From: a virus
Lineage: Duplodnaviria; Heunggongvirae; Uroviricota; Caudoviricetes
Reading direction: 5' to 3' (one strand)
Length of the DNA stretch: 45,889 nucleotides
Virus record (IMG/VR): IMGVR_UViG_2576861104_000010
Position numbers and translations under genes: made by a program
Part shown: piece by piece, positions 1 to 45,889 of the stretch
How positions within the stretch are numbered: position 1 is the stretch's first letter
How the letters are laid out: every line of letters begins with the position of its first letter
The notes under the pieces: model-generated
Told to the model about the DNA's origin: nothing
What the model saw: the letters and a program-made list of their open reading frames with translations, nothing else
Databases searched by the model: none

Positions 1-225
1 ACTGAGCGTCAGACCCCTAATAAAGCTGTTTTCCTCTTCCACCAGCACGATAAAACCCTTTTCCTCTTTTTCTCGCAATTCGCGCAGCAGCTGGAGTTCC
101 ATATCGCGGCGGCGTTCAGGGTAGCTGGTCCGCTCAGCCATTATCAGCTCGTTGTTGATCCATGCAGCAGTCATTGACGCCGGTTTGCCGACGCTCATCG
201 AAACAACGCATATTTTCTTATCCAT
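1..225 (-). CDS. Partial CDS (first 75 codons, continues past window start); mat-like by position downstream of ref
   Basis: Open frame from ATG at 223-225 (minus) to the window edge, reading MDKKICVVSMSVGKPASMTAAW...; not in the ORF track because no stop lies inside the window. Assignment to mat is by P1 synteny only. Confidence 0.4.
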   Translation of the reverse strand, partial: MDKKICVVSMSVGKPASMTAAWINNELIMAERTSYPERRRDMELQLLRELREKEEKGFIVLVEEENSFIRGLTLS

Positions 226-413
226 AGCGCCCCTACAAAAAAGAAAAGCCACCAGCGGCGGCTTAGCAATACAACTGAAGGTAGCGCCCGGTACTCAGAC
301 TGTGCCGTCCATGGAATATTTGAAAAGGGATCCATCCGTACCGGGCATGTGATGATTCTGACTGAAGTCACTTGTCAGTTGTCAATTATTTCAGATTAAA
401 AATAATATATTTA

Positions 414-974
414 TTAGTGCATGATGTTTGCCATCTCATAGGCGTCAGCCAGCAACTCCATCTCTGACTTGTTCAGCAAGGTGAATTCTTTCTTGCCTCC
501 AACCACACCATCGGCATGAACAGGGACCAGCCAGGGGTATTTTTCTCTTACTTCAGCCGGTGCTGCATGCTGGTGGTGCCATCTACAAAGGGGCAATTGC
601 TTTTTGTGACAACCCGGCGCGGTACGACCGGAGATATGGTGCAGAGATACCTCTTCAGATATTACTCCATGCATGTAGCAGGCAATGCAGGGGAGAGCGC
701 CAAGAGCATTGGCGATGCTCCGTTCCTCCGCTGTCGATGTTCGCCCCTTCAAGCCACGAGATTTTATCTTTACCGCACTTTTCCGCGTTTTGCTGGCTGG
801 TGGGCGCTCTTTCTGTTTAGCGATACGGCGGTCGATAGAATCCCGCATTTTCTGATATTGCGATTCTCGCCAGGCTGGGTCAGCCAACTTTTCCCGTTGC
901 CGAGCGATCGCTCGTTCTCTGGCTGCCTTCTGCCACTCGCGGCGCTGTTCAAGTTTTTGTTCGATTGTTTTCAT
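414..974 (-). CDS. ref: Ref, recombination enhancement function (HNH-type endonuclease), 186 aa
   Basis: Translation from the internal Met MKTIEQKLEQRREWQKAARERA... to ...LADAYEMANIMH matches recalled P1 Ref in length and sequence; Cys/His HNH-like motifs present; a C1 operator lies upstream. Confidence 0.85.
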   Translation of the reverse strand: MKTIEQKLEQRREWQKAARERAIARQREKLADPAWRESQYQKMRDSIDRRIAKQKERPPASKTRKSAVKIKSRGLKGRTSTAEERSIANALGALPCIACYMHGVISEEVSLHHISGRTAPGCHKKQLPLCRWHHQHAAPAEVREKYPWLVPVHADGVVGGKKEFTLLNKSEMELLADAYEMANIMH

Positions 975-1072
975 ATGGCAAAAAAAAGGCGGCCTAATGG
1001 CCGCCAATGATGTCAAGGAGTGAAGTAATGGCAACGTCTTCGTAGTTGACAAAAACTGCGGTTCAATTATAG

Positions 1073-1089
1073 CAATTAATTAGAGCAAT
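1073..1089 (-). promoter_or_regulatory. C1 operator-like site upstream of ref
   Basis: Reverse complement ATTGCTCTAATTAATTG, one or two mismatches to the P1 C1 operator consensus ATTGCTCTAATAAATTT. Confidence 0.6.
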
Positions 1090-1155
1090 GATATATATTT
1101 TGTTTATCGCGAATCACATTTTTTCACTTCAGTATCTGTGTGCTATACTCCTTCT

Positions 1156-1222
1156 TGATTGATTGGATGCGGAATACAAACCCGCTCTTTTGTGCAGCCT
1201 GGCTCCTTGCCAGGCTTTTTTT
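1156..1222 (+). ncRNA. Candidate small RNA: extended -10 promoter then hairpin plus T-run terminator
   Basis: TGcTATACT extended -10 at 1141-1149; stem GCCTGGC/GCCAGGC at 1197-1215 followed by seven T at 1216-1222; no plus-strand gene upstream. Contains GATTGATTGGAT at 1157-1168. Confidence 0.3.
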
Positions 1223-1532
1223 ATTTCATCATGGAAGCTGTTAACGCTTTGGATCTTGCTGAACTGATTGAAAGGGCATTGTTTACCTTACCCAGGAGTT
1301 CGCCAAATTCCACCATCACTCTAGTAAGCCCGCGCCGCGCTTCCTCCTCCGTTGCATTCATCACAAAATGTTCAGCACTCCGCATGCTTTTAACGGGGAA
1401 CGCAACAGATATCGAGTCGATATCAGGCATCCTATCGCTCAACTTTACGGTGACAATGACAGATGGTGACTGAATTTGAGAGCTTACAGACAGCACCACA
1501 TATTTTCCGTCTATTTTGAAATCCTTCCGCAT
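1221..1532 (-). CDS. Hypothetical protein between cre and ref, 103 aa
   Basis: ATG-initiated ORF in the same orientation as cre and ref, with a C1 operator 17-33 bp upstream of its start. A plus-strand ORF (1159..1473, TTG start) overlaps it; which strand is coding is unresolved. Confidence 0.35.
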   Translation of the reverse strand: MRKDFKIDGKYVVLSVSSQIQSPSVIVTVKLSDRMPDIDSISVAFPVKSMRSAEHFVMNATEEEARRGLTRVMVEFGELLGKVNNALSISSARSKALTASMMK

Positions 1533-1548
1533 GCGTCACCATAAATAT

Positions 1549-1565
1549 CAAATAATTAGAGCAAT
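1549..1565 (-). promoter_or_regulatory. C1 operator-like site
   Basis: Reverse complement ATTGCTCTAATTATTTG, close to the C1 operator consensus. Confidence 0.6.
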
Positions 1566-1582
1566 CAAGCGCAAATGAACGG

Positions 1583-2614
1583 CTAATCGCCATCTTCCAG
1601 CAGGCGCACCATTGCCCCCGTTTCACTATCCAGGTTACGAATGTAGTTCATGACAATATTTACGTTGGTCCAGCCACCAGCTTGCATGATCTCCGGTATT
1701 GAAACTCCGGCGCGGGCCATATCTCGCGCGGCTCCGACACGGGCACTGTGTCCAGACCAGGCCAGGTATCTCTGCCCAGAGTCATCCTTAGCGCCGTAAA
1801 TCAATCGATGAGTTGCTTCAAAAATCCCTTCCAGAGCGCGAGTTGATAGCTGGCTGGTGGCAGATGGCGCGGCAACACCATTTTTTCTGACACGGCAAAA
1901 CAGGTAGTTATTCGGATCATCAGCCACACCAGAGACAGAGATCCATCGCTCGACCAGTTTAGTTACCCCCAGGCTAAGTGCCTTCTCTACACCTGCGGTG
2001 CTAACCAGCGTTTTCGTTCTGCCAATATGGATTAACATTCTCCCACCGTCAGTACGTGAGATATCTTTAACCCTGATCCTGGCAATTTCGGCTATACGTA
2101 ACAGGGTGTTATAAGCAATCCCCAGAAATGCCAGATTCCGTATATCCTGGCAGCGATCGCTATTTTCCATGAGTGAACGAACCTGGTCGAAATCAGTGCG
2201 TTCGAACGCCAATGCCTGTTTTGCACGTTCACCGGCATCAACGTTTTCTTTTCGAATCCGCCGCATGACCAGTGAAACAGCATTACTGTCACTTGGTCGT
2301 GGCAGCCCGGACCGACGATGAAGCATGTTTAGCTGGCCCAAATGTTGCTGGATAGTTTTTACTGCCAGACCGCGCGCCTGAAGATATAGAAGATAATCGC
2401 GAACATCTTCAGGTTCTGCGGGAAACCATTTCCGGTTATTCAACTTGCACCATGCCGCCCACGACCGGCAAACGGACAGAAGCATTTTCCAGGTATGCTC
2501 AGAAAACGCCTGGCGATCCCTGAACATGTCCATCAGGTTCTTGCGAACCTCATCACTCGTTGCATCGACCGGTAATGCAGGCAAATTTTGGTGTACGGTC
2601 AGTAAATTGGACAT
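1583..2614 (-). CDS. cre: Cre site-specific tyrosine recombinase, 343 aa
   Basis: Protein MSNLLTVHQNLPALPVDATSDEVRKNLMDMFRDRQAFSEHTWKMLLSVCRSWAAWCKLNNRKWFPAEPEDVRDYLLYLQARGLAVKTIQQHLGQLNMLHRRSGLPRPSDSNAVSLVMRRIRKENVDAGERAKQALAFERTDFDQVRSLMENSDRCQDIRNLAFLGIAYNTLLRIAEIARIRVKDISRTDGGRMLIHIGRTKTLVSTAGVEKALSLGVTKLVERWISVSGVADDPNNYLFCRVRKNGVAAPSATSQLSTRALEGIFEATHRLIYGAKDDSGQRYLAWSGHSARVGAARDMARAGVSIPEIMQAGGWTNVNIVMNYIRNLDSETGAMVRLLEDGD is recognisably P1 Cre; loxP lies about 420 bp upstream. Confidence 0.97.
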   Translation of the reverse strand: MSNLLTVHQNLPALPVDATSDEVRKNLMDMFRDRQAFSEHTWKMLLSVCRSWAAWCKLNNRKWFPAEPEDVRDYLLYLQARGLAVKTIQQHLGQLNMLHRRSGLPRPSDSNAVSLVMRRIRKENVDAGERAKQALAFERTDFDQVRSLMENSDRCQDIRNLAFLGIAYNTLLRIAEIARIRVKDISRTDGGRMLIHIGRTKTLVSTAGVEKALSLGVTKLVERWISVSGVADDPNNYLFCRVRKNGVAAPSATSQLSTRALEGIFEATHRLIYGAKDDSGQRYLAWSGHSARVGAARDMARAGVSIPEIMQAGGWTNVNIVMNYIRNLDSETGAMVRLLEDGD

Positions 2615-2621
2615 TTAACAC

Positions 2622-2843
2622 TCAGATAATGGTTTTAAGTAAAGTGTACAGGATCGGCTCTGCCTTTACCTGTTTATGGTTCTCGTCATAGAAACGCCAG
2701 CGACCGCGCGTGCGTTCTATTTTCTCTTCACCGCGCGATAATGACAGTTGGCAACTATCACGATCAAACCCTTTTGCCCGCCAGTAACCACGGTTTTTCT
2801 CAAGCTCAAGATGAGTGGACACTTTAGCAGTTGAATATCCCAT
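2622..2843 (-). CDS. cra: Small cre-associated protein, 73 aa
   Basis: ORF immediately upstream of and co-oriented with cre, between loxP and cre, start preceded by AGAGGTG; symbol is from recalled P1 annotation. Confidence 0.5.
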   Translation of the reverse strand: MGYSTAKVSTHLELEKNRGYWRAKGFDRDSCQLSLSRGEEKIERTRGRWRFYDENHKQVKAEPILYTLLKTII

Positions 2844-3032
2844 TTTTCACCTCTGATTGATTGGTGGTGCTAAGTGCGCTACGCGAAATCTGTAGGACTA
2901 ACACCGCCAATTTTTCACAGATTTTACGTAGCGCAACCTTGATCAAATGATCAAGTGATCACTATTTGACCTGCCAAGGTATTGAACTGTATGGATTTAC
3001 AGGTAAATTGATCATATTCAATAACCCTTAAT

Positions 3033-3066
3033 ATAACTTCGTATAATGTATGCTATACGAAGTTAT
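3033..3066 (+). other. loxP recombination site (34 bp)
   Basis: Exact ATAACTTCGTATA-ATGTATGC-TATACGAAGTTAT: two 13-bp inverted arms around an 8-bp spacer. Confidence 0.97.
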
Positions 3067-3109
3067 TAGGTCTGATGAGGAGTTTACGTCCAGCCGTGTA
3101 GAAAAATCA

Positions 3110-3126
3110 AGAATTATTAGAGCAAT
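3110..3126 (-). promoter_or_regulatory. C1 operator-like site (ImmC region)
   Basis: Reverse complement ATTGCTCTAATAATTCT. Confidence 0.6.
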
Positions 3127-3193
3127 AAAAAATTGAGAGTAAAATCCCACTCCACCAGCCAAATACTGGATTGTTTTTCATAGTCGTTTGGCA

Positions 3194-3210
3194 ATTGCTC
3201 TAATAAATTA
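3194..3210 (+). promoter_or_regulatory. C1 operator (ImmC region, upstream of coi)
   Basis: ATTGCTCTAATAAATTA, one mismatch to consensus. Confidence 0.7.
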
Positions 3211-3448
3211 TAGTTTTGCCGCCGTTTCGTAATACGACTTTGGACTCACTACTTAATGTGTCTTCAGCGTTGTAGAGCGGCTCAGAAGGAAATGAGCAAA
3301 CAGGGAAACCTTATACAACGGCATTACCGCTATGCATTGCTCATCTTACACACAGCGCAATGTTGATAGATAACCCCAGCATGGAACATGGGTGAAACAG
3401 TAGGTCAGAGCTTCAGGCTCTGTGTTGTCAATACAGTGAGGCATAATT

Positions 3449-3658
3449 ATGGCTTTCATTCCACCAACCATCGACGATGTTAGACATTGCTCTAACGCTT
3501 TATCTGTAGACCCCGCCGAAACCGACGCTGCTCGCGCCATTGCTGAACACTACTCAAAGATATCCAATCAGGAGTACCGCATCACCCAAGACGACCTGGA
3601 TGATCTCACTGACACAATCGAATATCTCATGGCCACTAACCAGCCAGACTCACAATAA
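3449..3658 (+). CDS. coi: Coi, C1 inactivator, 69 aa
   Basis: 69-aa ORF directly upstream of c1 in the same orientation, as in the P1 ImmC region. Confidence 0.8.
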   Translation: MAFIPPTIDDVRHCSNALSVDPAETDAARAIAEHYSKISNQEYRITQDDLDDLTDTIEYLMATNQPDSQ

Positions 3659-3768
3659 ATGCACTAATAAATCTATTATTTTCGTTGGATCCTTTTATAA
3701 TGGTGGCCAACAACTCTCAGTGTCATCCGCTGTGAGCTGTTGGCCATGTCAATTCTGGAGGAGGATCA

Positions 3769-4620
3769 ATGATAAATTATGTCTACGGCGAACAACTGTA
3801 CCAGGAGTTCGTCAACTTCAGGGATCTCTTTCTAAAAAAAGCTGTTGCACGCGCCCAACACGTTGATGCCGCCAGCGACGGTCGTCCTGTTCGCCCGGTT
3901 GTCGTTCTGCCGTTCAAAGAAACGGACAGCATTCAGGCTGAAATTGATAAATGGACTTTAATGGCGCGGGAACTGGAACAGTACCCAGACCTCAATATCC
4001 CAAAGACTATTTTATATCCAGTGCCTAACATCCTTCGCGGTGTGCGTAAGGTTACGACTTATCAGACAGAAGCTGTGAACAGCGTCAACATGACCGCTGG
4101 CCGCATTATTCATCTGATTGATAAGGACATTCGCATTCAAAAAAGCGCGGGGATCAATGAGCACAGTGCGAAATACATAGAGAACCTGGAAGCAACAAAA
4201 GAGCTAATGAAGCAGTACCCGGAGGATGAAAAATTCCGTATGCGCGTACACGGCTTTAGCGAAACAATGCTGCGCGTGCATTACATTTCCAGTAGCCCTA
4301 ACTACAATGATGGTAAATCAGTTAGTTACCATGTGCCGCTATGTGGTGTGTTTATCTGCGATGAAACTCTCCGTGATGGAATCATCATCAACGGTGAATT
4401 CGAGAAAGCAAAATTTAGCCTTTATGACTCTATAGAACCGATCATCTGCGACCGCTGGCCGCAGGCAAAAATATATCGCCTGGCAGATATTGAAAATGTA
4501 AAAAAACAAATTGCCATCACTCGCGAAGAGAAAAAGGTCAAATCAGCCGCATCAGTTACGCGCAGCCGTAAAACTAAGAAGGGGCAGCCAGTAAACGACA
4601 ACCCCGAAAGCGCGCAATAG
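3769..4620 (+). CDS. c1: C1 repressor of lysis, 283 aa
   Basis: Protein MINYVYGEQLYQEFVNFRDLFLKKAVARAQHVDAASDGRPVRPVVVLPFKETDSIQAEIDKWTLMARELEQYPDLNIPKTILYPVPNILRGVRKVTTYQTEAVNSVNMTAGRIIHLIDKDIRIQKSAGINEHSAKYIENLEATKELMKQYPEDEKFRMRVHGFSETMLRVHYISSSPNYNDGKSVSYHVPLCGVFICDETLRDGIIINGEFEKAKFSLYDSIEPIICDRWPQAKIYRLADIENVKKQIAITREEKKVKSAASVTRSRKTKKGQPVNDNPESAQ is recognisably P1 C1 (283 aa); many cognate operators are present in the window. Confidence 0.95.
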   Translation: MINYVYGEQLYQEFVNFRDLFLKKAVARAQHVDAASDGRPVRPVVVLPFKETDSIQAEIDKWTLMARELEQYPDLNIPKTILYPVPNILRGVRKVTTYQTEAVNSVNMTAGRIIHLIDKDIRIQKSAGINEHSAKYIENLEATKELMKQYPEDEKFRMRVHGFSETMLRVHYISSSPNYNDGKSVSYHVPLCGVFICDETLRDGIIINGEFEKAKFSLYDSIEPIICDRWPQAKIYRLADIENVKKQIAITREEKKVKSAASVTRSRKTKKGQPVNDNPESAQ

Positions 4621-4644
4621 TTTCTATCCGGCATGGTCAATGAG

Positions 4645-6129
4645 TTATTCATTAAGCCATGCCAGAGCTTCATCAACCTGCGCTTCGTCTTCGACGCTAA
4701 GCACTTCATCCTGGGGAACATAATCCGCCAGCATAGCGAAACAATATGTATCCCAATGGTCTGGTGAGTGCAGGTTGAGTTTTTTCTTCATATCCTCCTT
4801 ACTCATCACCTTCCATTGACCTGCGGAGTTAATCCCTACAGGGATTTTCGACGCTTCCTCAATAGTTTCATTACCCTTATCCAGTCTCATACGACCAGAT
4901 TTTACGGCCTCTGCGGCTTGAACGTTGGCATAAGCACGTTTATCAAAGTACAGGCTCTTATCTTCACGGCTATGCATCTTTTTACCCCAGCGTATACGCT
5001 GTACGGTAATACCATAATACTCGTACATCAGATCCGCCGTTGCTTTACCCAGGCCATCGCCGTCTATCGCTATGGTGATATTTGGGAATCGCTCAGGATT
5101 ACATTCTGCGAAAATTTTGGCGGCAAGCTGCGTTTCTGTAACGTCTGTGTATTCCAGCATTCGATAGTTGATTACACGGCGTTTATTTCGCTGGCCGGAC
5201 ACCATCATGATATTGATAACGGACTTATCCCGTCCCGTACCACCAGCAACGTCCACACATGCAAGCCAGCCCCATCCTTTTGCAATCTTGACTTTCCGCC
5301 GCGTTGCACGTTCAACCTCATCACGTCCAAGAAGGAAGCCATCCTGTGATTTAGGGAATAGGCCGCGTACCTTAATCATGTACATAGGGTTATCACGCCC
5401 GCCGTACTCCGCCAGCTTCATTTTGATAAATGCTGGCGTTACCAGCGGTGATTCCTCACTGTTAAGCGTGATCGCCGTATAAACGCCATCAGGGTTACCA
5501 GGACGCTTGGCCAGTTTATGGTGAGTATCGTAGAAATAGCCGCTTGGGCGTGTAGGCTGTGACAGTAATAAGATGCGGTTATCCTGTCCGGTAAGAGCAC
5601 CGGTGATGATACCGAAAGCTCTATCACTGACACCGGAGGCTTCATCGATAATATACAGAAGATGATCTGCGTGTTCACCGGCGAGAGCTTCTTCACTTCC
5701 CAGACGAAAGCCCTTCGGTACTACAGTCCATACACCTTTACCAGTAACCTCATAGAAAGCGGTTTCTGTCAGAACAAAATAATCAGCAAGCCATGGAAAA
5801 CGGCTGGTGGCAGTAGCCCAGTTTATCTTGATGTACTTGAATATACCGGTCATTACCTGCTGAATTTTGTTCGCAACGATAATGGCGCGGGCACCGGGAT
5901 ACATGATTATGAACAACATGATCATGATAGAAGTCATGTCTGATTTCCCGGTACCGTGACCAGACGAAACAGATGTCTTGCTACCCTGTTCCTGCACAGA
6001 CTCAATAATCAGATCCTGCTGCCAGGTAGGTGTTTTGCCGAACAAAACATCAGCGGCCGCAATCCAGTCATAACGATATAGCGCCACCAGCTCGCGCCAA
6101 CGTGGATCCGTTACGCAACTTCTGGCCAT
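4645..6129 (-). CDS. pacB: PacB, terminase large subunit, 494 aa
   Basis: 494-aa ORF immediately downstream of pacA, size and position as in P1. Confidence 0.85.
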
Positions 6130-7322
6130 TAATCATCATCCCCGTATAGCTTGCGGGTAACTTCTTCGTCTTCCTCCTCGTCTTCGTCCAGGTCTTGTTC
6201 CAGCCATGGGTCGTTTGATACACCTTCAGTATCAACATCTCCATAACCGCCAGTATCAACGATATCGGCGATTTCTTCCCTGCGCTGCTCAATCCACAAT
6301 GCGGCATCGGCGCGGCGGTTGGCGGCCCGTTCTCGCGCAACTTTGTCCAGATCTTCAAGAGAAGGGCCACCGACGGCTGTTTGCCTTTCCTCATCATCGG
6401 TATTGGTCTTAGGAGCACGCAGATCGGCTTTGATTTGCTCCAGCATCAGGGGCGGAACTTTCCCGCCATGCGCCTCGATGAATTCAGCTGCTTCCAGCAC
6501 TGACCAGTTATTTTCACGCTTTCGTTCGTATGCCAGCTTAACAATGCCAGCTTGCCCCATAGACAAAGCGTGCTTTTCCGCCTCCCGGCTTTCTTTTCGA
6601 TAGTTATTCCGGATGCTGTAAATGGTGTTGATCAGGCTGCTTATCTGCGCGGAACAGCTGTTTAGCATGCTCGCGATACGGTATTCAGGCGGAGTACCTT
6701 CATCATCGTCTTTTTGCTGATCGCGCATTTCCTGCACCAGGTGAATACACGTATCCCTGGCATTCTCCAGCATAAGGAGATGAGAAAGAGACTTTTCCAG
6801 AAGAGTGGTTTCCAGAACATCGGCCCCGGACCGACGCAACATAGCGCGCGCGGCCTTCCGCGCTTCAACGTTATCTATCAGGTAATCGCCAGCTTCGAAT
6901 TCAAAGCGTTCACCATCATCATCCAGGGTGTCGCGTTCCAGGCGATCACGTAAGGTACGGTGGGCGCGGGTGATCACGTCATGATCATCAGAACGATCAT
7001 TTATGCGCTTATTTTGGCGCTTAGCGTTCTCGACTGCGGCACTGACAACAGCATTAACTCTTTGTTTTTCAGCCATTTCAGCCACAATGTGATCACCTGC
7101 ACGTTGATCATTAGCGTGATCAATGATCATGCTTTTTAGTGGTTTCCTGACAGGCTTATTTGGCCTACGGCTGTCCGCTGTTCCGGTGTCTTCTTTGAAT
7201 GCACGGAGATAACGACGTGCGGTGTTTGGGTTGAGATTAAACTCGGCGGCATATTGTGCGATGGTGTAACCACCATCTCGCGCCAGGCGAGCAAAATTCT
7301 TTTTGTGATCGTCCCAGGTCAC
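6129..7322 (-). CDS. pacA: PacA, terminase small subunit, 397 aa
   Basis: 397-aa ORF containing two clusters of GATC hexamers typical of the P1 pac site; acidic C-terminus. Confidence 0.85.
6943..7130 (-). other. pac packaging site inside pacA
   Basis: Four hexamers (cGATCAc, tGATCAc, tGATCAt, cGATCAt) at 6943-6996 and four more at 7089-7130, separated by about 95 bp; P1 pac is a Dam-regulated site built of TGATCA/G hexamers. Confidence 0.65.
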
Positions 7323-7359
7323 TTATGCTTCCTTTCGTATAAAACTCTTTTTGACGCGA

Positions 7360-7380
7360 GGGTAACGAAAGTCACATGTC
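7360..7380 (-). promoter_or_regulatory. Candidate Lpa-dependent late promoter for pacA
   Basis: Minus strand reads ACATGTGACTTT-cgt-TACCCT about 40 nt upstream of pacA; the same TGACT-N5-TANNNT arrangement recurs before two other late operons. Confidence 0.4.
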
Positions 7381-7408
7381 AAAAGGCCCGGAACGGGCAA
7401 GCAATCAA

Positions 7409-7861
7409 TCAGATACGTGCGGATGTGGCATTACCGTAATGACGGTGCTGACGGACCACCTTATTGAAAAGTTGACGCGCCATCACCCAAGGCTGGTGCT
7501 CCCGGCGTTCCTTTTCGTCCTGCGTCATATAGAGTTCGTTCTGGAGTTTTTCATCAAACCGGCGCGGAGCGCGGCTGCGGCGAAAGAATTCAGGATTCAG
7601 AGAGTGGATCTGAAATCTACGTGGGCGTGTACTGTCATCAATCAAAACAGACGAATACTTAGACACAGCGATAGCCTTTAAGCGCAGATAAACATCGCGC
7701 TTATCGACATCCAGATGCGGGTATTCCTTTTCAAGAATTGCTGCGAGTTCTTTCGCTGATAGAAGAGATTTAGTGCGGATCATGTAATCCGCAATCTCGT
7801 ACGATGTTATTCGTGAGTGATTTATTTCCATGAAGTGGCGTCCCTGCCAGTTAAGTAACAT
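7409..7861 (-). CDS. lpa: Lpa, late promoter activator, 150 aa
   Basis: 150-aa ORF directly upstream of pacA with a C1 operator upstream; position and size as P1 lpa (gene 10). Confidence 0.7.
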   Translation of the reverse strand: MLLNWQGRHFMEINHSRITSYEIADYMIRTKSLLSAKELAAILEKEYPHLDVDKRDVYLRLKAIAVSKYSSVLIDDSTRPRRFQIHSLNPEFFRRSRAPRRFDEKLQNELYMTQDEKERREHQPWVMARQLFNKVVRQHRHYGNATSARI

Positions 7862-7931
7862 CCTGTCACCTACTGATTAGCCCATGTCAACTAATCAACG
7901 TCGAATATAATACCCTCGATTAAAGAAATAG

Positions 7932-7948
7932 CAATACATTAGAGCAAT
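7932..7948 (-). promoter_or_regulatory. C1 operator-like site upstream of lpa
   Basis: Reverse complement ATTGCTCTAATGTATTG. Confidence 0.55.
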
Positions 7949-7949
7949 T

Positions 7950-8993
7950 TTATCTAACAATCGACGAATGACTTGTGATAGCGCCGACTCCAAGCGCGTA
8001 ATCAAAGAACAATCGTTGATGCATCGCCAGCCTACCGTGCGTCTTCTCCCAATTATCGCGGTCACGCTCAATATCACGCTGGCATGACTGGCACAGAGGA
8101 ATAGCATAAATGTCATGCGCGCATAATCGACTATGACGAACGATATAAGGCGTAATGTGAGCGCCAGCTCCCGCAGCTCCACAGCCACAGCATGGACGGG
8201 AAGCCACAAAATCCATGTACTCGGGCAATTTTAGCGATTGAAGTTTTGGTATCTTGAAATGCGCCATACCTGGGTCGGAGTCAACATCCACAGGGCATAC
8301 TTTTGCACGCATCGGCGCGGCGCGTTCTTCCATCATCTGAACATATGCTGTAGCGCGATCGTCATACGGGCGAATATCCGCCTCTTTCAGAGGTCCGCTA
8401 TCCTGCGGAGTAGCCTTCATCTTATTTATTGATATGCGGCAAACTTCTTCCGGCATCAGGTGCATCATGTTGCGCATGAAAGCCCACCAGCACAGTTCCT
8501 GAATACTTAAATCATGGCCATCTGAAAGCCCCATTTCCTGACGGGCGACATCCAGTATCCAGTTAACGCGATTATTATGCAGCGTTTCTTTCAGCTCATT
8601 AAAACCACGCATCCGGTAATGGTTATCGTGATGCCAGCACAACAACACCGCGCTATTGTCTCGTTCTGCGTGGACAATATGGTTGTCACACCAGCTACGA
8701 TCTGCGGCCTGGCATTGCCCCTCTTTCCTGCGCAACCACGCCACCAGCGAGTCAATTCCACCAATACGGCGAAACAGTTCATCGCTGTTAAAAAACGGCT
8801 GCAACGCCTCATTTGTTGCCATAGTTTGCTCGGAAACAACGAGGCCGTCGTCCATGTGCTCGATTAACTCACGTGGCACCGGCTCCATAATAAATTTACG
8901 GCCAGCCTCCACCAGCTTTCTGACCTCCTGATCCACTTTGAACGTGGCGAGGCCAAGTTCTTTCTGTACAAAGGGAGTAATTACGGCTTTCAC
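7950..8993 (-). CDS. Hypothetical post-doc protein (pdc-like by position), 347 aa, with a Cys/His-rich C-terminal segment
   Basis: ORF between the doc-side small gene and lpa; C-terminal [12 protein letters not shown]...[18 protein letters not shown] could be a zinc-binding or HNH-like module; function not assignable. Confidence 0.5.
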
Positions 8994-9020
8994 ATCACAC
9001 CTTTAATCACTGATTGGGCT

Positions 9021-9200
9021 TTATATGCTGCCCGGCATTCTCTGTTTAAGCACAACCATTTCCTGACGGCATAACACAGCAATAGCGGTCCTGGCACCAA
9101 TTTGCTTACCAGCCAGGTATTGCTTTACCTCGCGGCGACTCACGCCATCAAGAAGCATCTTTAACGCTTCACGGGACAATTTGTTGTATTTACGTGCCAT
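9021..9200 (-). CDS. Small basic post-doc protein, 59 aa from Met at 9200
   Basis: GGAG ribosome-binding site then ATG 4 nt after the doc stop; helix-turn-helix-like composition. Confidence 0.4.
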   Translation of the reverse strand: MARKYNKLSREALKMLLDGVSRREVKQYLAGKQIGARTAIAVLCRQEMVVLKQRMPGSI

Positions 9201-9204
9201 TAAT

Positions 9205-9585
9205 CTACTCCGCAGAACCATACAATCTACGTAACGTGTCGGCGACAGAAGATACAGATATCTCTCCGGTCGCAGCCCCTACGGTAAGGTCTGCCAGTTC
9301 AGGTGAATCAAATACCTGCACCCCGTTACGGCGTAGAAATAACAGCGCACTGTTTAGCGCGGTACGCTTATTGGCATCATTGAATATATGCCCTCTCGCT
9401 GTAGCCACCAGGTAGGTGGCGGAGACTTCGAAAAGGTCGGTGATCTCTTCGTAGGCAACTCTGGCCTGAACTCTCCCGATAATGGCCTCTGCCCTACCCG
9501 GATCTGACATGCCCGGCAGGCCGCCGTAGCGGTTTATATTCGCATCATGAAGCGCAATAAGTTCTTCCGGTGATATATGCCTCAT
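9205..9585 (-). CDS. doc: Doc toxin (Fic-fold kinase), 126 aa
   Basis: Protein [25 protein letters not shown]...[23 protein letters not shown] is recognisably P1 Doc; translationally coupled to phd. Confidence 0.95.
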
Positions 9586-9806
9586 TATCGGTTAACCAGT
9601 TCCTTGTTGGTGGAGTCCAGGGTGTCAAACAGGGATGCAAATTCAGCATCCAGCGCCGCTTTTTTGTAGGCTTCGAAAGTAGCCTTGCTGACAATTACTG
9701 CTGGCTCACGGCCTCTGCGGGTGATTTCAACCTCTTCCCCGGCCTCAACATTGTTGAGCACTTCAGAAAGGTTGCCGCGCGCGGTACGGAAGTTAATGGA
9801 TTGCAT
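9585..9806 (-). CDS. phd: Phd antitoxin, 73 aa
   Basis: [73 protein letters not shown] from the Met at 9806; stop overlaps the doc start. Confidence 0.95.
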
Positions 9807-9813
9807 AAACACC

Positions 9814-9839
9814 TCGTGTACTCGTTATGTGTACACAAT
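9814..9839 (-). promoter_or_regulatory. phd/doc operator palindromes
   Basis: GTGTAC and GTGTACAC palindromic repeats immediately upstream of the phd start, as expected for Phd/Doc autoregulation. Confidence 0.5.
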
Positions 9840-9982
9840 TATAAACTTCACAGGCATAAAGCACCAGCACTTTGCGGCTTAACAAACCTCTAGGCAGGTC
9901 ATTCGTAGCCTAATGTCCGAACTGCTAAAGCATCCAAGTTGCTGTAGAATCACATCCAATTACATAAGCCTGAAATAAGTGG

Positions 9983-11545
9983 ATGAAAATGACAAGTATT
10001 CAACAACGTGCAGAGCTTCATCGTCAAATCTGGCAAATTGCTAACGATGTCAGGGGTTCGGTCGATGGATGGGATTTTAAGCAATACGTTCTGGGCGCAC
10101 TTTTCTACCGTTTTATCAGCGAAAATTTTTCCAGCTATATTGAAGCCGGTGATGACAGTATCTGTTATGCGAAACTGGATGACAGCGTAATTACTGATGA
10201 CATTAAAGACGATGCCATCAAAACCAAAGGCTACTTCATCTACCCAAGTCAGCTTTTCTGCAACGTAGCTGCGAAAGCAAATACTAATGACAGACTGAAT
10301 GCAGATTTAAACAGCATCTTCGTTGCTATCGAAAGTTCTGCTTACGGTTACCCTTCAGAAGCTGACATCAAAGGTTTGTTTGCTGATTTCGATACCACCA
10401 GTAACCGCCTGGGTAACACCGTTAAGGATAAAAATACCCGCCTGGCCGCGGTTCTGAAAGGGGTTGAAGGATTAAAACTTGGCGACTTCAACGAACATCA
10501 GATTGACCTGTTCGGCGATGCCTATGAGTTCCTGATTTCTAACTATGCGGCGAATGCCGGTAAGTCCGGCGGCGAGTTCTTTACACCGCAGCACGTCTCT
10601 AAGCTGATTGCACAACTGGCAATGCACGGCCAGACCCACGTTAACAAAATCTACGACCCGGCAGCAGGTTCCGGTTCGCTGTTATTGCAGGCTAAAAAGC
10701 AGTTTGATGACCACATCATCGAAGAAGGTTTTTTTGGTCAGGAGATCAACCATACGACCTATAACCTGGCGCGTATGAACATGTTTTTGCACAACATCAA
10801 CTACGACAAGTTTGATATCAAGCTGGGCAATACGCTGACTGAGCCGCACTTCAGAGATGAAAAACCGTTTGATGCCATCGTTTCTAACCCGCCGTATTCG
10901 GTGAAATGGATTGGCAGCGATGACCCGACGCTGATTAACGATGAACGTTTTGCCCCGGCTGGCGTTCTGGCCCCCAAATCCAAAGCTGACTTTGCGTTTG
11001 TATTACATGCGCTGAACTATCTTTCTGCCAAAGGTCGTGCTGCGATTGTCTGCTTCCCGGGCATTTTTTACCGTGGCGGCGCGGAGCAGAAAATCCGTCA
11101 GTATCTGGTTGACAATAACTATGTCGAAACCGTGATTTCACTCGCACCGAACCTGTTCTTTGGCACCACCATTGCCGTAAATATTCTGGTGCTGTCTAAA
11201 CATAAAACGGATACCAAAGTTCAGTTTATTGATGCCAGCGAACTGTTCAAAAAAGAGACTAACAACAACATTCTGACCGATGCCCATATCGAAAAAATTA
11301 TGCAGGTATTTTCCAGCAAAGAAGATGTTGCCCATCTGGCAAAATCTGTCGCGTTTGAGGCCGTTGTCGCGAATGACTATAACCTGTCAGTGAGCAGCTA
11401 TGTAGAAGTGAAAGATAACCGCGAAACTATCGATATTGCTGAGCTAAATGCTGAGCTGAAAACCACGGTCAGCAAAATCGACCAGTTGCGTAAAGATATT
11501 GATGCGATTGTGGCTGAAATTGAAGGCTGCGAGGTGCAGAAATGA
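9983..11545 (+). CDS. hsdM: Type I R-M methyltransferase subunit HsdM, 520 aa
   Basis: N6-adenine methyltransferase NPPY motif (IVSNPPYS), AdoMet-binding ([10 protein letters not shown]); 520 aa as in EcoR124-type HsdM; stop overlaps the hsdS start. Confidence 0.9.
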
Positions 11546-12771
11546 GCGAGTTGAGTTATCTGGAAAAATTGCTGGATGGGGTTGAGGTTGAGTGGGTACC
11601 TGTATCAGAACTATTTCAAATTAAAAATGGGTATACACCTTCAAAATCCAAGAAAGAATTTTGGGAGAATGGAACCATTCCATGGTTCAGACTAGAAGAT
11701 GTCAGAGTCAATGGTAGGGAATTAAATGATTCTATCCAACACATAAATCCATTAGGAGTTAAAGGTTGTCTGTTCCCGAAAAACTCTATTTTCATGTCTA
11801 CAACAGCTACCATTGGGGAGTATGCTTTAGTAAGGGTCCCTTATTTAACAAATCAACAAATCACAAACTTTTCCATTTCTGAAAAATTCAGTGAAGCGGT
11901 CAATATAAAATATATTTTTTATAGGTTTTATGATTTCGGCAAGTGGTGTACGGAGAATGCTAATAAAAGTGGTGGAGTATCTATAATTGGACTCAAAAAA
12001 CTGTCTCAATATCAGTTCCCAATCCCTTGCCCGGATAATCCGGAAAAATCCCTTGCCATCCAGTCTGAAATCGTTCGGATTCTGGATAAATTTACTGCAC
12101 TTACCGCTGAGCTTACCGCTGAGCTTAACATGCGTAAAAAACAGTACAACTACTATCGTGACCAGTTGTTGAGGTTTAAAGAGGGTGAGGTTGAGTGGAA
12201 GGCATTGGATGATGTTTTTGACATTGTTGCAGGCGGCGATGCACCAAAAGATGCCTTATCCGAATTTGAGACCGAGGAATTCAGCATCCCCGTTTTATCA
12301 AACGGTATAGGTAATAAATCACTATATGGATGGACTGACAGAGCCAAGATTGAGAAACCGAGTCTCACCATATCTGCAAGAGGTACTATTGGATGGACTA
12401 GCTATAGAAGTAGACCATTCTTTCCGATAGTGCGACTGCTGGTCTTGACGCCAAAAATTAAATTAAACTTGAAGTACGCTTATTACTTCATGAAAACCAT
12501 TGAGAATAATTACAAAATCCCTGAGGCAGGCATACCCCAGCTAACTAAACCGATGCTCAAAGACATTAAAATCCCCTTCCCATGCCCCGGTAATCCGGAG
12601 GAATCTTATAACGAACAAGCCAGAATCGCAGCGACTCTCGACAAATTTGACGTCTTAACAAATTCGATTACCGAAGGTCTTCCGCGTGAAATCGAGTTGC
12701 GCCAGAAACAATACGAGTACTATCGTGATTTACTGTTCAGTTTCCCAAAACCCAAAACTGTCAGTAATTAA
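11542..12771 (+). CDS. hsdS: Type I R-M specificity subunit HsdS, 409 aa
   Basis: Two target-recognition domains separated by a conserved central region ([24 protein letters not shown]) with a matching C-terminal repeat ([18 protein letters not shown]); ATGA overlap with hsdM. Confidence 0.85.
12103..12126 (+). repeat. Two tandem copies of a 12-bp repeat (ACCGCTGAGCTT) in the hsdS central conserved region
   Basis: Read directly; encodes TAEL-TAEL. In EcoR124I versus EcoR124II the copy number of this repeat sets the spacer length of the recognition site. Confidence 0.8.
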
Positions 12772-12892
12772 TTGACCATTGCTACAGACCGGCTCACCTT
12801 AACATCCGGTCAGTATATAGACTATTTTTTACACGCCGGAAGTCACTCTTAACTCCCTTCCGGCCCTTGCCAGACGGCACAAAGGATGCGCT

Positions 12893-15800
12893 ATGACTCA
12901 TCAGACACACACCATTGCTGAATCCAATAACTTTATCGTTCTTGATAAGTACATCAAAGCTGAGCAAACAGGCGACAGCTATCAGAGCGAATCGGACCTG
13001 GAACGTGAACTGATTCAGGACCTACAAAATCAGGGCTATGAATTTATAGCCGTAAAATCTCAGTCAGCGATGCTGGCCAATGCTCGGGAACAGCTTCAGA
13101 GCCTCAATGGTGTGGTGTTTAATGACAGCGAGTGGCGGCGTTTCACGGAGCAGTATCTGGACAACCCGAGCGATGGCATTCTGGATAAGACCCGTAAAAT
13201 CCATATCGACTATATCTGCGACTTTATTTTTGACGACGGGCGTCTTGAGAACATCTATCTGATCGATAAAAAGAATCTCATGCGCAACAAAGTGCAGATT
13301 ATCCAGCAGTTTGAACAGGCAGGTTCTCACGCTAACCGTTATGACGTAACTATCCTGGTTAATGGCTTGCCGCTGGTGCAAATCGAACTGAAAAAACGCG
13401 GCGTGGCGATTCGTGAAGCGTTCAACCAGATACACCGTTACAGCAAAGAGAGTTTTAACAGCGAAAATTCTCTGTTTAAGTATCTGCAACTGTTTGTCAT
13501 TTCCAACGGTACCGATACCCGTTATTTTGCCAACACAACAAAGCGCGATAAAAACAGTTTTGACTTCACCATGAACTGGGCGAAATCAGACAACACGCTG
13601 ATTAAAGACCTCAAAGATTTTACCGCTACCTTTTTCCAGAAACATACTCTGCTGAATGTTCTGGTGAACTACAGCGTGTTTGACAGTAGTCAGACGCTAC
13701 TGGTGATGCGACCGTACCAGATTGCAGCTACCGAACGAATTTTATGGAAAATCAACAGCTCCTATAAAGCGAAAAACTGGTCTAACCCCGAAAGCGGTGG
13801 CTTTATCTGGCACACCACTGGTTCCGGTAAAACACTGACCAGCTTTAAAGCCGCGCGTCTGGCAACAGAACTGGACTTTATTGATAAAGTCTTCTTCGTG
13901 GTCGACAGGAAAGACCTCGATTACCAGACCATGAAGGAATATCAGCGTTTTTCGCCAGATAGTGTTAACGGCTCGGAAAATACAGCAGGTCTTAAACGAA
14001 ATCTGGATAAGGACGATAACAAAATTATCGTCACCACTATTCAGAAACTTAATAACCTGATGAAAGCAGAAAGCGACCTGCCTGTATACAATCAGCAAGT
14101 GGTGTTTATATTTGATGAATGCCACCGCAGCCAGTTTGGAGAAGCGCAGAAAAACCTGAAGAAGAAATTCAAACGCTATTATCAGTTTGGTTTTACCGGC
14201 ACACCTATTTTCCCGGAAAACGCCTTAGGCTCAGAAACGACCGCCAGCGTATTTGGTCGTGAATTGCATTCGTATGTAATTACCGATGCGATTCGTGATG
14301 AAAAAGTGCTCAAATTCAAGGTGGACTACAACGATGTGCGGCCACAGTTTAAGTCTTTAGAGACAGAAACTGACGAGAAAAAACTGAGTGCGGCTGAAAA
14401 TCAGCAGGCGTTTCTTCATCCCATGCGTATTCAGGAAATCACGCAATATATTCTGAATAACTTCCGCCAGAAAACCCACCGTACCTTCCCTGGCTCAAAA
14501 GGTTTTAATGCTATGTTGGCAGTGAGCAGCGTGGATGCTGCAAAAGCCTATTACGCGACGTTTAAACGGTTACAAGAGGAAGCAGCTAATAAATCGGCCA
14601 CCTATAAACCGCTGCATATTGCGACAATCTTCTCCTTTGCTGCCAATGAAGAACAAAATGCCATTGGTGAAATTTCCGATGAAACTTTTGATACCAGCGC
14701 AATGGACAGCAGTGCTAAAGAGTTTCTTGATGCTGCAATTCGTGAGTATAACAGCTATTTTAAAACTAACTTCAGCACCGACAGTAACGGTTTTCAGAAC
14801 TACTATCGTGATTTAGCCCAACGGGTTAAAAATCAGGATATCGATCTGTTAATTGTCGTGGGGATGTTTTTAACTGGCTTCGATGCTCCAACATTGAACA
14901 CGCTATTCGTCGATAAAAACCTGCGTTTTCACGGCCTGATGCAGGCATTTTCCCGCACCAACCGTATTTATGATGCAACTAAAACCTTCGGTAATATCGT
15001 CACTTTCCGGGATCTGGAACGCTCAACTATTGATGCCATAACGCTGTTTGGTGACAAAAACACCAAAAATGTGGTTTTAGAAAAGAGTTATGCAGAGTAT
15101 ATGGAAGGCTTTACTGATGCTGCCACTGGTGAAGCTAAGCGCGGCTTTATGGCAGTAGTTTCAGAACTGGAACAACGGTTCCCTGACCCTGCCAGTATTG
15201 AAAGTGAAAAAGAGAAGAAAGACTTCGTTAAACTGTTTGGTGAATACCTGCGTGCCGAGAACATCCTGCAAAACTATGATGAATTTGCCACGCTGAAAGC
15301 CCTGCAACAAATCGATCTTAGCGATCCTGTTGCGGTAGAAAAATTCAAAGAAGAACATTATGTGGATGATGAAAAGTTCGCTGAATTGCAAACGATTCGT
15401 CTCCCTGCTGAACGCAAGATTCAGGATTATCGTTCTGCCTATAACGATATTCGTGACTGGCTGCGCCGTGAGAAAGAAGCTGAGAAAAAAGAGAAATCAA
15501 CCACTGACTGGGATGACGTAGTTTTTGAGGTCGATTTGCTGAAGTCTCAGGAAATAAACCTGGATTATATCCTTGGACTGATTTTCGAACACAACAGACA
15601 AAATAAAGGCAAGGGCGAAATGATCGAAGAGGTCAAACGCTTAATTCGTTCAAGCCTGGGGAACCGTGCTAAAGAGGGCCTGGTGGTCGATTTTATTCAG
15701 CAAACGAACCTGGATGATTTACCGGACAAAGCCAGCATCATTGACGCATTCTTTACGTTTGCTCAACGCGAACAGCAACGTGAAGCAGAAGCATTGATAA

Positions 15801-16009
15801 AAGAAGAAAATCTCAATGAAGAGGCAGCAAAACGTTATATTCGCACGTCTTTAAAACGCGAATACGCCACCGAAAATGGCACAGAATTAAACGAAACATT
15901 ACCAAAACTTAGTCCGTTGAATCCGCAATATAAAACGAAAAAACAGGCAGTTTTCCAGAAAATAGTCTCGTTTATTGAGAAGTTTAAAGGCGTAGGCGGA
16001 AAAATATAG
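12893..16009 (+). CDS. hsdR: Type I restriction endonuclease subunit HsdR, 1038 aa
   Basis: Helicase motifs (TTGSGKT Walker A, DECHRS motif II) and 1038-aa size typical of type IC HsdR; separate promoter region after hsdS. Confidence 0.9.
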
Positions 16010-16087
16010 CCTAATTCGTGTTTTTCTTGCGGGTTCTTAATTAAACCCGCATGAGACCGTGGGGTTCCAAATGGCTAATATACTCCC

Positions 16088-16174
16088 TTACCCATGCGCG
16101 ACGATGCCGCCAAAAGTGATAGAGAACAGCCAGAAATAGATCGCGGCCATAATGATTTTGAATGCCGTGTTCAT
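16088..16174 (-). CDS. Candidate small hydrophobic peptide, 28 aa (MNTAFKIIMAAIYFWLFSITFGGIVAHG)
   Basis: ATG preceded by AGGAG; overlaps a plus-strand GATTGATTGGAT motif and a hairpin plus T-run; below the ORF-track size cutoff. Could be a type I toxin-like peptide or chance. Confidence 0.3.
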   Translation of the reverse strand: MNTAFKIIMAAIYFWLFSITFGGIVAHG

Positions 16175-16256
16175 ATTTTCAGCTCCTGTGATTGATTGGA
16201 TACATGCCGCGCCTTGCGGCATGTTTTTATTTTCACTTTCTCTGCTTTAAAAAGCA

Positions 16257-16273
16257 AGATTTATTAGAGCAAT
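16257..16273 (-). promoter_or_regulatory. C1 operator-like site at the 3' end of the HAD gene
   Basis: Reverse complement ATTGCTCTAATAAATCT, one mismatch to consensus. Confidence 0.6.
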
Positions 16274-16779
16274 TATTGTTGATGAAGAAGCGCATTTTCG
16301 TACTCTCTGACCATTAACGTAAGCACGCCGTGATGCCTGAAAACACGCGCTACTTCAATCTTATCTTCCAGCGCGAACGCAATTTTACTTAGACCAATTT
16401 TCTTAAGGAGATCAATCTTTGCTGGACCATCATTTCTGTCATCGGTGGCAGGACGCATAGATAGCAAAGGCTCAGCCCCGTTTGTTACGTGCTTACGCAA
16501 CCAGGCTCGTGTTTTATCCCTGGCTATCTCACAGCGCCCGGTTACAAACCAGAGCGTGTAAATGCAGGACAACTGGCGCACCATATCAATAACTGGAGTT
16601 ATGGGTGTATCGGTGTCACAGGCGAGATTAAACTCGTTCCAGTCCTTTGTTAATGCACCTTTGCCTGGTGGCGGAAGCAAATGCAGCCTGTCTTCAGTTG
16701 CTTCTGATATTGTTCCATCAATATCGACTACGACGATGTACGGACGTTCCAGGTGTGCCTGTTTGTTGAAAATACTCAA
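16273..16779 (-). CDS. HAD-superfamily phosphatase-like protein, 168 aa
   Basis: Motif I VVVDIDGT (DxDGT), motif II-like WFVTGR, acidic motif ATDDRNDG; small HAD phosphatase fold, substrate unknown. Confidence 0.6.
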   Translation of the reverse strand: MSIFNKQAHLERPYIVVVDIDGTISEATEDRLHLLPPPGKGALTKDWNEFNLACDTDTPITPVIDMVRQLSCIYTLWFVTGRCEIARDKTRAWLRKHVTNGAEPLLSMRPATDDRNDGPAKIDLLKKIGLSKIAFALEDKIEVARVFRHHGVLTLMVREYENALLHQQ

Positions 16780-16851
16780 ATGCCCTCCTCATTGGACGAA
16801 AAAAATGCTGGTGGGTGCACTCCACCAGCATTAAAAGTGACACTGTAACTA

Positions 16852-18114
16852 TCAGCGAACGTAAATAGTACCGCCGTTCTCTTTTTCCCATGCATCGCTA
16901 CGTGCATAGCAAACATCGAGAAGTCTTCTTGCCGCTGTTTCCTCTAAACCCAATTCGACAACCAACTGCTCATGACGGCGGGTAACCACATCAAACAGGG
17001 TATGCAGCCCTTTAGCTGCCAGATCATCAATAAATTCCGGTTCGAACGGCAGCTCTGCCTCTGCCAACATAACCTCTTGCGCCCACTCAACTCGACGGAC
17101 CAGTTCCGGGCGGCGGCTTTCCATCTCTTTACAGATCAATTCATGGAAGAACTCTACCCAACCTTCCGGCTGGAACTCGCGGAAAATGGCCAACGGCTGG
17201 AAGTTTGGCATCAACCATTCGTTGATACGGATATCAATGGCATAGCCCATGTCGCAGCAGAACTGATAAGCAAAGTCCAGCTTAGAAACGATATAAGGAC
17301 GCTCGTTATTGAACTCTTTAGGCGATGAGATCCCATAAGCCAGGAGGCGCGGGAAGAATGAGATTTGCCCTAACGTCGGATGAAGTTTGCTTGCAGGGAA
17401 ATGGCGCTCAGTAATGCCATACATTTCCTTCTTGAGCGTCGCAAATTTGGCATTCTCATTAACCAGCGCGGTAACCTCTGCTTTTTTATTAGCAAATGCC
17501 ACGCGCGCTTCGCTTGCATCTTTAATAGTTTTTTTGAGCTGTTGGTTAAGGTCGGCGACCTGTTTACGCAGTTCCTGCCGCTCGCTTTTAGCTTTGTTAT
17601 AGCGTTTCTCAAGGTTAAAAGGATCAAGTTTCATGATCTCTTTATATTGAGATTTTAGCGTTGAAATCTGTGAGTTCCGCAGTTCAACCATCGCGGTCAT
17701 TTCATTGAGTTTTGTTTCCAGCTCAATGCTTATACGTTCGGCATTATCAGCACGCTGGTTGGCGTCATGCGTCGCATCGTCGATCGCGTCCTGTTGCTGG
17801 CGTTTCAAATGTTCAATTTGCAGCTGAAGCTCTTCAATTTCTTTACCCTTCAGACCGAGATCCAACTGCATATTTTCAGCTGCATCTACCAGGGAGTTAT
17901 GGCTATCAGCTTCTGCGTTATAAACATCAATAAGCTGTGCGTGAAGCATCTCCGCTGACTGAACCGCATTATCAAAAAAACGTGCTGTGAGGTCATCACA
18001 ACTAACGCGGCGTTGCGCGGCCCGGATGTTCTGGATAATGGCCGGGATACCGGCATTCAGGACATCAGGGATAGATACATTTTCGATTGATTGGTTTTGT
18101 GCTGAAGTGCTCAT
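16852..18114 (-). CDS. Hypothetical protein with long N-terminal coiled coil and uncharacterised C-terminal domain, 420 aa
   Basis: Heptad-rich, charged residues about 60-230; no Walker or other catalytic motifs seen; first gene product after a C1-operator pair. Confidence 0.55.
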   Translation of the reverse strand: MSTSAQNQSIENVSIPDVLNAGIPAIIQNIRAAQRRVSCDDLTARFFDNAVQSAEMLHAQLIDVYNAEADSHNSLVDAAENMQLDLGLKGKEIEELQLQIEHLKRQQQDAIDDATHDANQRADNAERISIELETKLNEMTAMVELRNSQISTLKSQYKEIMKLDPFNLEKRYNKAKSERQELRKQVADLNQQLKKTIKDASEARVAFANKKAEVTALVNENAKFATLKKEMYGITERHFPASKLHPTLGQISFFPRLLAYGISSPKEFNNERPYIVSKLDFAYQFCCDMGYAIDIRINEWLMPNFQPLAIFREFQPEGWVEFFHELICKEMESRRPELVRRVEWAQEVMLAEAELPFEPEFIDDLAAKGLHTLFDVVTRRHEQLVVELGLEETAARRLLDVCYARSDAWEKENGGTIYVR

Positions 18115-18115
18115 T

Positions 18116-18334
18116 TCAAAGTTCCGTATTAGCTTGTGCTTCGGTCATTTTTCCTAAGTATGAAGGTGGAAGGACTACGCAATTTGTATCCAGTCCCTCA
18201 CCTATGGCAGCCTGTAAAATTCTGGCTAAGGTGAGTCTCTTGTTGCGATACCTGGTGATGACATGCCTGATACCGCCGGTCGGCGTAACAAAGGCGATCA
18301 GCCAGTAGTGATATTTCCGTCGGAATGGCCACAT
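18116..18334 (-). CDS. Small hypothetical protein, 72 aa
   Basis: ORF immediately downstream of the C1-operator pair; stop abuts the start of the 420-aa gene. Confidence 0.4.
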   Translation of the reverse strand: MWPFRRKYHYWLIAFVTPTGGIRHVITRYRNKRLTLARILQAAIGEGLDTNCVVLPPSYLGKMTEAQANTEL

Positions 18335-18348
18335 AGTGCACCCTGTAG

Positions 18349-18365
18349 ATTGCTCTAATAAAAAA
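18349..18365 (+). promoter_or_regulatory. C1 operator (left of a facing pair)
   Basis: ATTGCTCTAATAAAAAA. Confidence 0.65.
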
Positions 18366-18397
18366 CTTGATGAGTGTACATCACGTTTTAAAAATAT

Positions 18398-18414
18398 GGA
18401 ATTATTAGAGCAAT
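18398..18414 (-). promoter_or_regulatory. C1 operator (right of a facing pair)
   Basis: Reverse complement ATTGCTCTAATAATTCC; with 18349-18365 it forms an inverted pair about 50 bp apart around a promoter-like AT-rich core. Confidence 0.65.
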
Positions 18415-18415
18415 A

Positions 18416-19117
18416 TTATTCTGATGCTTGCTCAAAAAATGAGCTGATAAGGGGAAGCCAATCCTCTGACACTTCGCGAGGTCGCGGTTTGCCGTGGAAA
18501 AAGATTATTCGGCAGTCTTTTGGTAATGCCCCATTCCCCCTGGAGTAACGCGCGCTCGCATATTTTGAACCAGGTTCCACAACATCGGCCTTGTAACTTA
18601 CAAACCATCCTGGATACAGATCCTGAAATGCTGGTGTATCATCGCCCATAACCTTTCGTAAGAACCCCTGGTCACCCCAGCACTCAGTAGTGACACAACG
18701 AGAAATCCAACCTTCCGGATCTTGCCAGAATGAACTCCAGATATGCGCTTTAACACTATTTGGTATCCACAGGGCACCGCTGCCACGATATTGTGGATGG
18801 TAAAAATCCCTAAGCATGGTGAAGCTGGTTGGTGGATGCTCTAGGATTGGGCGTATATCACCAGCAATAACCGTGTCCAAATCCAGATAGAACAGATCAT
18901 CGGTTATATCCGGTCGGAACAACTCGATTTTCGCCCACCAGCCACGGCACTTTTGCCACTGGTTGATCAATGGGACAACTTTGACGCCAGGTACATGTAA
19001 ACGCTTCAGGTCTGTCAGGCAAATAATTTCATAGCCTTTTGGCAGTTGATTAACCAGCCACTGCACATCGGAAGCGTTATAGTCACCACCAGAGCGAAAA
19101 ACTAAAGCAATCTTCAT
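18416..19117 (-). CDS. Hypothetical protein, possibly a GT-A-like glycosyltransferase, 233 aa
   Basis: Hydrophobic stretch then DLD (FYLDLDTV), resembling a DxD nucleotide-sugar-binding motif; assignment is weak. Confidence 0.45.
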
Positions 19118-19806
19118 GCTGCACCATCACCTTTCACTTTCATCAATGTCAGGTTTCCGCAAAATACGGCACCAGTGTCGATATACTGCTGATTCCAGAA
19201 TGTCTTCGGGCTTTTCACCGGAGTGTGACCAAAGATAAAACGATCTGCGCCCGAAATTTCGCCACCAATATCATCCATCGAATCACTGATACGCTCGCGC
19301 GCCCAGACAACGTTGAAAAGCGGCACCTCCTTACCGAATTGGTATTCATTATCCGGATAGTCGGCATGGGCTATAACGATAGTTTCTTGCCCGGTGTTCA
19401 ACTCAATGATATAGGGCAGACGCTTTACCAGCTCCACCAGCGCCCAGGCTAATATTTCCTGATCAGTGTCCAGCATGAAGAACCATTGTCCGCCATTCAT
19501 TAGCCAGTTATTCACGTTGCCATCTGGACTTAACGCATCAATCATCAGCCGCTCATGGTTCCCCATCACTGCCCTGAACCAGGGCATCTGCAATAGTTCC
19601 AGACATTCGACATTTTCAGTACCGCGATCGATAAGGTCGCCGACCGATATCAGTAAATCCTGCGCCGGGTCAAAATCCACACGATGGAGTTCGGACATCA
19701 GTCTGGTGTAGCAACCATGCAGATCACCAACAACCCAGACATTCCTGTATTTGGTACCGTCGATACGGTGATAAATTGTGGGTGCCATCATGTATTCTTC
19801 AGCCAT
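19114..19806 (-). CDS. ppp: Ser/Thr protein phosphatase (lambda-phosphatase-like metallophosphoesterase), 230 aa
   Basis: Motifs GDLHG, GDLIDRG, GNHE; P1 carries a homologous ppp gene. Confidence 0.8.
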
Positions 19807-20414
19807 TCTTTAAGAGTCATCTGCGGAATACCTCCCATTTTCCCGCATGAAACAACGTCAATCTGTTCACGCGCAGACTGGAATAACAAAGGCAGGTGAC
19901 TTAGATTTTTTGGCGTGCCGCCGGAGTGAACGCGTAGTTCTTGCGTAGCGTCAACGCCCACCAGAGCTACATGTTTGAATCCGATATGGAAAGCCAGGTT
20001 CAGAGCACCATATGCACTATTGCCGCTGGCAATTTCATTCTCATCTTCGCAAAGGCCGAAATGTGCGGACCAGCGCCACGCCCACCACTCGGGAGAATTC
20101 GTATTTTTTGGCTCCATGCCGCGTTCAGCCACACGACGGAAGCACAGAACGCCATCTCTGACTTCACGTTCTTTAACATCGGGTAGTGCCATGCAATAAC
20201 AAACACCACGGCGACGGCGGCCACGACCAACGCGCCGCATATTGTCTGGGGATGGATCAAGGGTGAAAAAATAAGAAGCGCGGTTAAGCCAGTCGATGGC
20301 CCCATTGACCGCTATAATCGGCACTCCGCGCGGCGCAACAAAGTTTGCGGCGCTTGGGCCACTGCCGACGATAATAACGCGATCACTGCCTCTAAATTTA
20401 TTCTTGGGAAACAT
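19788..20414 (-). CDS. Rossmann-like protein with GSGPS motif (DUF115/MptE/Maf-like), 208 aa
   Basis: N-terminal [13 protein letters not shown]; paralogous to the upstream gene; its start overlaps that gene's 3' end by about 100 bp in another frame. Confidence 0.5.
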
Positions 20415-31559: not shown

Positions 31560-33450
31560 CAAAAACGTCATGAGCTACACCTCGAGTGTCCCCCTTACAA
31601 GACACAGAACGTCTGGCAAAAAGAGGTTCCACTCTGAAGCCACTGTCATGATAAAGCTCTCTGATGTTTGGCGCGCCACTGTTAGTAATGAGAACCACGG
31701 CAGCCTGGCGGCTGCAAATTGAAAACCGCCCCGGTTCGTCCTGTTGTTGCCGCACGCCCCGCAGAATATGTATGCTCTGAGGACCTGTTTTATTAAGGAC
31801 TCATCCCCTTATGTTGACCCGCAAAAGTATCGATACAGTTCTGCTCTCTGTTGGTGCTGAGAAGCTCTCACAACGAGAATGGGACTGGATGAAAATGCTC
31901 AAACCCATGGACCCACCACCTGCGATGGTGACGACCTCCATCCTGAAGCGCCGTGGCGATACAGCAGCCCTTACCCTGCTACAGGATACCGGGGTTTAAT
32001 CCATCCTCATGTTGTCCGGTTTTACTCCCCGCCCTCTGAAACGTCTGTTCACAGCCAACCAGTGCTGGACGTCCTTCCTGGATGCGGGCGGTCTGCGCGA
32101 TATCGAGGTTGAAGCCGTCACCAAAATGCTGGCCTGCGGCACACGGATACTGGGTGTAAAAGAGTTCGGGTGTGATAACCCGGACTGTCAGCACGTAAAG
32201 TACCTGACCAACTCATGCGGCAGCCGTGCCTGCCCGTCCTGCGGAAAGAAGGCCACAGACCTGTGGACAGCAACACAGCTGAATCGTCTTCCTGACTGCG
32301 ACTGGGTACATCTGGTCTTCACCCTGCCGGACACGCTGTGGCCGGTGTTCGAAAGCAACCGCTGGCTGCTGAATGACGTGTGCCGTCTGGCGGTGGAGAA
32401 TCTGCTGTATGCCGCCCGAAAACGGGGGCTGGAACCCGGTATCTTCTGCGCCATCCACACGTATGGCCGTCGTCTCAACTGGCATCCGCATGTACATGTG
32501 TCTGTAACCTGTGGAGGTCTGAATAAGCATGGTCAGTGGAAAAAGCTGAGCTTCCTGAAAGACGCGATGCGTTCACGGTGGATGTGGAATATGCGGCAGC
32601 TGCTTCTGAAAGCGTGGTCAGAGGGGATGGCAATGCCGGAGTCGTTGTCACATATCACGACGGAATCACAGTGGAGAAGCCTGGTGCTGAAATCCGGCGG
32701 AAAATACTGGCATGTGTACATGTCGAAGAAGACAGCCGGAGGGCGGAATACGGCACGCTACCTGGGTCGTTATCTGAAGAAGCCACCAATAGCGGCTTCC
32801 CGACTGGCTCATTACAACGGAGGGGCAAGCCTGAGCTTCCGTTACCTGGACCACAAAACGGGAGAAACGGCGACGGAAACGCTGACACAGCGTGAGCTGG
32901 TCGCGAGGCTGAAACAGCACATCCCGGAGAAGTTTTTTAAGATGGTGAGGTACTTCGGGTTCCTTGCCAACCGTGTGTGTGGAGAGAAGCTGCCGCAGGT
33001 GTACCGTGCACTGGGGATGGATAAACCGGAACCAGTGGCGAAAGTGTGCTATGCACAAATGGTGAAACAGTTCCTGAGTCGTGACCCGTTCGAATGCGTG
33101 CTGTGTGGCTGCCGGATGGTATACCGCCGGGCCATTGCGGGGCTGAATGTATCAGGGCTGAAGAAAAACGCGCGGGATATCAGTCTACTGAGGTATATGC
33201 CGGCCTGACACAGGCTAAGTGTGCCCGGGAATCGGTGAAAGTATAAAAAACAGCCTGTTACGGTATAAAAATCGACCATACAGAGAGGGAAACCACCGGA
33301 GTGGTGGGAAAAGCAGAAAGGCTCACGTGGCATAAGGCGTGGACAATGGTATCGACTGGTTTTTCAATTTCCTATACGTGAACATGGTCTTCTCATCGAA
33401 AGCATAGAATAATACAGCGTCCTTCCAACCGGCTTTGTTGGCCGGTTTTT
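31560..33450 (+). mobile_element. IS91-family insertion sequence (boundaries approximate)
   Basis: Contains one HUH-Y2 transposase gene and interrupts the phage sequence between a C1 operator and the oriR DnaA boxes; ends not determined. Confidence 0.5.
32009..33208 (+). CDS. tnpA: IS91-family rolling-circle transposase (HUH, two-tyrosine), 399 aa
   Basis: N-terminal zinc-binding Cys cluster (CDNPDCQH...SCGSRACPSCG), HUH motif HPHVHV, and YLGRY two-tyrosine motif. Confidence 0.8.
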   Translation: MLSGFTPRPLKRLFTANQCWTSFLDAGGLRDIEVEAVTKMLACGTRILGVKEFGCDNPDCQHVKYLTNSCGSRACPSCGKKATDLWTATQLNRLPDCDWVHLVFTLPDTLWPVFESNRWLLNDVCRLAVENLLYAARKRGLEPGIFCAIHTYGRRLNWHPHVHVSVTCGGLNKHGQWKKLSFLKDAMRSRWMWNMRQLLLKAWSEGMAMPESLSHITTESQWRSLVLKSGGKYWHVYMSKKTAGGRNTARYLGRYLKKPPIAASRLAHYNGGASLSFRYLDHKTGETATETLTQRELVARLKQHIPEKFFKMVRYFGFLANRVCGEKLPQVYRALGMDKPEPVAKVCYAQMVKQFLSRDPFECVLCGCRMVYRRAIAGLNVSGLKKNARDISLLRYMPA

Positions 33451-33453
33451 CAC

Positions 33454-33674
33454 TTATCCACATTATCCACTGGATAGATCCAATAATTAGGTCCATACAG
33501 ATCCCAATTAGATCCATATAGATCCCTGATCGTTGCAGGCCGCGCCACGTCTGGCCTAGAAGTGTATCGCGATGTGTGCTGGCGGGAAAACGATGTGTGC
33601 TGGCGGGATAAAAATGTGTGCTGACGGGTTGCTAATGTGTGCTGGCGGGATATAGGATGTGTGCTGACGGGAAA
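33454..33674 (+). promoter_or_regulatory. P1-type plasmid origin oriR: tandem DnaA boxes, GATC heptamers, five RepA iterons (incC)
   Basis: TTATCCACA and TTATCCACT at 33454-33471; AGATCCA-type GATC repeats at 33476-33532; five 19-bp iterons GATGTGTGCTGGCGGGAAA-like at 33571-33674, directly upstream of repA. Confidence 0.8.
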
Positions 33675-33730
33675 GCCTGGGTAGTTATCATCACTTATAA
33701 AAACTATCTACATAATTCGGAAAAAGTAAT

Positions 33731-34591
33731 ATGAATCAATCATTTATCTCCGATATTCTTTACGCAGACATTGAAAGTAAGGCAAAAGAACTAACAGTTA
33801 ATTCAAACAACACTGTGCAGCCTGTAGCGTTGATGCGCTTGGGGGTATTCGTGCCGAAGCCATCAAAGAGCAAAGGAGAAAGTAAAGAGATTGATGCCAC
33901 CAAAGCGTTTTCCCAGCTGGAGATAGCTAAAGCCGAGGGTTACGATGATATTAAAATCACCGGTCCTCGACTCGATATGGATACTGATTTCAAAACGTGG
34001 ATCGGTGTCATCTACGCGTTCAGCAAATACGGCTTGTCCTCAAACACCATCCAGTTATCGTTTCAGGAATTCGCTAAAGCCTGTGGTTTCCCCTCAAAAC
34101 GTCTGGATGCGAAACTGCGTTTAACCATTCATGAATCACTTGGACGCTTACGTAACAAGGGTATCGCTTTTAAGCGCGGAAAAGATGCTAAAGGCGGCTA
34201 TCAGACTGGTCTGCTAAAGGTCGGTCGTTTTGATGCTGACCTTGATCTGATAGAGCTGGAGGCTGATTCGAAGCTGTGGGAGCTGTTCCAGCTTGATTAT
34301 CGCGTTCTGTTGCAACACCACGCCTTGCGTGCCCTTCCGAAGAAAGAAGCTGCACAAGCCATTTACACTTTCATCGAAAGCCTTCCGCAGAATCCGTTGC
34401 CGCTATCTTTCGCCCGAATCCGTGAGCGCCTGGCTTTGCAGTCAGCTGTTGGCGAGCAAAACCGTATCATTAAGAAAGCGATAGAACAGCTTAAAACAAT
34501 CGGCTATCTCGACTGTTCAATTGAGAAGAAAGGCCGGGAAAGTTTTGTAATCGTCCATTCTCGCAATCCAAAGCTGAAACTCCCAGAATAA
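33731..34591 (+). CDS. repA: RepA plasmid replication initiator, 286 aa
   Basis: 286-aa ORF flanked by upstream and downstream iteron arrays, the P1 R-replicon layout. Confidence 0.9.
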   Translation: MNQSFISDILYADIESKAKELTVNSNNTVQPVALMRLGVFVPKPSKSKGESKEIDATKAFSQLEIAKAEGYDDIKITGPRLDMDTDFKTWIGVIYAFSKYGLSSNTIQLSFQEFAKACGFPSKRLDAKLRLTIHESLGRLRNKGIAFKRGKDAKGGYQTGLLKVGRFDADLDLIELEADSKLWELFQLDYRVLLQHHALRALPKKEAAQAIYTFIESLPQNPLPLSFARIRERLALQSAVGEQNRIIKKAIEQLKTIGYLDCSIEKKGRESFVIVHSRNPKLKLPE

Positions 34592-34592
34592 G

Positions 34593-34875
34593 TGTGTGCT
34601 GGAGGGAAGCTGCATTAAAAAAATGTGTGCTGCCGGGAAGGCTTGTCCAATTTCCTGTTTTTGATGTGCGCTGGAGGGGGACGCCCCGCAGTTTGCCCAG
34701 ACTTTCCCTCCAGCACACATCTGTCCATCCGTTTTTCCCTCCAGTGCACATGTAATTCTCTGCCTTTCCCTCCAGCACACATATTTGATACCAGCGATCC
34801 CTCCACAGCACATAATTCAATGCGACTTCCCTCTCTCGCACATTCTGGTCCTGCATCATCCCTCCAGCACACATC
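34593..34875 (+). repeat. incA copy-control iteron array (about nine 19-bp RepA sites in both orientations)
   Basis: Repeated GTGTGCTGGAGGGAA and its reverse complement TTCCCTCCAGCACACA directly downstream of repA. Confidence 0.8.
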
Positions 34876-34984
34876 TAATAGCCTCATCGCCATTTCTTTA
34901 CGTGCAATAATTGACGCACGAATCAAAAAAAGTTGCACGTAGCAGAATCAAACGTACAATTCACTCATACGAAATGATAAGGAG

Positions 34985-36196
34985 ATGATGATGAAACGCG
35001 ATTACGGCGGTGTCGGCACCATAGCTCTTCGTGCAAGCGCATTACTTAAGGCCATGAGCCAGGATATTGAAGATCAGCGCAAAGAGTTCAATCAGACCGA
35101 GTATTATCAGACGTTCACTCGTAACGCTGTGGCAAAGTTGCCGAAGCTGAGCCGCCGCATTGTGGAGCAGGCCATCAAAGAGATGGAAGATGATGGGTAC
35201 CAGTTCAACAAGAAACAGGTCGGTAACGTTGAACAGTACGCGCTGACCATCCAGAACGTCATTGATATCTATGCCCACCGTAAGATCCCAAAATATCGCG
35301 ACATTCACAAATCGCCTTACGTTATTTTTGTCGTAAACCTGAAGGGTGGCGTATCCAAAACGGTTTCCACAGTCACGTTGGCGCACGCTCTGCGTGTGCA
35401 TCAGGATTTACTGCGTCACGATCTGCGCATTCTGGTAATTGACCTTGACCCTCAGGCATCCAGCACAATGTTCCTCGACCATACTCACAGTATTGGTTCC
35501 ATCCTGGAAACCGCCGCGCAGGCGATGCTGAACGACCTGGACGCGGAGACGCTACGCAAAGAGGTGATTCGTCCGACCATCGTTCCTGGCGTAGACGTGA
35601 TTCCAGCCTCTATCGACGATGGCTTTGTTGCCAGCCAATGGAAAGAGCTGGTTGAAGAGCATCTTCCCGGACAAAATCAGTACGAAATCCTTCGACGCAA
35701 TATCATTGATCGTGTTGCGGATGATTATGACTTTATCTTTATTGATACCGGTCCACACCTGGATCCGTTCCTGCTCAACGGTCTGGCGGCCAGCGATTTG
35801 CTGCTTACCCCTACCCCACCAGCCCAGGTTGACTTCCACTCAACACTGAAATATCTCACCCGTCTGCCAGAAATGCTGGAGCAACTGGAGGAGGAAGGCG
35901 TAGAACCGCGTTTAAGCGCCAGCATTGGTTTTATGTCGAAGATGACCGGCAAGCGCGATCACGAGACATCACACAGCCTTGCGCGTGAGGTTTACGCCAG
36001 CAACATTCTGGACTCTTCTCTGCCTCGTCTGGATGGATTTGAGCGATGCGGCGAGTCTTTCGACACCGTAATCAGTGCCAACCCGCAATCGTATCCAGGC
36101 AGTGCAGAGGCGCTGAAGAAGGCACGAACCGAGGCCGAGCGTTTCACTAAGGCTGTGTTTGATCGAATTGAGTTTGTTAGGGGTGAGGCGGCATGA
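34985..36196 (+). CDS. parA: ParA partition ATPase, 403 aa
   Basis: Deviant Walker A KGGVSKT with an extended N-terminal HTH region typical of type Ia ParA; upstream of parB. Confidence 0.9.
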   Translation: MMMKRDYGGVGTIALRASALLKAMSQDIEDQRKEFNQTEYYQTFTRNAVAKLPKLSRRIVEQAIKEMEDDGYQFNKKQVGNVEQYALTIQNVIDIYAHRKIPKYRDIHKSPYVIFVVNLKGGVSKTVSTVTLAHALRVHQDLLRHDLRILVIDLDPQASSTMFLDHTHSIGSILETAAQAMLNDLDAETLRKEVIRPTIVPGVDVIPASIDDGFVASQWKELVEEHLPGQNQYEILRRNIIDRVADDYDFIFIDTGPHLDPFLLNGLAASDLLLTPTPPAQVDFHSTLKYLTRLPEMLEQLEEEGVEPRLSASIGFMSKMTGKRDHETSHSLAREVYASNILDSSLPRLDGFERCGESFDTVISANPQSYPGSAEALKKARTEAERFTKAVFDRIEFVRGEAA

Positions 36197-37158
36197 AAAA
36201 AATAGTTTCCCGTGGACGAGTGCTGGGCAAGAATAGCTCCGAGTTTGCTCGCATGCTTGAAGGCAGTGAAGGCACCAAAACCTTTACCCTAAAATCTGGC
36301 CGCCAGGCTAAATTCTTGCTTACCGTCGTGCTGAGTGGTGAGATTGAGTCGCGCACGTTCGTTGACCCGGCAGTTAACGGCCGCGATCAGTCTCTGCTCA
36401 CCCCTGAGTCGGTAAGCGATATTTCCCGCACCATTAAATTGCAACAGTTCTTCCCGGCTATCGGTCGTATGGTTGGGGAGCGCATTGAGGTATTGGACGG
36501 ATCGCGTCGCCGTGCTGCGTGTATCTTCAATGAAACGAAATTTGAGATTCTGGTGACGAAAGATGAGATCAGCCTGGCGGATGCCCGCCAGCTGGCCATT
36601 GATATCCAGACAGCCCGCGAACACACTCTGCGCGAGCTGGGTAAACGCTTCGAGGTTATGTACGGTAAGAATATGACCAAAGAAGAGATCGCCCGAGCTG
36701 AGAACATCTCAAAGGCTAAAGTGACGCGAGCTTTCCAGGCTGCCGCGGTGCCGGATGAGATGATTGCTGTCTTCCCCGTAGCCAGCGAGCTCGCCCTTCC
36801 AGATTACCAGTTACTGCTCCAGATCGCCGAGGATGCTAACGCTAAAAGCGTGCCGATTGAAGAGCTGGTTGATACGGTGCGCGAACGAATTGCAGAGACT
36901 GAGGGCGCGAAAGAGGATAAAGCGAAGATACTGGCTATCTTCAAAGCGGAAAGCAAAAGCCTGAAGCCCGCGCCGGTTAAATCTGTGGTGGTTGAGAAGC
37001 TGCGAGACTTCTCTGACCGTCGCCAATATGCCCGAAAGAAGTCCGATCCGAAAAAACGGGTTGTCGCCTACGAGTTCTCCAGACTCCCGTCTGAAGTGCA
37101 AACTGAAATTGACGAAGCAATAAAAAAAATCATTGGGAAAATGTCTGCTGGGGAATAA
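36193..37158 (+). CDS. parB: ParB partition protein, 321 aa
   Basis: Overlaps the parA stop; ParB-like composition; followed by a parS-like region. Confidence 0.85.
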   Translation: MKKIVSRGRVLGKNSSEFARMLEGSEGTKTFTLKSGRQAKFLLTVVLSGEIESRTFVDPAVNGRDQSLLTPESVSDISRTIKLQQFFPAIGRMVGERIEVLDGSRRRAACIFNETKFEILVTKDEISLADARQLAIDIQTAREHTLRELGKRFEVMYGKNMTKEEIARAENISKAKVTRAFQAAAVPDEMIAVFPVASELALPDYQLLLQIAEDANAKSVPIEELVDTVRERIAETEGAKEDKAKILAIFKAESKSLKPAPVKSVVVEKLRDFSDRRQYARKKSDPKKRVVAYEFSRLPSEVQTEIDEAIKKIIGKMSAGE

Positions 37159-37214
37159 TCCCGCTGGTGGGAGGCGGCTTTAGCCCCCTCCCCTGTCTAA
37201 AATGTCCCGCGTCT

Positions 37215-37300
37215 ATTTCATGTATAAATATATGATATATATAGATATTCATGAAAAATTTCAGACTGAAATTCCCACGGTTTCACGCCTGTTTTACTTG
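37215..37300 (+). promoter_or_regulatory. parS-like centromere region (approximate)
   Basis: AT-rich IHF-like core (TGTATAAATATATGATATATATAGATATTCATG) flanked by heptamer-like boxes ATTTCAG, GAAATTC, GTTTCAC; the boxes differ from canonical P1 ATTTCAC/TCGCCA. Confidence 0.45.
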
Positions 37301-37352
37301 CCCCCCTCCCCCGCACAAAAAATTTAAAAAATTACTTTTAGCGAGAAAGTCA

Positions 37353-37373
37353 ACAAGTGACTTTCAATAAAAT
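37353..37373 (+). promoter_or_regulatory. Candidate Lpa-dependent late promoter for the head/tail operon
   Basis: ACAAGTGACTTT-caa-TAAAAT with TGACT-N5-TANNNT spacing, about 50 nt before the probable TTG start of the capsid gene. Confidence 0.45.
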
Positions 37374-37403
37374 CTCTTCCGAAAAGGGATTCACACAAGT
37401 GCC

Positions 37404-39131
37404 TTGTGTTTAAGGAAGAGTAAATTGAGTAACTTACGCGAATACCAGAATCGTATTGCAGATATCGCAAAACGCTCTAAAGCTGTGCTTGGCTGGGCAA
37501 GCACTGCGCAGTTCGGTACTGATAACCAATTCATTAAAGATGATGCCGCGCGTGCCGCATCTATCCTTGAAGCTGCACGTAAAGACCCGGTTTTTGCGGG
37601 TATCTCTGATAATGCCACCGCTCAAATCGCTACAGCGTGGGCAAGTGCACTGGCTGACTACGCCGCAGCACATAAATCTATGCCGCGTCCGGAAATTCTG
37701 GCCTCCTGCCACCAGACGCTGGAAAACTGCCTGATTGAGTCCACCCGCAATAGCATGGATGCCACTAATAAAGCGATGCTGGAATCCGTCGCAGCAGAGA
37801 TGATGAGCGTTTCTGACGGTGTTATGCGTCTGCCTTTATTCCTCGCGATGATCCTGCCGGTTCAGTTGGGGGCAGCTACCGCTGATGCGTGTACCTTCAT
37901 TCCGGTTACGCGTGACCAGTCCGACATCTATGAAGTCTTTAACGTGGCAGGTTCCTCTTTTGGTTCTTATGCTGCTGGTGATGTTCTGGACATGCAATCC
38001 GTCGGTGTGTACAGCCAGTTACGTCGCCGCTATGTGCTGGTGGCAAGCTCCGATGGCACCAGCAAAACCGCAACCTTCAAGATGGAAGACTTCGAAGGCC
38101 AGAATGTACCAATCCGAAAAGGTCGTACTAACATCTACGTTAACCGTATTAAGTCTGTTGTTGATAACGGTTCCGGCAGCCTACTTCACTCGTTTACTAA
38201 TGCTGCTGGTGAGCAAATCACTGTTACCTGCTCTCTGAATTACAACATTGGTCAGATTGCCCTGTCGTTCTCCAAAGCGCCGGATAAAGGCACTGAGATC
38301 GCAATTGAGACGGAAATCAATATTGAAGCCGCTCCTGAGCTGATCCCGCTGATCAACCACGAAATGAAGAAATATACCCTGTTCCCAAGCCAGTTCGTTA
38401 TCGCGGCTGAGCACACGGTACAGGCGGCGTATGAAGCACAGCGTGAATTTGGTCTGGACCTGGGTTCCCTACAGTTCCGCACCCTGAAAGAATACCTGTC
38501 CCATGAACAGGATATGTTGCGTCTCCGCATCATGATCTGGCGTACTCTTGCGACCGACACCTTTGACATCGCTCTGCCGGTTAACCAGTCCTTTGATGTA
38601 TGGGCAACCATCATTCGTGGCAAATTCCAGACTGTATATCGCGACATTATTGAGCGCGTTAAATCTTCTGGTGCGATGGGGATGTTTGCTGGTGCTGATG
38701 CAGCATCTTTCTTCAAACAGTTGCCGAAGGATTTCTTCCAGCCAGCCGAAGACTATATCCAGACTCCGTATGTTCACTACATCGGTACCCTGTTCGGTAA
38801 CGTGAAAGTGTACGAAGTACCTGCTGGTATTTGTAAGAACTTAACGACAGAGAACATTCAGTTCAGCTCGATGGATGTGCTGTGCTACGTCCGTGATGAA
38901 AATCCGGGTAAAGCAGGCTTCGTGACTGGTGATGCTGTCCCGGCCATCCCGTTCCAGCATCCGACCACTCCGGCGCTGGTCAACCGTACCACGCTGTGGG
39001 GTTCGGCTATCAACGATATGCACCCACGCAACGGCGCTGATTACTTCACTCGTGTAACGCTGACAATGGCCAAAAAAGGCGGGCTTAACTTCATTAGCGG
39101 CGACACGATTGATGCCGGTGACTCTGAGTAA
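37404..39131 (+). CDS. Major head protein (P1 gene 23-like), about 570 aa
   Basis: Large ORF immediately after parS as in P1; the true start may be TTG at 37425 behind AAGGAAGAG. Confidence 0.6.
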   Translation: MCLRKSKLSNLREYQNRIADIAKRSKAVLGWASTAQFGTDNQFIKDDAARAASILEAARKDPVFAGISDNATAQIATAWASALADYAAAHKSMPRPEILASCHQTLENCLIESTRNSMDATNKAMLESVAAEMMSVSDGVMRLPLFLAMILPVQLGAATADACTFIPVTRDQSDIYEVFNVAGSSFGSYAAGDVLDMQSVGVYSQLRRRYVLVASSDGTSKTATFKMEDFEGQNVPIRKGRTNIYVNRIKSVVDNGSGSLLHSFTNAAGEQITVTCSLNYNIGQIALSFSKAPDKGTEIAIETEINIEAAPELIPLINHEMKKYTLFPSQFVIAAEHTVQAAYEAQREFGLDLGSLQFRTLKEYLSHEQDMLRLRIMIWRTLATDTFDIALPVNQSFDVWATIIRGKFQTVYRDIIERVKSSGAMGMFAGADAASFFKQLPKDFFQPAEDYIQTPYVHYIGTLFGNVKVYEVPAGICKNLTTENIQFSSMDVLCYVRDENPGKAGFVTGDAVPAIPFQHPTTPALVNRTTLWGSAINDMHPRNGADYFTRVTLTMAKKGGLNFISGDTIDAGDSE

Positions 39132-39191
39132 TCAGGGGAAGTTCTCCGTTTAACATAGCGCCCCCGTGCGGGGCGCATAACAGGGAAAGTT

Positions 39192-40781
39192 ATGTCTCAA
39201 TATTCAATTCAACAGTCATTAGGTAATGCATCCGGCGTCGCGGTTAGCCCGATCAATGCCGATGCGACGTTATCTACCGGTGTTGCATTAAATAGCAGCT
39301 TGTGGGCTGGTATTGGCGTATTTGCGCGTGGCAAGCCGTTTACTGTTCTTGCGGTTACTGAGTCCAATTACGAAGATGTTCTCGGCGAACCGCTGAAGCC
39401 GTCTTCCGGCTCACAGTTCGAACCAATTCGCCATGTGTACGAAGCTATTCAGCAAACGTCTGGTTATGTTGTCCGTGCTGTTCCGGATGATGCGAAGTTC
39501 CCGATTATTATGTTCGATGAATCAGGCGAACCGGCTTACAGTGCGTTGCCATACGGTTCTGAAATTGAACTTGATAGCGGCGAAGCCTTTGCTATCTACG
39601 TTGATGATGGTGATCCGTGTATTTCACCTACCCGTGAGTTAACCATCGAAACGGCAACAGCGGACAGCGCGGGTAATGAACGCTTCCTCTTAAAACTGAC
39701 CCAGACGACTTCGCTCGGTGTGGTAACGACCCTGGAGACACACACTGTGTCTTTGGCGGAAGAAGCGAAAGATGACATGGGCCGCTTGTGTTATCTGCCT
39801 ACGGCTCTGGAAGCCCGTTCTAAATATCTGCGTGCGGTTGTTAATGAAGAGCTGATTTCGACAGCGAAAGTAACAAATAAAAAATCGGTGGCATTCACTG
39901 GCGGTACCAATGGCGATCAGTCGAAAATCTCAACCGCTGCTTACCTGCGTGCGGTTAAAGTGCTGAATAATGCGCCGTACATGTACACCGCTGTTCTTGG
40001 CTTGGGCTGCTATGACAATGCGGCTATCACCGCATTAGGTAAAATCTGTGCAGATCGCCTGATTGATGGCTTCTTTGATGTCAAACCGACATTGACGTAC
40101 ACGGAAGCGATCTCTGCTGTTGAAGATACCGGTTTACTTGGTACCGATTATGTAAGCTGTGCTGTCTATCACTACCCGTTCTCCTGCAAAGACAAATGGA
40201 CCCAATCCCGTGTGGTCTTTGGTCTGTCTGGCGTGGCGTATGCGGCGAAAGCTCGTGGCGTCAAGAAAAACTCTGATGTCGGCGGTTGGCATTACTCACC
40301 GGCTGGTGAAGAACGTGCCGTCATTGCTCGTGCGTCAATTCAACCGCTGTATCCGGAAGATACCCCGGACGAAGAAGCAATGGTCAAGGGCCGTCTCAAT
40401 AAAGTATCTGTTGGCACCTCTGGCCAGATGATCATCGACGATGCTTTAACTTGCTGCACGCAGGATAACTATCTGCACTTCCAGCACGTCCCATCCCTGA
40501 TGAATGCAATCAGCCGTTTCTTTGTCCAGTTAGCCCGACAGATGAAGCATAGCCCGGACGGTATTACTGCGGCTGGCCTGACTAAAGGGATGACCAAACT
40601 TTTAGATCGCTTTGTCGCCTCCGGCGCTCTGGTGGCTCCTCGTGATCCTGATGCTGACGGTACAGAACCGTATGTGCTGAAAGTTACGCAGGCGGAATTC
40701 GATAAATGGGAAGTAGTCTGGGCCTGCTGCCCGACTGGCGTAGCCCGTCGTATCCAGGGCGTACCGCTGCTTATTAAGTAA
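39192..40781 (+). CDS. Contractile tail sheath protein (P1 gene 22-like), 529 aa
   Basis: About 57 kDa ORF following the capsid gene; size and order fit a myovirus sheath; family not verified. Confidence 0.55.
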   Translation: MSQYSIQQSLGNASGVAVSPINADATLSTGVALNSSLWAGIGVFARGKPFTVLAVTESNYEDVLGEPLKPSSGSQFEPIRHVYEAIQQTSGYVVRAVPDDAKFPIIMFDESGEPAYSALPYGSEIELDSGEAFAIYVDDGDPCISPTRELTIETATADSAGNERFLLKLTQTTSLGVVTTLETHTVSLAEEAKDDMGRLCYLPTALEARSKYLRAVVNEELISTAKVTNKKSVAFTGGTNGDQSKISTAAYLRAVKVLNNAPYMYTAVLGLGCYDNAAITALGKICADRLIDGFFDVKPTLTYTEAISAVEDTGLLGTDYVSCAVYHYPFSCKDKWTQSRVVFGLSGVAYAAKARGVKKNSDVGGWHYSPAGEERAVIARASIQPLYPEDTPDEEAMVKGRLNKVSVGTSGQMIIDDALTCCTQDNYLHFQHVPSLMNAISRFFVQLARQMKHSPDGITAAGLTKGMTKLLDRFVASGALVAPRDPDADGTEPYVLKVTQAEFDKWEVVWACCPTGVARRIQGVPLLIK

Positions 40782-40790
40782 GGGAATACA

Positions 40791-41606
40791 ATGAGCAAAA
40801 ACTTTTTTCAATCCGGGGCATTTTTGGGGAATGGACTGTCCCGTTTCGCTTTGAACTCTGATCCTGTGCAGCTGATGGAGTCTGCCCGAGCAAGCGCCGA
40901 ACCGCCAACAGATCCGGTTATTAATAATAATCCGGAACCGGCGGCACAGACTAACGATAACGTTCCATCTGATCCGGCTCCTGAGCAAATCCTGGAAGAG
41001 AAAGACGGTAAAGAATGGACCGTTGAACAGGCGCACCAGATGATTCTGGAAGCTGCAAATCGAAGTGCAATGCAGAATGCGTTGAGTGATGCGGCCGACG
41101 CCGTTTTCGCCTGGGCTGATAGCGGTGATCTGACTTTCGACTCCCTTGATGGTTTCGTTCAGGCTATCGCTGGTATCTCTGATGACGACGACTCCGAAGT
41201 TACAGAAGAACAGGACGATGCCTATAACGAAGCATGGGCAAATGTTGCTGACTTCCTCGCAGCATGCGGTGTAGATGATGACATGATCGAAGCACTGGCT
41301 GACGATGAAGACGACGACGCTGCTGCTGATGTTGGTGCCTCTATCGCTGGTTTAGATAGCGACGACCGCGACGAACTGGAAGCGGCGTTTGTTGTTGCTG
41401 GCACTTCTGATGAAATGCTGACTGAAGCATTTAAGAAGGTTGTTCGTAACGGTGAGATCAAACTCATCCGTAAACGCCTGCGGAAAAAACGTCTGACTGC
41501 GGCTCAAAAATCGGCGCTGAAAAAAGCGCGTCGAAAAGCCCAGACCGGCGCGGCAAAACTTGCCCGCAAAAAGTCAATGAAACTGCGCCGTAAGCGCCTT
41601 GGCTAA
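40791..41606 (+). CDS. Hypothetical virion-associated protein, acidic body with a strongly basic C-terminal tail, 271 aa
   Basis: Asp/Glu runs (DDDDSEV, DDEDDDAAAD) and C-terminal KLIRKRLRKKRLTAAQKSALKKARRKAQ. Confidence 0.4.
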   Translation: MSKNFFQSGAFLGNGLSRFALNSDPVQLMESARASAEPPTDPVINNNPEPAAQTNDNVPSDPAPEQILEEKDGKEWTVEQAHQMILEAANRSAMQNALSDAADAVFAWADSGDLTFDSLDGFVQAIAGISDDDDSEVTEEQDDAYNEAWANVADFLAACGVDDDMIEALADDEDDDAAADVGASIAGLDSDDRDELEAAFVVAGTSDEMLTEAFKKVVRNGEIKLIRKRLRKKRLTAAQKSALKKARRKAQTGAAKLARKKSMKLRRKRLG

Positions 41607-41641
41607 AGGAGGAGGCCGGAGAACTCCGGCCTTTAACTTGA

Positions 41642-42223
41642 ATGGCACCTATACCTTATGGGGTTTACAGCCAGGCTGATGGTGTATCGCCATTTCTGAA
41701 AGTTACTTTAACGAACTCTCAGTACCAGGTTACCGGATATATCAGCCAGGGGGCAGCAATGAACATGGCCCAGAATTGGGAAGCGCCGTTTACCGGTATG
41801 TCCATGGGGTCTGTTGCTGGTGCTTTCAGTGGTTTTGCGCAGGTTGGTACTGAAACAACGTCGGTGGCCCGTTGGAACAGCTTAATGGTTTGGGAGGGGG
41901 GAACACCGCCGACTTTCACGCTGCCAGTAACTTTCATCGCTTTGTTTGACCCATTCACGGAGGTTTCAGGAGCTATCGCCGCATTGTCAGCGATGATTAG
42001 CCCGGAACTTAAAGATGCCAGTATTGGTGGTCGAATCCCGGAGCGTGTGACGCTAAACATTGGTCGCCGGATCAACATCATTGATGTCGCTATCCAGGAC
42101 ATAAGTTTCGATCTCGATGCACCCAGGGACAGCAATGGGCATTTCCTGAAAAACACCGTCAACCTCCAGTTGACCGGTTCTTCGATATATAACAGCTCCG
42201 ATATTGTTCGGGCGTTCCAGTAA
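41642..42223 (+). CDS. Putative tail tube protein, 193 aa
   Basis: Position downstream of the sheath gene and size about 21 kDa; no diagnostic motif recognised. Confidence 0.4.
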   Translation: MAPIPYGVYSQADGVSPFLKVTLTNSQYQVTGYISQGAAMNMAQNWEAPFTGMSMGSVAGAFSGFAQVGTETTSVARWNSLMVWEGGTPPTFTLPVTFIALFDPFTEVSGAIAALSAMISPELKDASIGGRIPERVTLNIGRRINIIDVAIQDISFDLDAPRDSNGHFLKNTVNLQLTGSSIYNSSDIVRAFQ

Positions 42224-42234
42224 AAGGATTTTAT

Positions 42235-42744
42235 ATGGGGCACAATAACACTAAGGGAAACCGTAAATTTATTAAGGGCCGCTATACTGCCAACGCGGCC
42301 AAAGGCGAACGACTGGTATCTTCTGAATTCCAGCTCACTTTTGCAGGCCATGAAGATATCAGCGTACTGGTTCGCACGTCGCAAATTCCTGAAATGACCC
42401 GCGAGGATGTGGAGGACTATGGTCCGAATGGTGTGAAGTTCAACCAGCACGGTCCAATTCGAAACTCTGGGGAAATCCAGGTCCAGTGCGTGGAGACTAT
42501 CGAAGGCGATATTCTTCAGTTCATTAAAGATCGCATTGCGGCGAAGGACTATGTTGATATCACGATGGCTGCTACCCCTGAATCCAAATCTTCCGGGGTT
42601 AACGCTGTGACAAAAGCTGCTACAACAATTGAAATGTTGGACTGCAAAATCTACAGTGATGCAATCGACTTTAGTACCGAAGATGTGACTGCCGCTGTGC
42701 GCCCGTCACTTCGTATCGTCTACAACTGGATTGAGTGGGATTAA
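42235..42744 (+). CDS. Hypothetical tail-associated protein, 169 aa
   Basis: Last gene of the operon, followed by a GC-rich hairpin (GGGGGAGGT...CCTCCCC) at about 42770-42795. Confidence 0.4.
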   Translation: MGHNNTKGNRKFIKGRYTANAAKGERLVSSEFQLTFAGHEDISVLVRTSQIPEMTREDVEDYGPNGVKFNQHGPIRNSGEIQVQCVETIEGDILQFIKDRIAAKDYVDITMAATPESKSSGVNAVTKAATTIEMLDCKIYSDAIDFSTEDVTAAVRPSLRIVYNWIEWD

Positions 42745-42963
42745 GTGTTATCCCTTGTACTTTTAATCTTCTTCGGGGGAGGTTTACCTCCCCTTGATAC
42801 AACCGCATTCCACCGCCTAGCGAATAGAGTAAAATAACATCTTGTAAATACTCTGGTATGAAGTGAGTGTAAACTAACAGTTACCTATTAATAAATACTC
42901 CTATACTTTTCTACCTTAAATATTTAGTATGCACATGGTTAAATTTATGTAGCGTCAAAGTTT

Positions 42964-44034
42964 GTGAAGGCAAGATGTCCGTTAATCTTTGTCGAAGCAT
43001 ATATGGTTCTAGGAAGTATTGGCTTATTTAAGAGGAATGTCATGTTACGTATCAATGATATGAGCAATATTATTGTAGGTATTTACAGCAAAAAAAATGA
43101 AGAAAAATCATTTGAGTATATGTACTCTTATCTGACAAGGAAAACAGCTTATTTAACACGTGAGTTTATTCGTGATGGTAATCAGGATAAAGAATTATTA
43201 AAAAATACCTATATAGAAGCATTGTCTTGGCTTTTTGCAATCTGTGATAAACTTGAAATACAACCACAGGAAGCATTTTATAAAAAATTTCCTAGTTGCT
43301 GTCCTTATTGCTTAGGGGCGCCTTGTTCCTGTTCTCAAACACACAGAAAGCCAGAGAAAATAAGAAGCGCAAAAGGAATTAAAGATGAGCTTTTCAATAA
43401 ATATAACGCTATTAAACCTATGCAATTTCCGCCTTATGCGCCACGAATGATTAATGACATCTATCCGTCGAATAGAACCATTTGGTCTACTTTTGGTGGG
43501 TTTTATCATTCATCCAGGTTATTCGAAGAGTTGGGTGAGTTGCAAGAGGCTTATGCTAAATCAATTGAAGATAAAAATTACAACAAAGAAAATCTTCATG
43601 AAGAGTGTGCTGATATATATGCTTGGTTGTTTTCTTTATGGGGGATTATTTTTAAAGATGATGATCTTGGCGAGGCGTTTGAAAGTTATTATCTAAATGG
43701 TTGTCCTGTCTGCAATAAAAGAGAATGTGTTTGTGTCAGTTATTCAGGGAAGATTAGTAAAACTGATGAGAAAAGAGCATCATTGGAAAAACTTAAACAA
43801 GAGTTAGAACTTCTCTTGAAGGATGAGACGACAGGTGAGTTTAAGGAGAATTTAGAGTCTGCTATATCTGCAATTAAAGATGCGATAGACTCAGGAAAAG
43901 ATGCAGATAGCAGAAGAACTTTATCGGAAGTCGAAAGTGTTCTTGACTCAATCGAAAAAAATTCAGCCAAGATGTCTAGTGTGGCAAGTAACGCCCTTAA
44001 TGTTTTTAATGTAATCAGTAAGTTATTCCAATAA
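42964..44034 (+). CDS. Hypothetical protein in an AT-rich island with MazG-like motifs and two zinc-ribbon-like Cys clusters; probable start ATG about 43042 (about 330 aa)
   Basis: EELGELQEAY...EECADIYAWLFSLWG resembles the EExxE...ExxD core of MazG/all-alpha NTP pyrophosphohydrolases; CCPYCLGAPCSC and CPVCNKRECVC clusters; coiled-coil C-terminus; strong RBS AAGAGGA before the internal ATG. Confidence 0.55.
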   Translation: MKARCPLIFVEAYMVLGSIGLFKRNVMLRINDMSNIIVGIYSKKNEEKSFEYMYSYLTRKTAYLTREFIRDGNQDKELLKNTYIEALSWLFAICDKLEIQPQEAFYKKFPSCCPYCLGAPCSCSQTHRKPEKIRSAKGIKDELFNKYNAIKPMQFPPYAPRMINDIYPSNRTIWSTFGGFYHSSRLFEELGELQEAYAKSIEDKNYNKENLHEECADIYAWLFSLWGIIFKDDDLGEAFESYYLNGCPVCNKRECVCVSYSGKISKTDEKRASLEKLKQELELLLKDETTGEFKENLESAISAIKDAIDSGKDADSRRTLSEVESVLDSIEKNSAKMSSVASNALNVFNVISKLFQ

Positions 44035-44376
44035 TGGTGCCCACCGGTTTGTTAGAAAATGAACCGGTGTTGTATTATTTATTATTAAATTAATTTTAAT
44101 CCTAATAGATGGATGTTTGTTGTGGATATAATTTGTTTAAGTTTTAGGTGTATTTTTCCATATATAATCTAGGTGGTATTAGCAAAGCAAGTATGGAATT
44201 TTGTTAACAGCTAGATATTTCTGAAAGTCATCATGTCGCGAAGGCTATTGGGAGATATGGTCTGAATCTTTGCATGATGTGAAATAACTCCTTCTACTTC
44301 ATTGTGTTTTACACTATTGGGGAGAAAAGGGTGCATTGAGGTTACCAGACACACGAAAAGTGGCGGGGATCACTCC

Positions 44377-45715
44377 CATAAGCGCTAACTTAAGGGTTGT
44401 GGTATTACGCCTGATATGATTTAACGTGCCGATGAATTACTCTCACGATAACTGGTCAGCAATTCTGGCCCATATTGGTAAGCCCGAAGAACTGGATACT
44501 TCGGCACGTAATGCCGGGGCTCTAACCCGCCGCCGCGAAATTCGTGATGCTGCAACTCTGCTACGTCTGGGGCTGGCTTACGGCCCCGGGGGGATGTCAT
44601 TACGTGAAGTCACTGCATGGGCTCAGCTCCATGACGTTGCAACATTATCTGACGTGGCTCTCCTGAAGCGGCTGCGGAATGCCGCCGACTGGTTTGGCAT
44701 ACTTGCCGCACAAACACTTGCTGTACGCGCCGCAGTTACGGGTTGTACAAGCGGAAAGAGATTGCGTCTTGTCGATGGAACAGCAATCAGTGCGCCCGGG
44801 GGCGGCAGCGCTGAATGGCGACTACATATGGGATATGATCCTCATACCTGTCAGTTCACTGATTTTGAGCTAACCGACAGCAGAGACGCTGAACGGCTGG
44901 ACCGATTTGCGCAAACGGCAGACGAGATACGCATTGCTGACCGGGGATTCGGTTCGCGTCCCGAATGTATCCGCTCACTTGCTTTTGGAGAAGCTGATTA
45001 TATCGTCCGGGTTCACTGGCGAGGATTGCGCTGGTTAACTGCAGAAGGAATGCGCTTTGACATGATGGGTTTTCTGCGCGGGCTGGATTGCGGTAAGAAC
45101 GGTGAAACCACTGTAATGATAGGCAATTCAGGTAATAAAAAAGCCGGAGCTCCCTTTCCGGCACGTCTCATTGCCGTATCACTTCCTCCCGAAAAAGCAT
45201 TAATCAGTAAAACCCGACTGCTCAGCGAGAATCGTCGAAAAGGACGAGTAGTTCAGGCGGAAACGCTGGAAGCAGCGGGCCATGTGCTATTGCTAACATC
45301 ATTACCGGAAGATGAATATTCAGCAGAGCAAGTGGCTGATTGTTACCGTCTGCGATGGCAAATTGAACTGGCTTTTAAGCGGCTCAAAAGTTTGCTGCAC
45401 CTGGATGCTTTGCGTGCAAAGGAACCTGAACTCGCGAAAGCGTGGATATTTGCTAATCTACTCGCCGCATTTTTAATTGACGACATAATCCAGCCATCGC
45501 TGGATTTCCCCCCCAGAAGTGCCGGATCCGAAAAGAAGAACTAACTCGTTGTGGAGAATAACAAAAATGGTCATCTGGAGCTTACAGGTGGCCATTCGTG
45601 GGACAGTATCCCTGACAGCCTACAAAACGCAATTGAAGAACGCGAGGCATCGTCTTAACGAGGCACCGAGGCGTCGCATTCTTCAGATGGTTCAACCCTT
45701 AAGTTAGCGCTTATG
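44377..45715 (+). mobile_element. IS186 (IS4 family), complete, about 1339 bp
   Basis: Perfect 23-bp terminal inverted repeats CATAAGCGCTAACTTAAGGGTTG at 44377-44399 and 45693-45715 around a single transposase gene. Confidence 0.85.
44426..45544 (+). CDS. IS186 transposase (IS4-family DDE), about 370 aa
   Basis: Protein begins M(PM)NYSHDNWSAILAHIGKPEELDTSARNAGALTRRREIRDAATLLRLGLAYGPGG, matching recalled IS186 transposase; the true start may be the Met at 44432. Confidence 0.85.
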   Translation: MPMNYSHDNWSAILAHIGKPEELDTSARNAGALTRRREIRDAATLLRLGLAYGPGGMSLREVTAWAQLHDVATLSDVALLKRLRNAADWFGILAAQTLAVRAAVTGCTSGKRLRLVDGTAISAPGGGSAEWRLHMGYDPHTCQFTDFELTDSRDAERLDRFAQTADEIRIADRGFGSRPECIRSLAFGEADYIVRVHWRGLRWLTAEGMRFDMMGFLRGLDCGKNGETTVMIGNSGNKKAGAPFPARLIAVSLPPEKALISKTRLLSENRRKGRVVQAETLEAAGHVLLLTSLPEDEYSAEQVADCYRLRWQIELAFKRLKSLLHLDALRAKEPELAKAWIFANLLAAFLIDDIIQPSLDFPPRSAGSEKKN

Positions 45716-45736
45716 GGTTTTACCCCCGCGTGGTGG

Positions 45737-45889
45737 CTACTTCTTCGATTCGTAAGCGAGAACTGCCTTAAACTCCATACCACGTTCTCTGATACTCAAC
45801 TCACACAACGAGTCGCCTACCATCAGCGTGAATCCCAGTACTGTAAAACACAGCACTATGATTGCCACAAGGGCATATTTTGTCAGCAT
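45737..45889 (-). CDS. hok: Hok/Gef-family type I toxin (hokE-like), 50 aa
   Basis: [50 protein letters not shown] has the Hok membrane helix plus C-terminal ...AYES/EPKK signature; start codon is at the last base of the window, so mok/sok are not visible. Confidence 0.8.

Follow-up and report, generated by a model that had tools for sequence, protein, structure and literature searches.

A predicted small RNA gene, very strongly conserved between ref and c8, in P1-like phage-plasmids

Introduction

Phage P1, from which Cre-lox derives, has served as a model for 70 years; c4 is its known RNA regulator. The enterobacterial trans-acting sRNAs RybB, OmrA/B and MicC carry their seed at the extreme 5' end and use the terminator and U tail as an Hfq module. 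The phage RNAs OOP of lambda and sar of P22 are not known to act in trans. According to the account of Citron and Schuster (1990) given in PMC8201110, c4 of the P1/P7 immI region (Rfam C4 family) pairs with short complementary elements at the icd/ant ribosome-binding region and represses translation. Several E. coli sRNAs are likewise borne by temperate phages and expressed from prophages, including DicF, the anti-sRNAs AgvB/AsxR, svsR and the Pas sRNAs, as described in PMC5069750, PMC4104026, PMC12803456 and bioRxiv 10.64898/2026.05.13.724894.

In this study, the window, meaning the whole stretch of DNA that was analysed, is the full 45,889-nt sequence of IMG/VR record IMGVR_UViG_2576861104_000010, a P1-type phage-plasmid. 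We describe an unannotated, very strongly conserved putative small RNA gene of about 65 nt, which sits on its plus strand between ref and c8.

Results

Genes and position of the predicted small RNA

The features that define the locus are as follows.

1072..1088, minus strand: C1 operator Oref with the overlapping ref promoter P2ref, from P1 annotation and sequence; given for context
1157..1222, plus strand: predicted small RNA of about 65 nt, with its probable 5' end at G1157 and its 3' end in the U tail
complement(~1828..1894) of AF234172/NC_005856: equivalent of the small RNA in P1, coordinates checked
1221..1532, minus strand: c8 ("establishment of lysogeny, putative"), an ORF of 103 codons, convergent with the small RNA gene
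2622-2843, minus strand: cra, the ORF upstream of cre and first gene of the cra-cre transcript

The initial annotation had implied that the neighbouring gene is cra, and this had to be corrected: the 103-codon ORF at 1221-1532 is c8, so that the element lies between ref and c8, and cra is found at 2622-2843. The c8 stop codon (1221-1223, minus strand) overlaps the T run of the small RNA at 1216-1222. Oref lies at least 33 bp upstream of the -35 of the small RNA, and its promoter is therefore probably not repressed by C1. It had also been claimed that no upstream plus-strand gene exists which the terminator could serve, and this held, as the listed plus-strand ORFs are only antisense to ref and none is credible. 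Searches of Pfam and PHROGs returned no function for C8, Cra, orf28 or PmgT.

Predicted promoter and start of transcription

The following elements precede the predicted RNA.

1121..1126, plus strand: weak -35-like hexamer TTTTCA from the consensus scan, probably dispensable
1141..1149, plus strand: extended -10 TGcTATACT (TGCTATACT), invariant, with predicted promoter activity
1150..1156, plus strand: discriminator, a 7-nt pyrimidine-rich spacer, probably not transcribed, variable between invariant flanks

The extended -10 reported in the initial annotation was recovered at 1141-1149 both in the sequence and by the consensus scan, which also gave a spacer of 17 bp between TTTTCA and TATACT and a TG upstream of TATACT. 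The sequence GATTGATTGG begins 7 nt after the extended -10, followed by a small hairpin and then by the terminator hairpin at 1196-1216. In the lineage of Cronobacter phage JK004 and in that of Salmonella plasmids, the extended -10 reads TGaTATACT and is again 7 nt from the seed, and the -35 TTTTCA is conserved in neither of them; in one contig a transposon end stands in place of the -35 and the extended -10 is retained. The discriminator appears as CCTTCTT, CTTTCTT, CCTTTCT, CCCTTCC or CGTTCTT in P1-type elements and as CATTCGC, CGTTCGC or CATCCGC in the other lineages. We infer from these observations that the small RNA has its own sigma-70 promoter, relying on the extended -10 TGnTATACT. 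Transcription would start about 7-8 nt past this element, most likely at G1157, which is 1 nt later than the start first proposed for an RNA of about 67 nt.

The promoter and terminator motifs alone are not beyond chance, since in a 4-kb scan their densities match those of shuffled sequence: promoter-like sites number 7 (6.0 expected) and terminator-like sites 3 (3.5 expected). Other candidate elements were set aside. The anti-Shine-Dalgarno stretch CUCCUU (1149-1154) is probably not transcribed, as it sits within 5 nt of the -10 and has no conserved counterpart in the other lineages, and both an alternative upstream -10, CAGTAT (1130-1135), and a P1 late-promoter box are not conserved and have the wrong spacing.

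Structure and terminator of the predicted RNA

Three parts make up the predicted RNA.

1157..1166, plus strand: seed GAUUGAUUGG, at the 5' end of the RNA
1169..1185, plus strand: stem-loop 1 (SL1), GCGG-AAUACAAAC-CCGC, from the predicted fold
1196..1222, plus strand: intrinsic terminator with an 8-bp stem, loop UCCUU and U tail, from the consensus scan and the fold

The RNA folds as a single-stranded 5' end followed by SL1 and the terminator stem-loop SL2, with -23.2 kcal/mol and z = -3.3, and the same architecture folds in all three lineages (P1-type, JK004 and Salmonella) with z = -3.0 to -3.5. Folding leaves the first 7-8 nt of the seed unpaired in every lineage; its last 2-3 nt are taken up in the base of SL1. 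The loop of SL1 varies, and one variant has G-C changed to G.U together with a new G-C pair; at the SL1 position the other lineages hold unrelated hairpins, UGUAG-CGAAA-CUACA in JK004 and UGCAUGGA-GAGA-UCCUUGCA in the Salmonella type. The arrangement of 5' seed, small hairpin, linker and terminator with U tail is the usual one for enterobacterial base-pairing sRNAs.

The GC-rich hairpin and run of seven T that had been noticed downstream of the -10 were found as described, at 1196-1222. The hairpin, AGCCTGGC-TCCTT-GCCAGGCT at 1196-1216, has 8 pairs of which 6 are G-C, and the seven T occupy 1216-1222; among relatives the U tail ranges from 5 to 11 U. In other lineages one pair of the stem changes compensatorily from U-A to C-G and another from G-C to G.U, and the innermost pair changes from C-G to U.G in some P1-type variants. 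C-to-U changes that arose independently three times leave G.U pairs on the plus strand and would leave A.C mismatches on the minus strand, and one stem substitution, G1184 to A in a single sequence, would be tolerated only on the minus strand. On the minus strand, which is that of c8, the hairpin is followed by GCACAAAAGAGC, and a U tract follows it only on the plus strand. A terminator of c8, or a bidirectional terminator, finds no U tract on the c8 strand, and the scan reports the plus strand only.

With respect to coding potential, we found no ORF with a Shine-Dalgarno sequence in the element, only TTG- or GTG-start ORFs antisense to c8; the RNA lengths of 66, 68 and 71 nt in the three lineages break any reading frame, so that no ORF is conserved in it. 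The U tail and, in the P1 type, the internal U-rich stretch UCUUUUGU are the sole features suggestive of Hfq/ProQ binding. Hfq dependence is uncertain, because the other lineages do not share this stretch.

Conservation in related elements

Constraint was measured over 87 distinct ref-c8-cre haplotypes of P1-like elements. Variable sites numbered 0/9 in the extended -10, 1/10 in the seed and 0/16 in the terminator stems, and 2/5 in the terminator loop and 3/7 in the 7-nt discriminator. Nucleotide diversity in the RNA was 0-0.009, against 0.168 at c8 third-codon positions and 0.10-0.16 in adjacent non-coding spacers; the third-codon sites of c8 and the neighbouring spacers vary 10-100 times more than the -10, seed and terminator stems. 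By this comparison, the predicted small RNA unit is under strong purifying selection in P1-like elements.

Distant lineages with the same layout are Cronobacter phage JK004, whose C8 is 50% identical, the related contig L256, and Salmonella plasmids. Downstream of c8 and on the opposite strand, they show TGaTATACT, 7 nt, GATTGATTGG, an unrelated hairpin and GUGC, and then the terminator AGCCCGGC-GAAA-GCUGGGCU with a U-rich tail. The seed GAUUGAUUGG is identical in the P1-type, JK004 and Salmonella lineages, and the gene stays downstream of c8 in all three. The homologues in distant lineages were missed by blastn, and a covariance model built from P1-type sequences alone recovered each of them as a single full-length match, at E ~1e-5 and on the predicted strand. 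A weak match of this model at 16190-16229 (plus strand) was rejected, being the reverse complement of target site 2 (see below) and a leader hairpin, with no correctly spaced promoter. In an Aeromonas plasmid carrying a distant C8-like ORF, the checks, the covariance model among them, found no recognisable homologue of the small RNA. Scanning genome contigs with C8 gave only three loci, and a pattern scan of metagenomes returned mostly P1-type copies, the rest being chance matches.

P1-type elements were found, on plasmids, in 615 of 5,426 complete E. coli genomes (about 11%). The small RNA element also occurs in elements of Salmonella, Shigella, Klebsiella and Cronobacter; resistance genes are present on many of these elements. 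In JK004 and the Salmonella plasmids a small membrane ORF ends about 10 nt from the RNA terminator, and in the JK004 lineage a 52-codon membrane ORF converges on the small RNA gene. In one Salmonella plasmid, c8 and the small RNA gene are deleted together.

Complementary sites and candidate targets

The 10-mer complementary to the seed, CCAATCAATC, occurs 5 times in the window against 0.14 expected (about 35-fold), and 0 of 100 shuffles reached 5. All copies of the motif but one are on the gene-sense (minus) strand. The longer CCAATCAATCA has exactly three copies in the window, each on the minus strand; one is the complement of the element itself, and the others are at 2854-2864 and 16189-16199. 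The complementary element had been described as lying upstream of several minus-strand genes; it lies upstream of two, and in a third gene it falls in the early coding region. The candidate targets are given below.

2854..2864, minus strand: candidate target site 1, CCAAUCAAUCA, directly 5' of the cra Shine-Dalgarno GAGGUG
16189..16202, minus strand: candidate target site 2, (GUAU)CCAAUCAAUCA, directly 5' of the orf28 Shine-Dalgarno AGGAG and downstream of the C1 operator Op88
16088..16174, minus strand: orf28, an unannotated 28-codon membrane ORF (MNTAFKIIMAAIYFWLFSITFGGIVAHG), first cistron of the Op88-controlled pmgT operon in P1
18085..18094, minus strand: candidate target site 3, CCAAUCAAUC, in pmgS codons 7-10 (positions +21 to +30)

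At the cra leader, site 1 is invariant in 82 of 83 loci, and the lone change, C to U, keeps a G.U pair. The motif is retained in the homologous leader of JK004, L256 and L185 despite different flanks, and some Salmonella plasmids (L186, L187) have a 4-nt deletion at the cre-operon site. The predicted duplex at site 1 reaches -18.1 kcal/mol, a value to which a second, distal helix contributes in addition to the seed duplex of 10-11 bp. At orf28, the motif of site 2 is intact in 66 of 70 loci and exact in JK004 although its flanks differ; the duplex of 14 bp reaches -22.4 kcal/mol against a background mean of -10.1 (sd 2.5), that is about 5 sd, and the site is unpaired in the minimum-energy fold of the orf28 mRNA. 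The orf28 stop codon in P1 lies only a few nucleotides ahead of the pmgT start, the ORF carries the annotation "membrane protein" in SJ46, and a hydrophobic ORF occupies the same position in JK004. At site 3 the pmgS duplex is -15.7 kcal/mol, and JK004 pmgS retains GCCAAUCAAUCA at the equivalent place with the same synonymous choices, the flanking codons having diverged. JK004 and L256 have an extra complementary site abutting the ref ATG.

No compensatory seed-target changes were found in 95 loci and three seed-variant plasmids; the complementary motif is too invariant. The rare seed variants GATTAATTGG and GATTGATTGT accompany unchanged target motifs, and in the plasmid without c8 and the small RNA gene both target motifs are still intact. 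Support for base pairing comes from co-conservation and not from compensation, since no compensation was seen and the motifs stay unchanged beside seed variants or after loss of the RNA.

Known RNA families and prior reports

No Rfam family covers the region, either at the gathering threshold or by E-value, and the best sub-threshold match over the element was SorX, whose 22.6 bits fall short of the gathering score of 46.6. The C4 covariance model gave no match, either over the window at its gathering threshold or, within 1-4000, with E-values up to 10. The small RNA is absent from the P1 GenBank record and from Rfam. A full-text literature search, partly poorly targeted, found no report of an RNA at ref-c8, though an older mention may exist, and the P1 RNA-seq and CRISPRi papers that it found do not mention the small RNA.

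Discussion

Taking the evidence together, we judge it fairly probable that the region 1141-1222 on the plus strand is the gene for a trans-acting, base-pairing sRNA of about 65 nt in P1-like phage-plasmids. The sequence elements, the selective constraint, the conservation across lineages, and the enrichment and co-conservation of complementary sites were all observed directly; selection, the two distant lineages and the co-conserved sites argue for the small regulatory RNA gene that the initial annotation had thought plausible, and its -10, hairpin and seven T are in the sequence as it described them. Transcription, exact ends, direction of regulation, Hfq dependence and timing of the RNA are what we infer from this pattern. 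The intrinsic terminator would end the RNA in the U run 1216-1222, and the 5' seed GAUUGAUUGG would pair in trans with CCAAUCAAUC(A) sites: in the cra-cre leader and ahead of orf28, where they abut the ribosome-binding sites, in the early codons of pmgS and, for the lineage of JK004, at the ref start codon. The likeliest effect would be that ribosome loading is blocked, that target mRNAs are destabilised, or both. The small RNA is probably made in lysogens, because no C1 operator overlaps its promoter, and there it may add a post-transcriptional silencing of leaky lytic or accessory transcripts. As the RNA is perfectly antisense to any c8 transcript reading through toward ref, it is likely to act in cis as well. 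No plaque phenotype was seen when c8, cra, cre, ref and pmgT were knocked down by CRISPRi (PMC10695390), and any role of the small RNA is thus not essential for lytic growth.

Among other explanations, it is conceivable, though we hold it rather unlikely, that an RNA is made and acts exclusively in cis on the c8 operon, as antisense and as a roadblock to transcription in the way of lambda OOP or P22 sar, with the motif matches elsewhere incidental. It lies on the strand opposite to this operon, in the intergenic region that separates c8 from ref, and pairing or polymerase collision would then uncouple the downstream genes (ref, or gene_57 to ref in JK004) from c8/cre transcription. Several observations fit this: c8 lacks a U-tract terminator, and its transcripts are therefore expected to read through the element, the element keeps a position immediately 3' of the c8 module in all three lineages, c8 and the RNA gene were lost jointly in one plasmid, and ref is controlled by an attenuator and antiterminator, going by the title of Windle et al. 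1988 as cited in PMC4713147. However, an RNA acting purely in cis as antisense could have any sequence, and here precisely the first 10 nt are invariant across lineages in an RNA whose body has diverged; the enriched 10-mer, too, stands at ribosome-binding sites and is co-conserved in JK004. The cis-only and trans models are compatible, and both may hold. Somewhat less probable to us is that the RNA serves as the antitoxin of a dispersed pair resembling type I toxin-antitoxin systems, with the main task of keeping orf28 untranslated in lysogens. The strongly hydrophobic 28 residues of orf28, the best predicted duplex of all, abutting the Shine-Dalgarno sequence with its 14 bp, the hydrophobic ORF with the same motif at the matching position in JK004, and the small membrane ORF close to the RNA terminator in JK004 and the Salmonella plasmids all speak in its favor, and in the JK004 lineage the idea could extend to the convergent 52-codon membrane ORF. 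Type I pairs are normally adjacent or overlapping, however, and the RNA gene and orf28 lie 12-15 kb apart (15 kb in the window, about 12 kb in P1); moreover, orf28 is the first cistron of a larger C1-controlled operon, the plasmid without the RNA gene retains orf28 with an intact site, and the conserved cra, pmgS and ref sites would remain unexplained.

Slighter still is the chance that no plus-strand RNA is made and that the conserved block is an element of the minus strand, a c8 3' UTR with a stabilising hairpin together with a CA-rich CCAAUCAAUCA element, whose recurrence at several ribosome-binding sites would reflect a role as a translational enhancer or as a site for a phage RNA-binding protein; the "-10" and T run of the other strand would then be by-products. 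CA-rich unstructured leaders do favor translation in E. coli, the gene-sense strand holds all motif copies but one, that of the element itself included, and the intergenic copy in P1 is followed by an SD-like AAGGAG. Against this, no start codon stands at a workable distance after the intergenic copy, and conservation in the other lineages extends to the TGnTATACT of the opposite strand, exactly 7 nt away, but not to the SD-like stretch; only the plus strand accommodates the U tract and the G.U pairs, and an invariant -10, variable discriminator and invariant seed form the pattern of a promoter and a start. That a promoter-like hexamer merely happens to stand beside a hairpin after c8, without function, agrees with the chance density of such matches here but is already very unlikely, given the near-zero diversity amid highly variable flanks, an arrangement conserved where C8 is only 50% identical, and the excess of the complementary motif.

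If the preferred reading of a trans-acting small RNA is carried further, we would give roughly even chances to the wider proposition that P1-type phage-plasmids encode an unrecognised sRNA with its own regulon, comprising cra-cre, Op88/pmgT via orf28, pmgS and, in some lineages, ref. Next to C1, Lxc and c4, it would give P1 an additional, post-transcriptional level of control over immunity and lysogeny. Related phages that enter the cell, and possibly host mRNAs, could also come under its action, and phenotypes mapped in the past to the c8/ref region may be due to it. P1 is among the best-studied phages, and the small RNA is probably a post-transcriptional regulator new to it. If so, a second conserved sRNA would change the view of how a plasmid-prophage silences accessory and lytic genes, with its sites on the cre operon leader, a C1-controlled operon and the head gene pmgS; the puzzlingly conserved ref-c8 spacer would gain a concrete function, and the unannotated micro-ORF orf28 would be revealed. 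Any effect on the host or on superinfecting phages would be widespread, because the element is present in about 11% of complete E. coli genomes and in other genera.

Compared with RybB, OmrA/B and MicC, the predicted RNA shares general features: a length of about 65-90 nt, a sigma-70 promoter of its own, a 5' seed of about 10 nt that is conserved and single-stranded, a single internal hairpin, an intrinsic terminator followed by at least 6 U, and target contacts, here predicted, at or just upstream of the Shine-Dalgarno sequence or in the first codons. It differs in being encoded by a phage-plasmid and in having phage genes as its best candidate targets. DicF, AgvB/AsxR, svsR and the Pas sRNAs, as far as the cited accounts describe them, belong to lambdoid prophages and have mainly host mRNAs or sRNAs as targets, whereas the present RNA belongs to a P1 plasmid-prophage with conserved sites in the phage's own operons. 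With lambda OOP and P22 sar it shares the character of a short terminated RNA directed toward the 3' end of a gene implicated in lysogeny establishment, here c8, and full complementarity to any transcripts reading through from the operon; in contrast to them, it overlaps the c8 coding sequence by the stop codon only (1221-1223), and its 5' seed and dispersed sites point to action in trans. The type I antitoxins IstR-1/tisB and OhsC/shoB, with their short imperfect pairing, resemble it in the pairing, predicted here, beside the ribosome-binding region of a tiny hydrophobic ORF (here orf28), but here RNA gene and ORF are far apart and several further sites are conserved. As for c4, the analogy drawn in the initial annotation applies to function and not to sequence or structure, where no C4 Rfam match was obtained. 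In the account of c4 cited above, the likeness is that of a small RNA of the same phage, pairing over a short stretch at the ribosome-binding region and helping to silence lytic functions in lysogens. A difference is that c4 is processed from the transcript it regulates, whereas a dedicated promoter and terminator would produce the present RNA, which would address several unlinked operons.

The proposed small RNA locus and its signals

Over its first 3 kb, the window shows 89-99% identity to P1, P7, SJ46, RCS47 and JL22. The minus-strand gene order of the P1 GenBank record places the candidate small RNA gene between ref and c8; the neighbour that the initial annotation had called cra is c8 in that record. 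The sequence elements that it had pointed out, namely an extended -10, a hairpin and seven T, were confirmed and are listed with their surroundings.

414-974, minus strand: ref (P1 GenBank record)
Oref, a C1 operator, ending 33 bp upstream of the small RNA -35 (P1 GenBank record)
17 bp upstream of the TATACT hexamer, plus strand: weak -35, TTTTCA (sequence)
1141-1149, plus strand: extended -10, TGCTATACT (sequence)
1196-1216, plus strand: 8-bp G+C-rich terminator hairpin (sequence)
1216-1222, plus strand: run of seven T (sequence)
1221-1532, minus strand: c8 (P1 GenBank record)
1583-2614, minus strand: cre (P1 GenBank record)
2622-2843, minus strand: cra (P1 GenBank record)

Both the promoter and the terminator were reported by a consensus scan, in which promoter-like and terminator-like matches were not more frequent here than in shuffled sequence, and judged alone the pair could be accidental. 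The P1 GenBank record, with a very detailed annotation of 535 features, has no plus-strand feature in the ref-c8 spacer. The sequence CGATAAA, reported as a high-affinity H-NS nucleation site in the ref regulatory region (PMC4713147), maps to 1103-1109 on the minus strand, between Oref and the small RNA -35, where H-NS could affect both divergent promoters (ref and small RNA).

The leader of ref carries a strong intrinsic terminator at 988-1005 (minus strand; GGCGGCC-AUUA-GGCCGCC, then eight U), a few nucleotides before the ATG at 974, and it is kept in Cronobacter phage JK004 and the Salmonella plasmids. It presumably corresponds to the 'attenuator' reported by Windle et al. (1988). No Shine-Dalgarno is visible at the ref start in the window sequence.

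Constraint within P1-like elements

The 86 bases of the element are the same in seven phages, although the 651 bases around them are only 89-98% identical. More divergent plasmids still carry a near-invariant block that begins at the -10 and ends with the T run, preceded by 30 scrambled bases. Nucleotide diversity was measured in 87 distinct haplotypes, obtained from 111 loci with the entire ref-cre segment.

Nucleotide diversity in the 87 haplotypes (variable sites; mean diversity)
Extended -10: 0/9; 0.000
7-nt discriminator: 3/7; 0.019
Seed (10-nt RNA 5' end, 1157-1166): 1/10; 0.002
First hairpin (SL1) and linkers: 5/29; 0.009
Terminator stems: 0/16; 0.000
Terminator loop: 2/5; 0.018
c8 third-codon positions: mean 0.168
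Flanking non-coding spacers: mean 0.10-0.16

To judge from this variation, a fixed -10, a variable spacer of fixed length, a fixed 5' end and stems, and a variable loop form the pattern expected of a promoter and a structured RNA.

Several rearrangements were also noticed. In one IMG/VR contig (the variant starting CGTGCTTTATTTTCCGTTTTCTGAGACGACCCC), an insertion that looks like an inverted-repeat end of the Tn21/Tn1721 family has replaced the -35 region; it sits about 8 bp before the extended -10, and the -10 and the RNA are intact. Loci L008-L011 (E. albertii and E. coli O26 plasmids) have a plus-strand KilAC/Ant antirepressor gene in place of ref, ending about 60 bp before an Oref-like operator, and retain the small RNA gene with a seed variant, G1166 to U. 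In the Salmonella plasmid NZ_CP077708.1 (L014/L102), one deletion, with its ends at about codon 8 of c8 and at the small RNA -35, has removed both c8 and the RNA gene, bringing ref directly beside cre.

Distant lineages, fold and strand

The JK004 and Salmonella-type copies were not detected by blastn. A tblastn search with C8 led to JK004, whose C8 is 50% identical, and where the element lies on the opposite strand, downstream of c8 and one additional small membrane ORF, and reads TGaTATACT-CATTCGC-GATTGATTGG-CU-UGUAG-CGAAA-CUACA-GCCAUGUGUGC-AGCCCGGC-GAAA-GCUGGGCU-UCUUUCUUUU. A third version occurs in a Salmonella plasmid group and three viral contigs, and its first hairpin differs again (UGCAUGGA-GAGA-UCCUUGCA). 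Every version has the extended -10 at a 7-nt distance from the common ten-base 5' sequence, followed by a hairpin in the same place, GUGC and a terminator. Compared with P1, one terminator pair has gone from U-A to C-G and a second one from G-C to G.U. The same fold is predicted for all three versions (z-scores -3.0 to -3.5), and a covariance model built from P1-type sequences only gave one full-length match per distant locus, on the expected strand, with E about 1e-5.

As regards strand, the U tract follows the hairpin on the plus strand only. Three independent C-to-U substitutions in stems keep a G.U pair if the plus strand is read and produce A.C if the minus strand is; a singleton stem substitution favours the minus strand. 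No ORF is conserved across the three lineages, and the RNA lengths differ. The possibility that the element serves as the c8 terminator was rejected, since the c8 strand has GCACAAAAGAGC after the hairpin.

The additional ORF of JK004 (gene_58, 3309-3467 of its locus) has an equivalent in the Salmonella plasmids L185-L187; it is a 52-codon membrane ORF, overlaps the c8 end and stops about 10 nt from the small RNA terminator. In these two lineages the convergent layout of ORF and small RNA recalls type I toxin-antitoxin loci.

Complementary sites

Against an expectation of 0.14, the 45.9-kb window contains five copies of the seed complement CCAATCAATC, one of them the element's own complement. 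The others are as follows.

2855-2864, minus strand: site 1, directly 5' of the cra Shine-Dalgarno GAGGUG, in the leader of the cra-cre transcript
16190-16199, minus strand: site 2, directly 5' of the AGGAG of orf28, an unannotated 28-codon hydrophobic ORF
18085-18094, minus strand: site 3, codons 7-10 of pmgS
27038, plus strand: antisense within an ORF, probably chance

The proposal that the complement lies upstream of several minus-strand genes thus holds for cra and orf28, and fails for the third copy, which is inside pmgS. Site 1 is unchanged in 82 of 83 loci, the single change leaving a wobble pair, and site 2 is intact in 66 of 70; with common flanking sequence, site 2 is predicted to form a 14-bp duplex of -22.4 kcal/mol (background -10.1 ± 2.5).

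JK004 and a related contig retain the motif at three places whose flanks have diverged: the homologous cre-operon leader, the position before the orf28 homologue, and the corresponding pmgS codons, in which the synonymous choices are identical. An additional copy abuts the ref ATG, and in JK004 this CCAAUCAAUC motif lies between the ref-leader terminator and the ATG. On sequence comparison, seed and sites are conserved together across lineages, and pairing in trans is argued chiefly from this. No compensatory seed-target change was found, the targets being unchanged beside rare seed variants. The cre-operon site has lost 4 nt in some Salmonella plasmids; both target motifs are intact in L014/L102 despite the loss of c8 and the RNA gene.

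The stop-codon region of lpa (7401-7411, minus strand) reads UGAUUGAUUGC, so that the mRNA 3' end carries 9-10 nt of the seed sequence, immediately followed by a terminator hairpin GCCCGUUCCGGGC and U run. This is kept in all plasmids checked, and could be a coincidence of tandem stop codons or a second, 3'-UTR-borne seed copy.

The orf28 region

orf28 (MNTAFKIIMAAIYFWLFSITFGGIVAHG; window 16088-16174, minus strand; about 84393-84479 in P1 AF234172) has a good Shine-Dalgarno and lies in P1 between the C1 operator Op88 and pmgT, with a few nucleotides separating its stop from the pmgT start codon. Its annotation in SJ46 reads 'membrane protein', and JK004 has a hydrophobic ORF at this position, whose annotated start looks too far downstream. 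In the window, P1 homology ends directly after the orf28 stop; beyond it, in the region 12893-16085, pmgT is replaced by hsdR (1038 aa), a type I restriction gene in convergent orientation. According to the P1 record, this junction is identical with the DNA that follows the EcoDXXI and R124/3 hsd loci. orf28 and its leader thus mark a boundary at which restriction-modification cassettes recombine.

Read as its reverse complement, the orf28 leader (16190-16240, plus strand) has a hairpin CATGCCGCGCCTTGCGGCATG between a seed-like GATTGATTGGATAC and TTTTTATTTT. This stretch matches the covariance model weakly (16.4 bits, E 0.11), has no promoter at the right distance, and looks like the 3' half of an sRNA or a terminator; it may be the hsdR terminator, or a trace of an inverted duplication that gave rise to the small RNA gene and its target.

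Proposed mechanism

Transcription would start at about G1157 from an extended-10-dependent sigma-70 promoter and end at the terminator, giving the RNA of about 65 nt. The promoter is probably not C1-repressed, because Oref ends 33 bp upstream of its -35; H-NS influence is possible. Pairing would take place between the single-stranded 5' end and CCAAUCAAUC(A) beside or just inside ribosome-binding regions, and would most likely repress translation of, and/or destabilise, the cra-cre leader transcript, orf28 and pmgS, ref in some lineages, and perhaps pmgT through coupling to orf28. An RNA free of C1 repression would also occur in lysogens, where it would damp leaky expression of C1-controlled or accessory operons. 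Since it is fully complementary to c8 read-through towards ref, an additional cis effect is likely. CRISPRi knock-down of neighbouring and target genes gave no plaque phenotype (PMC10695390); lytic growth therefore does not require the system.

Assessment and comparison with known systems

Constraint, distant lineages and co-conserved sites together support the initial annotation's reading of a regulatory small RNA. We consider it rather probable that the gene yields an expressed trans-acting sRNA, a putative phage-encoded base-pairing sRNA by class, and hold with somewhat less confidence that the named genes are true targets and that the effect is repression. No earlier description was found in the RefSeq annotations of 615 E. 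coli genomes carrying the element, nor any of an RNA here in the searchable literature, which covers the early P1 papers in part.

The small RNA matches neither the C4 family nor any other in Rfam, and the entire 45.9-kb window has no C4 RNA match, its only above-threshold matches being two tRNA genes (29556-29628 and 30797-30872, minus strand). In P1, the small RNA and orf28 lack the adjacency of type I toxin-antitoxin systems. The RNA resembles type I antitoxins as regards orf28, lambda OOP in position, and c4 of P1/P7 and enterobacterial sRNAs with a 5'-end seed in function.

Follow-up and report, generated by a model that had tools for sequence, protein, structure and literature searches.

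The repeated motif and its surroundings

The stretch of DNA analysed here, referred to as the window, comprises 45,889 nucleotides of a P1-type phage-plasmid. The exact 10-mer GATTGATTGG lies on its plus strand at 1157-1166, 2855-2864, 16190-16199 and 18085-18094, the four positions given correctly in an initial annotation. The further statement that the motif is always on the plus strand fails across the window, since there is a fifth exact copy on the other strand, within the coding sequence of dbn and with no translation start nearby. The dbn copy is found in P1 (73200) and not on the minus strand of the Salmonella element pCFSAN058588; it is probably outside the sRNA-target system proposed below. 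The features discussed are as follows.

1121..1149, plus strand: predicted sigma-70 promoter of the sRNA, from a consensus scan
1157..1223, plus strand: predicted ~67-nt sRNA, made up of an unpaired 5' seed, stem-loop 1 (1165-1188), a linker rich in U and a terminator
1157..1166, plus strand: seed GAUUGAUUGG, the predicted 5' end of the sRNA, with the first 9 nt as conserved core
1196..1223, plus strand: predicted Rho-independent terminator of the sRNA, with an 8-bp stem (AGCCTGGC/GCCAGGCT), loop TCCTT and T7
2855..2864, minus strand: predicted target 1, CCAAUCAAUC, in the cra-cre-c8 leader, -21 to -12 from the cra AUG (2843)
16190..16199, minus strand: predicted target 2, CCAAUCAAUC, 2 nt before the Shine-Dalgarno (SD) sequence AGGAG (16183-16187) of an unannotated ORF for a 28-aa hydrophobic product
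16202..16224, no single strand: hairpin adjoining target 2, a 5'-proximal stem-loop on the mRNA strand and terminator-like with T5 on the plus strand
18085..18094, minus strand: predicted target 3, CCAAUCAAUC, inside pmgS, +21 to +30
27038..27047, minus strand: fifth exact copy, within dbn, whose sense strand here reads GAUUGAUUGG

The placement of three copies at gene starts on the minus strand was confirmed. The motif stands directly 5' of the cra SD (CCAATCAATC-AGAGGTG-AAAA-ATG, with the ATG at 2843-2841) and just 5' of that of the small ORF (CCAATCAATC-AC-AGGAG-N8-ATG, with the ATG at 16174-16172), leaving a gap to the SD of 0-2 nt at these two sites. The small ORF (16174..16088; product MNTAFKIIMAAIYFWLFSITFGGIVAHG) lies immediately before pmgT in P1; a 44-aa ORF starting inside the adjoining hairpin was rejected as the small ORF, the real start being the ATG at 16174. 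The third copy falls within the early codons of the 420-aa gene, which is pmgS (ATG at 18114), and runs from the last base of codon 7 to the end of codon 10 (codons 8-10, Q-S-I).

At 1157 and at 16190 the copy extends to GATTGATTGGAT, with a plus-strand hairpin and T-run after it (1196-1216 with T7 and 16202-16224 with T5), as had been noted, and plus-strand transcripts had been proposed at both places. The transcript at 1156-1222 is well founded as a prediction, because in five lineages the 1157 copy supplies an invariant 5' end of 9 nt between a conserved promoter sequence and a conserved terminator. The second, at about 16160-16235, was not borne out: nothing resembling a promoter was found at that place, and the Salmonella lineage lacks the antisense T-run, pCFSAN058588 having a hairpin of other sequence at the same position by target 2. 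In the window this terminator-like hairpin sits downstream of the convergent hsdR gene, and the 16190 copy lies at the junction with an inserted type IC hsd locus. The P1 GenBank notes place the hairpin segment downstream of hsdR in R124/3 and EcoDXXI as well.

The initial annotation had put the chance expectation well below one. For one given 10-mer this holds (0.20), and none of 100 shuffles reached five copies of the motif, but the copy number is not significant when corrected for all 10-mers. Order-3 Markov simulations of the window contained a mean of 7.6 different 10-mers with at least four copies, and 32% of them held a 10-mer with at least five. Copy number alone is therefore no evidence; the motif is among the most repeated 10-mers of the window, alongside C1 operators and RepA iterons. 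What lies far beyond chance is its placement, adjoining an SD or at a predicted transcription start, together with its conservation in diverged sequence.

The predicted sRNA gene and its complementary sites in relatives

The 1157 copy lies between c8 and the C1 operator/promoters of ref, convergent to the cra-cre-c8 operon, in an interval (c8 to P2ref) that carries no annotation in the P1 GenBank record of Lobocka. The predicted promoter consists of a -35-like TTTTCA (1121-1126), a 17-nt spacer and an extended -10, TGcTATACT (TG at 1141-1142, hexamer at 1144-1149), from which G1157 is separated by 7 nt (CCTTCTT). It matches 9/12 consensus positions, the -35 element being weak and variable. The predicted RNA folds at -23.2 kcal/mol (z = -3.3; equally stable shuffles, 0/200), and its 5' 8 nt are unpaired in both the MFE and centroid folds. 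The terminator overlaps the end of the convergent c8, and there is no plus-strand gene upstream that would need the 1196-1216 terminator. No conserved ORF was found on either strand in the lineages compared. By prediction only, the locus is thus a non-coding transcription unit of its own.

We compared the locus in five P1-like lineages: the P1 type, Pantoea alvi PSNIH6, L177, L178 (Salmonella pCFSAN058588) and L340. Cre identity between the Pantoea lineage and the others is about 65%, and the unit sits at the end of the cre operon in all five. All lineages with the unit are fairly close relatives, and for most of the available relatives identity is 90% or higher; the unit is absent from the more distant L169, whose Cre is 39% identical. 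Promoter, GATTGATTG seed and terminator are kept in the five lineages. In 12 distinct sequences from them TGTGnTATAnT is invariant, with variation in the spacer and in the 6-7 nt before the start, and the terminator helix is 100% paired, compared with 11-62% for slid controls. Two terminator pairs show compensatory double changes (UA to CG and CG to GC). The 24-35 nt from seed to terminator are of unrelated sequence between lineages, yet still form a hairpin; stem-loop 1 in Pantoea, L177, L178 (Salmonella) and L340 is unrelated in sequence within the same sRNA layout.

When the gene was located by its terminator alone, GATTGATTG was intact in 160/160 locus instances and only nt 10 varied. A pattern in which the seed was not specified returned five contigs, all five with the identical seed. 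The seed, predicted to be accessible, is therefore conserved above the rest of the RNA. It is invariant in every lineage found, and position 10 is the only one at which seed and target change together: it is U instead of G in Pantoea, where the targets have A or G. P1-type variants carry U or A in place of G at nt 10 with the target unchanged, indicating that this position is dispensable.

Conservation in P1-family genomes had been proposed as a check on the motif, and the 10-mer proved to be conserved at orthologous sites within diverged flanks. P1 (94.5 kb), which lacks the hsd insertion, has the same four sites, with sense copies at the cra ribosome-binding site (RBS), the small-ORF RBS, pmgS codons 7-10 and the sRNA locus. 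Four exact copies are present in pCFSAN058588 (85.8 kb), 4/4 on the gene-sense strand: at the orthologous cre-operon leader, pmgS and sRNA locus, and at one new site, where the copy adjoins the SD of a 50-aa ORF that has a C1-operator-like sequence upstream. In the same element 9/10 positions are retained at the small-ORF site. Across the four orthologous sites of P1 and pCFSAN058588 the motif is thus identical at 10/10, 10/10, 10/10 and 9/10 positions in flanks near random identity; those of target 1 match at 12/70 and 15/70.

Target 1 is intact in 80/80 P1-type loci, and (G/C)CAAUCAAUC precedes the cre-operon SD in four lineages despite a different first gene in each (73, 188, 353 or 68 aa). 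At target 2, (C/T)CAATCAATC followed by 2 nt and the SD is kept in P1, the Salmonella lineage (L257), L260 and L261 in diverged flanks. In the same four lineages, whose PmgS proteins are 68-75% identical, the target 3 codons C-CAA-TCA-ATC show no synonymous change, whereas neighbouring codons differ. The Pantoea element has the seed GAUUGAUUGU and two further 9-mer copies in 21.5 kb, both of which abut an SD. The copy before a ParM-like gene, ACAAUCAAUC, is a perfect 10-nt complement to the seed, and that in the cre-operon leader, GCAAUCAAUC, would form a terminal G.U with it. Among three rare target variants, two would still pair through G.U (CTAATCAATC and CCAATCAATT). Complementary sites at functional positions, as expected for a trans-acting sRNA, are thus conserved across relatives. 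The predicted unpaired probability is 0.79 at target 2 and 0.77 at target 3, but only 0.37-0.46 for the cre-leader motif.

These observations suggest that the 10-mer is probably the pairing site of an undescribed trans-acting sRNA of ~67 nt, encoded by P1 and its plasmid relatives and likely to repress three regions. A translation-initiation element targeted by a complementary sRNA had been suggested before, and the comparative evidence strongly supports it. Our reading goes further because the 1157 copy would itself be the 5' end of the sRNA gene.

Alternative explanations for the motif

An unlikely alternative is that CCAAUCAAUC acts at the RNA level with no sRNA involved, as an operator or enhancer recognised by a protein, such as a RegA-type translational repressor of the phage, or by the ribosome, as a standby or enhancer site. 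The 1157 copy would then be a further sense-strand copy in read-through RNA of the cre operon or from upstream of ref. Such an element would account for a motif that is always mRNA-sense, adjoins an SD or lies early in a coding sequence, is conserved there and is often preceded by a hairpin; in P1 an SD-like AAGGAG even follows the sense copy at 1157, and one relative encodes a ProQ/FinO-family protein. However, at the 1157 locus no lineage has a start codon or ORF after the motif on the sense strand, nor is the AAGGAG kept (GCGAATGAG and GAAGTCAC). The conserved features at this locus are antisense: an extended -10 whose distance from the motif is fixed at 6-7 nt, and a terminator with its T-run on that strand. 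No candidate binding protein was identified. Pairing with 16S rRNA, in the manner of an epsilon-like enhancer, was considered and rejected: the best match was 9/10 at 1015-1024, and 18% of shuffled motifs matched or beat it.

It is quite improbable that the 10-mer is a DNA site through which a phage or host DNA-binding protein controls operon transcription. The motif is repeated, oriented and conserved, and every copy is in, or close to, a regulatory region under C1 control. Its positions are nevertheless unlike those of operators or activator sites, being downstream of annotated promoters, within leaders between hairpin and SD and once in codons 7-10, and its strand strictly follows the direction of transcription. 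By inspection it does not fit the C1 operator, nor does it fit the consensus sites of IHF (WATCAANNNNTTR), DnaA or LexA. A DNA site would also leave unexplained the promoter and terminator around the 1157 copy.

We regard as very improbable a chance recurrence kept by common descent in close relatives. The frequency of four- and five-copy 10-mers in window-sized simulations, the close identity of most available relatives and the dbn copy, which looks like chance, would all fit such an origin. Against it stand the identity of the motif at orthologous sites of P1 and pCFSAN058588 in near-random flanks, the lack of synonymous change in pmgS across four lineages, the leader motif kept before non-homologous first genes, and the SD-abutting position of both Pantoea copies outside the sRNA.

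The initial annotation's other suggestion, a scar left by recombination or by a mobile element (for instance target-site duplications, the ends of an IS or MITE, or module junctions), is scarcely credible: it could draw on the 16190 copy at the hsd junction and on the recorded homology to the hsd-flanking DNA of R124/3 and EcoDXXI, but the same sites exist in P1 without the insertion, no terminal inverted repeats or paired direct repeats surround mobile DNA, and sequence around the five copies shows about 25% identity and is shared over at most 2 nt beyond the 10-mer, with no homology beyond the core of the kind expected of a dispersed repeat or mobile-element end.

Proposed function and relation to known RNAs

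In the sRNA model, the extended -10 promoter would start transcription at or beside G1157 and the intrinsic terminator would end the RNA near 1223. The first 9-10 nt (GAUUGAUUG[G]) would be single-stranded and serve as a seed for pairing with CCAAUCAAUC in at least three phage mRNAs, namely the cra-cre leader, the leader of the 28-aa ORF and pmgT, and pmgS codons 7-10. The predicted duplex of 9-10 bp is at the short end for sRNA regulation; as read from the sequence, that at target 2 is extendable by sRNA nt 11-15. Translational repression would be the most likely outcome of SD-adjacent pairing, possibly with RNase E-dependent decay, because such pairing falls inside the 30S ribosome-binding window. 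The pmgS site lies beyond the five-codon window for direct 30S blocking, and so decay would be more plausible there. In P1 all three targets are in C1-controlled operons (Op99e, Op88 and Op86), and thus the sRNA would provide a further, post-transcriptional check on Cre synthesis and on leaky expression of early and morphogenesis genes. What the comparison shows is the anatomy of the sequence, how it is conserved and the conserved complementary sites; production of the sRNA, the way in which it would regulate, any part played by Hfq or ProQ and its physiological purpose are inferred from these.

Gene-level changes in an hfq deletion strain, reported in a P1vir preprint, are mixed with respect to the sRNA model. 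The early over-induction of pmgS and pap is weakly consistent with it; in the same data cra and cre were under-induced and pmgT was reduced.

Rfam searches of the whole window at gathering thresholds returned two tRNAs only, with no match to C4 or any other family at the sRNA locus, and searches of 1050-1300 and 16050-16300 in E-value mode gave only sub-threshold generic hits. The best such match of the sRNA was SorX, whose 22.6 bits fall short of the gathering score, 46.6. Assignment to C4 or any other Rfam family was rejected, there being no covariance-model match at the gathering score. The C4 antisense RNA of P1 and P7 (immI), which represses icd-ant, is likewise a small RNA of the same phage and blocks translation by short pairing at the ribosome-binding region of a C1-related circuit, as the predicted sRNA would; its pairing sites a2 and b2 are 7-8 nt in the P1 record annotation. 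However, C4 is processed from its target's own transcript and acts on one neighbouring operon through two loop sequences, whereas the predicted sRNA would be transcribed from a promoter of its own and use a seed at its 5' terminus to reach three or more dispersed targets at distances of 1.7-17 kb.

The prophage RNA DicF (Qin) is short, phage-borne and trans-acting and pairs near ribosome-binding sites, as predicted here. DicF targets host genes (ftsZ and others), whereas the conserved targets of the predicted sRNA are phage genes, and locus, sequence and seed differ. A dicF-like region is annotated in P1 at 68472-68573.

As in type I toxin-antitoxin pairs, two predicted targets are ribosome-binding sites of tiny hydrophobic ORFs, that of 28 aa in the window and that of 50 aa in pCFSAN058588. 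Among such pairs, TisB/IstR-1 and ShoB/OhsC have limited sRNA complementarity. Unlike the RNAs of those pairs, the predicted sRNA is not encoded beside or across the small ORF: the two lie about 15 kb apart in the window and about 12 kb apart in P1. Complementarity between sRNA and target is 10-15 nt, and the remaining targets are ordinary genes. We rejected a type I assignment, since the sRNA gene is distant and no promoter for a local antisense RNA was found at 16190.

Enterobacterial multi-target sRNAs of the RybB, OmrA/B and MicC type have intrinsic terminators and a seed at the extreme 5' end, which is their most conserved part. The predicted sRNA resembles them in that its 5'-end seed is most conserved and its body drifts, but it would be a phage-plasmid product whose predicted targets are operons of the same element. 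For a pairing site within coding sequence, as in pmgS, MicC-ompD provides a precedent.

A repeated 10-mer and its setting

The window comes from a phage-plasmid of the P1 type; its identity is 97% to phage vB_EcoM-673R5 and 95% to P1, and it is reverse-complemented relative to the P1 map. The features that bear on the analysis are as follows.

414-974, minus strand: ref
1157, plus strand: start of the predicted sRNA (P1 1894, minus strand; about 67 nt with its end near 1223, 9-nt seed, three named targets; from sequence only)
1221-1532, minus strand: c8
1583-2614, minus strand: cre
2622-2843, minus strand: cra
beyond cra, minus strand: pacB, pacA, lpa, pdcB, doc and phd
9983-16009, plus strand: type IC hsdM-hsdS-hsdR, between phd/doc and the small ORF
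after the hsd block: the small ORF, pap, pmgS (16852-18114) and pmgR

The hsdMSR block occupies the place of the P1 humD-to-pmgT segment, and according to the P1 GenBank notes the P1 segments on either side of it resemble DNA adjoining the hsd genes in R124/3 and EcoDXXI. Chi (GCTGGTGG) is present in 27 copies in the 46 kb of the window, and several inverted Chi pairs make terminator-like hairpins, such as AATGCTGGTGGAGTGCACCCACCAGCATT with a T-run between pmgS and pap (16804-16832) and the pair at 22803/22824.

A scan of the window located exact copies of GATTGATTGG on the plus strand at 1157, 2855, 16190 and 18085. These are the four positions of the initial annotation, which had described the motif as confined to that strand; an additional exact copy on the minus strand (27038-27047) had been overlooked. 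A search allowing one mismatch gave no excess (8 matches against 4.6 expected). The annotation had also argued that chance would supply fewer than one copy, and as a single-word, post hoc statistic this is correct (0.2 copies expected). However, order-3 Markov simulations of the window contained a mean of 7.6 ten-mers with at least four copies, and 32% of them held one with at least five. The motif is among the most repeated 10-mers of the window, alongside C1 operators, RepA iterons and Chi-containing words. Because the statistic is post hoc, simulations yield similar repeats and other words are equally repeated, copy number is a pointer only and does not serve as evidence. A one-mismatch copy, read as GCAATCAATC on the plus strand at 7401-7410, lies at the lpa stop just before the late promoter LPpac, antisense to the genes; it is also found in P1 (90123) and other P1-type loci and is probably due to chance. 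Another word, AATTTGCAGC, occurs five times (17815 on the plus strand; 20956, 27216, 27858 and 31720 on the minus strand), apparently always within coding regions, and given the Markov simulations this recurrence may also be chance.

A predicted sRNA gene at 1157

Seven nucleotides upstream of G1157 is the end of a promoter-like site that consists of TTTTCA, a 17-nt spacer and TGcTATACT, and a plus-strand intrinsic terminator (1196-1216 plus T7) lies 30 nt downstream of the motif. No plus-strand gene upstream in the window would need this terminator, since ref, c8 and cre all run on the minus strand. The fold of the 68-nt stretch leaves GAUUGAUU unpaired at the 5' end, followed by a stem-loop, a linker rich in U and the terminator, at -23.2 kcal/mol (z = -3.3); none of 200 shuffled sequences was as stable. 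The corresponding P1 interval between c8 and P2ref (1830-1956) carries no annotation in the Lobocka GenBank record. No Rfam family matched the whole window at gathering scores or either hairpin locus in E-value mode. A full-text literature search that included sequences found no published P1 sRNA with this seed; most subscription journals fall outside its coverage, so that an earlier description in print is conceivable.

Within the P1-type clade the transcribed part of the gene is nearly invariant, and the changes observed fall in the loop of stem-loop 1, the terminator loop or the linker, or turn a G-C stem pair into G-U. There is free variation in the spacer of the promoter, in the -35 and in the 7 nt that precede the start. 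With the terminator as the only guide to the gene, bases 1-9 were intact in 160/160 locus instances, only base 10 being variable. The predicted sRNA gene was detected in 615 of 5,426 complete E. coli genomes, in which 613 of the 622 matching places were on plasmids, and in 699 PLSDB plasmids.

A blastn search of plasmids with the sRNA region returned only relatives at least 90% identical; divergent lineages were reached via PacB, Cre and PmgS protein queries. Four further lineages, with Cre about 65% identical to that of P1, carry the unit: Pantoea alvi PSNIH6 (L170, identical to L176), L177, L178 (Salmonella plasmids such as pCFSAN058588) and L340. Its position is constant, convergent with the last gene after cre, and its shared elements are, 5' to 3', TGnTATAnT, 6-7 nt, GATTGATTG(G/T), 24-35 nt, and G(U/A)GCAG plus a terminator with a U-run. 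The 24-35 nt after the seed are unrelated in sequence between lineages but still form a hairpin. In the terminator helix, 100% of cells are paired across 12 distinct sequences, with two pairs changed on both sides, against 11-62% in slid controls. A pattern containing only the -10 and the GAAA-loop terminator retrieved five contigs, and the seed was present in 5/5. A constant 5' end and a drifting body between a conserved putative promoter and terminator is the pattern seen for 5'-seed sRNAs. In a search for seed-target covariation, the seed proved to be identical in all five lineages.

The GATTGATTG unit was absent after cre in L169 (Enterobacteriaceae bacterium B14, Cre 39% identical). A distant PacB relative without Cre (56% identical; Vibrio diabolicus contig CCKK01000024, L171, 7290-7400, plus strand) has AATTGATTGG 6 nt after a TATAGA -10-like hexamer and a strong terminator about 55 nt further on; this site may well be merely the end of a gene.

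Predicted target sites and their conservation

On the mRNA strand the motif reads CCAAUCAAUC. At cra and at the small ORF its end is 0-2 nt from the Shine-Dalgarno (SD) sequence that follows, and in pmgS it spans codons 7-10.

cra, minus strand: predicted site -21 to -12
small ORF, minus strand: predicted site -25 to -16, pairing extendable to 15 bp
pmgS, minus strand: predicted site +21 to +30

The small ORF (16088-16174, minus strand) starts at ATG 16174 with a strong SD and encodes a hydrophobic peptide of 28 aa (MNTAFKIIMAAIYFWLFSITFGGIVAHG). In P1 (AF234173, 84073-84159) it is unannotated and is found downstream of the pmgT promoters, which Op88 controls, with 7 nt between its stop and the start of pmgT. 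Its homologues (MHTVFKLAMAA..., MNTAFKLAMAA...) hold the same place in divergent lineages; in the window the ORF stands alone beside the hsd insertion. The plus-strand hairpin at 16190, noted initially as a parallel to that at 1157, is not supported as a second sRNA: a terminator is present, but there is no promoter match, and pCFSAN058588 does not keep the antisense T-run. In the window this hairpin more likely serves as the terminator for hsdR, which is transcribed convergently, and/or as a stem-loop at the 5' end of the small-ORF mRNA.

Related phage-plasmids retain the sites in position and sequence amid diverged flanks. In pCFSAN058588 (85.8 kb, complete) the exact 10-mer occurs four times, always on the gene-sense strand.

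cre-operon leader
pmgS codons 7-10
sRNA locus
beside the SD of a 50-aa ORF

When P1 and pCFSAN058588 were aligned on the motif, identity was 10/10 (9/10 bases at the small ORF), against only 12-22 of 70 nt in the flanks of the leader and small-ORF sites. The leader motif is kept ahead of four different first genes (73, 188, 353 and 68 aa). In pmgS, C-CAA-TCA-ATC is kept in four lineages whose PmgS proteins are 68-75% identical and whose adjacent codons differ; in one, the codon before the motif has changed from AAC to AGC with its final C retained. The 50-aa ORF (10745-11001, L255) is unannotated and has a hydrophobic C-terminus (MKDFVIQRHRMARISHDKPTLRQVVTFCAQAFCVSFTLIYILSLIYQHAR); ahead of it come TTTGCTCTAATAAATTG, which resembles a C1 operator, then a hairpin, the motif and the SD. 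It is an additional predicted target that is absent from P1. The 21.5-kb Pantoea element contains the 9-mer three times.

sRNA 5' end: seed GAUUGAUUGU
beside the SD of a ParM/StbA-like gene (PF06406, E = 6e-18): ACAAUCAAUC, a perfect 10-nt complement
cre-operon leader: GCAAUCAAUC, with a terminal G.U

Rare P1-type variants retain pairing via G.U at the small ORF (CTAATCAATC) and at cra (CCAATCAATT), and the pmgS variant GCAATCAATC loses only the dispensable tenth pair. The predicted unpaired probability is high for the small-ORF and pmgS sites (0.74-0.79) and moderate for the leader (0.37-0.46). RNAduplex energies were set aside because long-range structures add spurious extra pairs. The leader also contains a long inverted repeat, GCGCTACGTAAAATCTG ... 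CAGATTTCGCGTAGCGC (2865-2935, minus strand; P1 116-185; pCFSAN058588 approximately 24168-24237), with the annotated P3cre promoter inside its span; the arms are kept between P1 and the Salmonella lineage and the interior differs.

If the motif were an mRNA operator read by a protein or by the ribosome, the target sites would be accounted for, but not the antisense promoter and terminator at 1157 or the lack of a sense-strand ORF there. Pairing with 16S rRNA was rejected, as the complementarity of the motif was not significant. A site for a DNA-binding protein does not fit either the location of copies inside leaders and codons or the strict tie of motif strand to transcription direction; by inspection, the motif is unlike the C1 operator, IHF, DnaA and LexA consensus sequences. 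Chance recurrence together with common descent is contradicted by the islands of identity at the target sites. The scar of recombination or of a mobile element, suggested initially, is contradicted by the unrelated flanks of the five copies (about 25% identity, shared extension of at most 2 nt) and by the same five copies in P1 (94.5 kb; sense copies at 186 at cra, 1885, 82153 in pmgS and 84048 at the small ORF, the fifth within dbn). The conserved unit and conserved sites support the other initial suggestion, a translation-start element targeted by a complementary sRNA.

Predicted regulation by the sRNA

Few temperate phages have been studied as much as P1, the source of Cre-lox; the RNA regulators known from it are C4 and the antisense RNA of kilA. 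The comparative evidence tilts us slightly toward the view that P1 and its widespread plasmid relatives carry an unrecognised trans-acting sRNA, whose invariant 9-nt 5' seed would co-regulate the Cre recombinase, pmgR-pmgS and small-ORF-pmgT operons (and a ParM-like partition gene in the Pantoea relative) as a second, post-transcriptional layer of immunity or lysogeny control beside C1 and C4. It would work like the enterobacterial 5'-seed sRNAs; its mode of action would resemble that of C4, although it lies outside the C4 family and every other Rfam family.

The sRNA would be transcribed from an extended -10 promoter. The ref operator (1073-1089) is some 30 bp further upstream than the -35, and as no C1 operator overlaps the promoter, lysogens probably contain the predicted RNA. 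The cra, small-ORF and pmgS mRNAs would pair with the 5' end of this RNA. The cra and small-ORF duplexes would fall within the 30S binding region, for which repression of initiation is the default expectation; at pmgS, a route through RNase E is more plausible than direct blocking, which is unlikely there. The sRNA terminator has no U-tract on the operon strand, and therefore read-through cre-operon RNA could carry the full sRNA complement and might titrate the sRNA. The sign of the regulation, like any need for a chaperone, is inferred from sequence. In a preprint on P1vir in an hfq deletion strain, pmgS and pap were over-induced early, cra and cre were under-induced and pmgT was reduced; these mixed, gene-level data are the sole experimental hint.

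If the prediction is correct, control of the cra-cre leader and of two morphogenesis operons by a conserved sRNA changes the P1 regulatory map, offers a direct handle on the limiting of Cre synthesis in lysogens, and applies to a large phage-plasmid family that spreads resistance genes. Because the 3' end of the predicted gene overlaps the end of c8, we speculate that some phenotypes ascribed to the c8 region might belong to this RNA. Plasmid pCFSAN058588 encodes a ProQ/FinO-family RNA-binding protein (L256, 39602-40132; NZ_CP077703.1 84602-85132, minus strand), a possible chaperone for plasmid-borne sRNAs such as the predicted one.

Follow-up and report, generated by a model that had tools for sequence, protein, structure and literature searches.

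The window, a stretch of viral DNA of 45,889 nucleotides, very probably carries a functional type I restriction-modification system of the type IC (EcoR124) family on a P1-like Escherichia coli phage-plasmid, in what is the commonest natural layout of such elements. The assignment of the carrier comes from its sequence, by which the element is a P1-like phage-plasmid (Punavirus) of E. coli. The intervals 3050-9882, 16085-31696, and 33379-42777 are collinear with P1 at 89-99% identity, with the three long blocks at 93.5%, 99.1%, and 98.8%, ref and cre are located at 414-2614, and the C1 operator consensus is matched 12 times against 0.23 expected matches. The segment from 9883 to 16084 stands in place of the reference P1 interval pmgT-humD, which bears out the first-pass annotation on the hot/lxr/humD-type genes that P1 has at this position. 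Comparing this locus with both phages showed that P7 carries a third cargo there and that the hsd cassette is absent from the reference genomes of both. The pmgT-humD interval is described as a variable region of P1-like phage-plasmids (PMC9603915); the phage-plasmid papers otherwise leave the hsd locus undiscussed, and the P1 knockout paper makes no mention of pmgT, pmgU, and pmgV. The features of the region are listed in Table 1.

Table 1. Features of the hsd cassette and its P1-like flanks (window positions)
Feature	Position	Strand	Evidence
doc, toxin of the P1 addiction module, 126 aa	9205..9585	-	TIGR01550 E = 5.6e-39, PF02661
phd, antitoxin, 73 aa as in P1	9585..9806	-	TIGR01552, PF02604, P1 annotation
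Putative Pphd promoter region; -10 TATAAT 9838-9843; GTGTACAC palindrome 9829-9836	9829..9866	-	P1 Pphd -10/-35 features transferred via alignment
Left end of the non-P1 segment, 100 bp 5' of hsdM	9883..9982	+	P1 homology stops at 9882
hsdM, m6A methyltransferase subunit, 520 aa	9983..11545	+	TIGR00497 E = 1e-195
hsdS, specificity subunit, 409 aa	11542..12771	+	PF01420 E = 6e-48; identical public protein P0001
TRD1 of hsdS, aa 19-160	about 11596-12016	+	alignment boundaries
TRD2 of hsdS, aa 222-355	about 12211-12610	+	alignment boundaries
hsdS-hsdR intergenic; promoter-like site TTAACA-18-TATTTT at 12799-12828	12772..12892	+	consensus scan, pattern match only
hsdR, translocase/endonuclease subunit, 1038 aa	12893..16009	+	TIGR00348 E = 3e-227; PF12008 EcoR124_C E = 6e-73
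Right tail of the non-P1 segment; GCGGGTT...AACCCGC hairpin at 16030-16051	16010..16084	+	sequence, fold
28-aa hydrophobic ORF, unannotated, AGGAG ribosome-binding site, in P1 flank	16088..16174	-	sequence
Intrinsic-terminator-like hairpin and T-run, inside the P1-homologous flank	16202..16234	+ (hsdR strand)	consensus scan, fold
C1 repressor operator (P1 Op88/OpmgT)	16257..16273	-	one mismatch vs operator consensus; P1 annotation
pap, right-side P1 flank gene	16273..16779	-	PF25109, P1 annotation

The profile matches place HsdM, HsdR, HsdS, Doc, and Phd in their families far beyond chance. The genes follow the order hsdM-hsdS-hsdR on the strand opposite to phd/doc, and the coordinates, the sizes, and the overlap of hsdM with hsdS reported by the first-pass annotation all hold; the overlap measures 4 bp (ATGA). 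Each open reading frame has a single terminal stop in the translation check, and a search for inactivating mutations in the hsd genes found none. HsdM contains the DPAAGSG and NPPY motifs, and the catalytic set of HsdR is complete, with D151, E165, K167, QIHRY (QxxxY), GSGKT, and DECH. The GC content across the cassette is slightly lower, at 0.40-0.47, and the Rfam and tRNA scans of the region gave no matches.

The cassette diverges from phd/doc, with 176 bp between the start codons of phd and hsdM. As in P1, phd lies directly upstream of doc and overlaps it, and the block containing both is 97.6% identical to P1; the open reading frame list places the phd start further out, at a GTG at 9812. 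By analogy with P1, the aligned Pphd features would act as the phd promoter. A consensus scan for an hsdM promoter gave no match, and we infer that the hsdM-hsdS promoter must sit within the 100 bp between the end of P1 homology and hsdM, back to back with Pphd. A separate promoter for hsdR had also been proposed: the 121-bp gap separating hsdR from hsdMS is present, and the candidate promoter in it is a consensus match. Downstream of hsdR, the hairpin in the right tail was rejected as a canonical terminator, being without a T-run; homology to P1 and P7 starts again at 16085, and the first good terminator 3' of hsdR is the hairpin within the P1 flank, at 16202-16224 in the consensus scan. The peptide encoded by the 28-aa ORF in this flank is identical in P1. 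In a PADLOC scan, neither pdcB nor pap matched a defence model, and what matched pmgS were weak coiled-coil hits.

Alignment to EcoR124I and EcoR124II supports the proposed type IC membership, with HsdM and HsdR about 98% identical over their full length. HsdR aligns without gaps over residues 1-1038 to the EcoR124I HsdR structure (PDB ID 2w00_A; 2262 bits, about 22 substitutions), and HsdM does so over residues 1-520 to the EcoR124II M subunit (PDB ID 7bst_D; 1151 bits, 8 substitutions). Gene order and both subunit lengths are also those of the two systems, which are carried on the conjugative plasmids R124 and R124/3, whereas the carrier here is a P1-like phage-plasmid. Type I families are defined by the in vivo interchangeability of their subunits (PMC12707154), and judged by the 98% identity, the HsdMSR subunits are very likely interchangeable with those of other type IC members.

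The N-terminal, central, and C-terminal conserved regions of HsdS match EcoR124 HsdS (PDB ID 7bst_A), including a conserved stretch of 23 residues identical to EcoR124I, but both target recognition domains (TRDs) are unlike those of EcoR124I and EcoR124II, so the target would not be GAA(N6)RTCG. TAEL occurs twice in the central region (aa 188-195, with copies at aa 188 and 192), the same number of repeats as in EcoR124I. The length of this region is linked to the adenine spacing (PMC12707154, Table 1), and two repeats would point to a geometry like that of EcoR124I, a distance of 7 bp between the methylated adenines and typically an N6 spacer. The TRD comparison that had been suggested for predicting specificity did not yield a recognition sequence. 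TRD2 is 100% identical to that of an HsdS named "EcoprrI subunit S" by its submitter (P0048), but RTGC could not be assigned from this match. The label is one of homology only. P0048 carries two copies of TAEL, where EcoprrI is longer by four residues (PMC12707154, Table 1), and the P0048 locus is without a prrC gene.

The exact HsdS allele (P0001) is found on 24 public contigs, with the same context in every one shown, and one of these contigs matches the window at 100% over 17.2 kb; GCA_019365755.1 is one example of a strain that has this element. Among complete E. coli genomes and PLSDB plasmids, no alignment covered the whole hsdS in one place. The two domains recur separately: among the 93 alleles with both TRDs extracted from the best 120 homologues, 33 share TRD1 and 50 share TRD2 at an identity of at least 98%, both counts including P0001 itself, and the shared domains are paired with other partners. 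The recurrence of the two TRDs in many type IC alleles, some of them chromosomal, is ordinary domain shuffling. Chromosomal type IC loci near lptF/lptG in E. coli share TRD1 (P0029) or TRD2 (P0048) with the window, and their coding sequence, between the start of hsdM and the stop of hsdR, is 95-97% identical; however, they are without P1 flanks and phd/doc and have a different upstream region, the shared sequence beginning at 9986.

Natural P1-like phage-plasmids such as vB_EcoM-673R5, phi456, and p50579417_1 share this gene set between doc and pap, with 96-97% identity outside hsdS. In vB_EcoM-673R5, TRD1 differs, with no alignment over 11596-12016, and p50579417_1 encodes an HsdS of 418 aa rather than 409 aa. 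Of 5,426 complete E. coli genomes, 505 have the doc-hsdMSR-pap layout at a coverage of at least 80% and 20 have the layout of reference P1; among PLSDB plasmids, 218 have the former. A core gene, pmgS, is found in about 660 of these genomes, and the junction of phd with hsdM in 653. Among natural P1-like elements of E. coli, the hsd layout is thus in the majority, at about three quarters, and the laboratory P1 reference represents a rare one.

The position of hsd genes next to phd/doc is already known. Type IC hsd loci with flanks of P1 DNA have been documented since 1997, as cited (Tyndall et al. 1997, Mol Microbiol 23:729, cited in PMC12707154 and PMC2853133), and the P1 GenBank record annotates its intervals 87969-88647 and 84263-84482 as 96-98% identical to the EcoDXXI and R124/3 hsd flanks. 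Both intervals terminate at the breakpoints seen in the window. The linkage to phd/doc therefore cannot stand as a novelty, insofar as the GenBank annotation and the cited account describe it. From these sources, the EcoDXXI and EcoR124/3 loci resemble the window in having phd/doc with its promoter 5' of hsdM and pap-pmgT intergenic DNA 3' of hsdR; they carry short fragments of P1 flank, whereas the flanks of the window run on into a whole P1-like genome.

The genome counts bear directly on the reading implied by the first-pass annotation, that the cassette is a recent and unusual cargo insertion peculiar to this element. Its absence from reference P1 and P7 and its slightly lower GC content would fit such an event, which is nevertheless refuted by the occurrence of the cassette at this locus in 505 complete E. 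coli genomes, the P1 layout being seen in 20, and which, with a layout on record since 1997, we regard as hardly credible. A search for signs of transposition found neither direct nor inverted repeats at the cassette ends, nor an adjoining transposase. Of the proposed cargo replacement at a variable locus, the variable interval stands, with P7 as a further example, and the noteworthy replacement does not. The majority of the arrangement among elements with pmgS comes close to what the first-pass annotation had named as the contrary case, a core layout ancestral to all relatives. A different history, in which the phd/doc-hsd module arose on conjugative plasmids such as R124 and pDXX1 and was then acquired by P1-like elements, is suggested by the type IC founders, which were found on conjugative plasmids, and by the presence of the module on IncF plasmids. 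The IncF copy, however, lies between IS elements and includes, besides a truncated pdcB, 83 bp of P1 sequence from the right-hand flank; it therefore looks excised from a P1-like genome, not the reverse, leaving a conjugative origin very doubtful.

It is also quite unlikely that the locus provides modification without restriction, acting as a methyltransferase or epigenetic marker only, with HsdR inactive or unexpressed in the prophage. The substitutions in HsdR relative to EcoR124I, the C1-controlled PpmgT promoter converging on hsdR, and the fragmented hsdM and hsdR annotations in the vB_EcoM-673R5 record, which may be sequencing error, could be taken in this sense. Against it, the nuclease and motor motifs are all intact in a full-length frame, and all contigs examined have an unbroken hsdR coding for 1038 aa. 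The PpmgT promoters tied to the C1 operator face the 3' end of hsdR in the P1 annotation. Retained with their operator in hsd-bearing P1-like elements, they might drive transcription through the 28-aa ORF and on into hsdR from its 3' end, counter to the direction of the gene, and induction of the prophage, with loss of C1, could therefore yield antisense transcription across hsdR. We consider this improbable; if true, it would couple restriction activity to the lysogenic state.

A functional type IC system on the phage-plasmid thus remains the preferred reading, and its mechanism can be modelled on the near-identical, biochemically characterised EcoR124I. HsdM and HsdS would be translated off one transcript and form an M2S methyltransferase, whose bipartite target would be methylated at adenines on both strands. 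Together with HsdR, produced from a separate transcript, M2S would assemble into R2M2S, which on unmethylated targets would translocate DNA at the expense of ATP and cleave it at a distance. Since R2M2S would cut unmethylated DNA, a lysogen would be expected to restrict unmodified incoming phage and plasmid DNA, and phd/doc would kill cells that lose the plasmid. Type IC systems are reported to establish themselves safely in naive cells through assembly control (review, PMC12707154). The suggestion of a combined defence and stabilisation island is reasonable and gains some support from the module having moved as a unit into an IncF plasmid; functional coupling of the two parts is a proposal.

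Since the restriction system, the family it belongs to, and its location beside phd/doc are all on record, the locus carries little weight as a discovery. With a type IC system in place of pmgT-humD in about three quarters of the natural P1-like elements of E. coli, P1-like phage-plasmids look like a main vehicle of the type IC family, swapping recognition domains with chromosomal loci and passing the phd/doc-hsd module on to IncF plasmids. These points are of relevance to the part of P1-like elements in transduction, the spread of resistance genes, and barriers to transformation.

The hsd system is real and intact. Pfam and NCBIfam profiles assign HsdM unambiguously to TIGR00497 (E = 1e-195), HsdR to TIGR00348 (E = 3e-227) with an additional EcoR124_C domain, and HsdS to two Methylase_S halves, and PADLOC is concordant. 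Each of the three genes has one terminal stop, hsdM and hsdS overlap at ATGA, and the catalytic motifs of HsdM (DPAAGSG and NPPY) and HsdR (D151/E165/K167, QIHRY, GSGKT, and DECH) are all found. The first-pass annotation of a restriction-modification system next to phd/doc is borne out as written by ORFs, profiles, PADLOC, and motifs.

Features of the hsd locus and its flanks
Feature	Position	Strand	Details
doc	9205-9585	-	ORF list; TIGR01550
phd	9585-9806/9812	-	ORF list; TIGR01552
hsdM	9983-11545	+	520 aa; ORF list
hsdS	11542-12771	+	409 aa; ORF list
hsdR	12893-16009	+	1038 aa; ORF list
Terminator-like hairpin with T-run	16202-16234	+	hsdR orientation; terminator at 16202-16224; inside P1-homologous flank
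C1 operator Op88	16257-16273	-	retained with PpmgT promoters, converging on hsdR 3' end

The earlier typing as type IC proved correct: in a Protein Data Bank sequence search, HsdR (residues 1 to 1038) and HsdM (residues 1 to 520) give full-length, gap-free alignments with the subunits of EcoR124I/II (2w00 and 7bst), with roughly 22 and 8 substitutions, respectively, and about 98% identity. HsdS resembles EcoR124 HsdS only in its N-terminal, C-terminal, and central conserved regions, the last being identical, including TAELTAEL, whereas neither of its target-recognition domains (TRD1 and TRD2) is related to those of EcoR124I. Because HsdM and HsdR are so similar and both TRDs unrelated, we assign the system to type IC with a specificity other than that of EcoR124I. 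The TAEL repeat number is tied to the adenine spacing class (PMC12707154, Table 1), and two repeats predict, by analogy, the EcoR124I class, with methylated adenines 7 bp apart.

An identical public HsdS (P0001) is found on 24 contigs, with the same genomic context in all seven displayed; on JAEOJZ010000055.1, a contig of an E. coli draft, identity to window positions 3542-20771 is 100%. The 120 best homologues yielded 93 alleles from which both TRDs were extracted, a set biased to alleles sharing a domain with the query; TRD1 is at least 98% identical in 33 of them and TRD2 in 50, the window's own allele being counted in each. The shared TRDs are joined to other partner domains in other alleles, a pattern we read as the domain shuffling that is classical for type I specificity genes. 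TRD1 is scarce on plasmids (2 PLSDB records match at 98%) and is found in chromosomal loci. Two E. coli chromosomal type IC loci near lptF/lptG (L014 and L017) share TRD1 or TRD2 with the window, but their likeness, at 95 to 97% identity, is confined to the coding genes between the start of hsdM and the stop of hsdR. In some chromosomal loci of this set, hsdM is disrupted or split.

We classify the carrier as a P1-like phage-plasmid, with ref and cre at 414-2614, synteny with P1 (NC_005856) over 3050-9882, 16085-31696, and 33379-42777, and twelve sites that match the consensus C1 operator versus 0.23 expected. In the proposed comparison with P1 and P7, P1 homology is absent from 9883-16084, and P7 has different cargo again, with an exactly identical right breakpoint. 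The left breakpoint lies about 17 bp past the Pphd -35 element, and the right one 3 nt beyond the stop codon of a 28-aa ORF that lacks annotation; no repeats or transposase were found at the cassette ends. This hydrophobic ORF (16088-16174, minus strand; MNTAFKIIMAAIYFWLFSITFGGIVAHG) has an AGGAG ribosome-binding site, is the first downstream of the C1-controlled PpmgT promoters, and encodes the same peptide in P1; P1, P7, and the hsd variants all have the cargo boundary beyond its stop. Antisense control of hsdR from PpmgT on induction is conceivable, judging from the layout, but unlikely to matter. A P1 laboratory isolate (OP279344.1, 36047-37830) has pap and a shortened pmgT followed directly by phd, without pmgU-humD, which suggests that this interval may be dispensable for the phage.

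The hsd system beside phd/doc is already known and common. The P1 GenBank record labels 87969-88647 (doc, phd, and Pphd) as 98% identical to DNA upstream of the EcoDXXI hsd locus and 84263-84482 as 96 to 98% identical to DNA downstream of the EcoDXXI and R124/3 hsdR genes, and both intervals terminate at the cassette breakpoints. These labels reportedly go back to Tyndall et al. That paper is cited by PMC12707154 and PMC2853133, and pmgT-humD is one of eight variable regions in P1-like phage-plasmids (PMC9603915). Of the 5,426 complete E. coli genomes searched (at least 80% query coverage in one place), 505 have the doc-hsdMSR-pap layout and 20 the P1 reference layout, doc-humD...pmgT-pap; therefore, the hsd layout is the majority state and reference P1 the unusual one. 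The core gene pmgS is found in 660 of these genomes and the 501-bp phd/hsdM junction in 653, and the window layout also occurs in 218 PLSDB plasmids and two sequenced phages.

An IncF plasmid (NZ_CP135692.1, 7802-15309) carries (truncated pdcB)-pdcA-doc-phd/hsdMSR plus 83 bp of right P1 flank, with IS elements on both sides. The truncated pdcB and the P1 flank between IS elements indicate what looks like export from a P1-like element, the fragment having moved to a conjugative plasmid. In a close hsd-bearing relative (NZ_CP033882.1, 14148-15275 and 1-72), a RelA/SpoT-domain gene adjoins ref, where P1 has res/mod, and an 'anti-phage dGTPase' is also encoded; other defence cargo therefore varies among P1-like elements. 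Within the window, 31697-33378 has no P1 match, and an IS91-family transposase (32009-33208; Y2_Tnp and Zn_Tnp_IS91; GC 0.57) occupies the place of uhr-hrdC-dmt-upfB-ppfA in P1, so the P1 Dmt methyltransferase appears to be absent from the window. The non-P1 segment 42778-45889, in the rlfA/rlfB/pmgF variable region, holds a DDE transposase (44426-45544) and a low-GC (0.35) 356-aa ORF (42964-44034) with no match in Pfam or PADLOC.

By analogy with EcoR124I, the M2S methyltransferase would protect host and element, and R2M2S would restrict incoming unmodified DNA; phd/doc would act independently of restriction in stabilising the plasmid. Assembly via a cleavage-incompetent R1 intermediate makes it safe for type IC systems to enter naive cells (reviewed in PMC12707154), which would suit an element that lysogenises new hosts.

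Follow-up and report, generated by a model that had tools for sequence, protein, structure and literature searches.

A two-copy TAEL repeat in the central helix of a type IC HsdS subunit on a P1-like phage-plasmid

A type IC operon on a P1-like backbone

The window, that is, the whole 45,889-nt stretch of tailed-phage DNA analysed here, carries the genes hsdM, hsdS and hsdR in that order, all on the plus strand. The hsdM gene (9983-11545) encodes a protein of 520 amino acids with N6_Mtase and HsdM_N domains, which matched EcoR124 HsdM (7bst_D) over residues 1-520 with a score of 1150.7 bits, and it overlaps by 4 nt with hsdS (11542-12771), which encodes a specificity subunit of 409 amino acids with two PF01420 Methylase_S domains. 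A gap of 121 nt, containing a site that is promoter-like by consensus match only (12799-12828, plus strand), separates hsdS from hsdR (12893-16009). The HsdR protein (1038 amino acids; HSDR_N, SWI2_SNF2, T1R_D3-like and EcoR124_C domains, the last being PF12008 at 6e-73) was matched from residue 1 to 1038 to EcoR124 HsdR (2w00_A; 2262 bits), and a terminator-like hairpin with a 10-bp stem followed by a run of T lies past the gene (16202-16224, plus strand).

Systems of type IC are distinguished by tandem repeats of four amino acids (TAEL, LEAT, SEAL or TSEL) within HsdS's central conserved region (PMC10030836). We found the operon order, the HsdM and HsdR similarity, the conserved regions of HsdS around two target-recognition domains (TRDs) and two TAEL units expected of this type, with the similarity of HsdM and HsdR to EcoR124 serving as a proxy for the complementation and cross-hybridisation by which the family is defined. 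Judged on these comparisons, the system is a type IC restriction-modification system of the EcoR124 family, and as far as sequence can decide, the match of HsdS to 7BST is decisive for this placement. The description of the gene as an hsdS and its comparison with EcoR124, made from the sequence-only reading, were therefore borne out by the gene order, the HsdM and HsdR scores and the conserved HsdS regions.

The genes flanking the operon are of P1/P7 type, and include doc (Fic/DOC; 9205-9585), a DUF968 gene, the P1 late-promoter activator gene lpa (PF25716) and a gene for a PNKP-like phosphatase. Over positions 1-25000, the window showed 97.8% identity to roughly 96-kb E. coli plasmids whose annotation lists cre, c1, coi, an antirepressor, terminases, lpa, phd/doc and tail genes. 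Terminase genes in the window were assigned through the annotation of these matching plasmids; neither of the two window ORFs matched a Pfam family. The P7-like plasmid pMCR_SCKP-LL83 has been reported with the same arrangement (PMC5786510). Together, the flanking genes and the plasmid matches place the EcoR124-family system on a P1-like phage-plasmid. Three P1/P7-like phage-plasmids, pMCR_SCKP-LL83 (PMC5786510), p1002-1 (NZ_CP021203.1) and pCFSAN126948_01 (CP119117.1), have the insertion site between phd/doc and the PNKP-like phosphatase/pmgS in common with the window; their backbone is about 97-98% identical to it, and they share its TRD2 and the conserved regions of HsdS. They differ in TRD1, which is swapped at window positions 11596-12016.

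In an AlphaFold2 model of HsdS (mean pLDDT 85.9), residues 188-195, which are encoded by the repeat, fall midway along a 43-residue helix spanning residues 167-209 (12040-12168, plus strand), whose assignment is also supported by identity to EcoR124I HsdS (7bst_A). The model contains a second long helix at residues 352-398 (12595-12735, plus strand), a C-terminal conserved helix predicted from the model and from the alignment to EcoR124I HsdS to be the coiled-coil partner of the central one. The two long helices match the two-helix spacer of type I S subunits (PMC3874165). The N-terminal TRD1 module occupies 11596-12016, and the C-terminal TRD2 lies approximately at 12214-12591, both on the plus strand.

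HsdS aligned with EcoR124I HsdS (7bst_A, UniProt P10485) at 4e-83 with 40% overall identity, nearly all of which fell in conserved regions; conservation covers residues 1-20, about 159-224 and about 354-409 (roughly the final 55), and does not extend to the TRDs. EcoR124I (GAA N6 RTCG) thus has the same gene order as the window, HsdM and HsdR that are near-identical over their full length, and identical or nearly identical N-terminal, central and C-terminal conserved regions of HsdS, including the two TAEL units, the central conserved region being identical in protein sequence. It differs from the window in its replicon, which is plasmid R124 rather than a P1/P7-like phage-plasmid, and in both TRDs, which are unrelated in sequence. 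The TRD regions aligned poorly and with many gaps, the sole significant similarity being that of the window's TRD1 to the TRD2 of EcoR124 (45 bits). Because the TRDs are unrelated to those of EcoR124I, the half-sites must differ, and the system does not have the EcoR124I/II specificity (GAA...RTCG).

The exact HsdS protein (P0001) was present in 24 contigs in public data, always in a phd/doc-hsdM-hsdS-hsdR setting and always with two units, and none of the complete E. coli genomes or PLSDB plasmids contained more than 66% of the window's hsdS. In the comparison with the nearest plasmid (NZ_CP021203.1), homology was lost exactly over the TRD1 module (11596-12016) and was regained in the central conserved region. 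The window's TRD1 was also detected in the alleles P0029, P0085 and P0081, and its TRD2 in P0031, P0079 and P0122. This break in homology, along with the occurrence of the two TRDs apart from each other in other alleles, indicates that the gene is a recombinant of modules, as is known for type IC systems. The TRD2 module follows one, two or three TAEL copies in P0123, P0122 and L018/L022, respectively. A further allele that shares the window's TRD2, P0048, is named 'EcoprrI subunit S' in one source. This name was not used to predict an RTGC half-site, since P0048 has two units and EcoPrrI has three (PMC3874165).

The repeat and the spacer rule

The repeat consists of two copies of ACCGCTGAGCTT in a perfect head-to-tail tandem on the plus strand (12103-12114 and 12115-12126; 0 mismatches), and it lies in frame within the hsdS ORF (11542-12771), encoding TAEL-TAEL at HsdS residues 188-195. 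This agrees exactly with the 12-bp tandem that had been read from the sequence at 12103-12126. The whole 12-nt periodicity extends over 28 nt (12100-12127, plus strand; Tandem Repeats Finder: period 12, 2.3 copies, 100% matches), so that an extra CTT upstream and an A downstream of the two units provide more homology for misalignment. Nowhere else in the 45,889-nt window is there a perfect 12+12 tandem; 0.003 would be expected by chance, and any such tandem was present in only 1 of 500 shuffles. Other tandem arrays in the hsdMSR region were of two to three copies and 15-23 nt, with Tandem Repeats Finder scores of 30-39, and none was longer than 23 nt. A hypermutable tract of many units, which is one criterion for a contingency locus, was not found in hsdMSR, where the 12-nt unit reaches only 2.3 copies.

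The window sequence around the repeat was exactly that of the EcoR124II mutagenesis primers 'ctgcacttaccgctgagctt' and 'accgctgagcttaacatgcg' (PMC10644984), the identity at the DNA level covering the unit plus 8 nt or more of each flank. Along with the identity of the central region to the EcoR124I protein, this confirmed that the TAEL unit is the same as that of EcoR124I and EcoR124II. Since the repeat is a textbook feature letter for letter, in a protein that is already in databases, the repeat itself is already known.

The consequences of copy number in this family are well described. Two TAEL units give the N6 spacer of EcoR124I, in which the methylated adenines are 7 bp apart (PMC3874165; table in PMC12707154), and three units give N7, with 8 bp between them, in EcoR124II, EcoDXXI and EcoPrrI (PMC3874165; PMC12707154). 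The proposal that two versus three copies shift the spacer by one base in the EcoR124I/II pair is therefore upheld (N6 versus N7; PMC3874165). With each unit the helix gains slightly more than one turn, and the TRDs come to lie about 0.34 nm further apart and rotated by about 36 degrees (PMC3874165). Hybrids of EcoR124 and EcoDXXI obey the rule irrespective of their TRDs (PMC3874165). EcoR124II (EcoR124/3), EcoDXXI and EcoPrrI belong to the same family and have the same repeat unit, and they are models for the gain of one unit (N7; PMC3874165; PMC12707154). They have three units where the window has two; our comparison of TRDs covers those of EcoR124. NgoAV of Neisseria gonorrhoeae is type IC-like, with a repeat unit that differs in sequence from that of the window (LEAT), and the natural number of its tetrapeptides shifts the spacer by 1 bp (PMC6789123), natural gonococcal strains with one and two repeats methylating GAC N6 TGC and GAC N7 TGC, respectively (PMC6789123). 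The accepted phase variation of NgoAV occurs at a poly-G tract that truncates HsdS; the window gene has no such tract.

The identity of the central region to EcoR124I leads us to infer EcoR124I-type spacing for the enzyme encoded in the window, with a change of 1 bp per unit. By analogy with EcoR124I, the central helix would pair in antiparallel orientation with the C-terminal helix and hold the TRDs at a fixed distance and twist, and the two-unit enzyme is expected to recognise a bipartite site whose methylated adenines are 7 bp apart (N6). Gain of a unit would make the spacer 1 bp longer, and loss of a unit would give either a shorter spacer or a crippled enzyme. The two 12-bp units, being identical, can misalign, and such misalignment, by replication slippage or unequal crossing-over, would add or remove one unit. 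As the S subunit is common to methylation and restriction, both activities would change target together. The effect on the spacer in this allele, as well as the molecular route and rate of gain and loss, are drawn by analogy with the characterised enzymes; a changeable spacer ruler as such is supported and textbook (Price 1989; Loenen 2014). That the TRDs are unrelated to those of EcoR124 has, in so far as sequence comparison can tell, no bearing on the ruler mechanism. The sequence-only reading had named such unrelated TRDs, together with an invariant copy number, as the outcome that would speak against it; the TRDs are indeed unrelated, but copy number varies in relatives, as described below.

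Copy number among relatives and turnover of the unit

Copy number was determined in 5,426 complete E. coli genomes with queries containing n units between flanks of 20 nt, at E-value limits that pass only full-length matches in a single piece. One unit was found in 5 records, two units in 575, three units in 408 and four units in 15. The tracts were perfect in the one 1-unit and two 4-unit examples whose sequences were inspected. Two of the four-unit alleles were in decayed operons, one with a frameshift in hsdM and the other with hsdS cut by an IS3 element. Enzymes with four units are described as 'promiscuous', a description that was given no weight in the analysis.

The exact 24-mer was present in 29 species representatives (one genome per species), 18 with two units and 11 with three, and both states occurred within Comamonas; as such a scan selects for nucleotide identity, it was not used to argue for nucleotide conservation. 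A sample independent of the repeat was obtained by retrieving 80 loci on viral contigs through a C-terminal conserved peptide, which gave 73 genes with at least two units. This sample contained 49 distinct haplotypes of the central region, 25 with two units and 24 with three. Both the DNA census and the C-terminal-peptide sample corrected an earlier impression that two copies are near-universal (111 of the 120 top protein homologues), which we rejected as the product of a ranking biased towards alleles with the query's TRDs. Counting copies in relatives, the check that had been proposed from the sequence, thus yielded one to four copies, in some cases between sequences that are otherwise identical.

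Three such pairs were aligned at the DNA level. The two relatives of the window NZ_CP021203.1 (p1002-1; two units) and CP119117.1 (pCFSAN126948_01; three units), both of which have its TRD2, showed 0 mismatches and a single 12-nt gap over 12,042 nt (L052 vs L022). A two-unit and a three-unit phage-plasmid contig of about 100 kb (L056 vs L055) likewise differed by one 12-nt gap with 0 mismatches over 5,177 nt, as did an E. coli chromosome with four units (L019) and a three-unit locus (L084) over 3,076 nt. At the protein level, six alleles were represented by a two-unit and a one-unit protein with 100% identity otherwise (P0029/P0061, P0031/P0062, P0090/P0096, P0122/P0123, P0130/P0129 and P0128/P0131, the two-unit member being given first), and the P0122 allele, which has the window's TRD2, formed a full series of one, two and three units.

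Variants of the window's own allele with one, three or four copies were not found among its retrievable copies, all of which have two units, and P0002-P0004 and L007/L054, with the window's combination of TRDs, have two units too. Exact look-ups of synthetic one-, three- and four-copy versions of the window's HsdS returned no match, and most of those for copy-number versions of eight other alleles were also without a match. These negative look-ups are weak, because the 418-aa three-copy protein of L018/L022, which is known to be present, was also reported as absent; this allele occurs in at least 20 RefSeq plasmids as judged by a matching hsdS length of 1257 nt, and was confirmed only for CP119117.1.

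The spelling of the unit provided a longer view of these changes, and was analysed only in the loci of the C-terminal-peptide sample. Fifteen spellings were present in this sample, for example ACCGCTGAGCTT, ACAGCAGAGCTT, ACCGCCGAACTT and ACAACCGAGCTT. Spellings from different lineages were on average 2.4 of 12 nt apart, or 0.20 per site as against 0.25 per site in the flanks. Copies inside one gene were, however, identical in 91 of 97 pairs. When one representative was taken per unit type, unit 1 equalled unit 2 in 13 of 15 genes, a value reached in 0 of 100,000 permutations. Static ancient copies would have diverged, and the units therefore appear to have been continually re-duplicated and lost across the family. 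Read in extant sequences, the identity of units within genes and the codon differences between lineages together indicate continuing turnover. Such homogenisation is not stated in the literature that we consulted, but is predicted by the accepted model of unequal crossing-over.

Rate of change and meaning for specificity

We consider it very probable that the repeat is the canonical TAEL length ruler of type IC HsdS in its two-copy state, and that recurrent, low-frequency gain and loss of units changes specificity. In our reading of the aligned pairs, the site is a mutational hotspot, and it clearly changes faster than point substitutions accumulate over several kb. A purely static structural feature, in which old two-copy and three-copy lineages persist and modules are reshuffled through homologous recombination while units are neither gained nor lost locally, appears very improbable and is largely refuted. 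TRD modules do reassort, the window's TRD1 and TRD2 being found apart in other alleles with swap boundaries at conserved regions, and the two- and three-copy forms are both old and widespread. Reassortment does not, however, account for three pairs that are identical over 3-12 kb bar exactly one unit, for one-copy and four-copy derivatives of otherwise identical alleles, or for copies that are identical within a gene even where the unit itself has diverged at synonymous sites. We found no point in support of a chance duplication or an assembly artefact devoid of functional meaning. With a chance expectation of 0.003 per window, and an identical arrangement shared by hundreds of independent assemblies and by the EcoR124 HsdS of solved structure, this reading is refuted and retains almost no probability.

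The sequence-only reading had gone further and suggested a simple route to phase-variable restriction. Copy number does vary in relatives, but frequent, reversible switching is not borne out for a tract of two units that is unchanged in all retrievable copies of the allele, and 'phase-variable' is unproven and probably overstated. A true contingency locus would switch reversibly at about 1e-5 per generation or more in a clonal population and give cultures of mixed specificity. The zero-substitution pairs lend some weight to this possibility, since they imply that the site changes faster than flanks of about 3-12 kb gain one substitution; so do changes in both directions (the one-, two- and three-unit series in one allele, and the pair with three and four units) and the homogenisation of copies across the family. 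The historical change from R124 to R124/3, which reportedly arose spontaneously in the laboratory, was also counted in its favour. The tract, however, has only two 12-bp units and is far shorter than known phase-variable tracts. Of close relatives, the three zero-substitution pairs differ by one unit, whereas nine assemblies from three sets of strains with a related allele (405, four assemblies; 2020N21-110, three; 2022N21-074, two) all had an hsdS of 1257 nt. For common two-unit alleles, contigs with variant copy numbers were a small minority (6 vs at least 1000, 4 vs 335, 7 vs 192, 4 vs 82 and 1 vs 44), and the window's allele had no variants. A switch in specificity would also expose unmodified chromosomal sites, and selection may be expected to act against frequent switching. 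We therefore regard a contingency locus of this kind as quite improbable. The homogenisation of units within genes, seen across 15 codon variants, points together with the zero-substitution pairs to a milder version, in which the TAEL tract on P1-like phage-plasmids is a genuine but slow contingency locus that keeps subpopulations of N5/N6/N7/N8 type in host populations; this too we hold to be unlikely. If true, a mobile defence system would possess, in the tract together with TRD swapping, an inbuilt dial for its specificity.

Under our preferred reading, that of a ruler with recurrent and infrequent change of units, gain and loss would recur on evolutionary time scales at a low-frequency mutational hotspot, and would act beside the swapping of TRD modules to diversify specificities on P1-like phage-plasmids. 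What is modestly new is the census of copy number in populations, the finding of zero-substitution pairs among P1-like plasmids and the signal of homogenisation. The EcoR124-family system of the phage-plasmid is in the two-unit state, and its TRD pair is the uncharacterised part.

The repeat is a textbook case of how a type I enzyme can be retargeted with no change in its DNA-reading domains. Changes of one unit have been very recent and repeated in this plasmid family, and E. coli holds states of one to four units. The census, the pairs and the evidence for turnover make it possible to measure directly how fast switching occurs and what natural enzymes with one or four units do. For the transfer of DNA into strains that carry such plasmids, copy number would, by analogy with the characterised enzymes, predict which spacer variant of a motif is restricted.

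TRD1 module and flanking genes of the window

Alignment of the window with the closest P1-like plasmid, NZ_CP021203.1, extended over ~12 kb, and the only part that failed to align was positions 11596-12016, the module of hsdS encoding the N-terminal target-recognition domain (TRD1). The alignment edges around this module coincided exactly with the conserved regions of HsdS, indicating a clean swap of the module.

The doc toxin gene (Fic/DOC; 9205-9585, minus strand) directly adjoins hsdM, on the opposite strand, and its partner phd is annotated in plasmids matching the window. This phage-plasmid therefore carries an addiction module with a restriction system right beside it. Iteron-like direct repeats were also seen at 33474-33674 and 34702-34782, comprising a 21-nt unit, CGATGTGTGCTGGCGGGAAAA, present five times, and a 31-nt unit present 2.6 times. 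These are probably components of the P1-type plasmid replicon and of the arrays that control its copy number.

Occurrence of the repeat beyond E. coli

The exact E. coli-type repeat of 24-36 nt was also found in hsdS genes of Comamonas, Simplicispira, Giesbergeria, Bdellovibrionota MAGs and one Chryseobacterium assembly, where it occurred on two contigs (loci beyond E. coli: L024, L026, L027, L029, L033, L037, L039, L040, L047 and L048). The flanks of these hsdS genes were diverged. Presence of the exact repeat there could reflect wide horizontal spread or, for some of them, contamination. Separately, the viral locus L102 (IMGVR_UViG_3300028603_000025) contained two separate hsdS-like central regions with two ACCGCCGAGCTG units in each, and may hold two specificity genes.

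Number of TAEL units among hsdS alleles

The C-terminal target-recognition domain (TRD2) of the window HsdS is shared with P0048, a protein encoded on an E. coli chromosome. One source calls P0048 'EcoprrI subunit S', yet it contains two TAEL units, whereas EcoPrrI has three according to a review (PMC3874165).

Exact-sequence look-up missed the 418-aa three-unit HsdS of the P1/P7-like plasmid CP119117.1. This protein is annotated in GenBank, and hits carrying a gene of the corresponding length, 1257 nt, suggest that it is present on many RefSeq plasmids. Negative exact look-ups therefore cannot be relied on as evidence of absence.

Four-unit alleles were rare, and two of them, L019 (NZ_CP148583.1) and L020 (NZ_CP122941.1), were in damaged operons, one with a frameshift in hsdM and the other with an IS3 element truncating hsdS. 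Four units may be tolerated mainly once the system is already inactive. One-unit variants of common two-unit alleles had arisen repeatedly, in six independent alleles (P0061, P0062, P0096, P0123, P0129 and P0131), and the operon at the one-unit locus L021 is annotated as intact. For five of the six alleles, exact look-up, with its unreliable negatives, detected no three-unit version; a three-unit sibling was found for P0122 only, through L018 and L022, three-unit loci that share the window TRD2. This pattern may reflect either a bias towards deletion or counter-selection of gains, since these alter specificity.

Follow-up and report, generated by a model that had tools for sequence, protein, structure and literature searches.

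The stretch of DNA analysed here (the window; 45,889 nucleotides, virus record IMGVR_UViG_2576861104_000010) contains three genes accompanied by C1 operators, and the questions that this locus raises are what the genes do and whether they form a single operon. Positions 16257 to 18414 are 98% identical to phage P1 at the nucleotide level. A 4-kb query matched 19 P1-type records (P1, P7 and 17 others) with 98.0–98.4% identity and 95–100% coverage, and the locus is collinear with the pmgR-pmgS-pap locus of P1, gene order and annotations coinciding with the P1 and P7 records. When the P1 annotation is projected onto the window (offset 12084), the letters of Op86a, Op86b and Op88 are exactly those of P1, and 72/72 residues of PmgR, 416/420 of PmgS and 157/168 of Pap are identical. 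Judged by this sequence identity, the segment belongs to a P1-type phage-plasmid and is its pmgR-pmgS-pap block, which has been annotated before and is ordinary for P1. Every element of the gene block and operators described in the original prediction is present where it was placed (Table 1).

P1 (AF234172 / NC_005856) has the gene order, the operators and the flanking ppp-pmgQ genes in common with the window, with PmgR 100%, PmgS 99% and Pap 93.5% identical. The two differ downstream of Op88, where P1 carries pmgT-pmgU-pmgV-upfMNO-hot-lxr-humD whereas in the window an EcoR124-type hsdMSR cassette follows on the opposite strand. P7 (AF503408) has the same genes and operators, named shtA-shtB-pap with Op(sht[a]), Op(sht[b]) and Op(hea); its PmgS (ShtB) differs at 2 residues and its ShtA is 100% identical to PmgR of the window. 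The block has been part of the P1 annotation since 2004 and deletion phenotypes were in print in 2022–2023. What is new here is the split into two units, the inter-operator hairpin, the assignment of Pap to the PNKP type, and the domain layout of PmgS with the context of its relatives. The explanation that we favour, and hold to be very probable as a whole, is that this is a P1 orthologue in which C1 represses pmgR-pmgS, a terminator precedes pap, PmgS acts on DNA and Pap is a 3'-phosphatase.

Table 1. Features of the pmgR-pmgS-pap locus, in coordinates of the window
Feature	Position	Strand	Remarks
Op86a (OpmgRa), C1 operator ATTGCTCTAATAATTCC	18398..18414	-	Starts 2 nt past the pmgQ stop codon
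PpmgR, predicted (P1 record)	18385..18413	-	-35 TTGCTC at 18408-18413, in Op86a; -10 TAAAAC at 18385-18390
Alternative conserved -10-like hexamer TACACT	18373-18378	-	TATCAT or TATTAT in relatives
Inter-operator hairpin AAAACGUGAUG-UACACU-CAUCAAGUUUU, then U-run	18362..18389	-	Conserved; folding energies in text
Op86b (OpmgRb), C1 operator ATTGCTCTAATAAAAAA	18349..18365	+	Inverted relative to Op86a; just upstream of the pmgR ribosome-binding site
pmgR, 72 aa	18116..18334	-	100% identical to P1 PmgR and P7 ShtA
pmgS, 420 aa	16852..18114	-	ATG 1 nt past the pmgR stop
Terminator-like hairpin after pmgS	16797..16832 (hairpin 16804-16832)	-	11-bp stem, 6 GC pairs, U7 tail
pap, 168 aa, TTG start, GAGGAGG Shine-Dalgarno	16273..16779	-	Pfam PF25109, PHROG 415 and 505
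Op88 (OpmgT), C1 operator ATTGCTCTAATAAATCT	16257..16273	-	Consensus search and identity to P1 protein_bind feature

The window was searched for C1 operators with a 17-bp asymmetric consensus (ATTGCTCTAATAAATTT), allowing up to three mismatches. There were 12 matches compared with 0.23 expected, an enrichment of approximately 50-fold over chance, and none of 100 shuffles reached 12. Op86a, Op86b and Op88 each have one or three mismatches to the consensus. Op86a and Op86b converge with a centre-to-centre distance of 49 bp, in agreement with the two facing operators 50 bp apart that had been predicted, and Op88, which had been placed at the 3' end of the HAD gene, overlaps the pap stop codon by one base. 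The P1 GenBank record lists these sites as 'former Op86a/b, Op88', citing the deposited operator sequences M25414 and X98146, and the P1/P7 GenBank text states that 'OpmgRa ... controls expression of pmgR and pmgS'. Op86a is kept at the same place in two relatives, L012 and L013, and both retain the core of Op86b (TTATTAGAGCAA); the two pmgR operators stay in place and in the same orientation even where the PmgS of a relative is only 52–71% identical. The predicted C1 control of pmgR-pmgS therefore appears to be right, being given in the P1/P7 records and accompanied by operators that are kept in diverged relatives. The 3' end of pap carries an operator in L012 and L013 as well. Op88 controls promoters reading downstream (pmgT in P1), not pap, and would belong to the next promoter in that direction.

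The promoter expected between the operators is a predicted one: PpmgR is given in the P1 record, and a promoter consensus scan finds none, as neither of the -10 candidates (TAAAAC and TACACT) passes. The predicted -35 falls within Op86a, and the region where transcription should start is covered by Op86b. In the lysogen, C1 bound to the converging Op86a and Op86b would block a weak sigma-70 promoter between them, and the bound repressor may also act as a roadblock to read-through from the upstream ppp-pmgQ unit. At induction or early in infection the promoter would fire to give a bicistronic pmgR-pmgS message.

There is a hairpin between the operators, and the layout of operator, hairpin and inverted operator is retained in L012 and L013 despite their diverged proteins. 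Its folding energy is -15.0 kcal/mol in P1 (z -6.5), -14.4 kcal/mol in L012 and -18.9 kcal/mol in L013. The copy in the window has a mismatch, caused by one C-to-A change relative to P1, and is weaker (-9.2 kcal/mol). Across the relatives one pair is changed on both sides and one to a wobble, but 72 of 500 shuffles equal this, and the covariation rests on three independent sequences. This hairpin could serve to terminate the upstream pmgN-ppp-pmgQ unit.

A second hairpin is found 20 nt past the pmgS stop, with the end of its tail 17 nt before the start of pap. It has a folding energy of -18.1 kcal/mol (z -3.8) and none of 200 shuffles was as stable. L012 retains it, with a G:C pair replaced by A:T (a compensatory change); in L013 the region after pmgS holds an extra gene and no hairpin. 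The GC-rich hairpin, U-tract and conservation expected of an intrinsic terminator are all found at this site, suggesting that there are two units rather than one, with the predicted terminator splitting pap from pmgR-pmgS. The pmgR-pmgS message would end at this strong terminator directly after pmgS, and pap, lying behind it, would probably be made by read-through only. The three-gene operon including pap that had been proposed is doubtful because the terminator-like hairpin lies between pmgS and pap.

The alternative is that pmgR, pmgS and pap are expressed as one tricistronic operon in which the hairpin after pmgS is an mRNA stabiliser or a processing site. The consensus scan finds no promoter for pap, pap follows pmgS in P1, P7, L012 and L013, the hairpin is absent from L013, and RNA-seq of P1vir shows that an hfq mutant shifts pmgS and pap in the same way (bioRxiv 10.64898/2025.12.28.696737). 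We nevertheless think a single operon unlikely, given the full terminator anatomy with seven U's directly after the stem, the compensatory change in L012 and the P1 record, which gives Op86 only pmgR and pmgS. The two conserved hairpins of the two-unit arrangement sharpen the transcription map for those who engineer P1.

The original prediction considered the function of all three genes to be unknown. For pmgR this no longer holds: when the gene is deleted in frame, heads and tails stay separate; the deletion is complemented in trans and shows the gene to be essential (PMC9024508), so that PmgR is required for head-tail joining. PmgR homologues are located directly upstream of PmgS homologues in six P1-like relatives, as in P1 itself, and are absent from the non-P1 contexts of PmgS relatives.

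Pap had been recognised as a small HAD-fold phosphatase, and it scores 42.6 bits with the Pfam model PF25109 (HAD_PNKP; cutoff 27.6, E 8.7e-11). All the catalytic motifs are present: DIDGT (residues 19–23), TGR (80–82), DDRND (113–117), K121 and EDK (138–140). Residues 56–152 align to Pnkp1 (PDB 4xrp), with the motifs from TGR onward corresponding and DIDGT outside the alignment. The phosphatase motifs of T4 Pnk/PseT and bacterial Pnkp1, that is DxDGT, (S/T)GR, an acidic loop with Lys and (E/D)D, are thus kept in Pap. T4 Pnk is bifunctional, with an N-terminal P-loop 5'-kinase, whereas Pap is the phosphatase domain alone: no kinase domain was found, there is no Walker A motif by inspection of the sequence, and Pap covers only positions 158–292 of the 295-position PHROG 505 model. 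On these motifs Pap is a stand-alone PNKP-type HAD 3'-phosphatase, and the GenBank label '3'-phosphatase, 5'-polynucleotide kinase' overstates it, the kinase part being wrong. The enzyme would remove 3'-phosphates from nucleic-acid ends or nucleotides.

PmgS appears to be arranged into a coiled coil (residues ~41–232, with a conserved break at Pro165), an alpha/beta domain (~235–350) and an (HhH)2 domain (~355–412). The coiled coil of roughly 170 residues that had been predicted within the 420-aa protein corresponds to AlphaFold helices 41–146 and 165–232, which probably dimerise. Structure prediction and a fold search had been proposed for the C-terminal domain; when these were run, an (HhH)2 domain was recognised and the alpha/beta part was left without a match. 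The C-terminal model (pLDDT 93.6) is a five-helix fold with two helix-hairpin-helix motifs, as expected of an (HhH)2 domain. Matches in PDB fold searches are restricted to this part; the alpha/beta domain has no structural match in the PDB and BFVD fold searches, and the BFVD search gave no significant fold match. Sequence-model searches returned weak matches, to coiled-coil families only. Two candidates were rejected: homology to LmuB/SMC (PADLOC, NCBIfam) reflects coiled-coil composition only, and keratin- and L29-type PDB matches in a single-sequence search are noise.

The PmgS family profile matches the Rad51 NTD (E 4.5e-8) and 12 of 63 family members match HHH_5. P1-type PmgS alone reaches no Pfam HhH model, and its second hairpin reads G-L-E as against the family consensus G-x-G, so DNA binding by the P1 protein is not assured. 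The C-terminal module resembles the (HhH)2 domains of the Rad51/RadA/RAD51C NTD, the RNA polymerase alpha-CTD and NusA AR1/AR2. It differs from them in being located at the C-terminus of a coiled-coil protein, without an ATPase or polymerase core, and in the degenerate second hairpin of the P1 copy.

The coiled-coil architecture and the phosphatases had been taken as possible signs of host takeover or anti-defence, that is, of an early operon in which PmgS and the phosphatases (Pap, and Ppp upstream) neutralise host immunity. The block is indeed early and C1-repressed, and the phage can do without PmgS and Pap in a laboratory K-12 host, which is the usual behaviour of accessory counter-defence genes. 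The genes for PmgS relatives lie in early accessory regions and have DNA methyltransferases of three different families as immediate neighbours, and in P1-like relatives DarB-like methylase-helicases are located a few kb from the PmgS homologues. Additionally, the phosphatase family that includes Pap is that of T4 Pnk, an enzyme that repairs tRNA after cleavage by the anticodon nuclease PrrC. However, Pap lacks the kinase domain, no RNA ligase of P1 is known to us, and the first gene, pmgR, is an essential assembly gene. A role for Pap in countering PrrC from the adjacent type I system was rejected: the hsd cassette contains no prrC, hsdS ending at 12771 and hsdR starting at 12893 (121 bp). 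No defence-related model was matched apart from coiled-coil composition, PADLOC giving only coiled-coil-level matches to LmuB (E about 1e-4). The deletion and plating check that had been suggested is answered in the literature, where phages with an in-frame deletion of pmgS or of pap plate normally, their behaviour on the type I restriction hosts EcoA, EcoB and EcoK being given as 'normal restriction' (PMC9024508 Table S3), and CRISPRi knockdown of either gene is without effect (PMC10695390). Neither PADLOC nor this plating places the proteins in a known anti-defence or defence family; the idea has no direct support and we regard it as quite improbable for the operon. Clear homology to P1 genes and the lack of a deletion phenotype were the results named in advance as counting against it, and this is largely what is found, because the genes are clearly homologous to those of P1 and loss of pmgS or pap has no phenotype. 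For PmgS alone, an anti-defence or DNA-transaction role is possible from the context of its relatives, with their early accessory regions and DNA methyltransferases.

This context was taken from 16 non-P1 loci, in which PmgS homologues have CI, integrase, RecT, exonucleases, RdgC and, usually adjacent, DNA methyltransferases as neighbours, and never head or tail genes. Lambdoid-type temperate phages, with Aeromonas phage phiARM81mr and Vibrio phage douglas 12A4 as examples, have the homologues in their early-left accessory modules on the recombination and lysogeny side, located between CI and integrase and next to exonuclease/RecT, RdgC and orphan DNA methyltransferases. P1 pmgS resembles the genes of these modules in being under repressor control and dispensable. 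It differs in its neighbours, which are pmgR, ppp, pmgQ and pap; neither RecT nor a methyltransferase is adjacent to it. Single-protein scans for related loci found one locus with query P0075 and none with P0060.

The same context bears on the labels that PmgS has inherited, which assign the whole pmgR-pmgS (shtA/shtB) operon to morphogenesis and PmgS to the assembly of the head or sheath. The P1 record gives 'putative morphogenetic function', the P7 record 'sheath structure/contraction' and PHROG 1660 is named 'PmgS-like head morphogenesis'; deletion of pmgR blocks head-tail joining, and in P1-like elements pmgS always lies next to pmgR; in P1, where 1 nt separates them, the two appear to be translationally coupled. 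This strict pairing could mean that PmgS helps PmgR in assembly, redundantly, which speaks against the reading favoured here. We consider a head or sheath assembly role as given in the records very unlikely, given that neither its deletion nor its knockdown causes a plating defect, that its homologues occur without PmgR in recombination and lysogeny modules of other temperate phages, that the -22 motif of late (Lpa) promoters was not found upstream of pmgS (nor of pmgR or pap), and that it carries an (HhH)2 domain, which is typical of DNA-transaction proteins.

In the virion proteome (LC-MS/MS, 23 proteins), PmgR, PmgS (47 kDa) and Pap are all absent, and in the literature an assembly defect is reported on deletion for pmgR only, not for pmgS or pap. 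P7 names the genes as sheath functions, but neither the P1 deletion and proteome data nor anything found in the present analysis gives a sheath role of PmgS support. PmgS looks like an early DNA-associated protein rather than part of the virion, and the inherited 'head morphogenesis' label is probably wrong. This matters because 'putative morphogenetic function', 'PmgS-like head morphogenesis' and 'sheath contraction' have been propagated to many phage genomes.

[quoted passage not shown] More tentatively, and with somewhat less than even confidence, we propose that PmgS-like proteins are a widespread, non-morphogenetic family of early DNA-transaction or counter-defence factors in temperate phages; PHROG 1660 comprises at least 121 clusters at 50% identity. 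A DNA-transaction family that has gone unrecognised is considered because three unrelated methyltransferase families swap into the slot beside a PmgS homologue. If this is true, its members would join a coiled-coil scaffold to an alpha/beta domain of new fold and an (HhH)2 head, and would partner orphan methyltransferases, RecT modules or both. The puzzle that PmgS poses is that pmgS is among the most conserved genes of P1-type phage-plasmids (PMC9603915) and yet is dispensable in the laboratory.

The window is a P1-type phage-plasmid, and 19 P1-type records (P1, P7, SJ46, RCS47, JL22 and others) match a 4 kb query around the locus with 98.0–98.4 % identity. A scan with the 17 bp C1 consensus, allowing up to three mismatches, found 12 operator matches in the window against 0.23 expected by chance, and this count is a lower bound because Op83 of P1 (CATGCACTAATTAATTT), which is present exactly, has four mismatches and is missed. 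Two matches elsewhere in the window (zero and two mismatches) overlap in opposite orientation and form a putative bivalent operator. The operators and genes of the original prediction are therefore real, and every one of these elements is already annotated, as part of a known P1 region; the predicted genes for a 72 aa protein, a coiled-coil protein and a HAD phosphatase are pmgR, pmgS and pap, respectively (shtA, shtB and pap in P7).

Features of the pmgR–pmgS–pap locus and its surroundings (window positions)
Feature	Position	Strand	Remarks
OpmgRa (former Op86a)	18398-18414	-	identical letter-for-letter to P1 feature
OpmgRb (Op86b)	18349-18365	+	identical letter-for-letter to P1 feature
OpmgT (Op88)	16257-16273	-	identical letter-for-letter to P1 feature
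pmgR	18116-18334	-	72/72 residues as in P1 PmgR
pmgS	16852-18114	-	416/420 residues as in P1 PmgS
pap	16273-16779	-	157/168 residues as in P1 Pap
pmgQ	18416-19117		HdmD in P7
Predicted PpmgR -10	18385-18390		TAAAAC
Inter-operator hairpin	18362-18389		between Op86a and Op86b
Hairpin 3' of pmgS	16804-16832		terminator-like
Hairpin with T-run	16202-16224	+	
hsdM-hsdS-hsdR	9983-16085	+	EcoR124-type (type IC)
Op83	21115-21131	+	exact match to P1
Putative bivalent operator	31528-31555		

The predicted control by C1 is supported and already annotated; the P1 record places pmgR and pmgS under the control of Op86a and does not mention pap. The single operon that had been proposed probably holds for a C1-controlled pmgR–pmgS bicistron but not for pap, because there is a strong terminator-like hairpin between pmgS and pap. 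The hairpin has an 11 bp stem with six GC pairs and a U7 tail, its free energy is -18.1 kcal/mol (z -3.8) and none of 200 shuffles was equally stable. It is kept, with a compensatory G:C to A:T change, in L012, a diverged P1-like element whose PmgS is 71 % identical; in a second such element, L013 (PmgS 52 % identical), it is absent and an extra 101 aa gene occupies the site. The gap between pmgR and pmgS is 1 nt. The promoter scan found no promoter-like site ahead of pap, and a motif search found no late-promoter -22 motif in the pmgR–pmgS–pap region. [quoted passage not shown] Op88 would be the operator for the next promoter downstream.

The P1 record predicts a promoter, PpmgR, with a -35 sequence (TTGCTC) within Op86a; a consensus scan found no promoter in this region. 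The gene order ppp–pmgQ–pmgR–pmgS–(pap) is kept in L012 and L013, with one operator directly past the pmgQ stop codon and a second at the 3' end of pap. Alignment of the intergenic regions (window/P1 type, L012 and L013) shows conservation of Op86a, the inverted Op86b core and a block, GTGnTGTAnnnTCnnCA, which forms the hairpin AAAACGUGAUG-UACACU-CAUCACGUUUU followed by a U-run. The free energy of this hairpin is -15.0 kcal/mol in P1 (z -6.5), -9.2 kcal/mol in the window, where one C-to-A mismatch weakens it, and -14.4 and -18.9 kcal/mol in L012 and L013, where the stem letters differ. One pair is altered on both sides across the relatives and another is altered to a wobble pair, but this covariation is only suggestive because there are three independent sequences and 72 of 500 shuffles equal it. 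The loop is a conserved -10-like hexamer (TACACT, TATCAT or TATTAT). The hairpin lacks an annotation in P1 and may serve to terminate the upstream pmgN–ppp–pmgQ unit; both candidate pmgR promoters would start within or after it and so escape termination.

Gonzales et al. (2022; PMC9024508) found that P1 with an in-frame deletion of pmgR yields no infectious particles; tails and incomplete heads are left unjoined, and the defect can be complemented in trans. Phages lacking pmgS or pap through in-frame deletion form normal plaques and show 'normal restriction' on EcoA, EcoB and EcoK hosts (PMC9024508, Table S3), and Piya et al. (2023; PMC10695390) saw no effect when either gene was knocked down with dCas12a. 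In purified virions 23 proteins were detected, none of which is PmgR, PmgS or Pap. Across 77 P1-like phage-plasmids, pmgR and pmgS belong to the 21 genes with the highest conservation (PMC9603915). The description 'unknown function' thus holds for the dispensable PmgS and Pap but not for pmgR, and the clear homology to P1, together with the absence of phenotype on deletion or knockdown of pmgS and pap, largely argues against the host-takeover or anti-defence idea of the original prediction.

Pap scores above the Pfam HAD_PNKP cutoff, covers the phosphatase half of phage polynucleotide kinase models (158–292 of 295 positions, PHROG 505) and aligns to the phosphatase domain of Pnkp1 (PDB 4xrp). 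The motifs DIDGT (19–23), TGR (80–82), DDRND (113–117), K121 and EDK (138–140) are present. There is no kinase domain in Pap, so database labels with '5'-polynucleotide kinase' are an overstatement.

A word-indexed search gave only 29 close relatives of PmgS; the full profile search gave 121 clusters at 50 % identity, mostly of 360–470 aa and aligning end to end. All 63 sampled members are assigned to PHROG 1660 ('PmgS-like head morphogenesis'), a name presumably inherited from the P1 label. At full length, the AlphaFold model is of mediocre quality (pLDDT 70), with helices at 41–146 and 165–232 and, between them, a break near Pro165, which is 90 % conserved. A model of the C-terminal 195 residues, built with a 63-sequence alignment, reaches pLDDT 93.6 and pTM 0.87. 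The family profile matches the Rad51 NTD (E 4.5e-8) and alpha-CTD (E 4.6e-6), and 12 of the 63 members match Pfam HHH_5; the second helix-hairpin-helix (HhH) hairpin is degenerate in P1 PmgS (G-L-E). The HhH part is preceded by an alpha/beta domain (residues about 235–350; motifs EWLxP and HPxLxxRxxWA) for which structure searches found no PDB or BFVD match.

A PmgR homologue is encoded directly upstream of PmgS in six P1-like relatives (L004, L009 and L012–L015), all of which except L013 also encode a DarB-like giant methylase-helicase at a distance of a few kb. At the PmgS loci of the non-P1 temperate phages and prophages examined there is no PmgR, and the homologue lies in the early region between CI and integrase. 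It adjoins RecT (L005, L010, L018, L021, L022 and L025), exonucleases (L007, L010 and L018-type loci), DUF2303 (L008 and L019) or RdgC (L010, L011, L016, L018, L022 and L025). A DNA methyltransferase is found within two genes, often directly downstream, at L006, L008, L010, L011 and L016–L025; at L008, L010, L011 and L016–L025 it is an adenine methyltransferase. The family is swapped among similar Aeromonas prophages: MT-A70 (L020), Dam-type (L021) or another N6 enzyme (L022–L025). At L008, the 45 aa gene called downstream is the N-terminus of an MT-A70 gene (DPPW motif). Head and tail genes are never adjacent in the contexts examined. This neighbourhood is a lead rather than a statistic, since few loci were sampled and some are not independent of each other. 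We consider that PmgS is probably not morphogenetic and regard it as an early accessory factor, associated with DNA and not part of the virion, that acts in recombination, methylation or counter-defence; that it works together with the methyltransferase or recombination modules is a tentative suggestion. The residual value of the locus is modest, namely the correction of a propagated annotation and one testable lead.

In P7, PmgQ is described as 'head morphogenesis'; its PHROG match is 1962 ('glycosyltransferase, moron/host takeover'), and it hits no Pfam family. Its deletion is likewise without phenotype, and its 'pmg' label may be misleading too. Some E. coli P1-like elements encode fusion proteins (P0016 and P0002). 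One is a fusion of the Ppp N-terminus to PmgS 170–420 (463 aa, nine UniRef members), which implies loss of pmgQ and the essential pmgR; in the other, PmgS is fused to a fragment of a DNA-cytosine-methylase (480 aa). Elements with such fusions are probably defective phage-plasmids.

Downstream of pap, the hsd cassette stands in for the pmgT-pmgU-pmgV-upfMNO-hot-lxr-humD genes found in P1 between phd/doc and pap, and P1 homology starts again at 16085. The P1 record already remarks that this junction resembles the flanks of the EcoDXXI and R124 hsd loci. There is no prrC in this type I system. Between 16088 and 16273, where pmgT is gone, Op88 and its predicted promoters now face a short hydrophobic ORF and, beyond it, the 3' end of the convergent hsdR. 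P1 has this ORF too, unannotated. The ORF encodes 44 aa; starting at an internal ATG, which has an AGGAG Shine–Dalgarno sequence, the product would be 28 aa long (MNTAFKIIMAAIYFWLFSITFGGIVAHG). The T-run hairpin overlaps the start codon of the 44 aa version.

Follow-up and report, generated by a model that had tools for sequence, protein, structure and literature searches.

Removal of (d)NTPs is the outcome shared by several nucleotide-depletion defences, namely, dCTP deaminase, AvcD, dGTPase and PUA-Cal-HAD, and in some PUA-HAD systems a MazG-like domain is reported to take the place of the dNTP-depleting calcineurin effector (10.64898/2026.01.15.699771). MazG is also listed by DefensePredictor as a predicted, unvalidated defence domain, in systems termed MazG and MazG-C where it is paired with a nucleotide kinase; these systems are multi-gene, include other domains (NMAD, UDG), and none of them has been validated (PMC13092281), whereas the gene analysed here is a single ORF. 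Its product, WP_000944483, does not appear in the DefensePredictor supplements searched (PMC13092281), and our literature search returned neither a mention of WP_000944483.1 nor a validated MazG-type defence. The protein is linked to the nucleotide-depletion defences by its proposed outcome, which would be the same, and by relatives of its module, some with a dCMP-deaminase-like domain in the same chain and others with a P-loop nucleotide kinase as partner. It differs from them in its catalytic fold, and it carries no deaminase, HD or kinase domain.

The gene is found at positions 43042..44034 (plus strand, as are all features described below unless indicated) of a 45,889-nucleotide stretch of DNA, hereafter the window, whose source is a P1-like (IncY) phage-plasmid. 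It encodes a 330-residue tandem MazG-like protein with putative zinc knuckles, named "MazG-like family protein" by PGAP. Although its superfamily is known, neither the architecture of the protein nor its candidate role has been described. Our best explanation, to which we give a probability of roughly 45%, is that this gene hydrolyses nucleotides and would in this way protect the lysogen against other phages. As a compact, single-ORF candidate from E. coli, present on a P1-like element with well-developed genetics, it makes the prediction of a MazG-based defence directly testable.

The protein is made of two homologous halves (BLASTP, 6e-6; hhalign, 94%, E=1e-7), each of which ends, after its helices, in a CPxC-x4-CxC cluster (residues 87-97 and 221-231). 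First, a degenerate MazG-like unit at the N-terminus (residues 1-83; 43042..43290), recognised from this internal duplication and from a profile match to 1vmg, has lost the EExxE and ExxD motifs but retains SW62-63. It is followed by a first Cys4 knuckle (residues 84-99, C87-P-Y-C90 ... C95-x-C97; 43291..43338), whose cysteines occur in 155-157 of about 157 aligned relatives. Second, the C-terminal MazG unit (residues 133-217; 43438..43692), supported by motifs, conservation and profile, has the residues E162, E163, E166 (E169) ... E188, D191 and W195 within the motifs FEELGE (residues 161-166) and EECAD (residues 187-191), and it precedes a second Cys4 knuckle (residues 218-233, C221-P-V-C224 ... 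C229-x-C231; 43693..43740), with cysteines found in 168-169 of 169 aligned relatives. Third, a helical tail (residues 237-330; 43750..44031) is supported by the structure model and by the relatives; the model shows four helices here, each about 20 residues long (residues 237-329, pLDDT 62-83). The motif acids and the cysteines are invariant in the close family, and among 175 diverse relatives about 90% retain E162, E163, E166, E188 and D191, and about 100% the eight cysteines.

These observations bear out two predictions of an earlier, sequence-only reading of this DNA, which had proposed an EExxE...ExxD motif pair of MazG type, now located in the C-terminal unit, and two Cys4-like clusters. 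They modify two others: the kinship with MazG stands, with a tandem pseudo-dimer replacing the single MazG domain that had been envisaged; and the C-terminal tail is helical, as foreseen, with a four-helix bundle in the structure model in place of one long coiled coil. Each unit presumably closes with a zinc-binding Cys4 knuckle, as suggested by the CxxC...CxC spacing, with four potential metal-liganding cysteines, that occurs twice; confidence of the predicted model is lower at the knuckles (pLDDT 54-73). The four-helix tail may possibly serve in oligomerisation or regulation. Altogether, the anatomy of the protein argues for an NTP pyrophosphohydrolase built as a pseudo-dimer, whose catalytic activity would depend on the acidic residues of the second unit.

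To place the protein among known enzymes, searches were run with the single sequence and with a family profile. By itself, the protein matches Pfam MazG (PF03819) with E=0.037 and 14.7 bits, under the 22-bit cut-off, and it matches phrog_2245 (NTP pyrophosphohydrolase) with E=3.5e-6, while NCBIfam returned only sub-threshold or chance matches. Foldseek searches against PDB and BFVD gave nothing at E<=0.001, and NTP-PPase entries occur among the weak BFVD structure matches. A profile of 96 family sequences matched 1vmg (SSO3215) on the N-terminal unit, over positions 6-83, with E=3.2e-11, and 2q73, 2q5z and 5ie9 on the C-terminal unit, with E from 3e-7 to 6e-5, a range that reaches 6e-3 when the match of YpjD (2gta) to the same unit is included; DCTPP1/RS21-C6 matched weakly. 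Moreover, 40 of the 96 relatives match Pfam MazG, with a best value of 4e-11. Judged from these profiles, the MazG relationship is clear at the family level, and the profile searches that the earlier reading had put forward as a check gave matches to solved MazG-type proteins for the family and a sub-threshold Pfam match for the window protein alone.

The predicted fold is an all-alpha helical bundle of the MazG, HisE and dimeric-dUTPase type, and the C-terminal unit has in common with the MazG, or all-alpha NTP-PPase, superfamily both this helical fold and the metal-binding residues of EExxE...ExxD. In contrast with that superfamily, there are here two units per chain, the first of them devoid of catalytic acids, a CPxC..CxC cluster after each unit, and a 95-residue helical tail. 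The dimeric dUTPases (5myd from a phage and 1w2y from C. jejuni), with just 7% sequence identity to the window protein, have neither zinc knuckles nor tail, and the conserved dUTPase sequence motifs were not found in the window protein. With PADLOC v2.0.0 the single protein gave only a chance-level match to the LmuB coiled coil (E=0.015), and five solitary relatives gave no match. The earlier reading had not recognised this architecture as a named system, and no PADLOC model covers the module.

Close relatives are very rare (a set of 5.8 billion proteins contains 28 clusters of them at the 90% identity level), but the family at large is not: clustered at 50% identity, the matches of an exhaustive profile search number 992 at E<=1e-3, 101 of them at E<=1e-30. 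The approximately 1,000 clusters range from Enterobacterales to Bacteroidales, Clostridia and Planctomycetes, and no function has been described for this family. A profile search with the 96-sequence alignment added one protein only, and a search for loci with a closer alignment found 5 loci among 100,044 species genomes. The best 175 relatives comprise 93 proteins with core and tail, 28 bare cores of about 230 residues, 33 partial or unclassified sequences, and 21 fusions (11 N-terminal and 10 C-terminal). What the fusions add is TIR, at either terminus, dCMP/cytidine-deaminase-like domains, Ser/Thr kinases (PD-T4-6/mad6-like) or GGDEF; the helical tail may be replaced by GGDEF or followed by TIR. 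In these fusion proteins PADLOC matches the TIR, kinase or deaminase parts, and never the module itself.

This constancy of the module next to interchangeable effector-type domains, joined at either end, raises the alternative that it works chiefly in sensing or regulation, binding nucleotides so as to read a signal or pool and relay the result to an output, which would be the fused TIR, kinase, deaminase or GGDEF domain, a two-transmembrane (2-TM) partner protein found in a sister clade, or the helical tail of the window protein. It would fit with this alternative that the module takes the N-terminal 'sensor' position ahead of GGDEF and the C-terminal variable position after PD-T4-6/mad6-like kinases, and that one of its halves is already a pseudo-enzyme. 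However, the catalytic acids of the C-terminal half are retained in about 90% of the relatives, most fusions included; about 16% of the relatives, those that miss the helical tail, are bare 230-residue modules that have no output domain; and the window protein itself has no recognisable effector domain. We therefore regard a purely sensory role as unlikely. The variety of fused domains is, in its own right, an observation against the defence reading, given that it could equally mark the module as sensor rather than effector.

The genomic contexts in which the family is found were then compared. In a P2-like prophage, a copy 77-79% identical to the window protein lies between genes S and V, a position that corresponds to the slot of the nonessential orf30 of P2, and P2-like prophages also carry copies at their ends. 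The P1-type and P2-type copies have the coding sequence in common but not the flanks, with DNA homology beginning at 43030, and divergence between them (dN=0.14, dS saturated, dN/dS about 0.05) indicates that the gene is under purifying selection. In lambdoid prophages the gene is present in the early-right region, between replication/methylase genes and ant/NinG/Q, and in one of them it is oriented opposite to the replication genes. An integrase-bearing element of E. mendocina carries a copy, and in an 8-kb filamentous phage of Vibrio the family gene is the sole accessory gene; this is the only occurrence among 50,697 isolated phage genomes. These positions resemble the moron slots (orf30, old/tin and Z/fun of P2; pmgF-rlfA-rlfB of P1), where likewise an AT-rich, self-contained gene stands between operons. 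The hotspots of P2 are known reservoirs of defence genes (PMC9122126), but it is the gpA-gpQ (old/tin) locus that is documented as a hotspot of defence in P2, whereas the P2-type copy described here is in the S-V slot.

Other neighbours are genes of nucleotide metabolism or of defence type. Three pseudomonad copies are directly 3' of nrdA-nrdB; one of these is followed by an Mrr-type nuclease, and another by a cluster with a MADS-like mad3 ATPase and a large kinase. A relative from Oscillospiraceae and a pVip-kinase/VakA-like nucleotide kinase (PADLOC, 6e-34) are encoded in one operon, and a deaminase fusion from Bacteroidales adjoins a SIR2-STAND-TPR protein. In the sister clade of 53-56% identity (Pantoea/Pectobacterium type), a 2-TM coiled-coil protein of 245-248 residues is encoded always 60-75 nt downstream; a remnant of this partner gene was found neither in the window nor in the 76-79% clade. 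The earlier reading had proposed to test whether homologues sit in defence islands: neighbours of defence type, together with placement as phage cargo, are seen, and they come from about 20 loci, which makes this neighbourhood evidence anecdotal and not a statistical enrichment. A link with the mazEF toxin-antitoxin system, which we had also considered, was dropped, as the neighbourhood gives no support to it.

MazG genes are widespread in phages, including virulent ones, where MazG-type genes are common and are thought to serve the phage. The gene might accordingly serve its own phage, whether by house-cleaning or pool shaping, as an NTP pyrophosphatase active in replication or lytic growth, or in counter-defence, in which case it could destroy chain terminators such as ddhNTPs, alarmones, or precursors of immune signals. 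The intact MazG catalytic motif and the NTP-PPase entries among the weak BFVD matches are compatible with this possibility, as is the early-right position in lambdoid prophages, between replication genes and Q; the association with viperin-type nucleotide kinases and with nrdAB adds a connection to nucleotide metabolism, one that would suit either beneficiary. Nevertheless, filamentous phages are generally non-lytic, so that a role in lytic growth is unlikely for the one isolated phage that carries the family; P1 and most P1-like elements do without the gene, which is therefore dispensable for the phage cycle; the TIR, deaminase and kinase fusions, like the 2-TM partner, are of a kind usual in immune proteins that act on the side of the host; and one prophage copy is transcribed against its neighbours. 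On balance we find it rather improbable that the phage itself is served, although this is the main rival of the defence reading and less improbable than the sensory role. If it were, the gene would represent a new counter-defence or pool-control gene.

For the preferred reading, that of nucleotide hydrolysis directed against other phages, the following mechanism can be proposed. The two MazG-like helical units of the chain would pack like the halves of a dimeric dUTPase or of a MazG homodimer, giving a pseudo-dimeric, all-alpha NTP pyrophosphohydrolase in which only the C-terminal unit would supply the Mg2+-binding residues of EExxE...ExxD. Such an enzyme would convert NTP into NMP and PPi, its substrate being most plausibly a deoxynucleotide, or else a phage-specific or non-canonical nucleotide. 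The cell carrying the phage-plasmid would then be protected from other infecting phages by nucleotide depletion, or by a cleansing immunity, with an outcome comparable to that of the dCTP-deaminase and dGTPase defences. Two lines of evidence underlie this proposal. First, the deaminase fusions, the nucleotide-kinase partners and the adjacency to nrdAB suggest (deoxy)nucleotide pools as the target. Second, it would fit a benefit to the carrier cell that four phage types, temperate or chronic and unrelated to one another, have the gene as dispensable, self-contained cargo, and that the family has immune-type fusions and a membrane partner.

More tentatively, the tandem MazG-zinc module as a whole may be a previously unrecognised building block of nucleotide-centred immunity. 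Alone, as in the window, it would constitute a defence encoded by one gene, in which a specific (d)NTP or a phage-modified nucleotide is destroyed, and in other lineages it would be connected to effectors of TIR, deaminase, kinase, GGDEF or membrane type. Should this hold, a MazG-type defence would for the first time become open to experiment, in E. coli and with a phage amenable to manipulation. Were the defensive role correct, pyrophosphohydrolysis would become a new enzymatic route among the nucleotide-depletion defences, the recurrence of the same gene as cargo in those four unrelated phage types would be explained, and about 1,000 uncharacterised protein clusters, along with the TIR, deaminase, kinase and GGDEF fusions, would gain a function. 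An observation against the defensive role is that the window copy stands without a partner gene and without a recognisable regulator or immunity gene, so an enzyme acting on canonical dNTPs would need to be controlled by some other means.

Further evidence for cargo status comes from the DNA in which the gene is embedded. In 300-nt windows, GC content is 0.31-0.38 from 42800 to 44300, versus about 0.50 on either side, and it rises to 0.52-0.57 within a downstream IS186; in windows of 1.5 kb (mean 47.8%, sd 3.4%) the island is the minimum of the whole stretch, about 4 sd below the mean. Alignment with the island-less P1-like plasmid CP056627 defines its borders: positions 42600-42777 and 44317-45757 are collinear with this plasmid, in which they are separated by 11 bp, and therefore the insert, of 34.0% GC, corresponds to 42778..44316, standing in place of the 11 bp of island-less P1-like plasmids. 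Scattered SNPs with respect to CP056627 begin at 42746, left of the insert. Direct or inverted terminal repeats were not found beyond the chance matches of AT-rich DNA, so the island has no transposon-like ends. The marked AT-richness from about 42800 that had been noticed from the sequence is thereby confirmed, and the separate acquisition deduced from it agrees with the absence of the insert from CP056627 and from most P1-like plasmids. The span first proposed, 42800-44376, delimited a genuine AT-rich island but extended about 60 bp too far on the right, since the island ends at about 44316 and positions 44317-44377, the 61 bp next to IS186, belong to a hok locus.

Of about 598 matching PLSDB plasmids, 17 carry the island, as do 19 of 5,426 complete E. 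coli genomes, in which it is plasmid-borne in every case; none of 15 matching phage records has it, and P1 likewise lacks it. Wherever present, its copies are 99.6-99.9% identical, with the ORF intact and identical in all 17 carrier plasmids. Its left neighbour is bplB (42235..42744), identified from its ORF and annotated as such in P1 and P1-like plasmids, which is the final gene of the P1 late tail/baseplate operon and is preceded by P1 genes 23, 22, 21 and pmgG. These features are best explained if the island arrived by horizontal transfer as an accessory cassette of one gene, placed in the variable slot between the late tail operon of P1 (bplB) and the hok/repL region. Adjacency to tail and baseplate genes, and the 'putative morphogenetic' pmgF that P1 holds in this slot, could be taken to mean that we deal with an ordinary P1 morphogenetic gene, or else with a decaying, functionless passenger. 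The gene nevertheless has no homology to P1 genes and is missing from P1 and the 15 related phage records, its ORF is intact and identical in 17 of 17 plasmids, dN/dS is about 0.05, and motif residues are conserved in about 90-100% of the 175 relatives. Both versions have a probability close to nil and are effectively refuted by the absence from P1, the motif conservation and the dN/dS. The earlier reading had named kinship with P1 morphogenetic genes as a reason to abandon its proposal; what was found is that P1 lacks the gene and has other genes at the site. None of the outcomes that it had listed as refuting was encountered, and its interpretation, that of a possibly defensive or counter-defensive cargo gene, is supported.

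Within the island, the ORF at 43042-44034 is the sole gene. It is preceded by a Shine-Dalgarno sequence, AAGAGGA (43030..43036), 5 nt ahead of the ATG at 43042, and followed by an intrinsic terminator (44042..44079), with a 12-pair stem (44042-44069) that is present in the MFE fold, a 4-nt loop and a T-rich tail. The gene's own strong ribosome-binding site with an ATG at about 43042, its own hairpin and T-rich terminator (44041-44080) and its solitary status had all been correctly read from the sequence. A consensus scan for sigma-70 promoters upstream of the gene gave 5 sites versus 6.5 expected, which is not above background; the lack of a convincing promoter and of a PADLOC match for the module itself are observations against the defence reading. 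Rfam had no match in 42600-45889, and the folding of the non-coding DNA on the 5' and 3' sides is not more stable than that of shuffled sequence (z=-0.33 and -1.15, respectively); a riboswitch or sRNA is therefore without support. At the left junction, the alignment with CP056627 reveals a hairpin, GGGGAGG-TTTA-CCTCCCC (42773..42790), that lacks a T tract and stands where the bplB terminator GCTCC-TTCG-GGAGC-T6 of P1 and CP056627 sits. With the bplB terminator altered in this way, the gene, which is downstream of the late operon and co-directional with it, could be read through from that operon and serve lytic growth, as expected if the beneficiary were the phage.

On the right, the island is followed by the 3' part of the hok locus (44317..44377, minus strand), which is common to island-less and IS-less plasmids and lies outside the island, and then by IS186 (44377..45716; transposase ORF, 44426-45544). 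The latter separates a hok-family toxin CDS of 50 residues (45737..45889, minus strand), identified from its ORF and from hokD being annotated at the equivalent place in P1-like plasmids L001 and L002 (the latter being CP056627), from the 3' end of its own mRNA. IS186 is absent from the site in 8-10 island carriers (plasmid or genome matches covering query positions 1-1678), and plasmids without the island can bear it at exactly the same site; because both kinds exist, the island and IS186 are independent events, and a joint arrival of the two was rejected. Placement of the island between the tail operon and IS186, as initially described, is accurate for bplB on the left, and IS186 is not a border but an independent insertion. 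Our literature search found no description of the bplB-repL slot as a defence hotspot. From these comparisons the bplB-repL slot emerges as a variable cargo site of P1-like phage-plasmids, with at least three states, namely, pmgF-rlfAB, hok, and the MazG-like gene plus hok. In phage P1 itself the equivalent site is occupied by pmgF-rlfB-rlfA, and in the two-piece plasmid matches, among those listed, the flanks are 173 bp apart and hok comes directly after bplB.

The slot between bplB, the last gene of the P1 late tail and baseplate operon, and repL was found in at least three states among P1-like elements. First, phage P1 carries pmgF-rlfB-rlfA (L003 4129-5759), with rlfA annotated as DUF3800. 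Second, most plasmids have hok, either with or without IS186. Third, the window combines the MazG-like gene with hok. Such diversity of contents, three or more, suggests that the bplB-repL slot is a variable cargo site of P1-like elements, a role for which no description was found in the literature.

On the left of the island, the bplB terminator of P1 and of the island-less plasmids consists of GCTCC-TTCG-GGAGC followed by T6. At the island junction (window 42746-42790) this canonical terminator is replaced by a hairpin that lacks the T tract, GGGGAGG-TTTA-CCTCCCC, so that, judging from the sequence, late-operon transcription might read through into the island. On the right, within window 44317-45889, the minus-strand CDS of the hok toxin (45737-45889) has IS186 (~44377-45716) about 20 bp beyond its 3' end, and this element splits it from the region of the 3' end of the hok mRNA (44317-44377). 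No match indicative of a target duplication was detected between the two ends of this IS186, and right of 45757 the hok allele is unlike those of the two P1-like plasmids used for comparison (L001 and L002). The arrangement in the window is reminiscent of the hok loci on the E. coli K-12 chromosome that are disrupted by IS186/IS150.

Two other stretches of the window have low GC content. The second, at 11400-12200 (0.36-0.39), has its matches in other P1-like phages, in their hsdS/hsdM genes for type I restriction-modification. The third, at 2800-3400 (0.38-0.40), is located within the cre/cra/coi/c1 immunity region, is 97% identical to P1-like phages, and appears to be ordinary P1 backbone.

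In the sister clade, whose members are 53-56% identical to the window protein, a gene for a 245-248-aa protein invariably lies 60-75 nt downstream of the MazG-like gene (L006, L007, L008, L011, L026, L034, L035; for example, L034 11069-11806). This protein, which has transmembrane helices at its N- and C-terminal ends and a coiled-coil between them, matched no Pfam or PADLOC family. Together the two genes have the appearance of a two-gene system.

More distant homologues occur in other settings. An 8-kb filamentous phage of Vibrio cyclitrophicus (Tubulavirales; L038, PQ189347.1) encodes a full-length homologue, 29% identical (6649-7641), as its only accessory gene, between gene I (zot-like) and a regulator. 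In an Oscillospiraceae MAG (L030 4563-6277), a gene for a 271-aa tandem MazG protein begins right next to one for a pVip-kinase/VakA-like nucleotide kinase, and in a Bacteroidales MAG (L031 848-6555) a SIR2-STAND-TPR protein adjoins a deaminase-tandem-MazG fusion. Three divergent pseudomonad homologues (L037 8615-9643, L039 10001-11020 and L041 10001-11002) have nrdA-nrdB directly upstream on the same strand, an adjacency that marks either a hotspot for integration or a functional tie with dNTP synthesis. In L039 a cluster follows that includes a 999-aa kinase and a mad3-like ATPase, and an Mrr-type nuclease is present in L041.

What the first reader, a model, noticed from the sequence alone, without database searches (positions are those of the whole stretch)
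44361..45889. IS186 sits 21 bp from a hokE-like gene and lacks a matching target-site duplication
The hok-family ORF ends 21 bp from the right inverted repeat of IS186, the arrangement I recall for the E. coli K-12 hokE locus. The 10 bp flanking the two IS ends (GGATCACTCC versus GGTTTTACCC) are not a direct repeat, although both flanks carry the GGGG/CCCC character of IS186 targets. This suggests the IS is a recombination junction, joining chromosome-like hokE DNA to the phage-plasmid plus AT-rich island, rather than a simple insertion. The window ends at the hok start codon, so what lies beyond is unknown.
Basis: partly seen in the sequence, partly recalled or inferred. Interest (0 to 1): 0.45.

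Follow-up and report, generated by a model that had tools for sequence, protein, structure and literature searches.

The report
Hybrid IS186 joining phage-plasmid to chromosome
One copy of the E. coli insertion sequence IS186 has a P1-like phage-plasmid on its left and a chromosomal hok toxin gene on its right, so it marks recombination between two separate IS186 insertions (or an assembly mis-join through the repeat), which is a familiar kind of event.

Summary
IS186 occupies 44377-45715 (1339 bp, 23-bp inverted repeats). The hok stop codon lies 21 bp from its right end. The flanks GGATCACTCC and GGTTTTACCC are not a duplication.

Each flank is half of a different, documented IS186 insertion:
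- **Left flank:** the half-site of an insertion in the terminator hairpin of a hokC-like gene on P1-like plasmids. The empty site reads GGCGGGGATCACTCCCCGCC, and filled plasmids carry a clean 10-bp duplication.
- **Right flank:** the half-site of an insertion in the hairpin GCGGGGGTAAAACCCCGC of the chromosomal hok between cysH and cas3. This is the locus where K-12 keeps only sokX, so it is not hokE. The 174-bp flank occurs in 4221 of 5426 complete E. coli genomes, always on the chromosome, and about 826 of them carry IS186 at this position.

The element is therefore a hybrid that has swapped the plasmid's own hok for a chromosomal one. The 21-22 bp spacing is generic, because IS186 targets the GGGG(N6)CCCC hairpin of several hok loci.

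All IS copies compared are identical or differ by one base, so no crossover can be mapped. Real recombination (about 0.55) cannot be separated from an assembly chimera (about 0.35). This is a new instance of a known process and of low interest.

The parts
1..42777 (.). P1/P7-type (Punavirus) phage-plasmid backbone with cre, c1, phd/doc, a type I hsdMSR system, ban, repA and parAB. It starts with 17 nt of a Tn3-family inverted repeat.
   Evidence: About 98% nucleotide identity to P1 and P7 up to window 42777 and to about 95-kb P1-like E. coli plasmids.
42778..44376 (+). AT-rich cargo module of a subset of P1-like plasmids. The MazG-like CDS is at 43042-44034. The last 60 bp (44317-44376) are the distal 3' flank of the plasmid's own hokC-like locus.
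   Evidence: 34.7% GC. Absent from P1 and P7. Present, and followed by a 51-aa hok, in many P1-like plasmids.
44360..44376 (.). Left half-site GTGGCGGGGATCACTCC. This is half of the plasmid hok terminator hairpin, and its last 10 nt (44367-44376, GGATCACTCC) are one copy of the plasmid insertion's target duplication.
   Evidence: The empty site in plasmid D5 reads GTGGCGGGGATCACTCCCCGCCAGG. Filled plasmids carry GGATCACTCC on both sides.
44377..45715 (+). IS186 (annotated by RefSeq as IS421 family), complete at 1339 bp, with inverted repeats at 44377-44399 and 45693-45715.
   Evidence: 100% identical to K-12 IS186B and to a plasmid copy.
44432..45544 (+). IS186 transposase CDS, 370 aa.
   Evidence: Pfam DDE_Tnp_1 E=1.6e-26. 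Same CDS as WP_001300563.1.
45716..45736 (.). Right half-site and 21-bp spacer. GGTTTTACCC (45716-45725) is one copy of the chromosomal insertion's target duplication. GGTTTTACCCCCGC is half of the chromosomal hok terminator hairpin.
   Evidence: The empty chromosomal site reads GCGGGGGTAAAACCCCGC. The predicted junction cas3-flank-GGTTTTACCC-IS186 is found at 100% identity in 326 genomes.
45737..45889 (-). hok toxin gene of the chromosomal cysH-cas3 intergenic locus (the sokX locus of K-12). It is complete at 50 aa. Its mok/sok control region lies beyond the window.
   Evidence: PF01848. The 174-bp flank gives 4234 places, all chromosomal, in 4221 genomes. The native neighbours are cysH and cas3 or iap.

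Best explanation
The IS186 copy is a hybrid made by homologous recombination between two IS186 elements in the same orientation.

One element had inserted into the GGGG-ATCACT-CCCC terminator hairpin of the hokC-like gene of a P1-like phage-plasmid. The other had inserted into the GGGG(G)TAAAACCCC hairpin of the chromosomal hok between cysH and cas3.

A crossover anywhere inside the 1.3-kb identical IS fuses the plasmid to the chromosome. The MazG side of the plasmid then reads through one IS186 straight into the chromosomal hok (and presumably cysH). The plasmid's own hok, repL and the rest of the plasmid would lie behind a second IS186 at the reciprocal junction.

Shown here: both half-sites and their origins, the matching IS orientation, and the exclusively chromosomal nature of the right flank. 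Inferred: that the join happened in the cell, by RecA-type recombination, and that the product is a cointegrate or a derivative of one.
For: - **Left side.** It is collinear with P1-like plasmids for 44 kb. It ends in exactly the half-site seen in six complete E. coli plasmid records that carry IS186 at this spot; the four whose flanks were read have a clean GGATCACTCC duplication, and a fifth (HB-Coli0) differs by one base on the right. The uninterrupted hairpin is seen in plasmid D5.
- **Right side.** It is 100% identical to the chromosomal hok. There are 4234 places, none on a plasmid. PLSDB gives only three hits at 98% or above, all in records over 4.7 Mb.
- **A chromosomal partner is common.** About 826 complete genomes carry IS186 at this position and orientation beside this hok. 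Of these, 326 have the predicted simple-insertion junction on the cas3 side.
- **The same IS has recombined before.** Its distal flank is a CRISPR repeat in JP538 and ascG in MLI104K2. Almendros et al. 2014 inferred IS186-mediated deletions at this locus (PMC3903273).
- **IS-IS recombination is frequent in E. coli.** The measured rate is 4.5e-5 per genome per generation (PMC5009759).
- **Orientation is compatible with a single crossover.** It is the same in the plasmid and chromosomal copies.
Against: - The plasmid copy and both K-12 chromosomal copies compared are 100% identical to the window's IS, so no crossover point or mosaic can be shown. The same structure would come from an assembler walking through a collapsed repeat.
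- The reciprocal junction and everything beyond the hok ATG lie outside the window.
- No record with this junction exists in 5426 complete E. coli genomes, PLSDB, IMG/VR, the GTDB representatives or JGI metagenomes.
- The window begins inside a transposon inverted repeat and ends 174 bp past the IS. That looks like a short-read contig, and a short-read assembler cannot normally resolve a 1.3-kb repeat.
Confidence: 0.55

Rival explanations
1. Assembly chimera. The strain carries a free P1-like plasmid with IS186 next to its own hok, and a chromosome with IS186 next to the cysH-proximal hok. The assembler collapsed the identical IS copies and threaded the plasmid's left flank to the chromosome's right flank.
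For: - The IS copies are identical to the base, so nothing in the sequence contradicts a mis-join.
- Both parental arrangements are common in E. coli.
- The window starts 17 nt into a Tn3-family inverted repeat and stops 174 bp beyond the IS. The stopping point is exactly where K-12-type genomes diverge from hok-bearing ones. Both ends look like graph branch points in a short-read or mixed-sample assembly.
- The junction is not seen in any complete genome.
Against: - Graph assemblers that break at a 38-bp inverted repeat usually also break at a multicopy 1.3-kb IS rather than traverse it. Traversal suggests there was no competing path.
- 59% of complete E. coli genomes have no IS186 match, so low-copy hosts exist.
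- IS-mediated fusions at this very IS are documented.
Confidence: 0.35
2. A transposition-generated fusion. The plasmid's IS186 attacked the empty chromosomal hok hairpin and formed a cointegrate directly (replicative, or from a plasmid dimer). That would give the same donor-flank/IS/new-target arrangement. A variant is a P1-like plasmid that picked up a chromosomal hok-cysH segment by IS186-mediated integration followed by aberrant excision, giving a specialised-transducing-type derivative.
For: - The chromosomal hairpin is a canonical IS186 target.
- A replicative cointegrate would give exactly the flank pattern seen.
- From my own knowledge, not checked here: P1 derivatives carrying chromosomal DNA through IS-mediated events are classical.
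Against: - From general knowledge: IS186 belongs to the IS4 family, whose studied members move by cut-and-paste and do not make cointegrates.
- A pre-existing chromosomal copy at this exact site and orientation is present in about 15% of complete genomes, which makes plain homologous recombination simpler.
- The excision variant needs a second event and cannot be tested within the window.
Confidence: 0.07
3. An ordinary simple insertion of IS186 next to a plasmid-borne hok/sok locus, with a decayed or atypical target duplication.
For: Both flanks have the GG...CC ends of IS186 targets. P1-like plasmids do carry a hok at this position.
Against: - The plasmid hok is a different gene: a 51-aa HokC-like protein, 40% identical.
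- The window's hok flank is never found on a true plasmid.
- The flank cores differ at 5 of 6 positions.
- Each flank matches perfectly a different insertion's duplication.
Confidence: 0.02

Closest known systems
IS186 beside the hok/sok system of the cysH-cas3 (CRISPR-I) region, and IS186-mediated loss of the cas-E genes (Almendros et al., mBio 2014, PMC3903273)
   Same: Same chromosomal hok, same IS186 position and orientation, same right-hand junction sequence. That IS is already known to be a recombination substrate, and hybrid flanks are seen here in JP538, MLI104K2 and CP128609.
   Different: There the partner IS lies in the same chromosome (CRISPR array, ascG) and the outcome is a deletion or rearrangement. 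Here the partner flank is a P1-like phage-plasmid.
My recollection is that Pedersen and Gerdes 1999 noted IS elements 21-22 bp downstream of hok genes; the paper was not read here.
   Same: IS186 lies 21-22 bp beyond the hok stop codon, inside a GGGG(N6)CCCC hairpin.
   Different: Those are simple insertions with intact 10-bp duplications (GGATCACTCC and GGAGTAATCC). The window's hok is a different paralogue, 78% identical to HokE. In hokE the IS has the opposite orientation relative to hok.
P1-like plasmids with IS186 in the terminator of their hokC-like gene (for example NZ_LR883966.1, NZ_CP020936.1 and p1108-IncY in PMC10101111)
   Same: Identical left junction, and the same MazG-like module upstream.
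   Different: They keep the plasmid hok, repL and ant to the right of the IS and have a matching duplication. The window has chromosomal hok there instead.
IS-mediated plasmid-chromosome fusion, such as Hfr formation by F through IS2/IS3/gamma-delta, and P1 or P7 integration through IS1 (textbook knowledge, not checked here)
   Same: Homologous recombination between an IS on an episome and the same IS in the chromosome gives an integrated replicon flanked by direct IS copies with mismatched target duplications.
   Different: The IS here is IS186, and the homology sits at two paralogous hok terminators. Only one of the two junctions is visible.

Membership tests
IS186 (IS4 family; RefSeq 'IS421 family') | Element of about 1.34 kb with 23-bp terminal inverted repeats and near-identity to the K-12 reference copies | tested here: met
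   1339 bp with perfect 23-bp inverted repeats. No differences from K-12 IS186B.
IS186 (IS4 family; RefSeq 'IS421 family') | DDE transposase | tested here: met
   Pfam PF01609 DDE_Tnp_1, E=1.6e-26, 93.7 bits against a cut-off of 23.
IS186 simple insertion | Direct duplication of the target (10 bp as counted here; an N6/N7 core within GGGG...CCCC in Lee et al. 2016, PMC5009759) | tested here: not met
   GGATCACTCC against GGTTTTACCC: 5 of 10 identical, and 1 of 6 in the core. Eight other copies tested the same way show 10 of 10.
Hok/Gef type I toxin | Protein of about 50 aa matching the HOK_GEF profile | tested here: met
   PF01848, E=3.1e-11, full-length profile match.
Hok/Gef type I toxin-antitoxin locus | Overlapping mok frame and antisense sok RNA upstream of hok | not testable with these tools
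   The window ends on the hok ATG. In genomes with the identical hok, the upstream region aligns with K-12 sokX (56 of 59 nt).
hokE locus of K-12 | Orthology to hokE: the same gene and the same flanks (ybdK ... entD) | tested here: not met
   78% protein identity. The hairpin core is TAAAAC, not AGTAAT, and the IS orientation is opposite. The 174-bp flank is 100% identical to the cysH-cas3 locus.
P1-like phage-plasmid (Punavirus) | Collinear nucleotide similarity to P1/P7, including the replication, partition, immunity and virion genes | tested here: met
   97.9-98.7% identity to P1 and P7 over 70-84% of window 24000-42777. 98% coverage of window 1-20000 by P1-like plasmids of about 96 kb. cre, c1, repA, parAB, sheath and baseplate genes are present.
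Plasmid-chromosome cointegrate | A second IS copy and the reciprocal junction (chromosomal flank-IS186-plasmid hok), with chromosome continuing beyond hok | not testable with these tools
   Both lie outside the window, and the source record could not be found.

The most novel reading that the evidence does not exclude
The conserved terminator hairpins of hok genes act as shared IS186 landing pads on chromosomes, on IncF-type plasmids and on P1-like phage-plasmids. Once occupied, they give a transducing phage-plasmid 1.3 kb of portable homology next to the cysH / CRISPR-Cas I-E region. On this reading the window captures a real P1-like prophage integrated there, or a P1 derivative carrying that chromosomal segment. 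That would be a route for P1-like elements to switch between episomal and chromosomal states and to mobilise or disrupt the adjacent CRISPR-Cas locus.
Probability: 0.3. Interest if true: 0.4.

Novelty: new member of a known kind. Interest (0 to 1): 0.2.

Why it matters
If the join is real, it is a concrete example of a P1-like phage-plasmid fused to the E. coli chromosome through IS186, at a site directly beside the type I-E CRISPR-Cas locus. P1-like elements often carry resistance genes, and a Tn3-family end sits at the window's start.

The case also illustrates how one target motif links otherwise unrelated replicons. The GGGG(N6)CCCC hairpin ending hok transcripts seeds identical IS copies in paralogous toxin loci.

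If the join is an artefact, it is a useful warning. Contigs that traverse IS186 between plasmid and chromosomal hok loci should not be taken as evidence of integration.

Either way the mechanism is textbook. The practical value lies mostly in correct annotation: this is not hokE, not a simple insertion, and not a plasmid-borne hok.

Tried and rejected
1. **Realigning the IS ends to rescue a duplication.** With either boundary convention (10-bp duplication, or N6 core with CC/GG assigned to the IS) the flanks differ.
2. **Mapping a crossover inside the IS.** The window copy, a plasmid copy and two chromosomal copies are identical, and JP538 differs at one base not shared by the window. No mosaic signal is available.
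3. **Finding the source record or any record with the same junction.** All searches failed:
   - complete E. coli genomes;
   - PLSDB;
   - IMG/VR;
   - GTDB representative genomes, which gave only a hokC-type flank in strain ECDA1023 and contaminant mini-contigs;
   - JGI metagenomes;
   - exact-protein look-ups of hok, the MazG-like protein, the 529-aa sheath-like protein, the 420-aa protein and C1.

   The closest find was a sister contig, GCA_019365755.1 JAEOJZ010000055.1. It is 100% identical over window 6852-28114 but does not reach the IS and differs left of 1483.
4. **Explaining the right end of the window by a repeat shared among hok paralogues.** No shared k-mer of 21 or more was found with hokC, hokE or the plasmid hok. 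The end does coincide with the K-12-type breakpoint at the hok ATG, but that does not separate a gene-boundary cut from a graph branch.
5. **The apparent 93% coverage by plasmids.** This looked as though the right flank was plasmid-like. Direct comparison shows it is only megablast extending through the weakly similar paralogous hok 3' end.
6. **A literature search for P1-like chromosomal integration.** It returned nothing relevant.

Full report
**What is there**

Window 44377-45715 is a complete IS186: 1339 bp, with perfect 23-bp terminal inverted repeats (CATAAGCGCTAACTTAAGGGTTG and its complement). It is base-for-base identical to K-12 IS186B and to a plasmid copy. Its transposase (44432-45544, +) matches DDE_Tnp_1.

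A 50-aa Hok/Gef ORF lies at 45737-45889 on the minus strand and matches PF01848. Its stop codon is exactly 21 bp from the right IS end, and the window ends on its ATG.

The ten bases outside the two ends are GGATCACTCC and GGTTTTACCC. They share 5 of 10 positions, all in the GG/CC ends, and 1 of 6 in the core.

**Is the missing duplication meaningful?**

Yes. I extracted IS186 flanks from every locus fetched. Clean 10-bp duplications are present at:
- K-12 hokC (GGATCACTCC);
- K-12 hokE (GGAGTAATCC);
- six copies in P1-like and IncF plasmid sequences (GGATCACTCC or GGATCTCTCC).

Lee et al. 2016 (PMC5009759) defined the target as GGGG(N6/N7)CCCC with the core duplicated. They counted only 54 such sites in a K-12 genome. 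The window contains no intact site of this kind anywhere in its 45.9 kb.

**Origin of the left flank**

Window 1-42777 is a P1/P7-type phage-plasmid. It shows about 98% identity to P1 and P7 and to many E. coli plasmids of about 95 kb.

Window 42778-44376 is a 34.7% GC module encoding a MazG-like protein. P1 and P7 lack it, but a subset of P1-like plasmids carries it. In those plasmids it is followed by a 51-aa HokC-like gene (annotated 'hokD'), then repL, kilA/ant and icd.

Plasmid D5 shows the uninterrupted site: GTGGCGGGGATCACTCCCCGCCAGG, a perfect hairpin 22 bp beyond that hok. Six plasmid records from complete E. coli genomes hold IS186 at this spot. The four whose flanks I read carry GGATCACTCC on both sides, and a fifth (HB-Coli0) differs by one base on the right.

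The window's left flank is this plasmid half-site.

**Origin of the right flank**

The 174 bp from the IS end to the end of the window occur in 4221 of 5426 complete E. coli genomes. That is 4234 places, every one on a chromosome and none on a plasmid, and 796 genomes match at 99% or better.

In PLSDB the only hits at 98% or above are three records longer than 4.7 Mb, which are mislabelled chromosomes.

The native context is cysJIH - hok - cas3/casA..., or hok - iap where the cas genes are missing. K-12 has only sokX in this intergenic region. It is collinear with hok-bearing genomes up to and including the hok ATG and then diverges at once.

The empty site reads ...TAG CCACCAC GCGGGGGTAAAACCCCGC GTACTG....

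About 826 complete genomes carry IS186 at exactly the window's position and orientation next to this hok. I built the junction expected on the other side of a simple insertion (cas3 flank - GGTTTTACCC - IS186 left end). It is found at 100% identity in 326 genomes, including strains whose right junction was already among the hits.

The window's right flank is therefore the half-site of this chromosomal insertion.

**Which hok it is**

The protein is 78% identical to K-12 HokE and 40% identical to the plasmid's HokC-like protein. It is not hokE, though HokE is its nearest K-12 paralogue.

**Why 21 bp**

IS186 lies 22 bp from hokC, 21 bp from hokE, 22 bp from the plasmid hok and 21 bp from this hok. 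All four genes end in a GGGG(N6)CCCC-type stem-loop, with predicted hairpins.

In hokE the IS is in the opposite orientation relative to hok. In hokC, the plasmids and the window, the transposase-distal end faces hok. The same hairpin in IncF and other plasmids of E. coli, E. albertii, E. fergusonii, Shigella and Salmonella is also frequently occupied.

**Interpretation**

The element is a hybrid. Its left target copy comes from the plasmid insertion and its right copy from the chromosomal insertion. The net effect is that the plasmid's hok has been exchanged for a chromosomal hok.

The simplest biological route is a single homologous crossover between the two IS186 copies, which are in the same orientation. 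That would integrate the P1-like replicon between cas3 (or whatever then flanked the chromosomal IS) and hok-cysH. A second IS186 and the plasmid hok-repL side would sit at the reciprocal junction.

This IS has recombined before. In JP538 its outer flank is a type I-E CRISPR repeat, in MLI104K2 it is ascG, and in CP128609 it is another G-rich site near iap. Almendros et al. inferred IS186-mediated loss of cas-E genes at this locus (PMC3903273).

A transposition-made cointegrate, or a plasmid that captured a chromosomal segment, would look the same inside the window. I rate both lower.

**Why the in-cell origin is not proven**

- The plasmid copy and both K-12 chromosomal copies are identical to the window's IS, so there is no internal breakpoint to find. 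An assembler walking through a collapsed IS would give the same sequence.
- The window starts 17 nt inside what I recognise, from memory, as a Tn3-family inverted repeat (P1-like matches begin at 12-18).
- It stops 174 bp past the IS, exactly at the hok ATG, where K-12-type genomes diverge. Both ends look like assembly-graph branch points. The right end could equally be a cut at a gene boundary.
- I could not find the source record or any second example of the junction in any collection.

Against a chimera: an assembler that stops at a 38-bp inverted repeat would normally also stop at a multicopy IS. Many E. coli genomes carry no IS186 (only 2211 of 5426 matched).

I put real recombination at about 0.55, an assembly chimera at about 0.35, other mechanisms at about 0.07, and a simple insertion or plasmid-borne hok at about 0.02.

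**Novelty and score**

Every ingredient is known:
- IS186 target specificity;
- IS186 next to hok genes;
- IS186 at the cysH-hok-cas3 locus and its role in rearrangements there;
- IS186 in P1-like plasmids;
- IS-mediated episome integration.

What is new is only this pairing: a P1-like phage-plasmid joined to the chromosomal cysH-proximal hok. It is absent from 5426 complete genomes.

I classify it as a new member of a known kind, with interest of about 0.2. The main corrections are the identity of the hok locus and the generic nature of the 21-bp spacing.

Noticed in passing
window 1-225: The window opens with ACTGAGCGTCAGACCCC, the outer 17 nt of a Tn3-family terminal inverted repeat (recognised from memory). 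It truncates a P1 ORF on the minus strand whose ATG is near 225. A Tn3-type transposon, possibly a resistance transposon, therefore abuts the left end.
   Followed up: partly
window 42745-44376; loci L018-L027 and L035-L044: The slot between the 169-aa baseplate gene and repL of P1-like plasmids is a variable cargo site. Different plasmids hold MazG-like plus hok, hok alone, or DUF3800 plus a 154-aa gene. The MazG-like protein has no Pfam hit.
   Followed up: partly
window 45887-45889; L016 (K-12 2887.3 kb); L014 6001-6003: K-12's sokX locus keeps the hok upstream region up to and including the ATG, and the hok ORF is replaced immediately after it. The window's last base coincides exactly with this population-level breakpoint.
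   Followed up: partly
L004 (JP538), L002 (MLI104K2), L008 and L012: The chromosomal IS186 next to the cysH-proximal hok often has a non-matching outer flank: a type I-E CRISPR repeat, ascG, or a G-rich site near iap. This implies IS186-mediated deletion of the cas genes or larger rearrangements. Only 326 of about 826 IS-bearing genomes keep the simple-insertion junction.
   Followed up: partly
L028 (IMGVR_UViG_2923350032_000001 = plasmid NZ_CP020936.1): The IS186 in this P1-like plasmid has flanks that differ by one base (GGATCACTCC and GGATCTCTCC). Either a point mutation occurred, or two IS186 copies sitting in different plasmid hok alleles exchanged.
   Followed up: no
L030 (Kocuria tytonicola NZ_PHOA01000239.1, 210 bp); L031 (Streptosporangium vulgare NZ_JBHMBS010000132.1, 789 bp): Tiny contigs in two actinobacterial draft genomes are 100% identical to IS186 ends with a hokC-type flank. 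This is almost certainly E. coli contamination of those assemblies.
   Followed up: no
L021 (CP043541.1, a 5.57-Mb chromosome): A 6.6-kb fragment of a P1-like plasmid (sheath-like gene through MazG-like and the plasmid hok, with the IS186 site empty) sits in a chromosome between type VI secretion genes and proBA. P1-like DNA does therefore end up in chromosomes.
   Followed up: partly
window 9983-16009: A type I restriction-modification system (hsdM, hsdS, hsdR) is carried on the P1-like backbone. The HsdS allele is rare (13 contigs), and the exact HsdR allele was seen on only one other contig.
   Followed up: no
window 6852-28114; L045 and L054 (GCA_019365755.1 JAEOJZ010000055.1): A 34-kb contig of another assembly is 100.000% identical to 21 kb of the window. 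Left of window 1483 it carries a different Tn3-family transposase. It is a close relative of the same plasmid with a different transposon load.
   Followed up: partly
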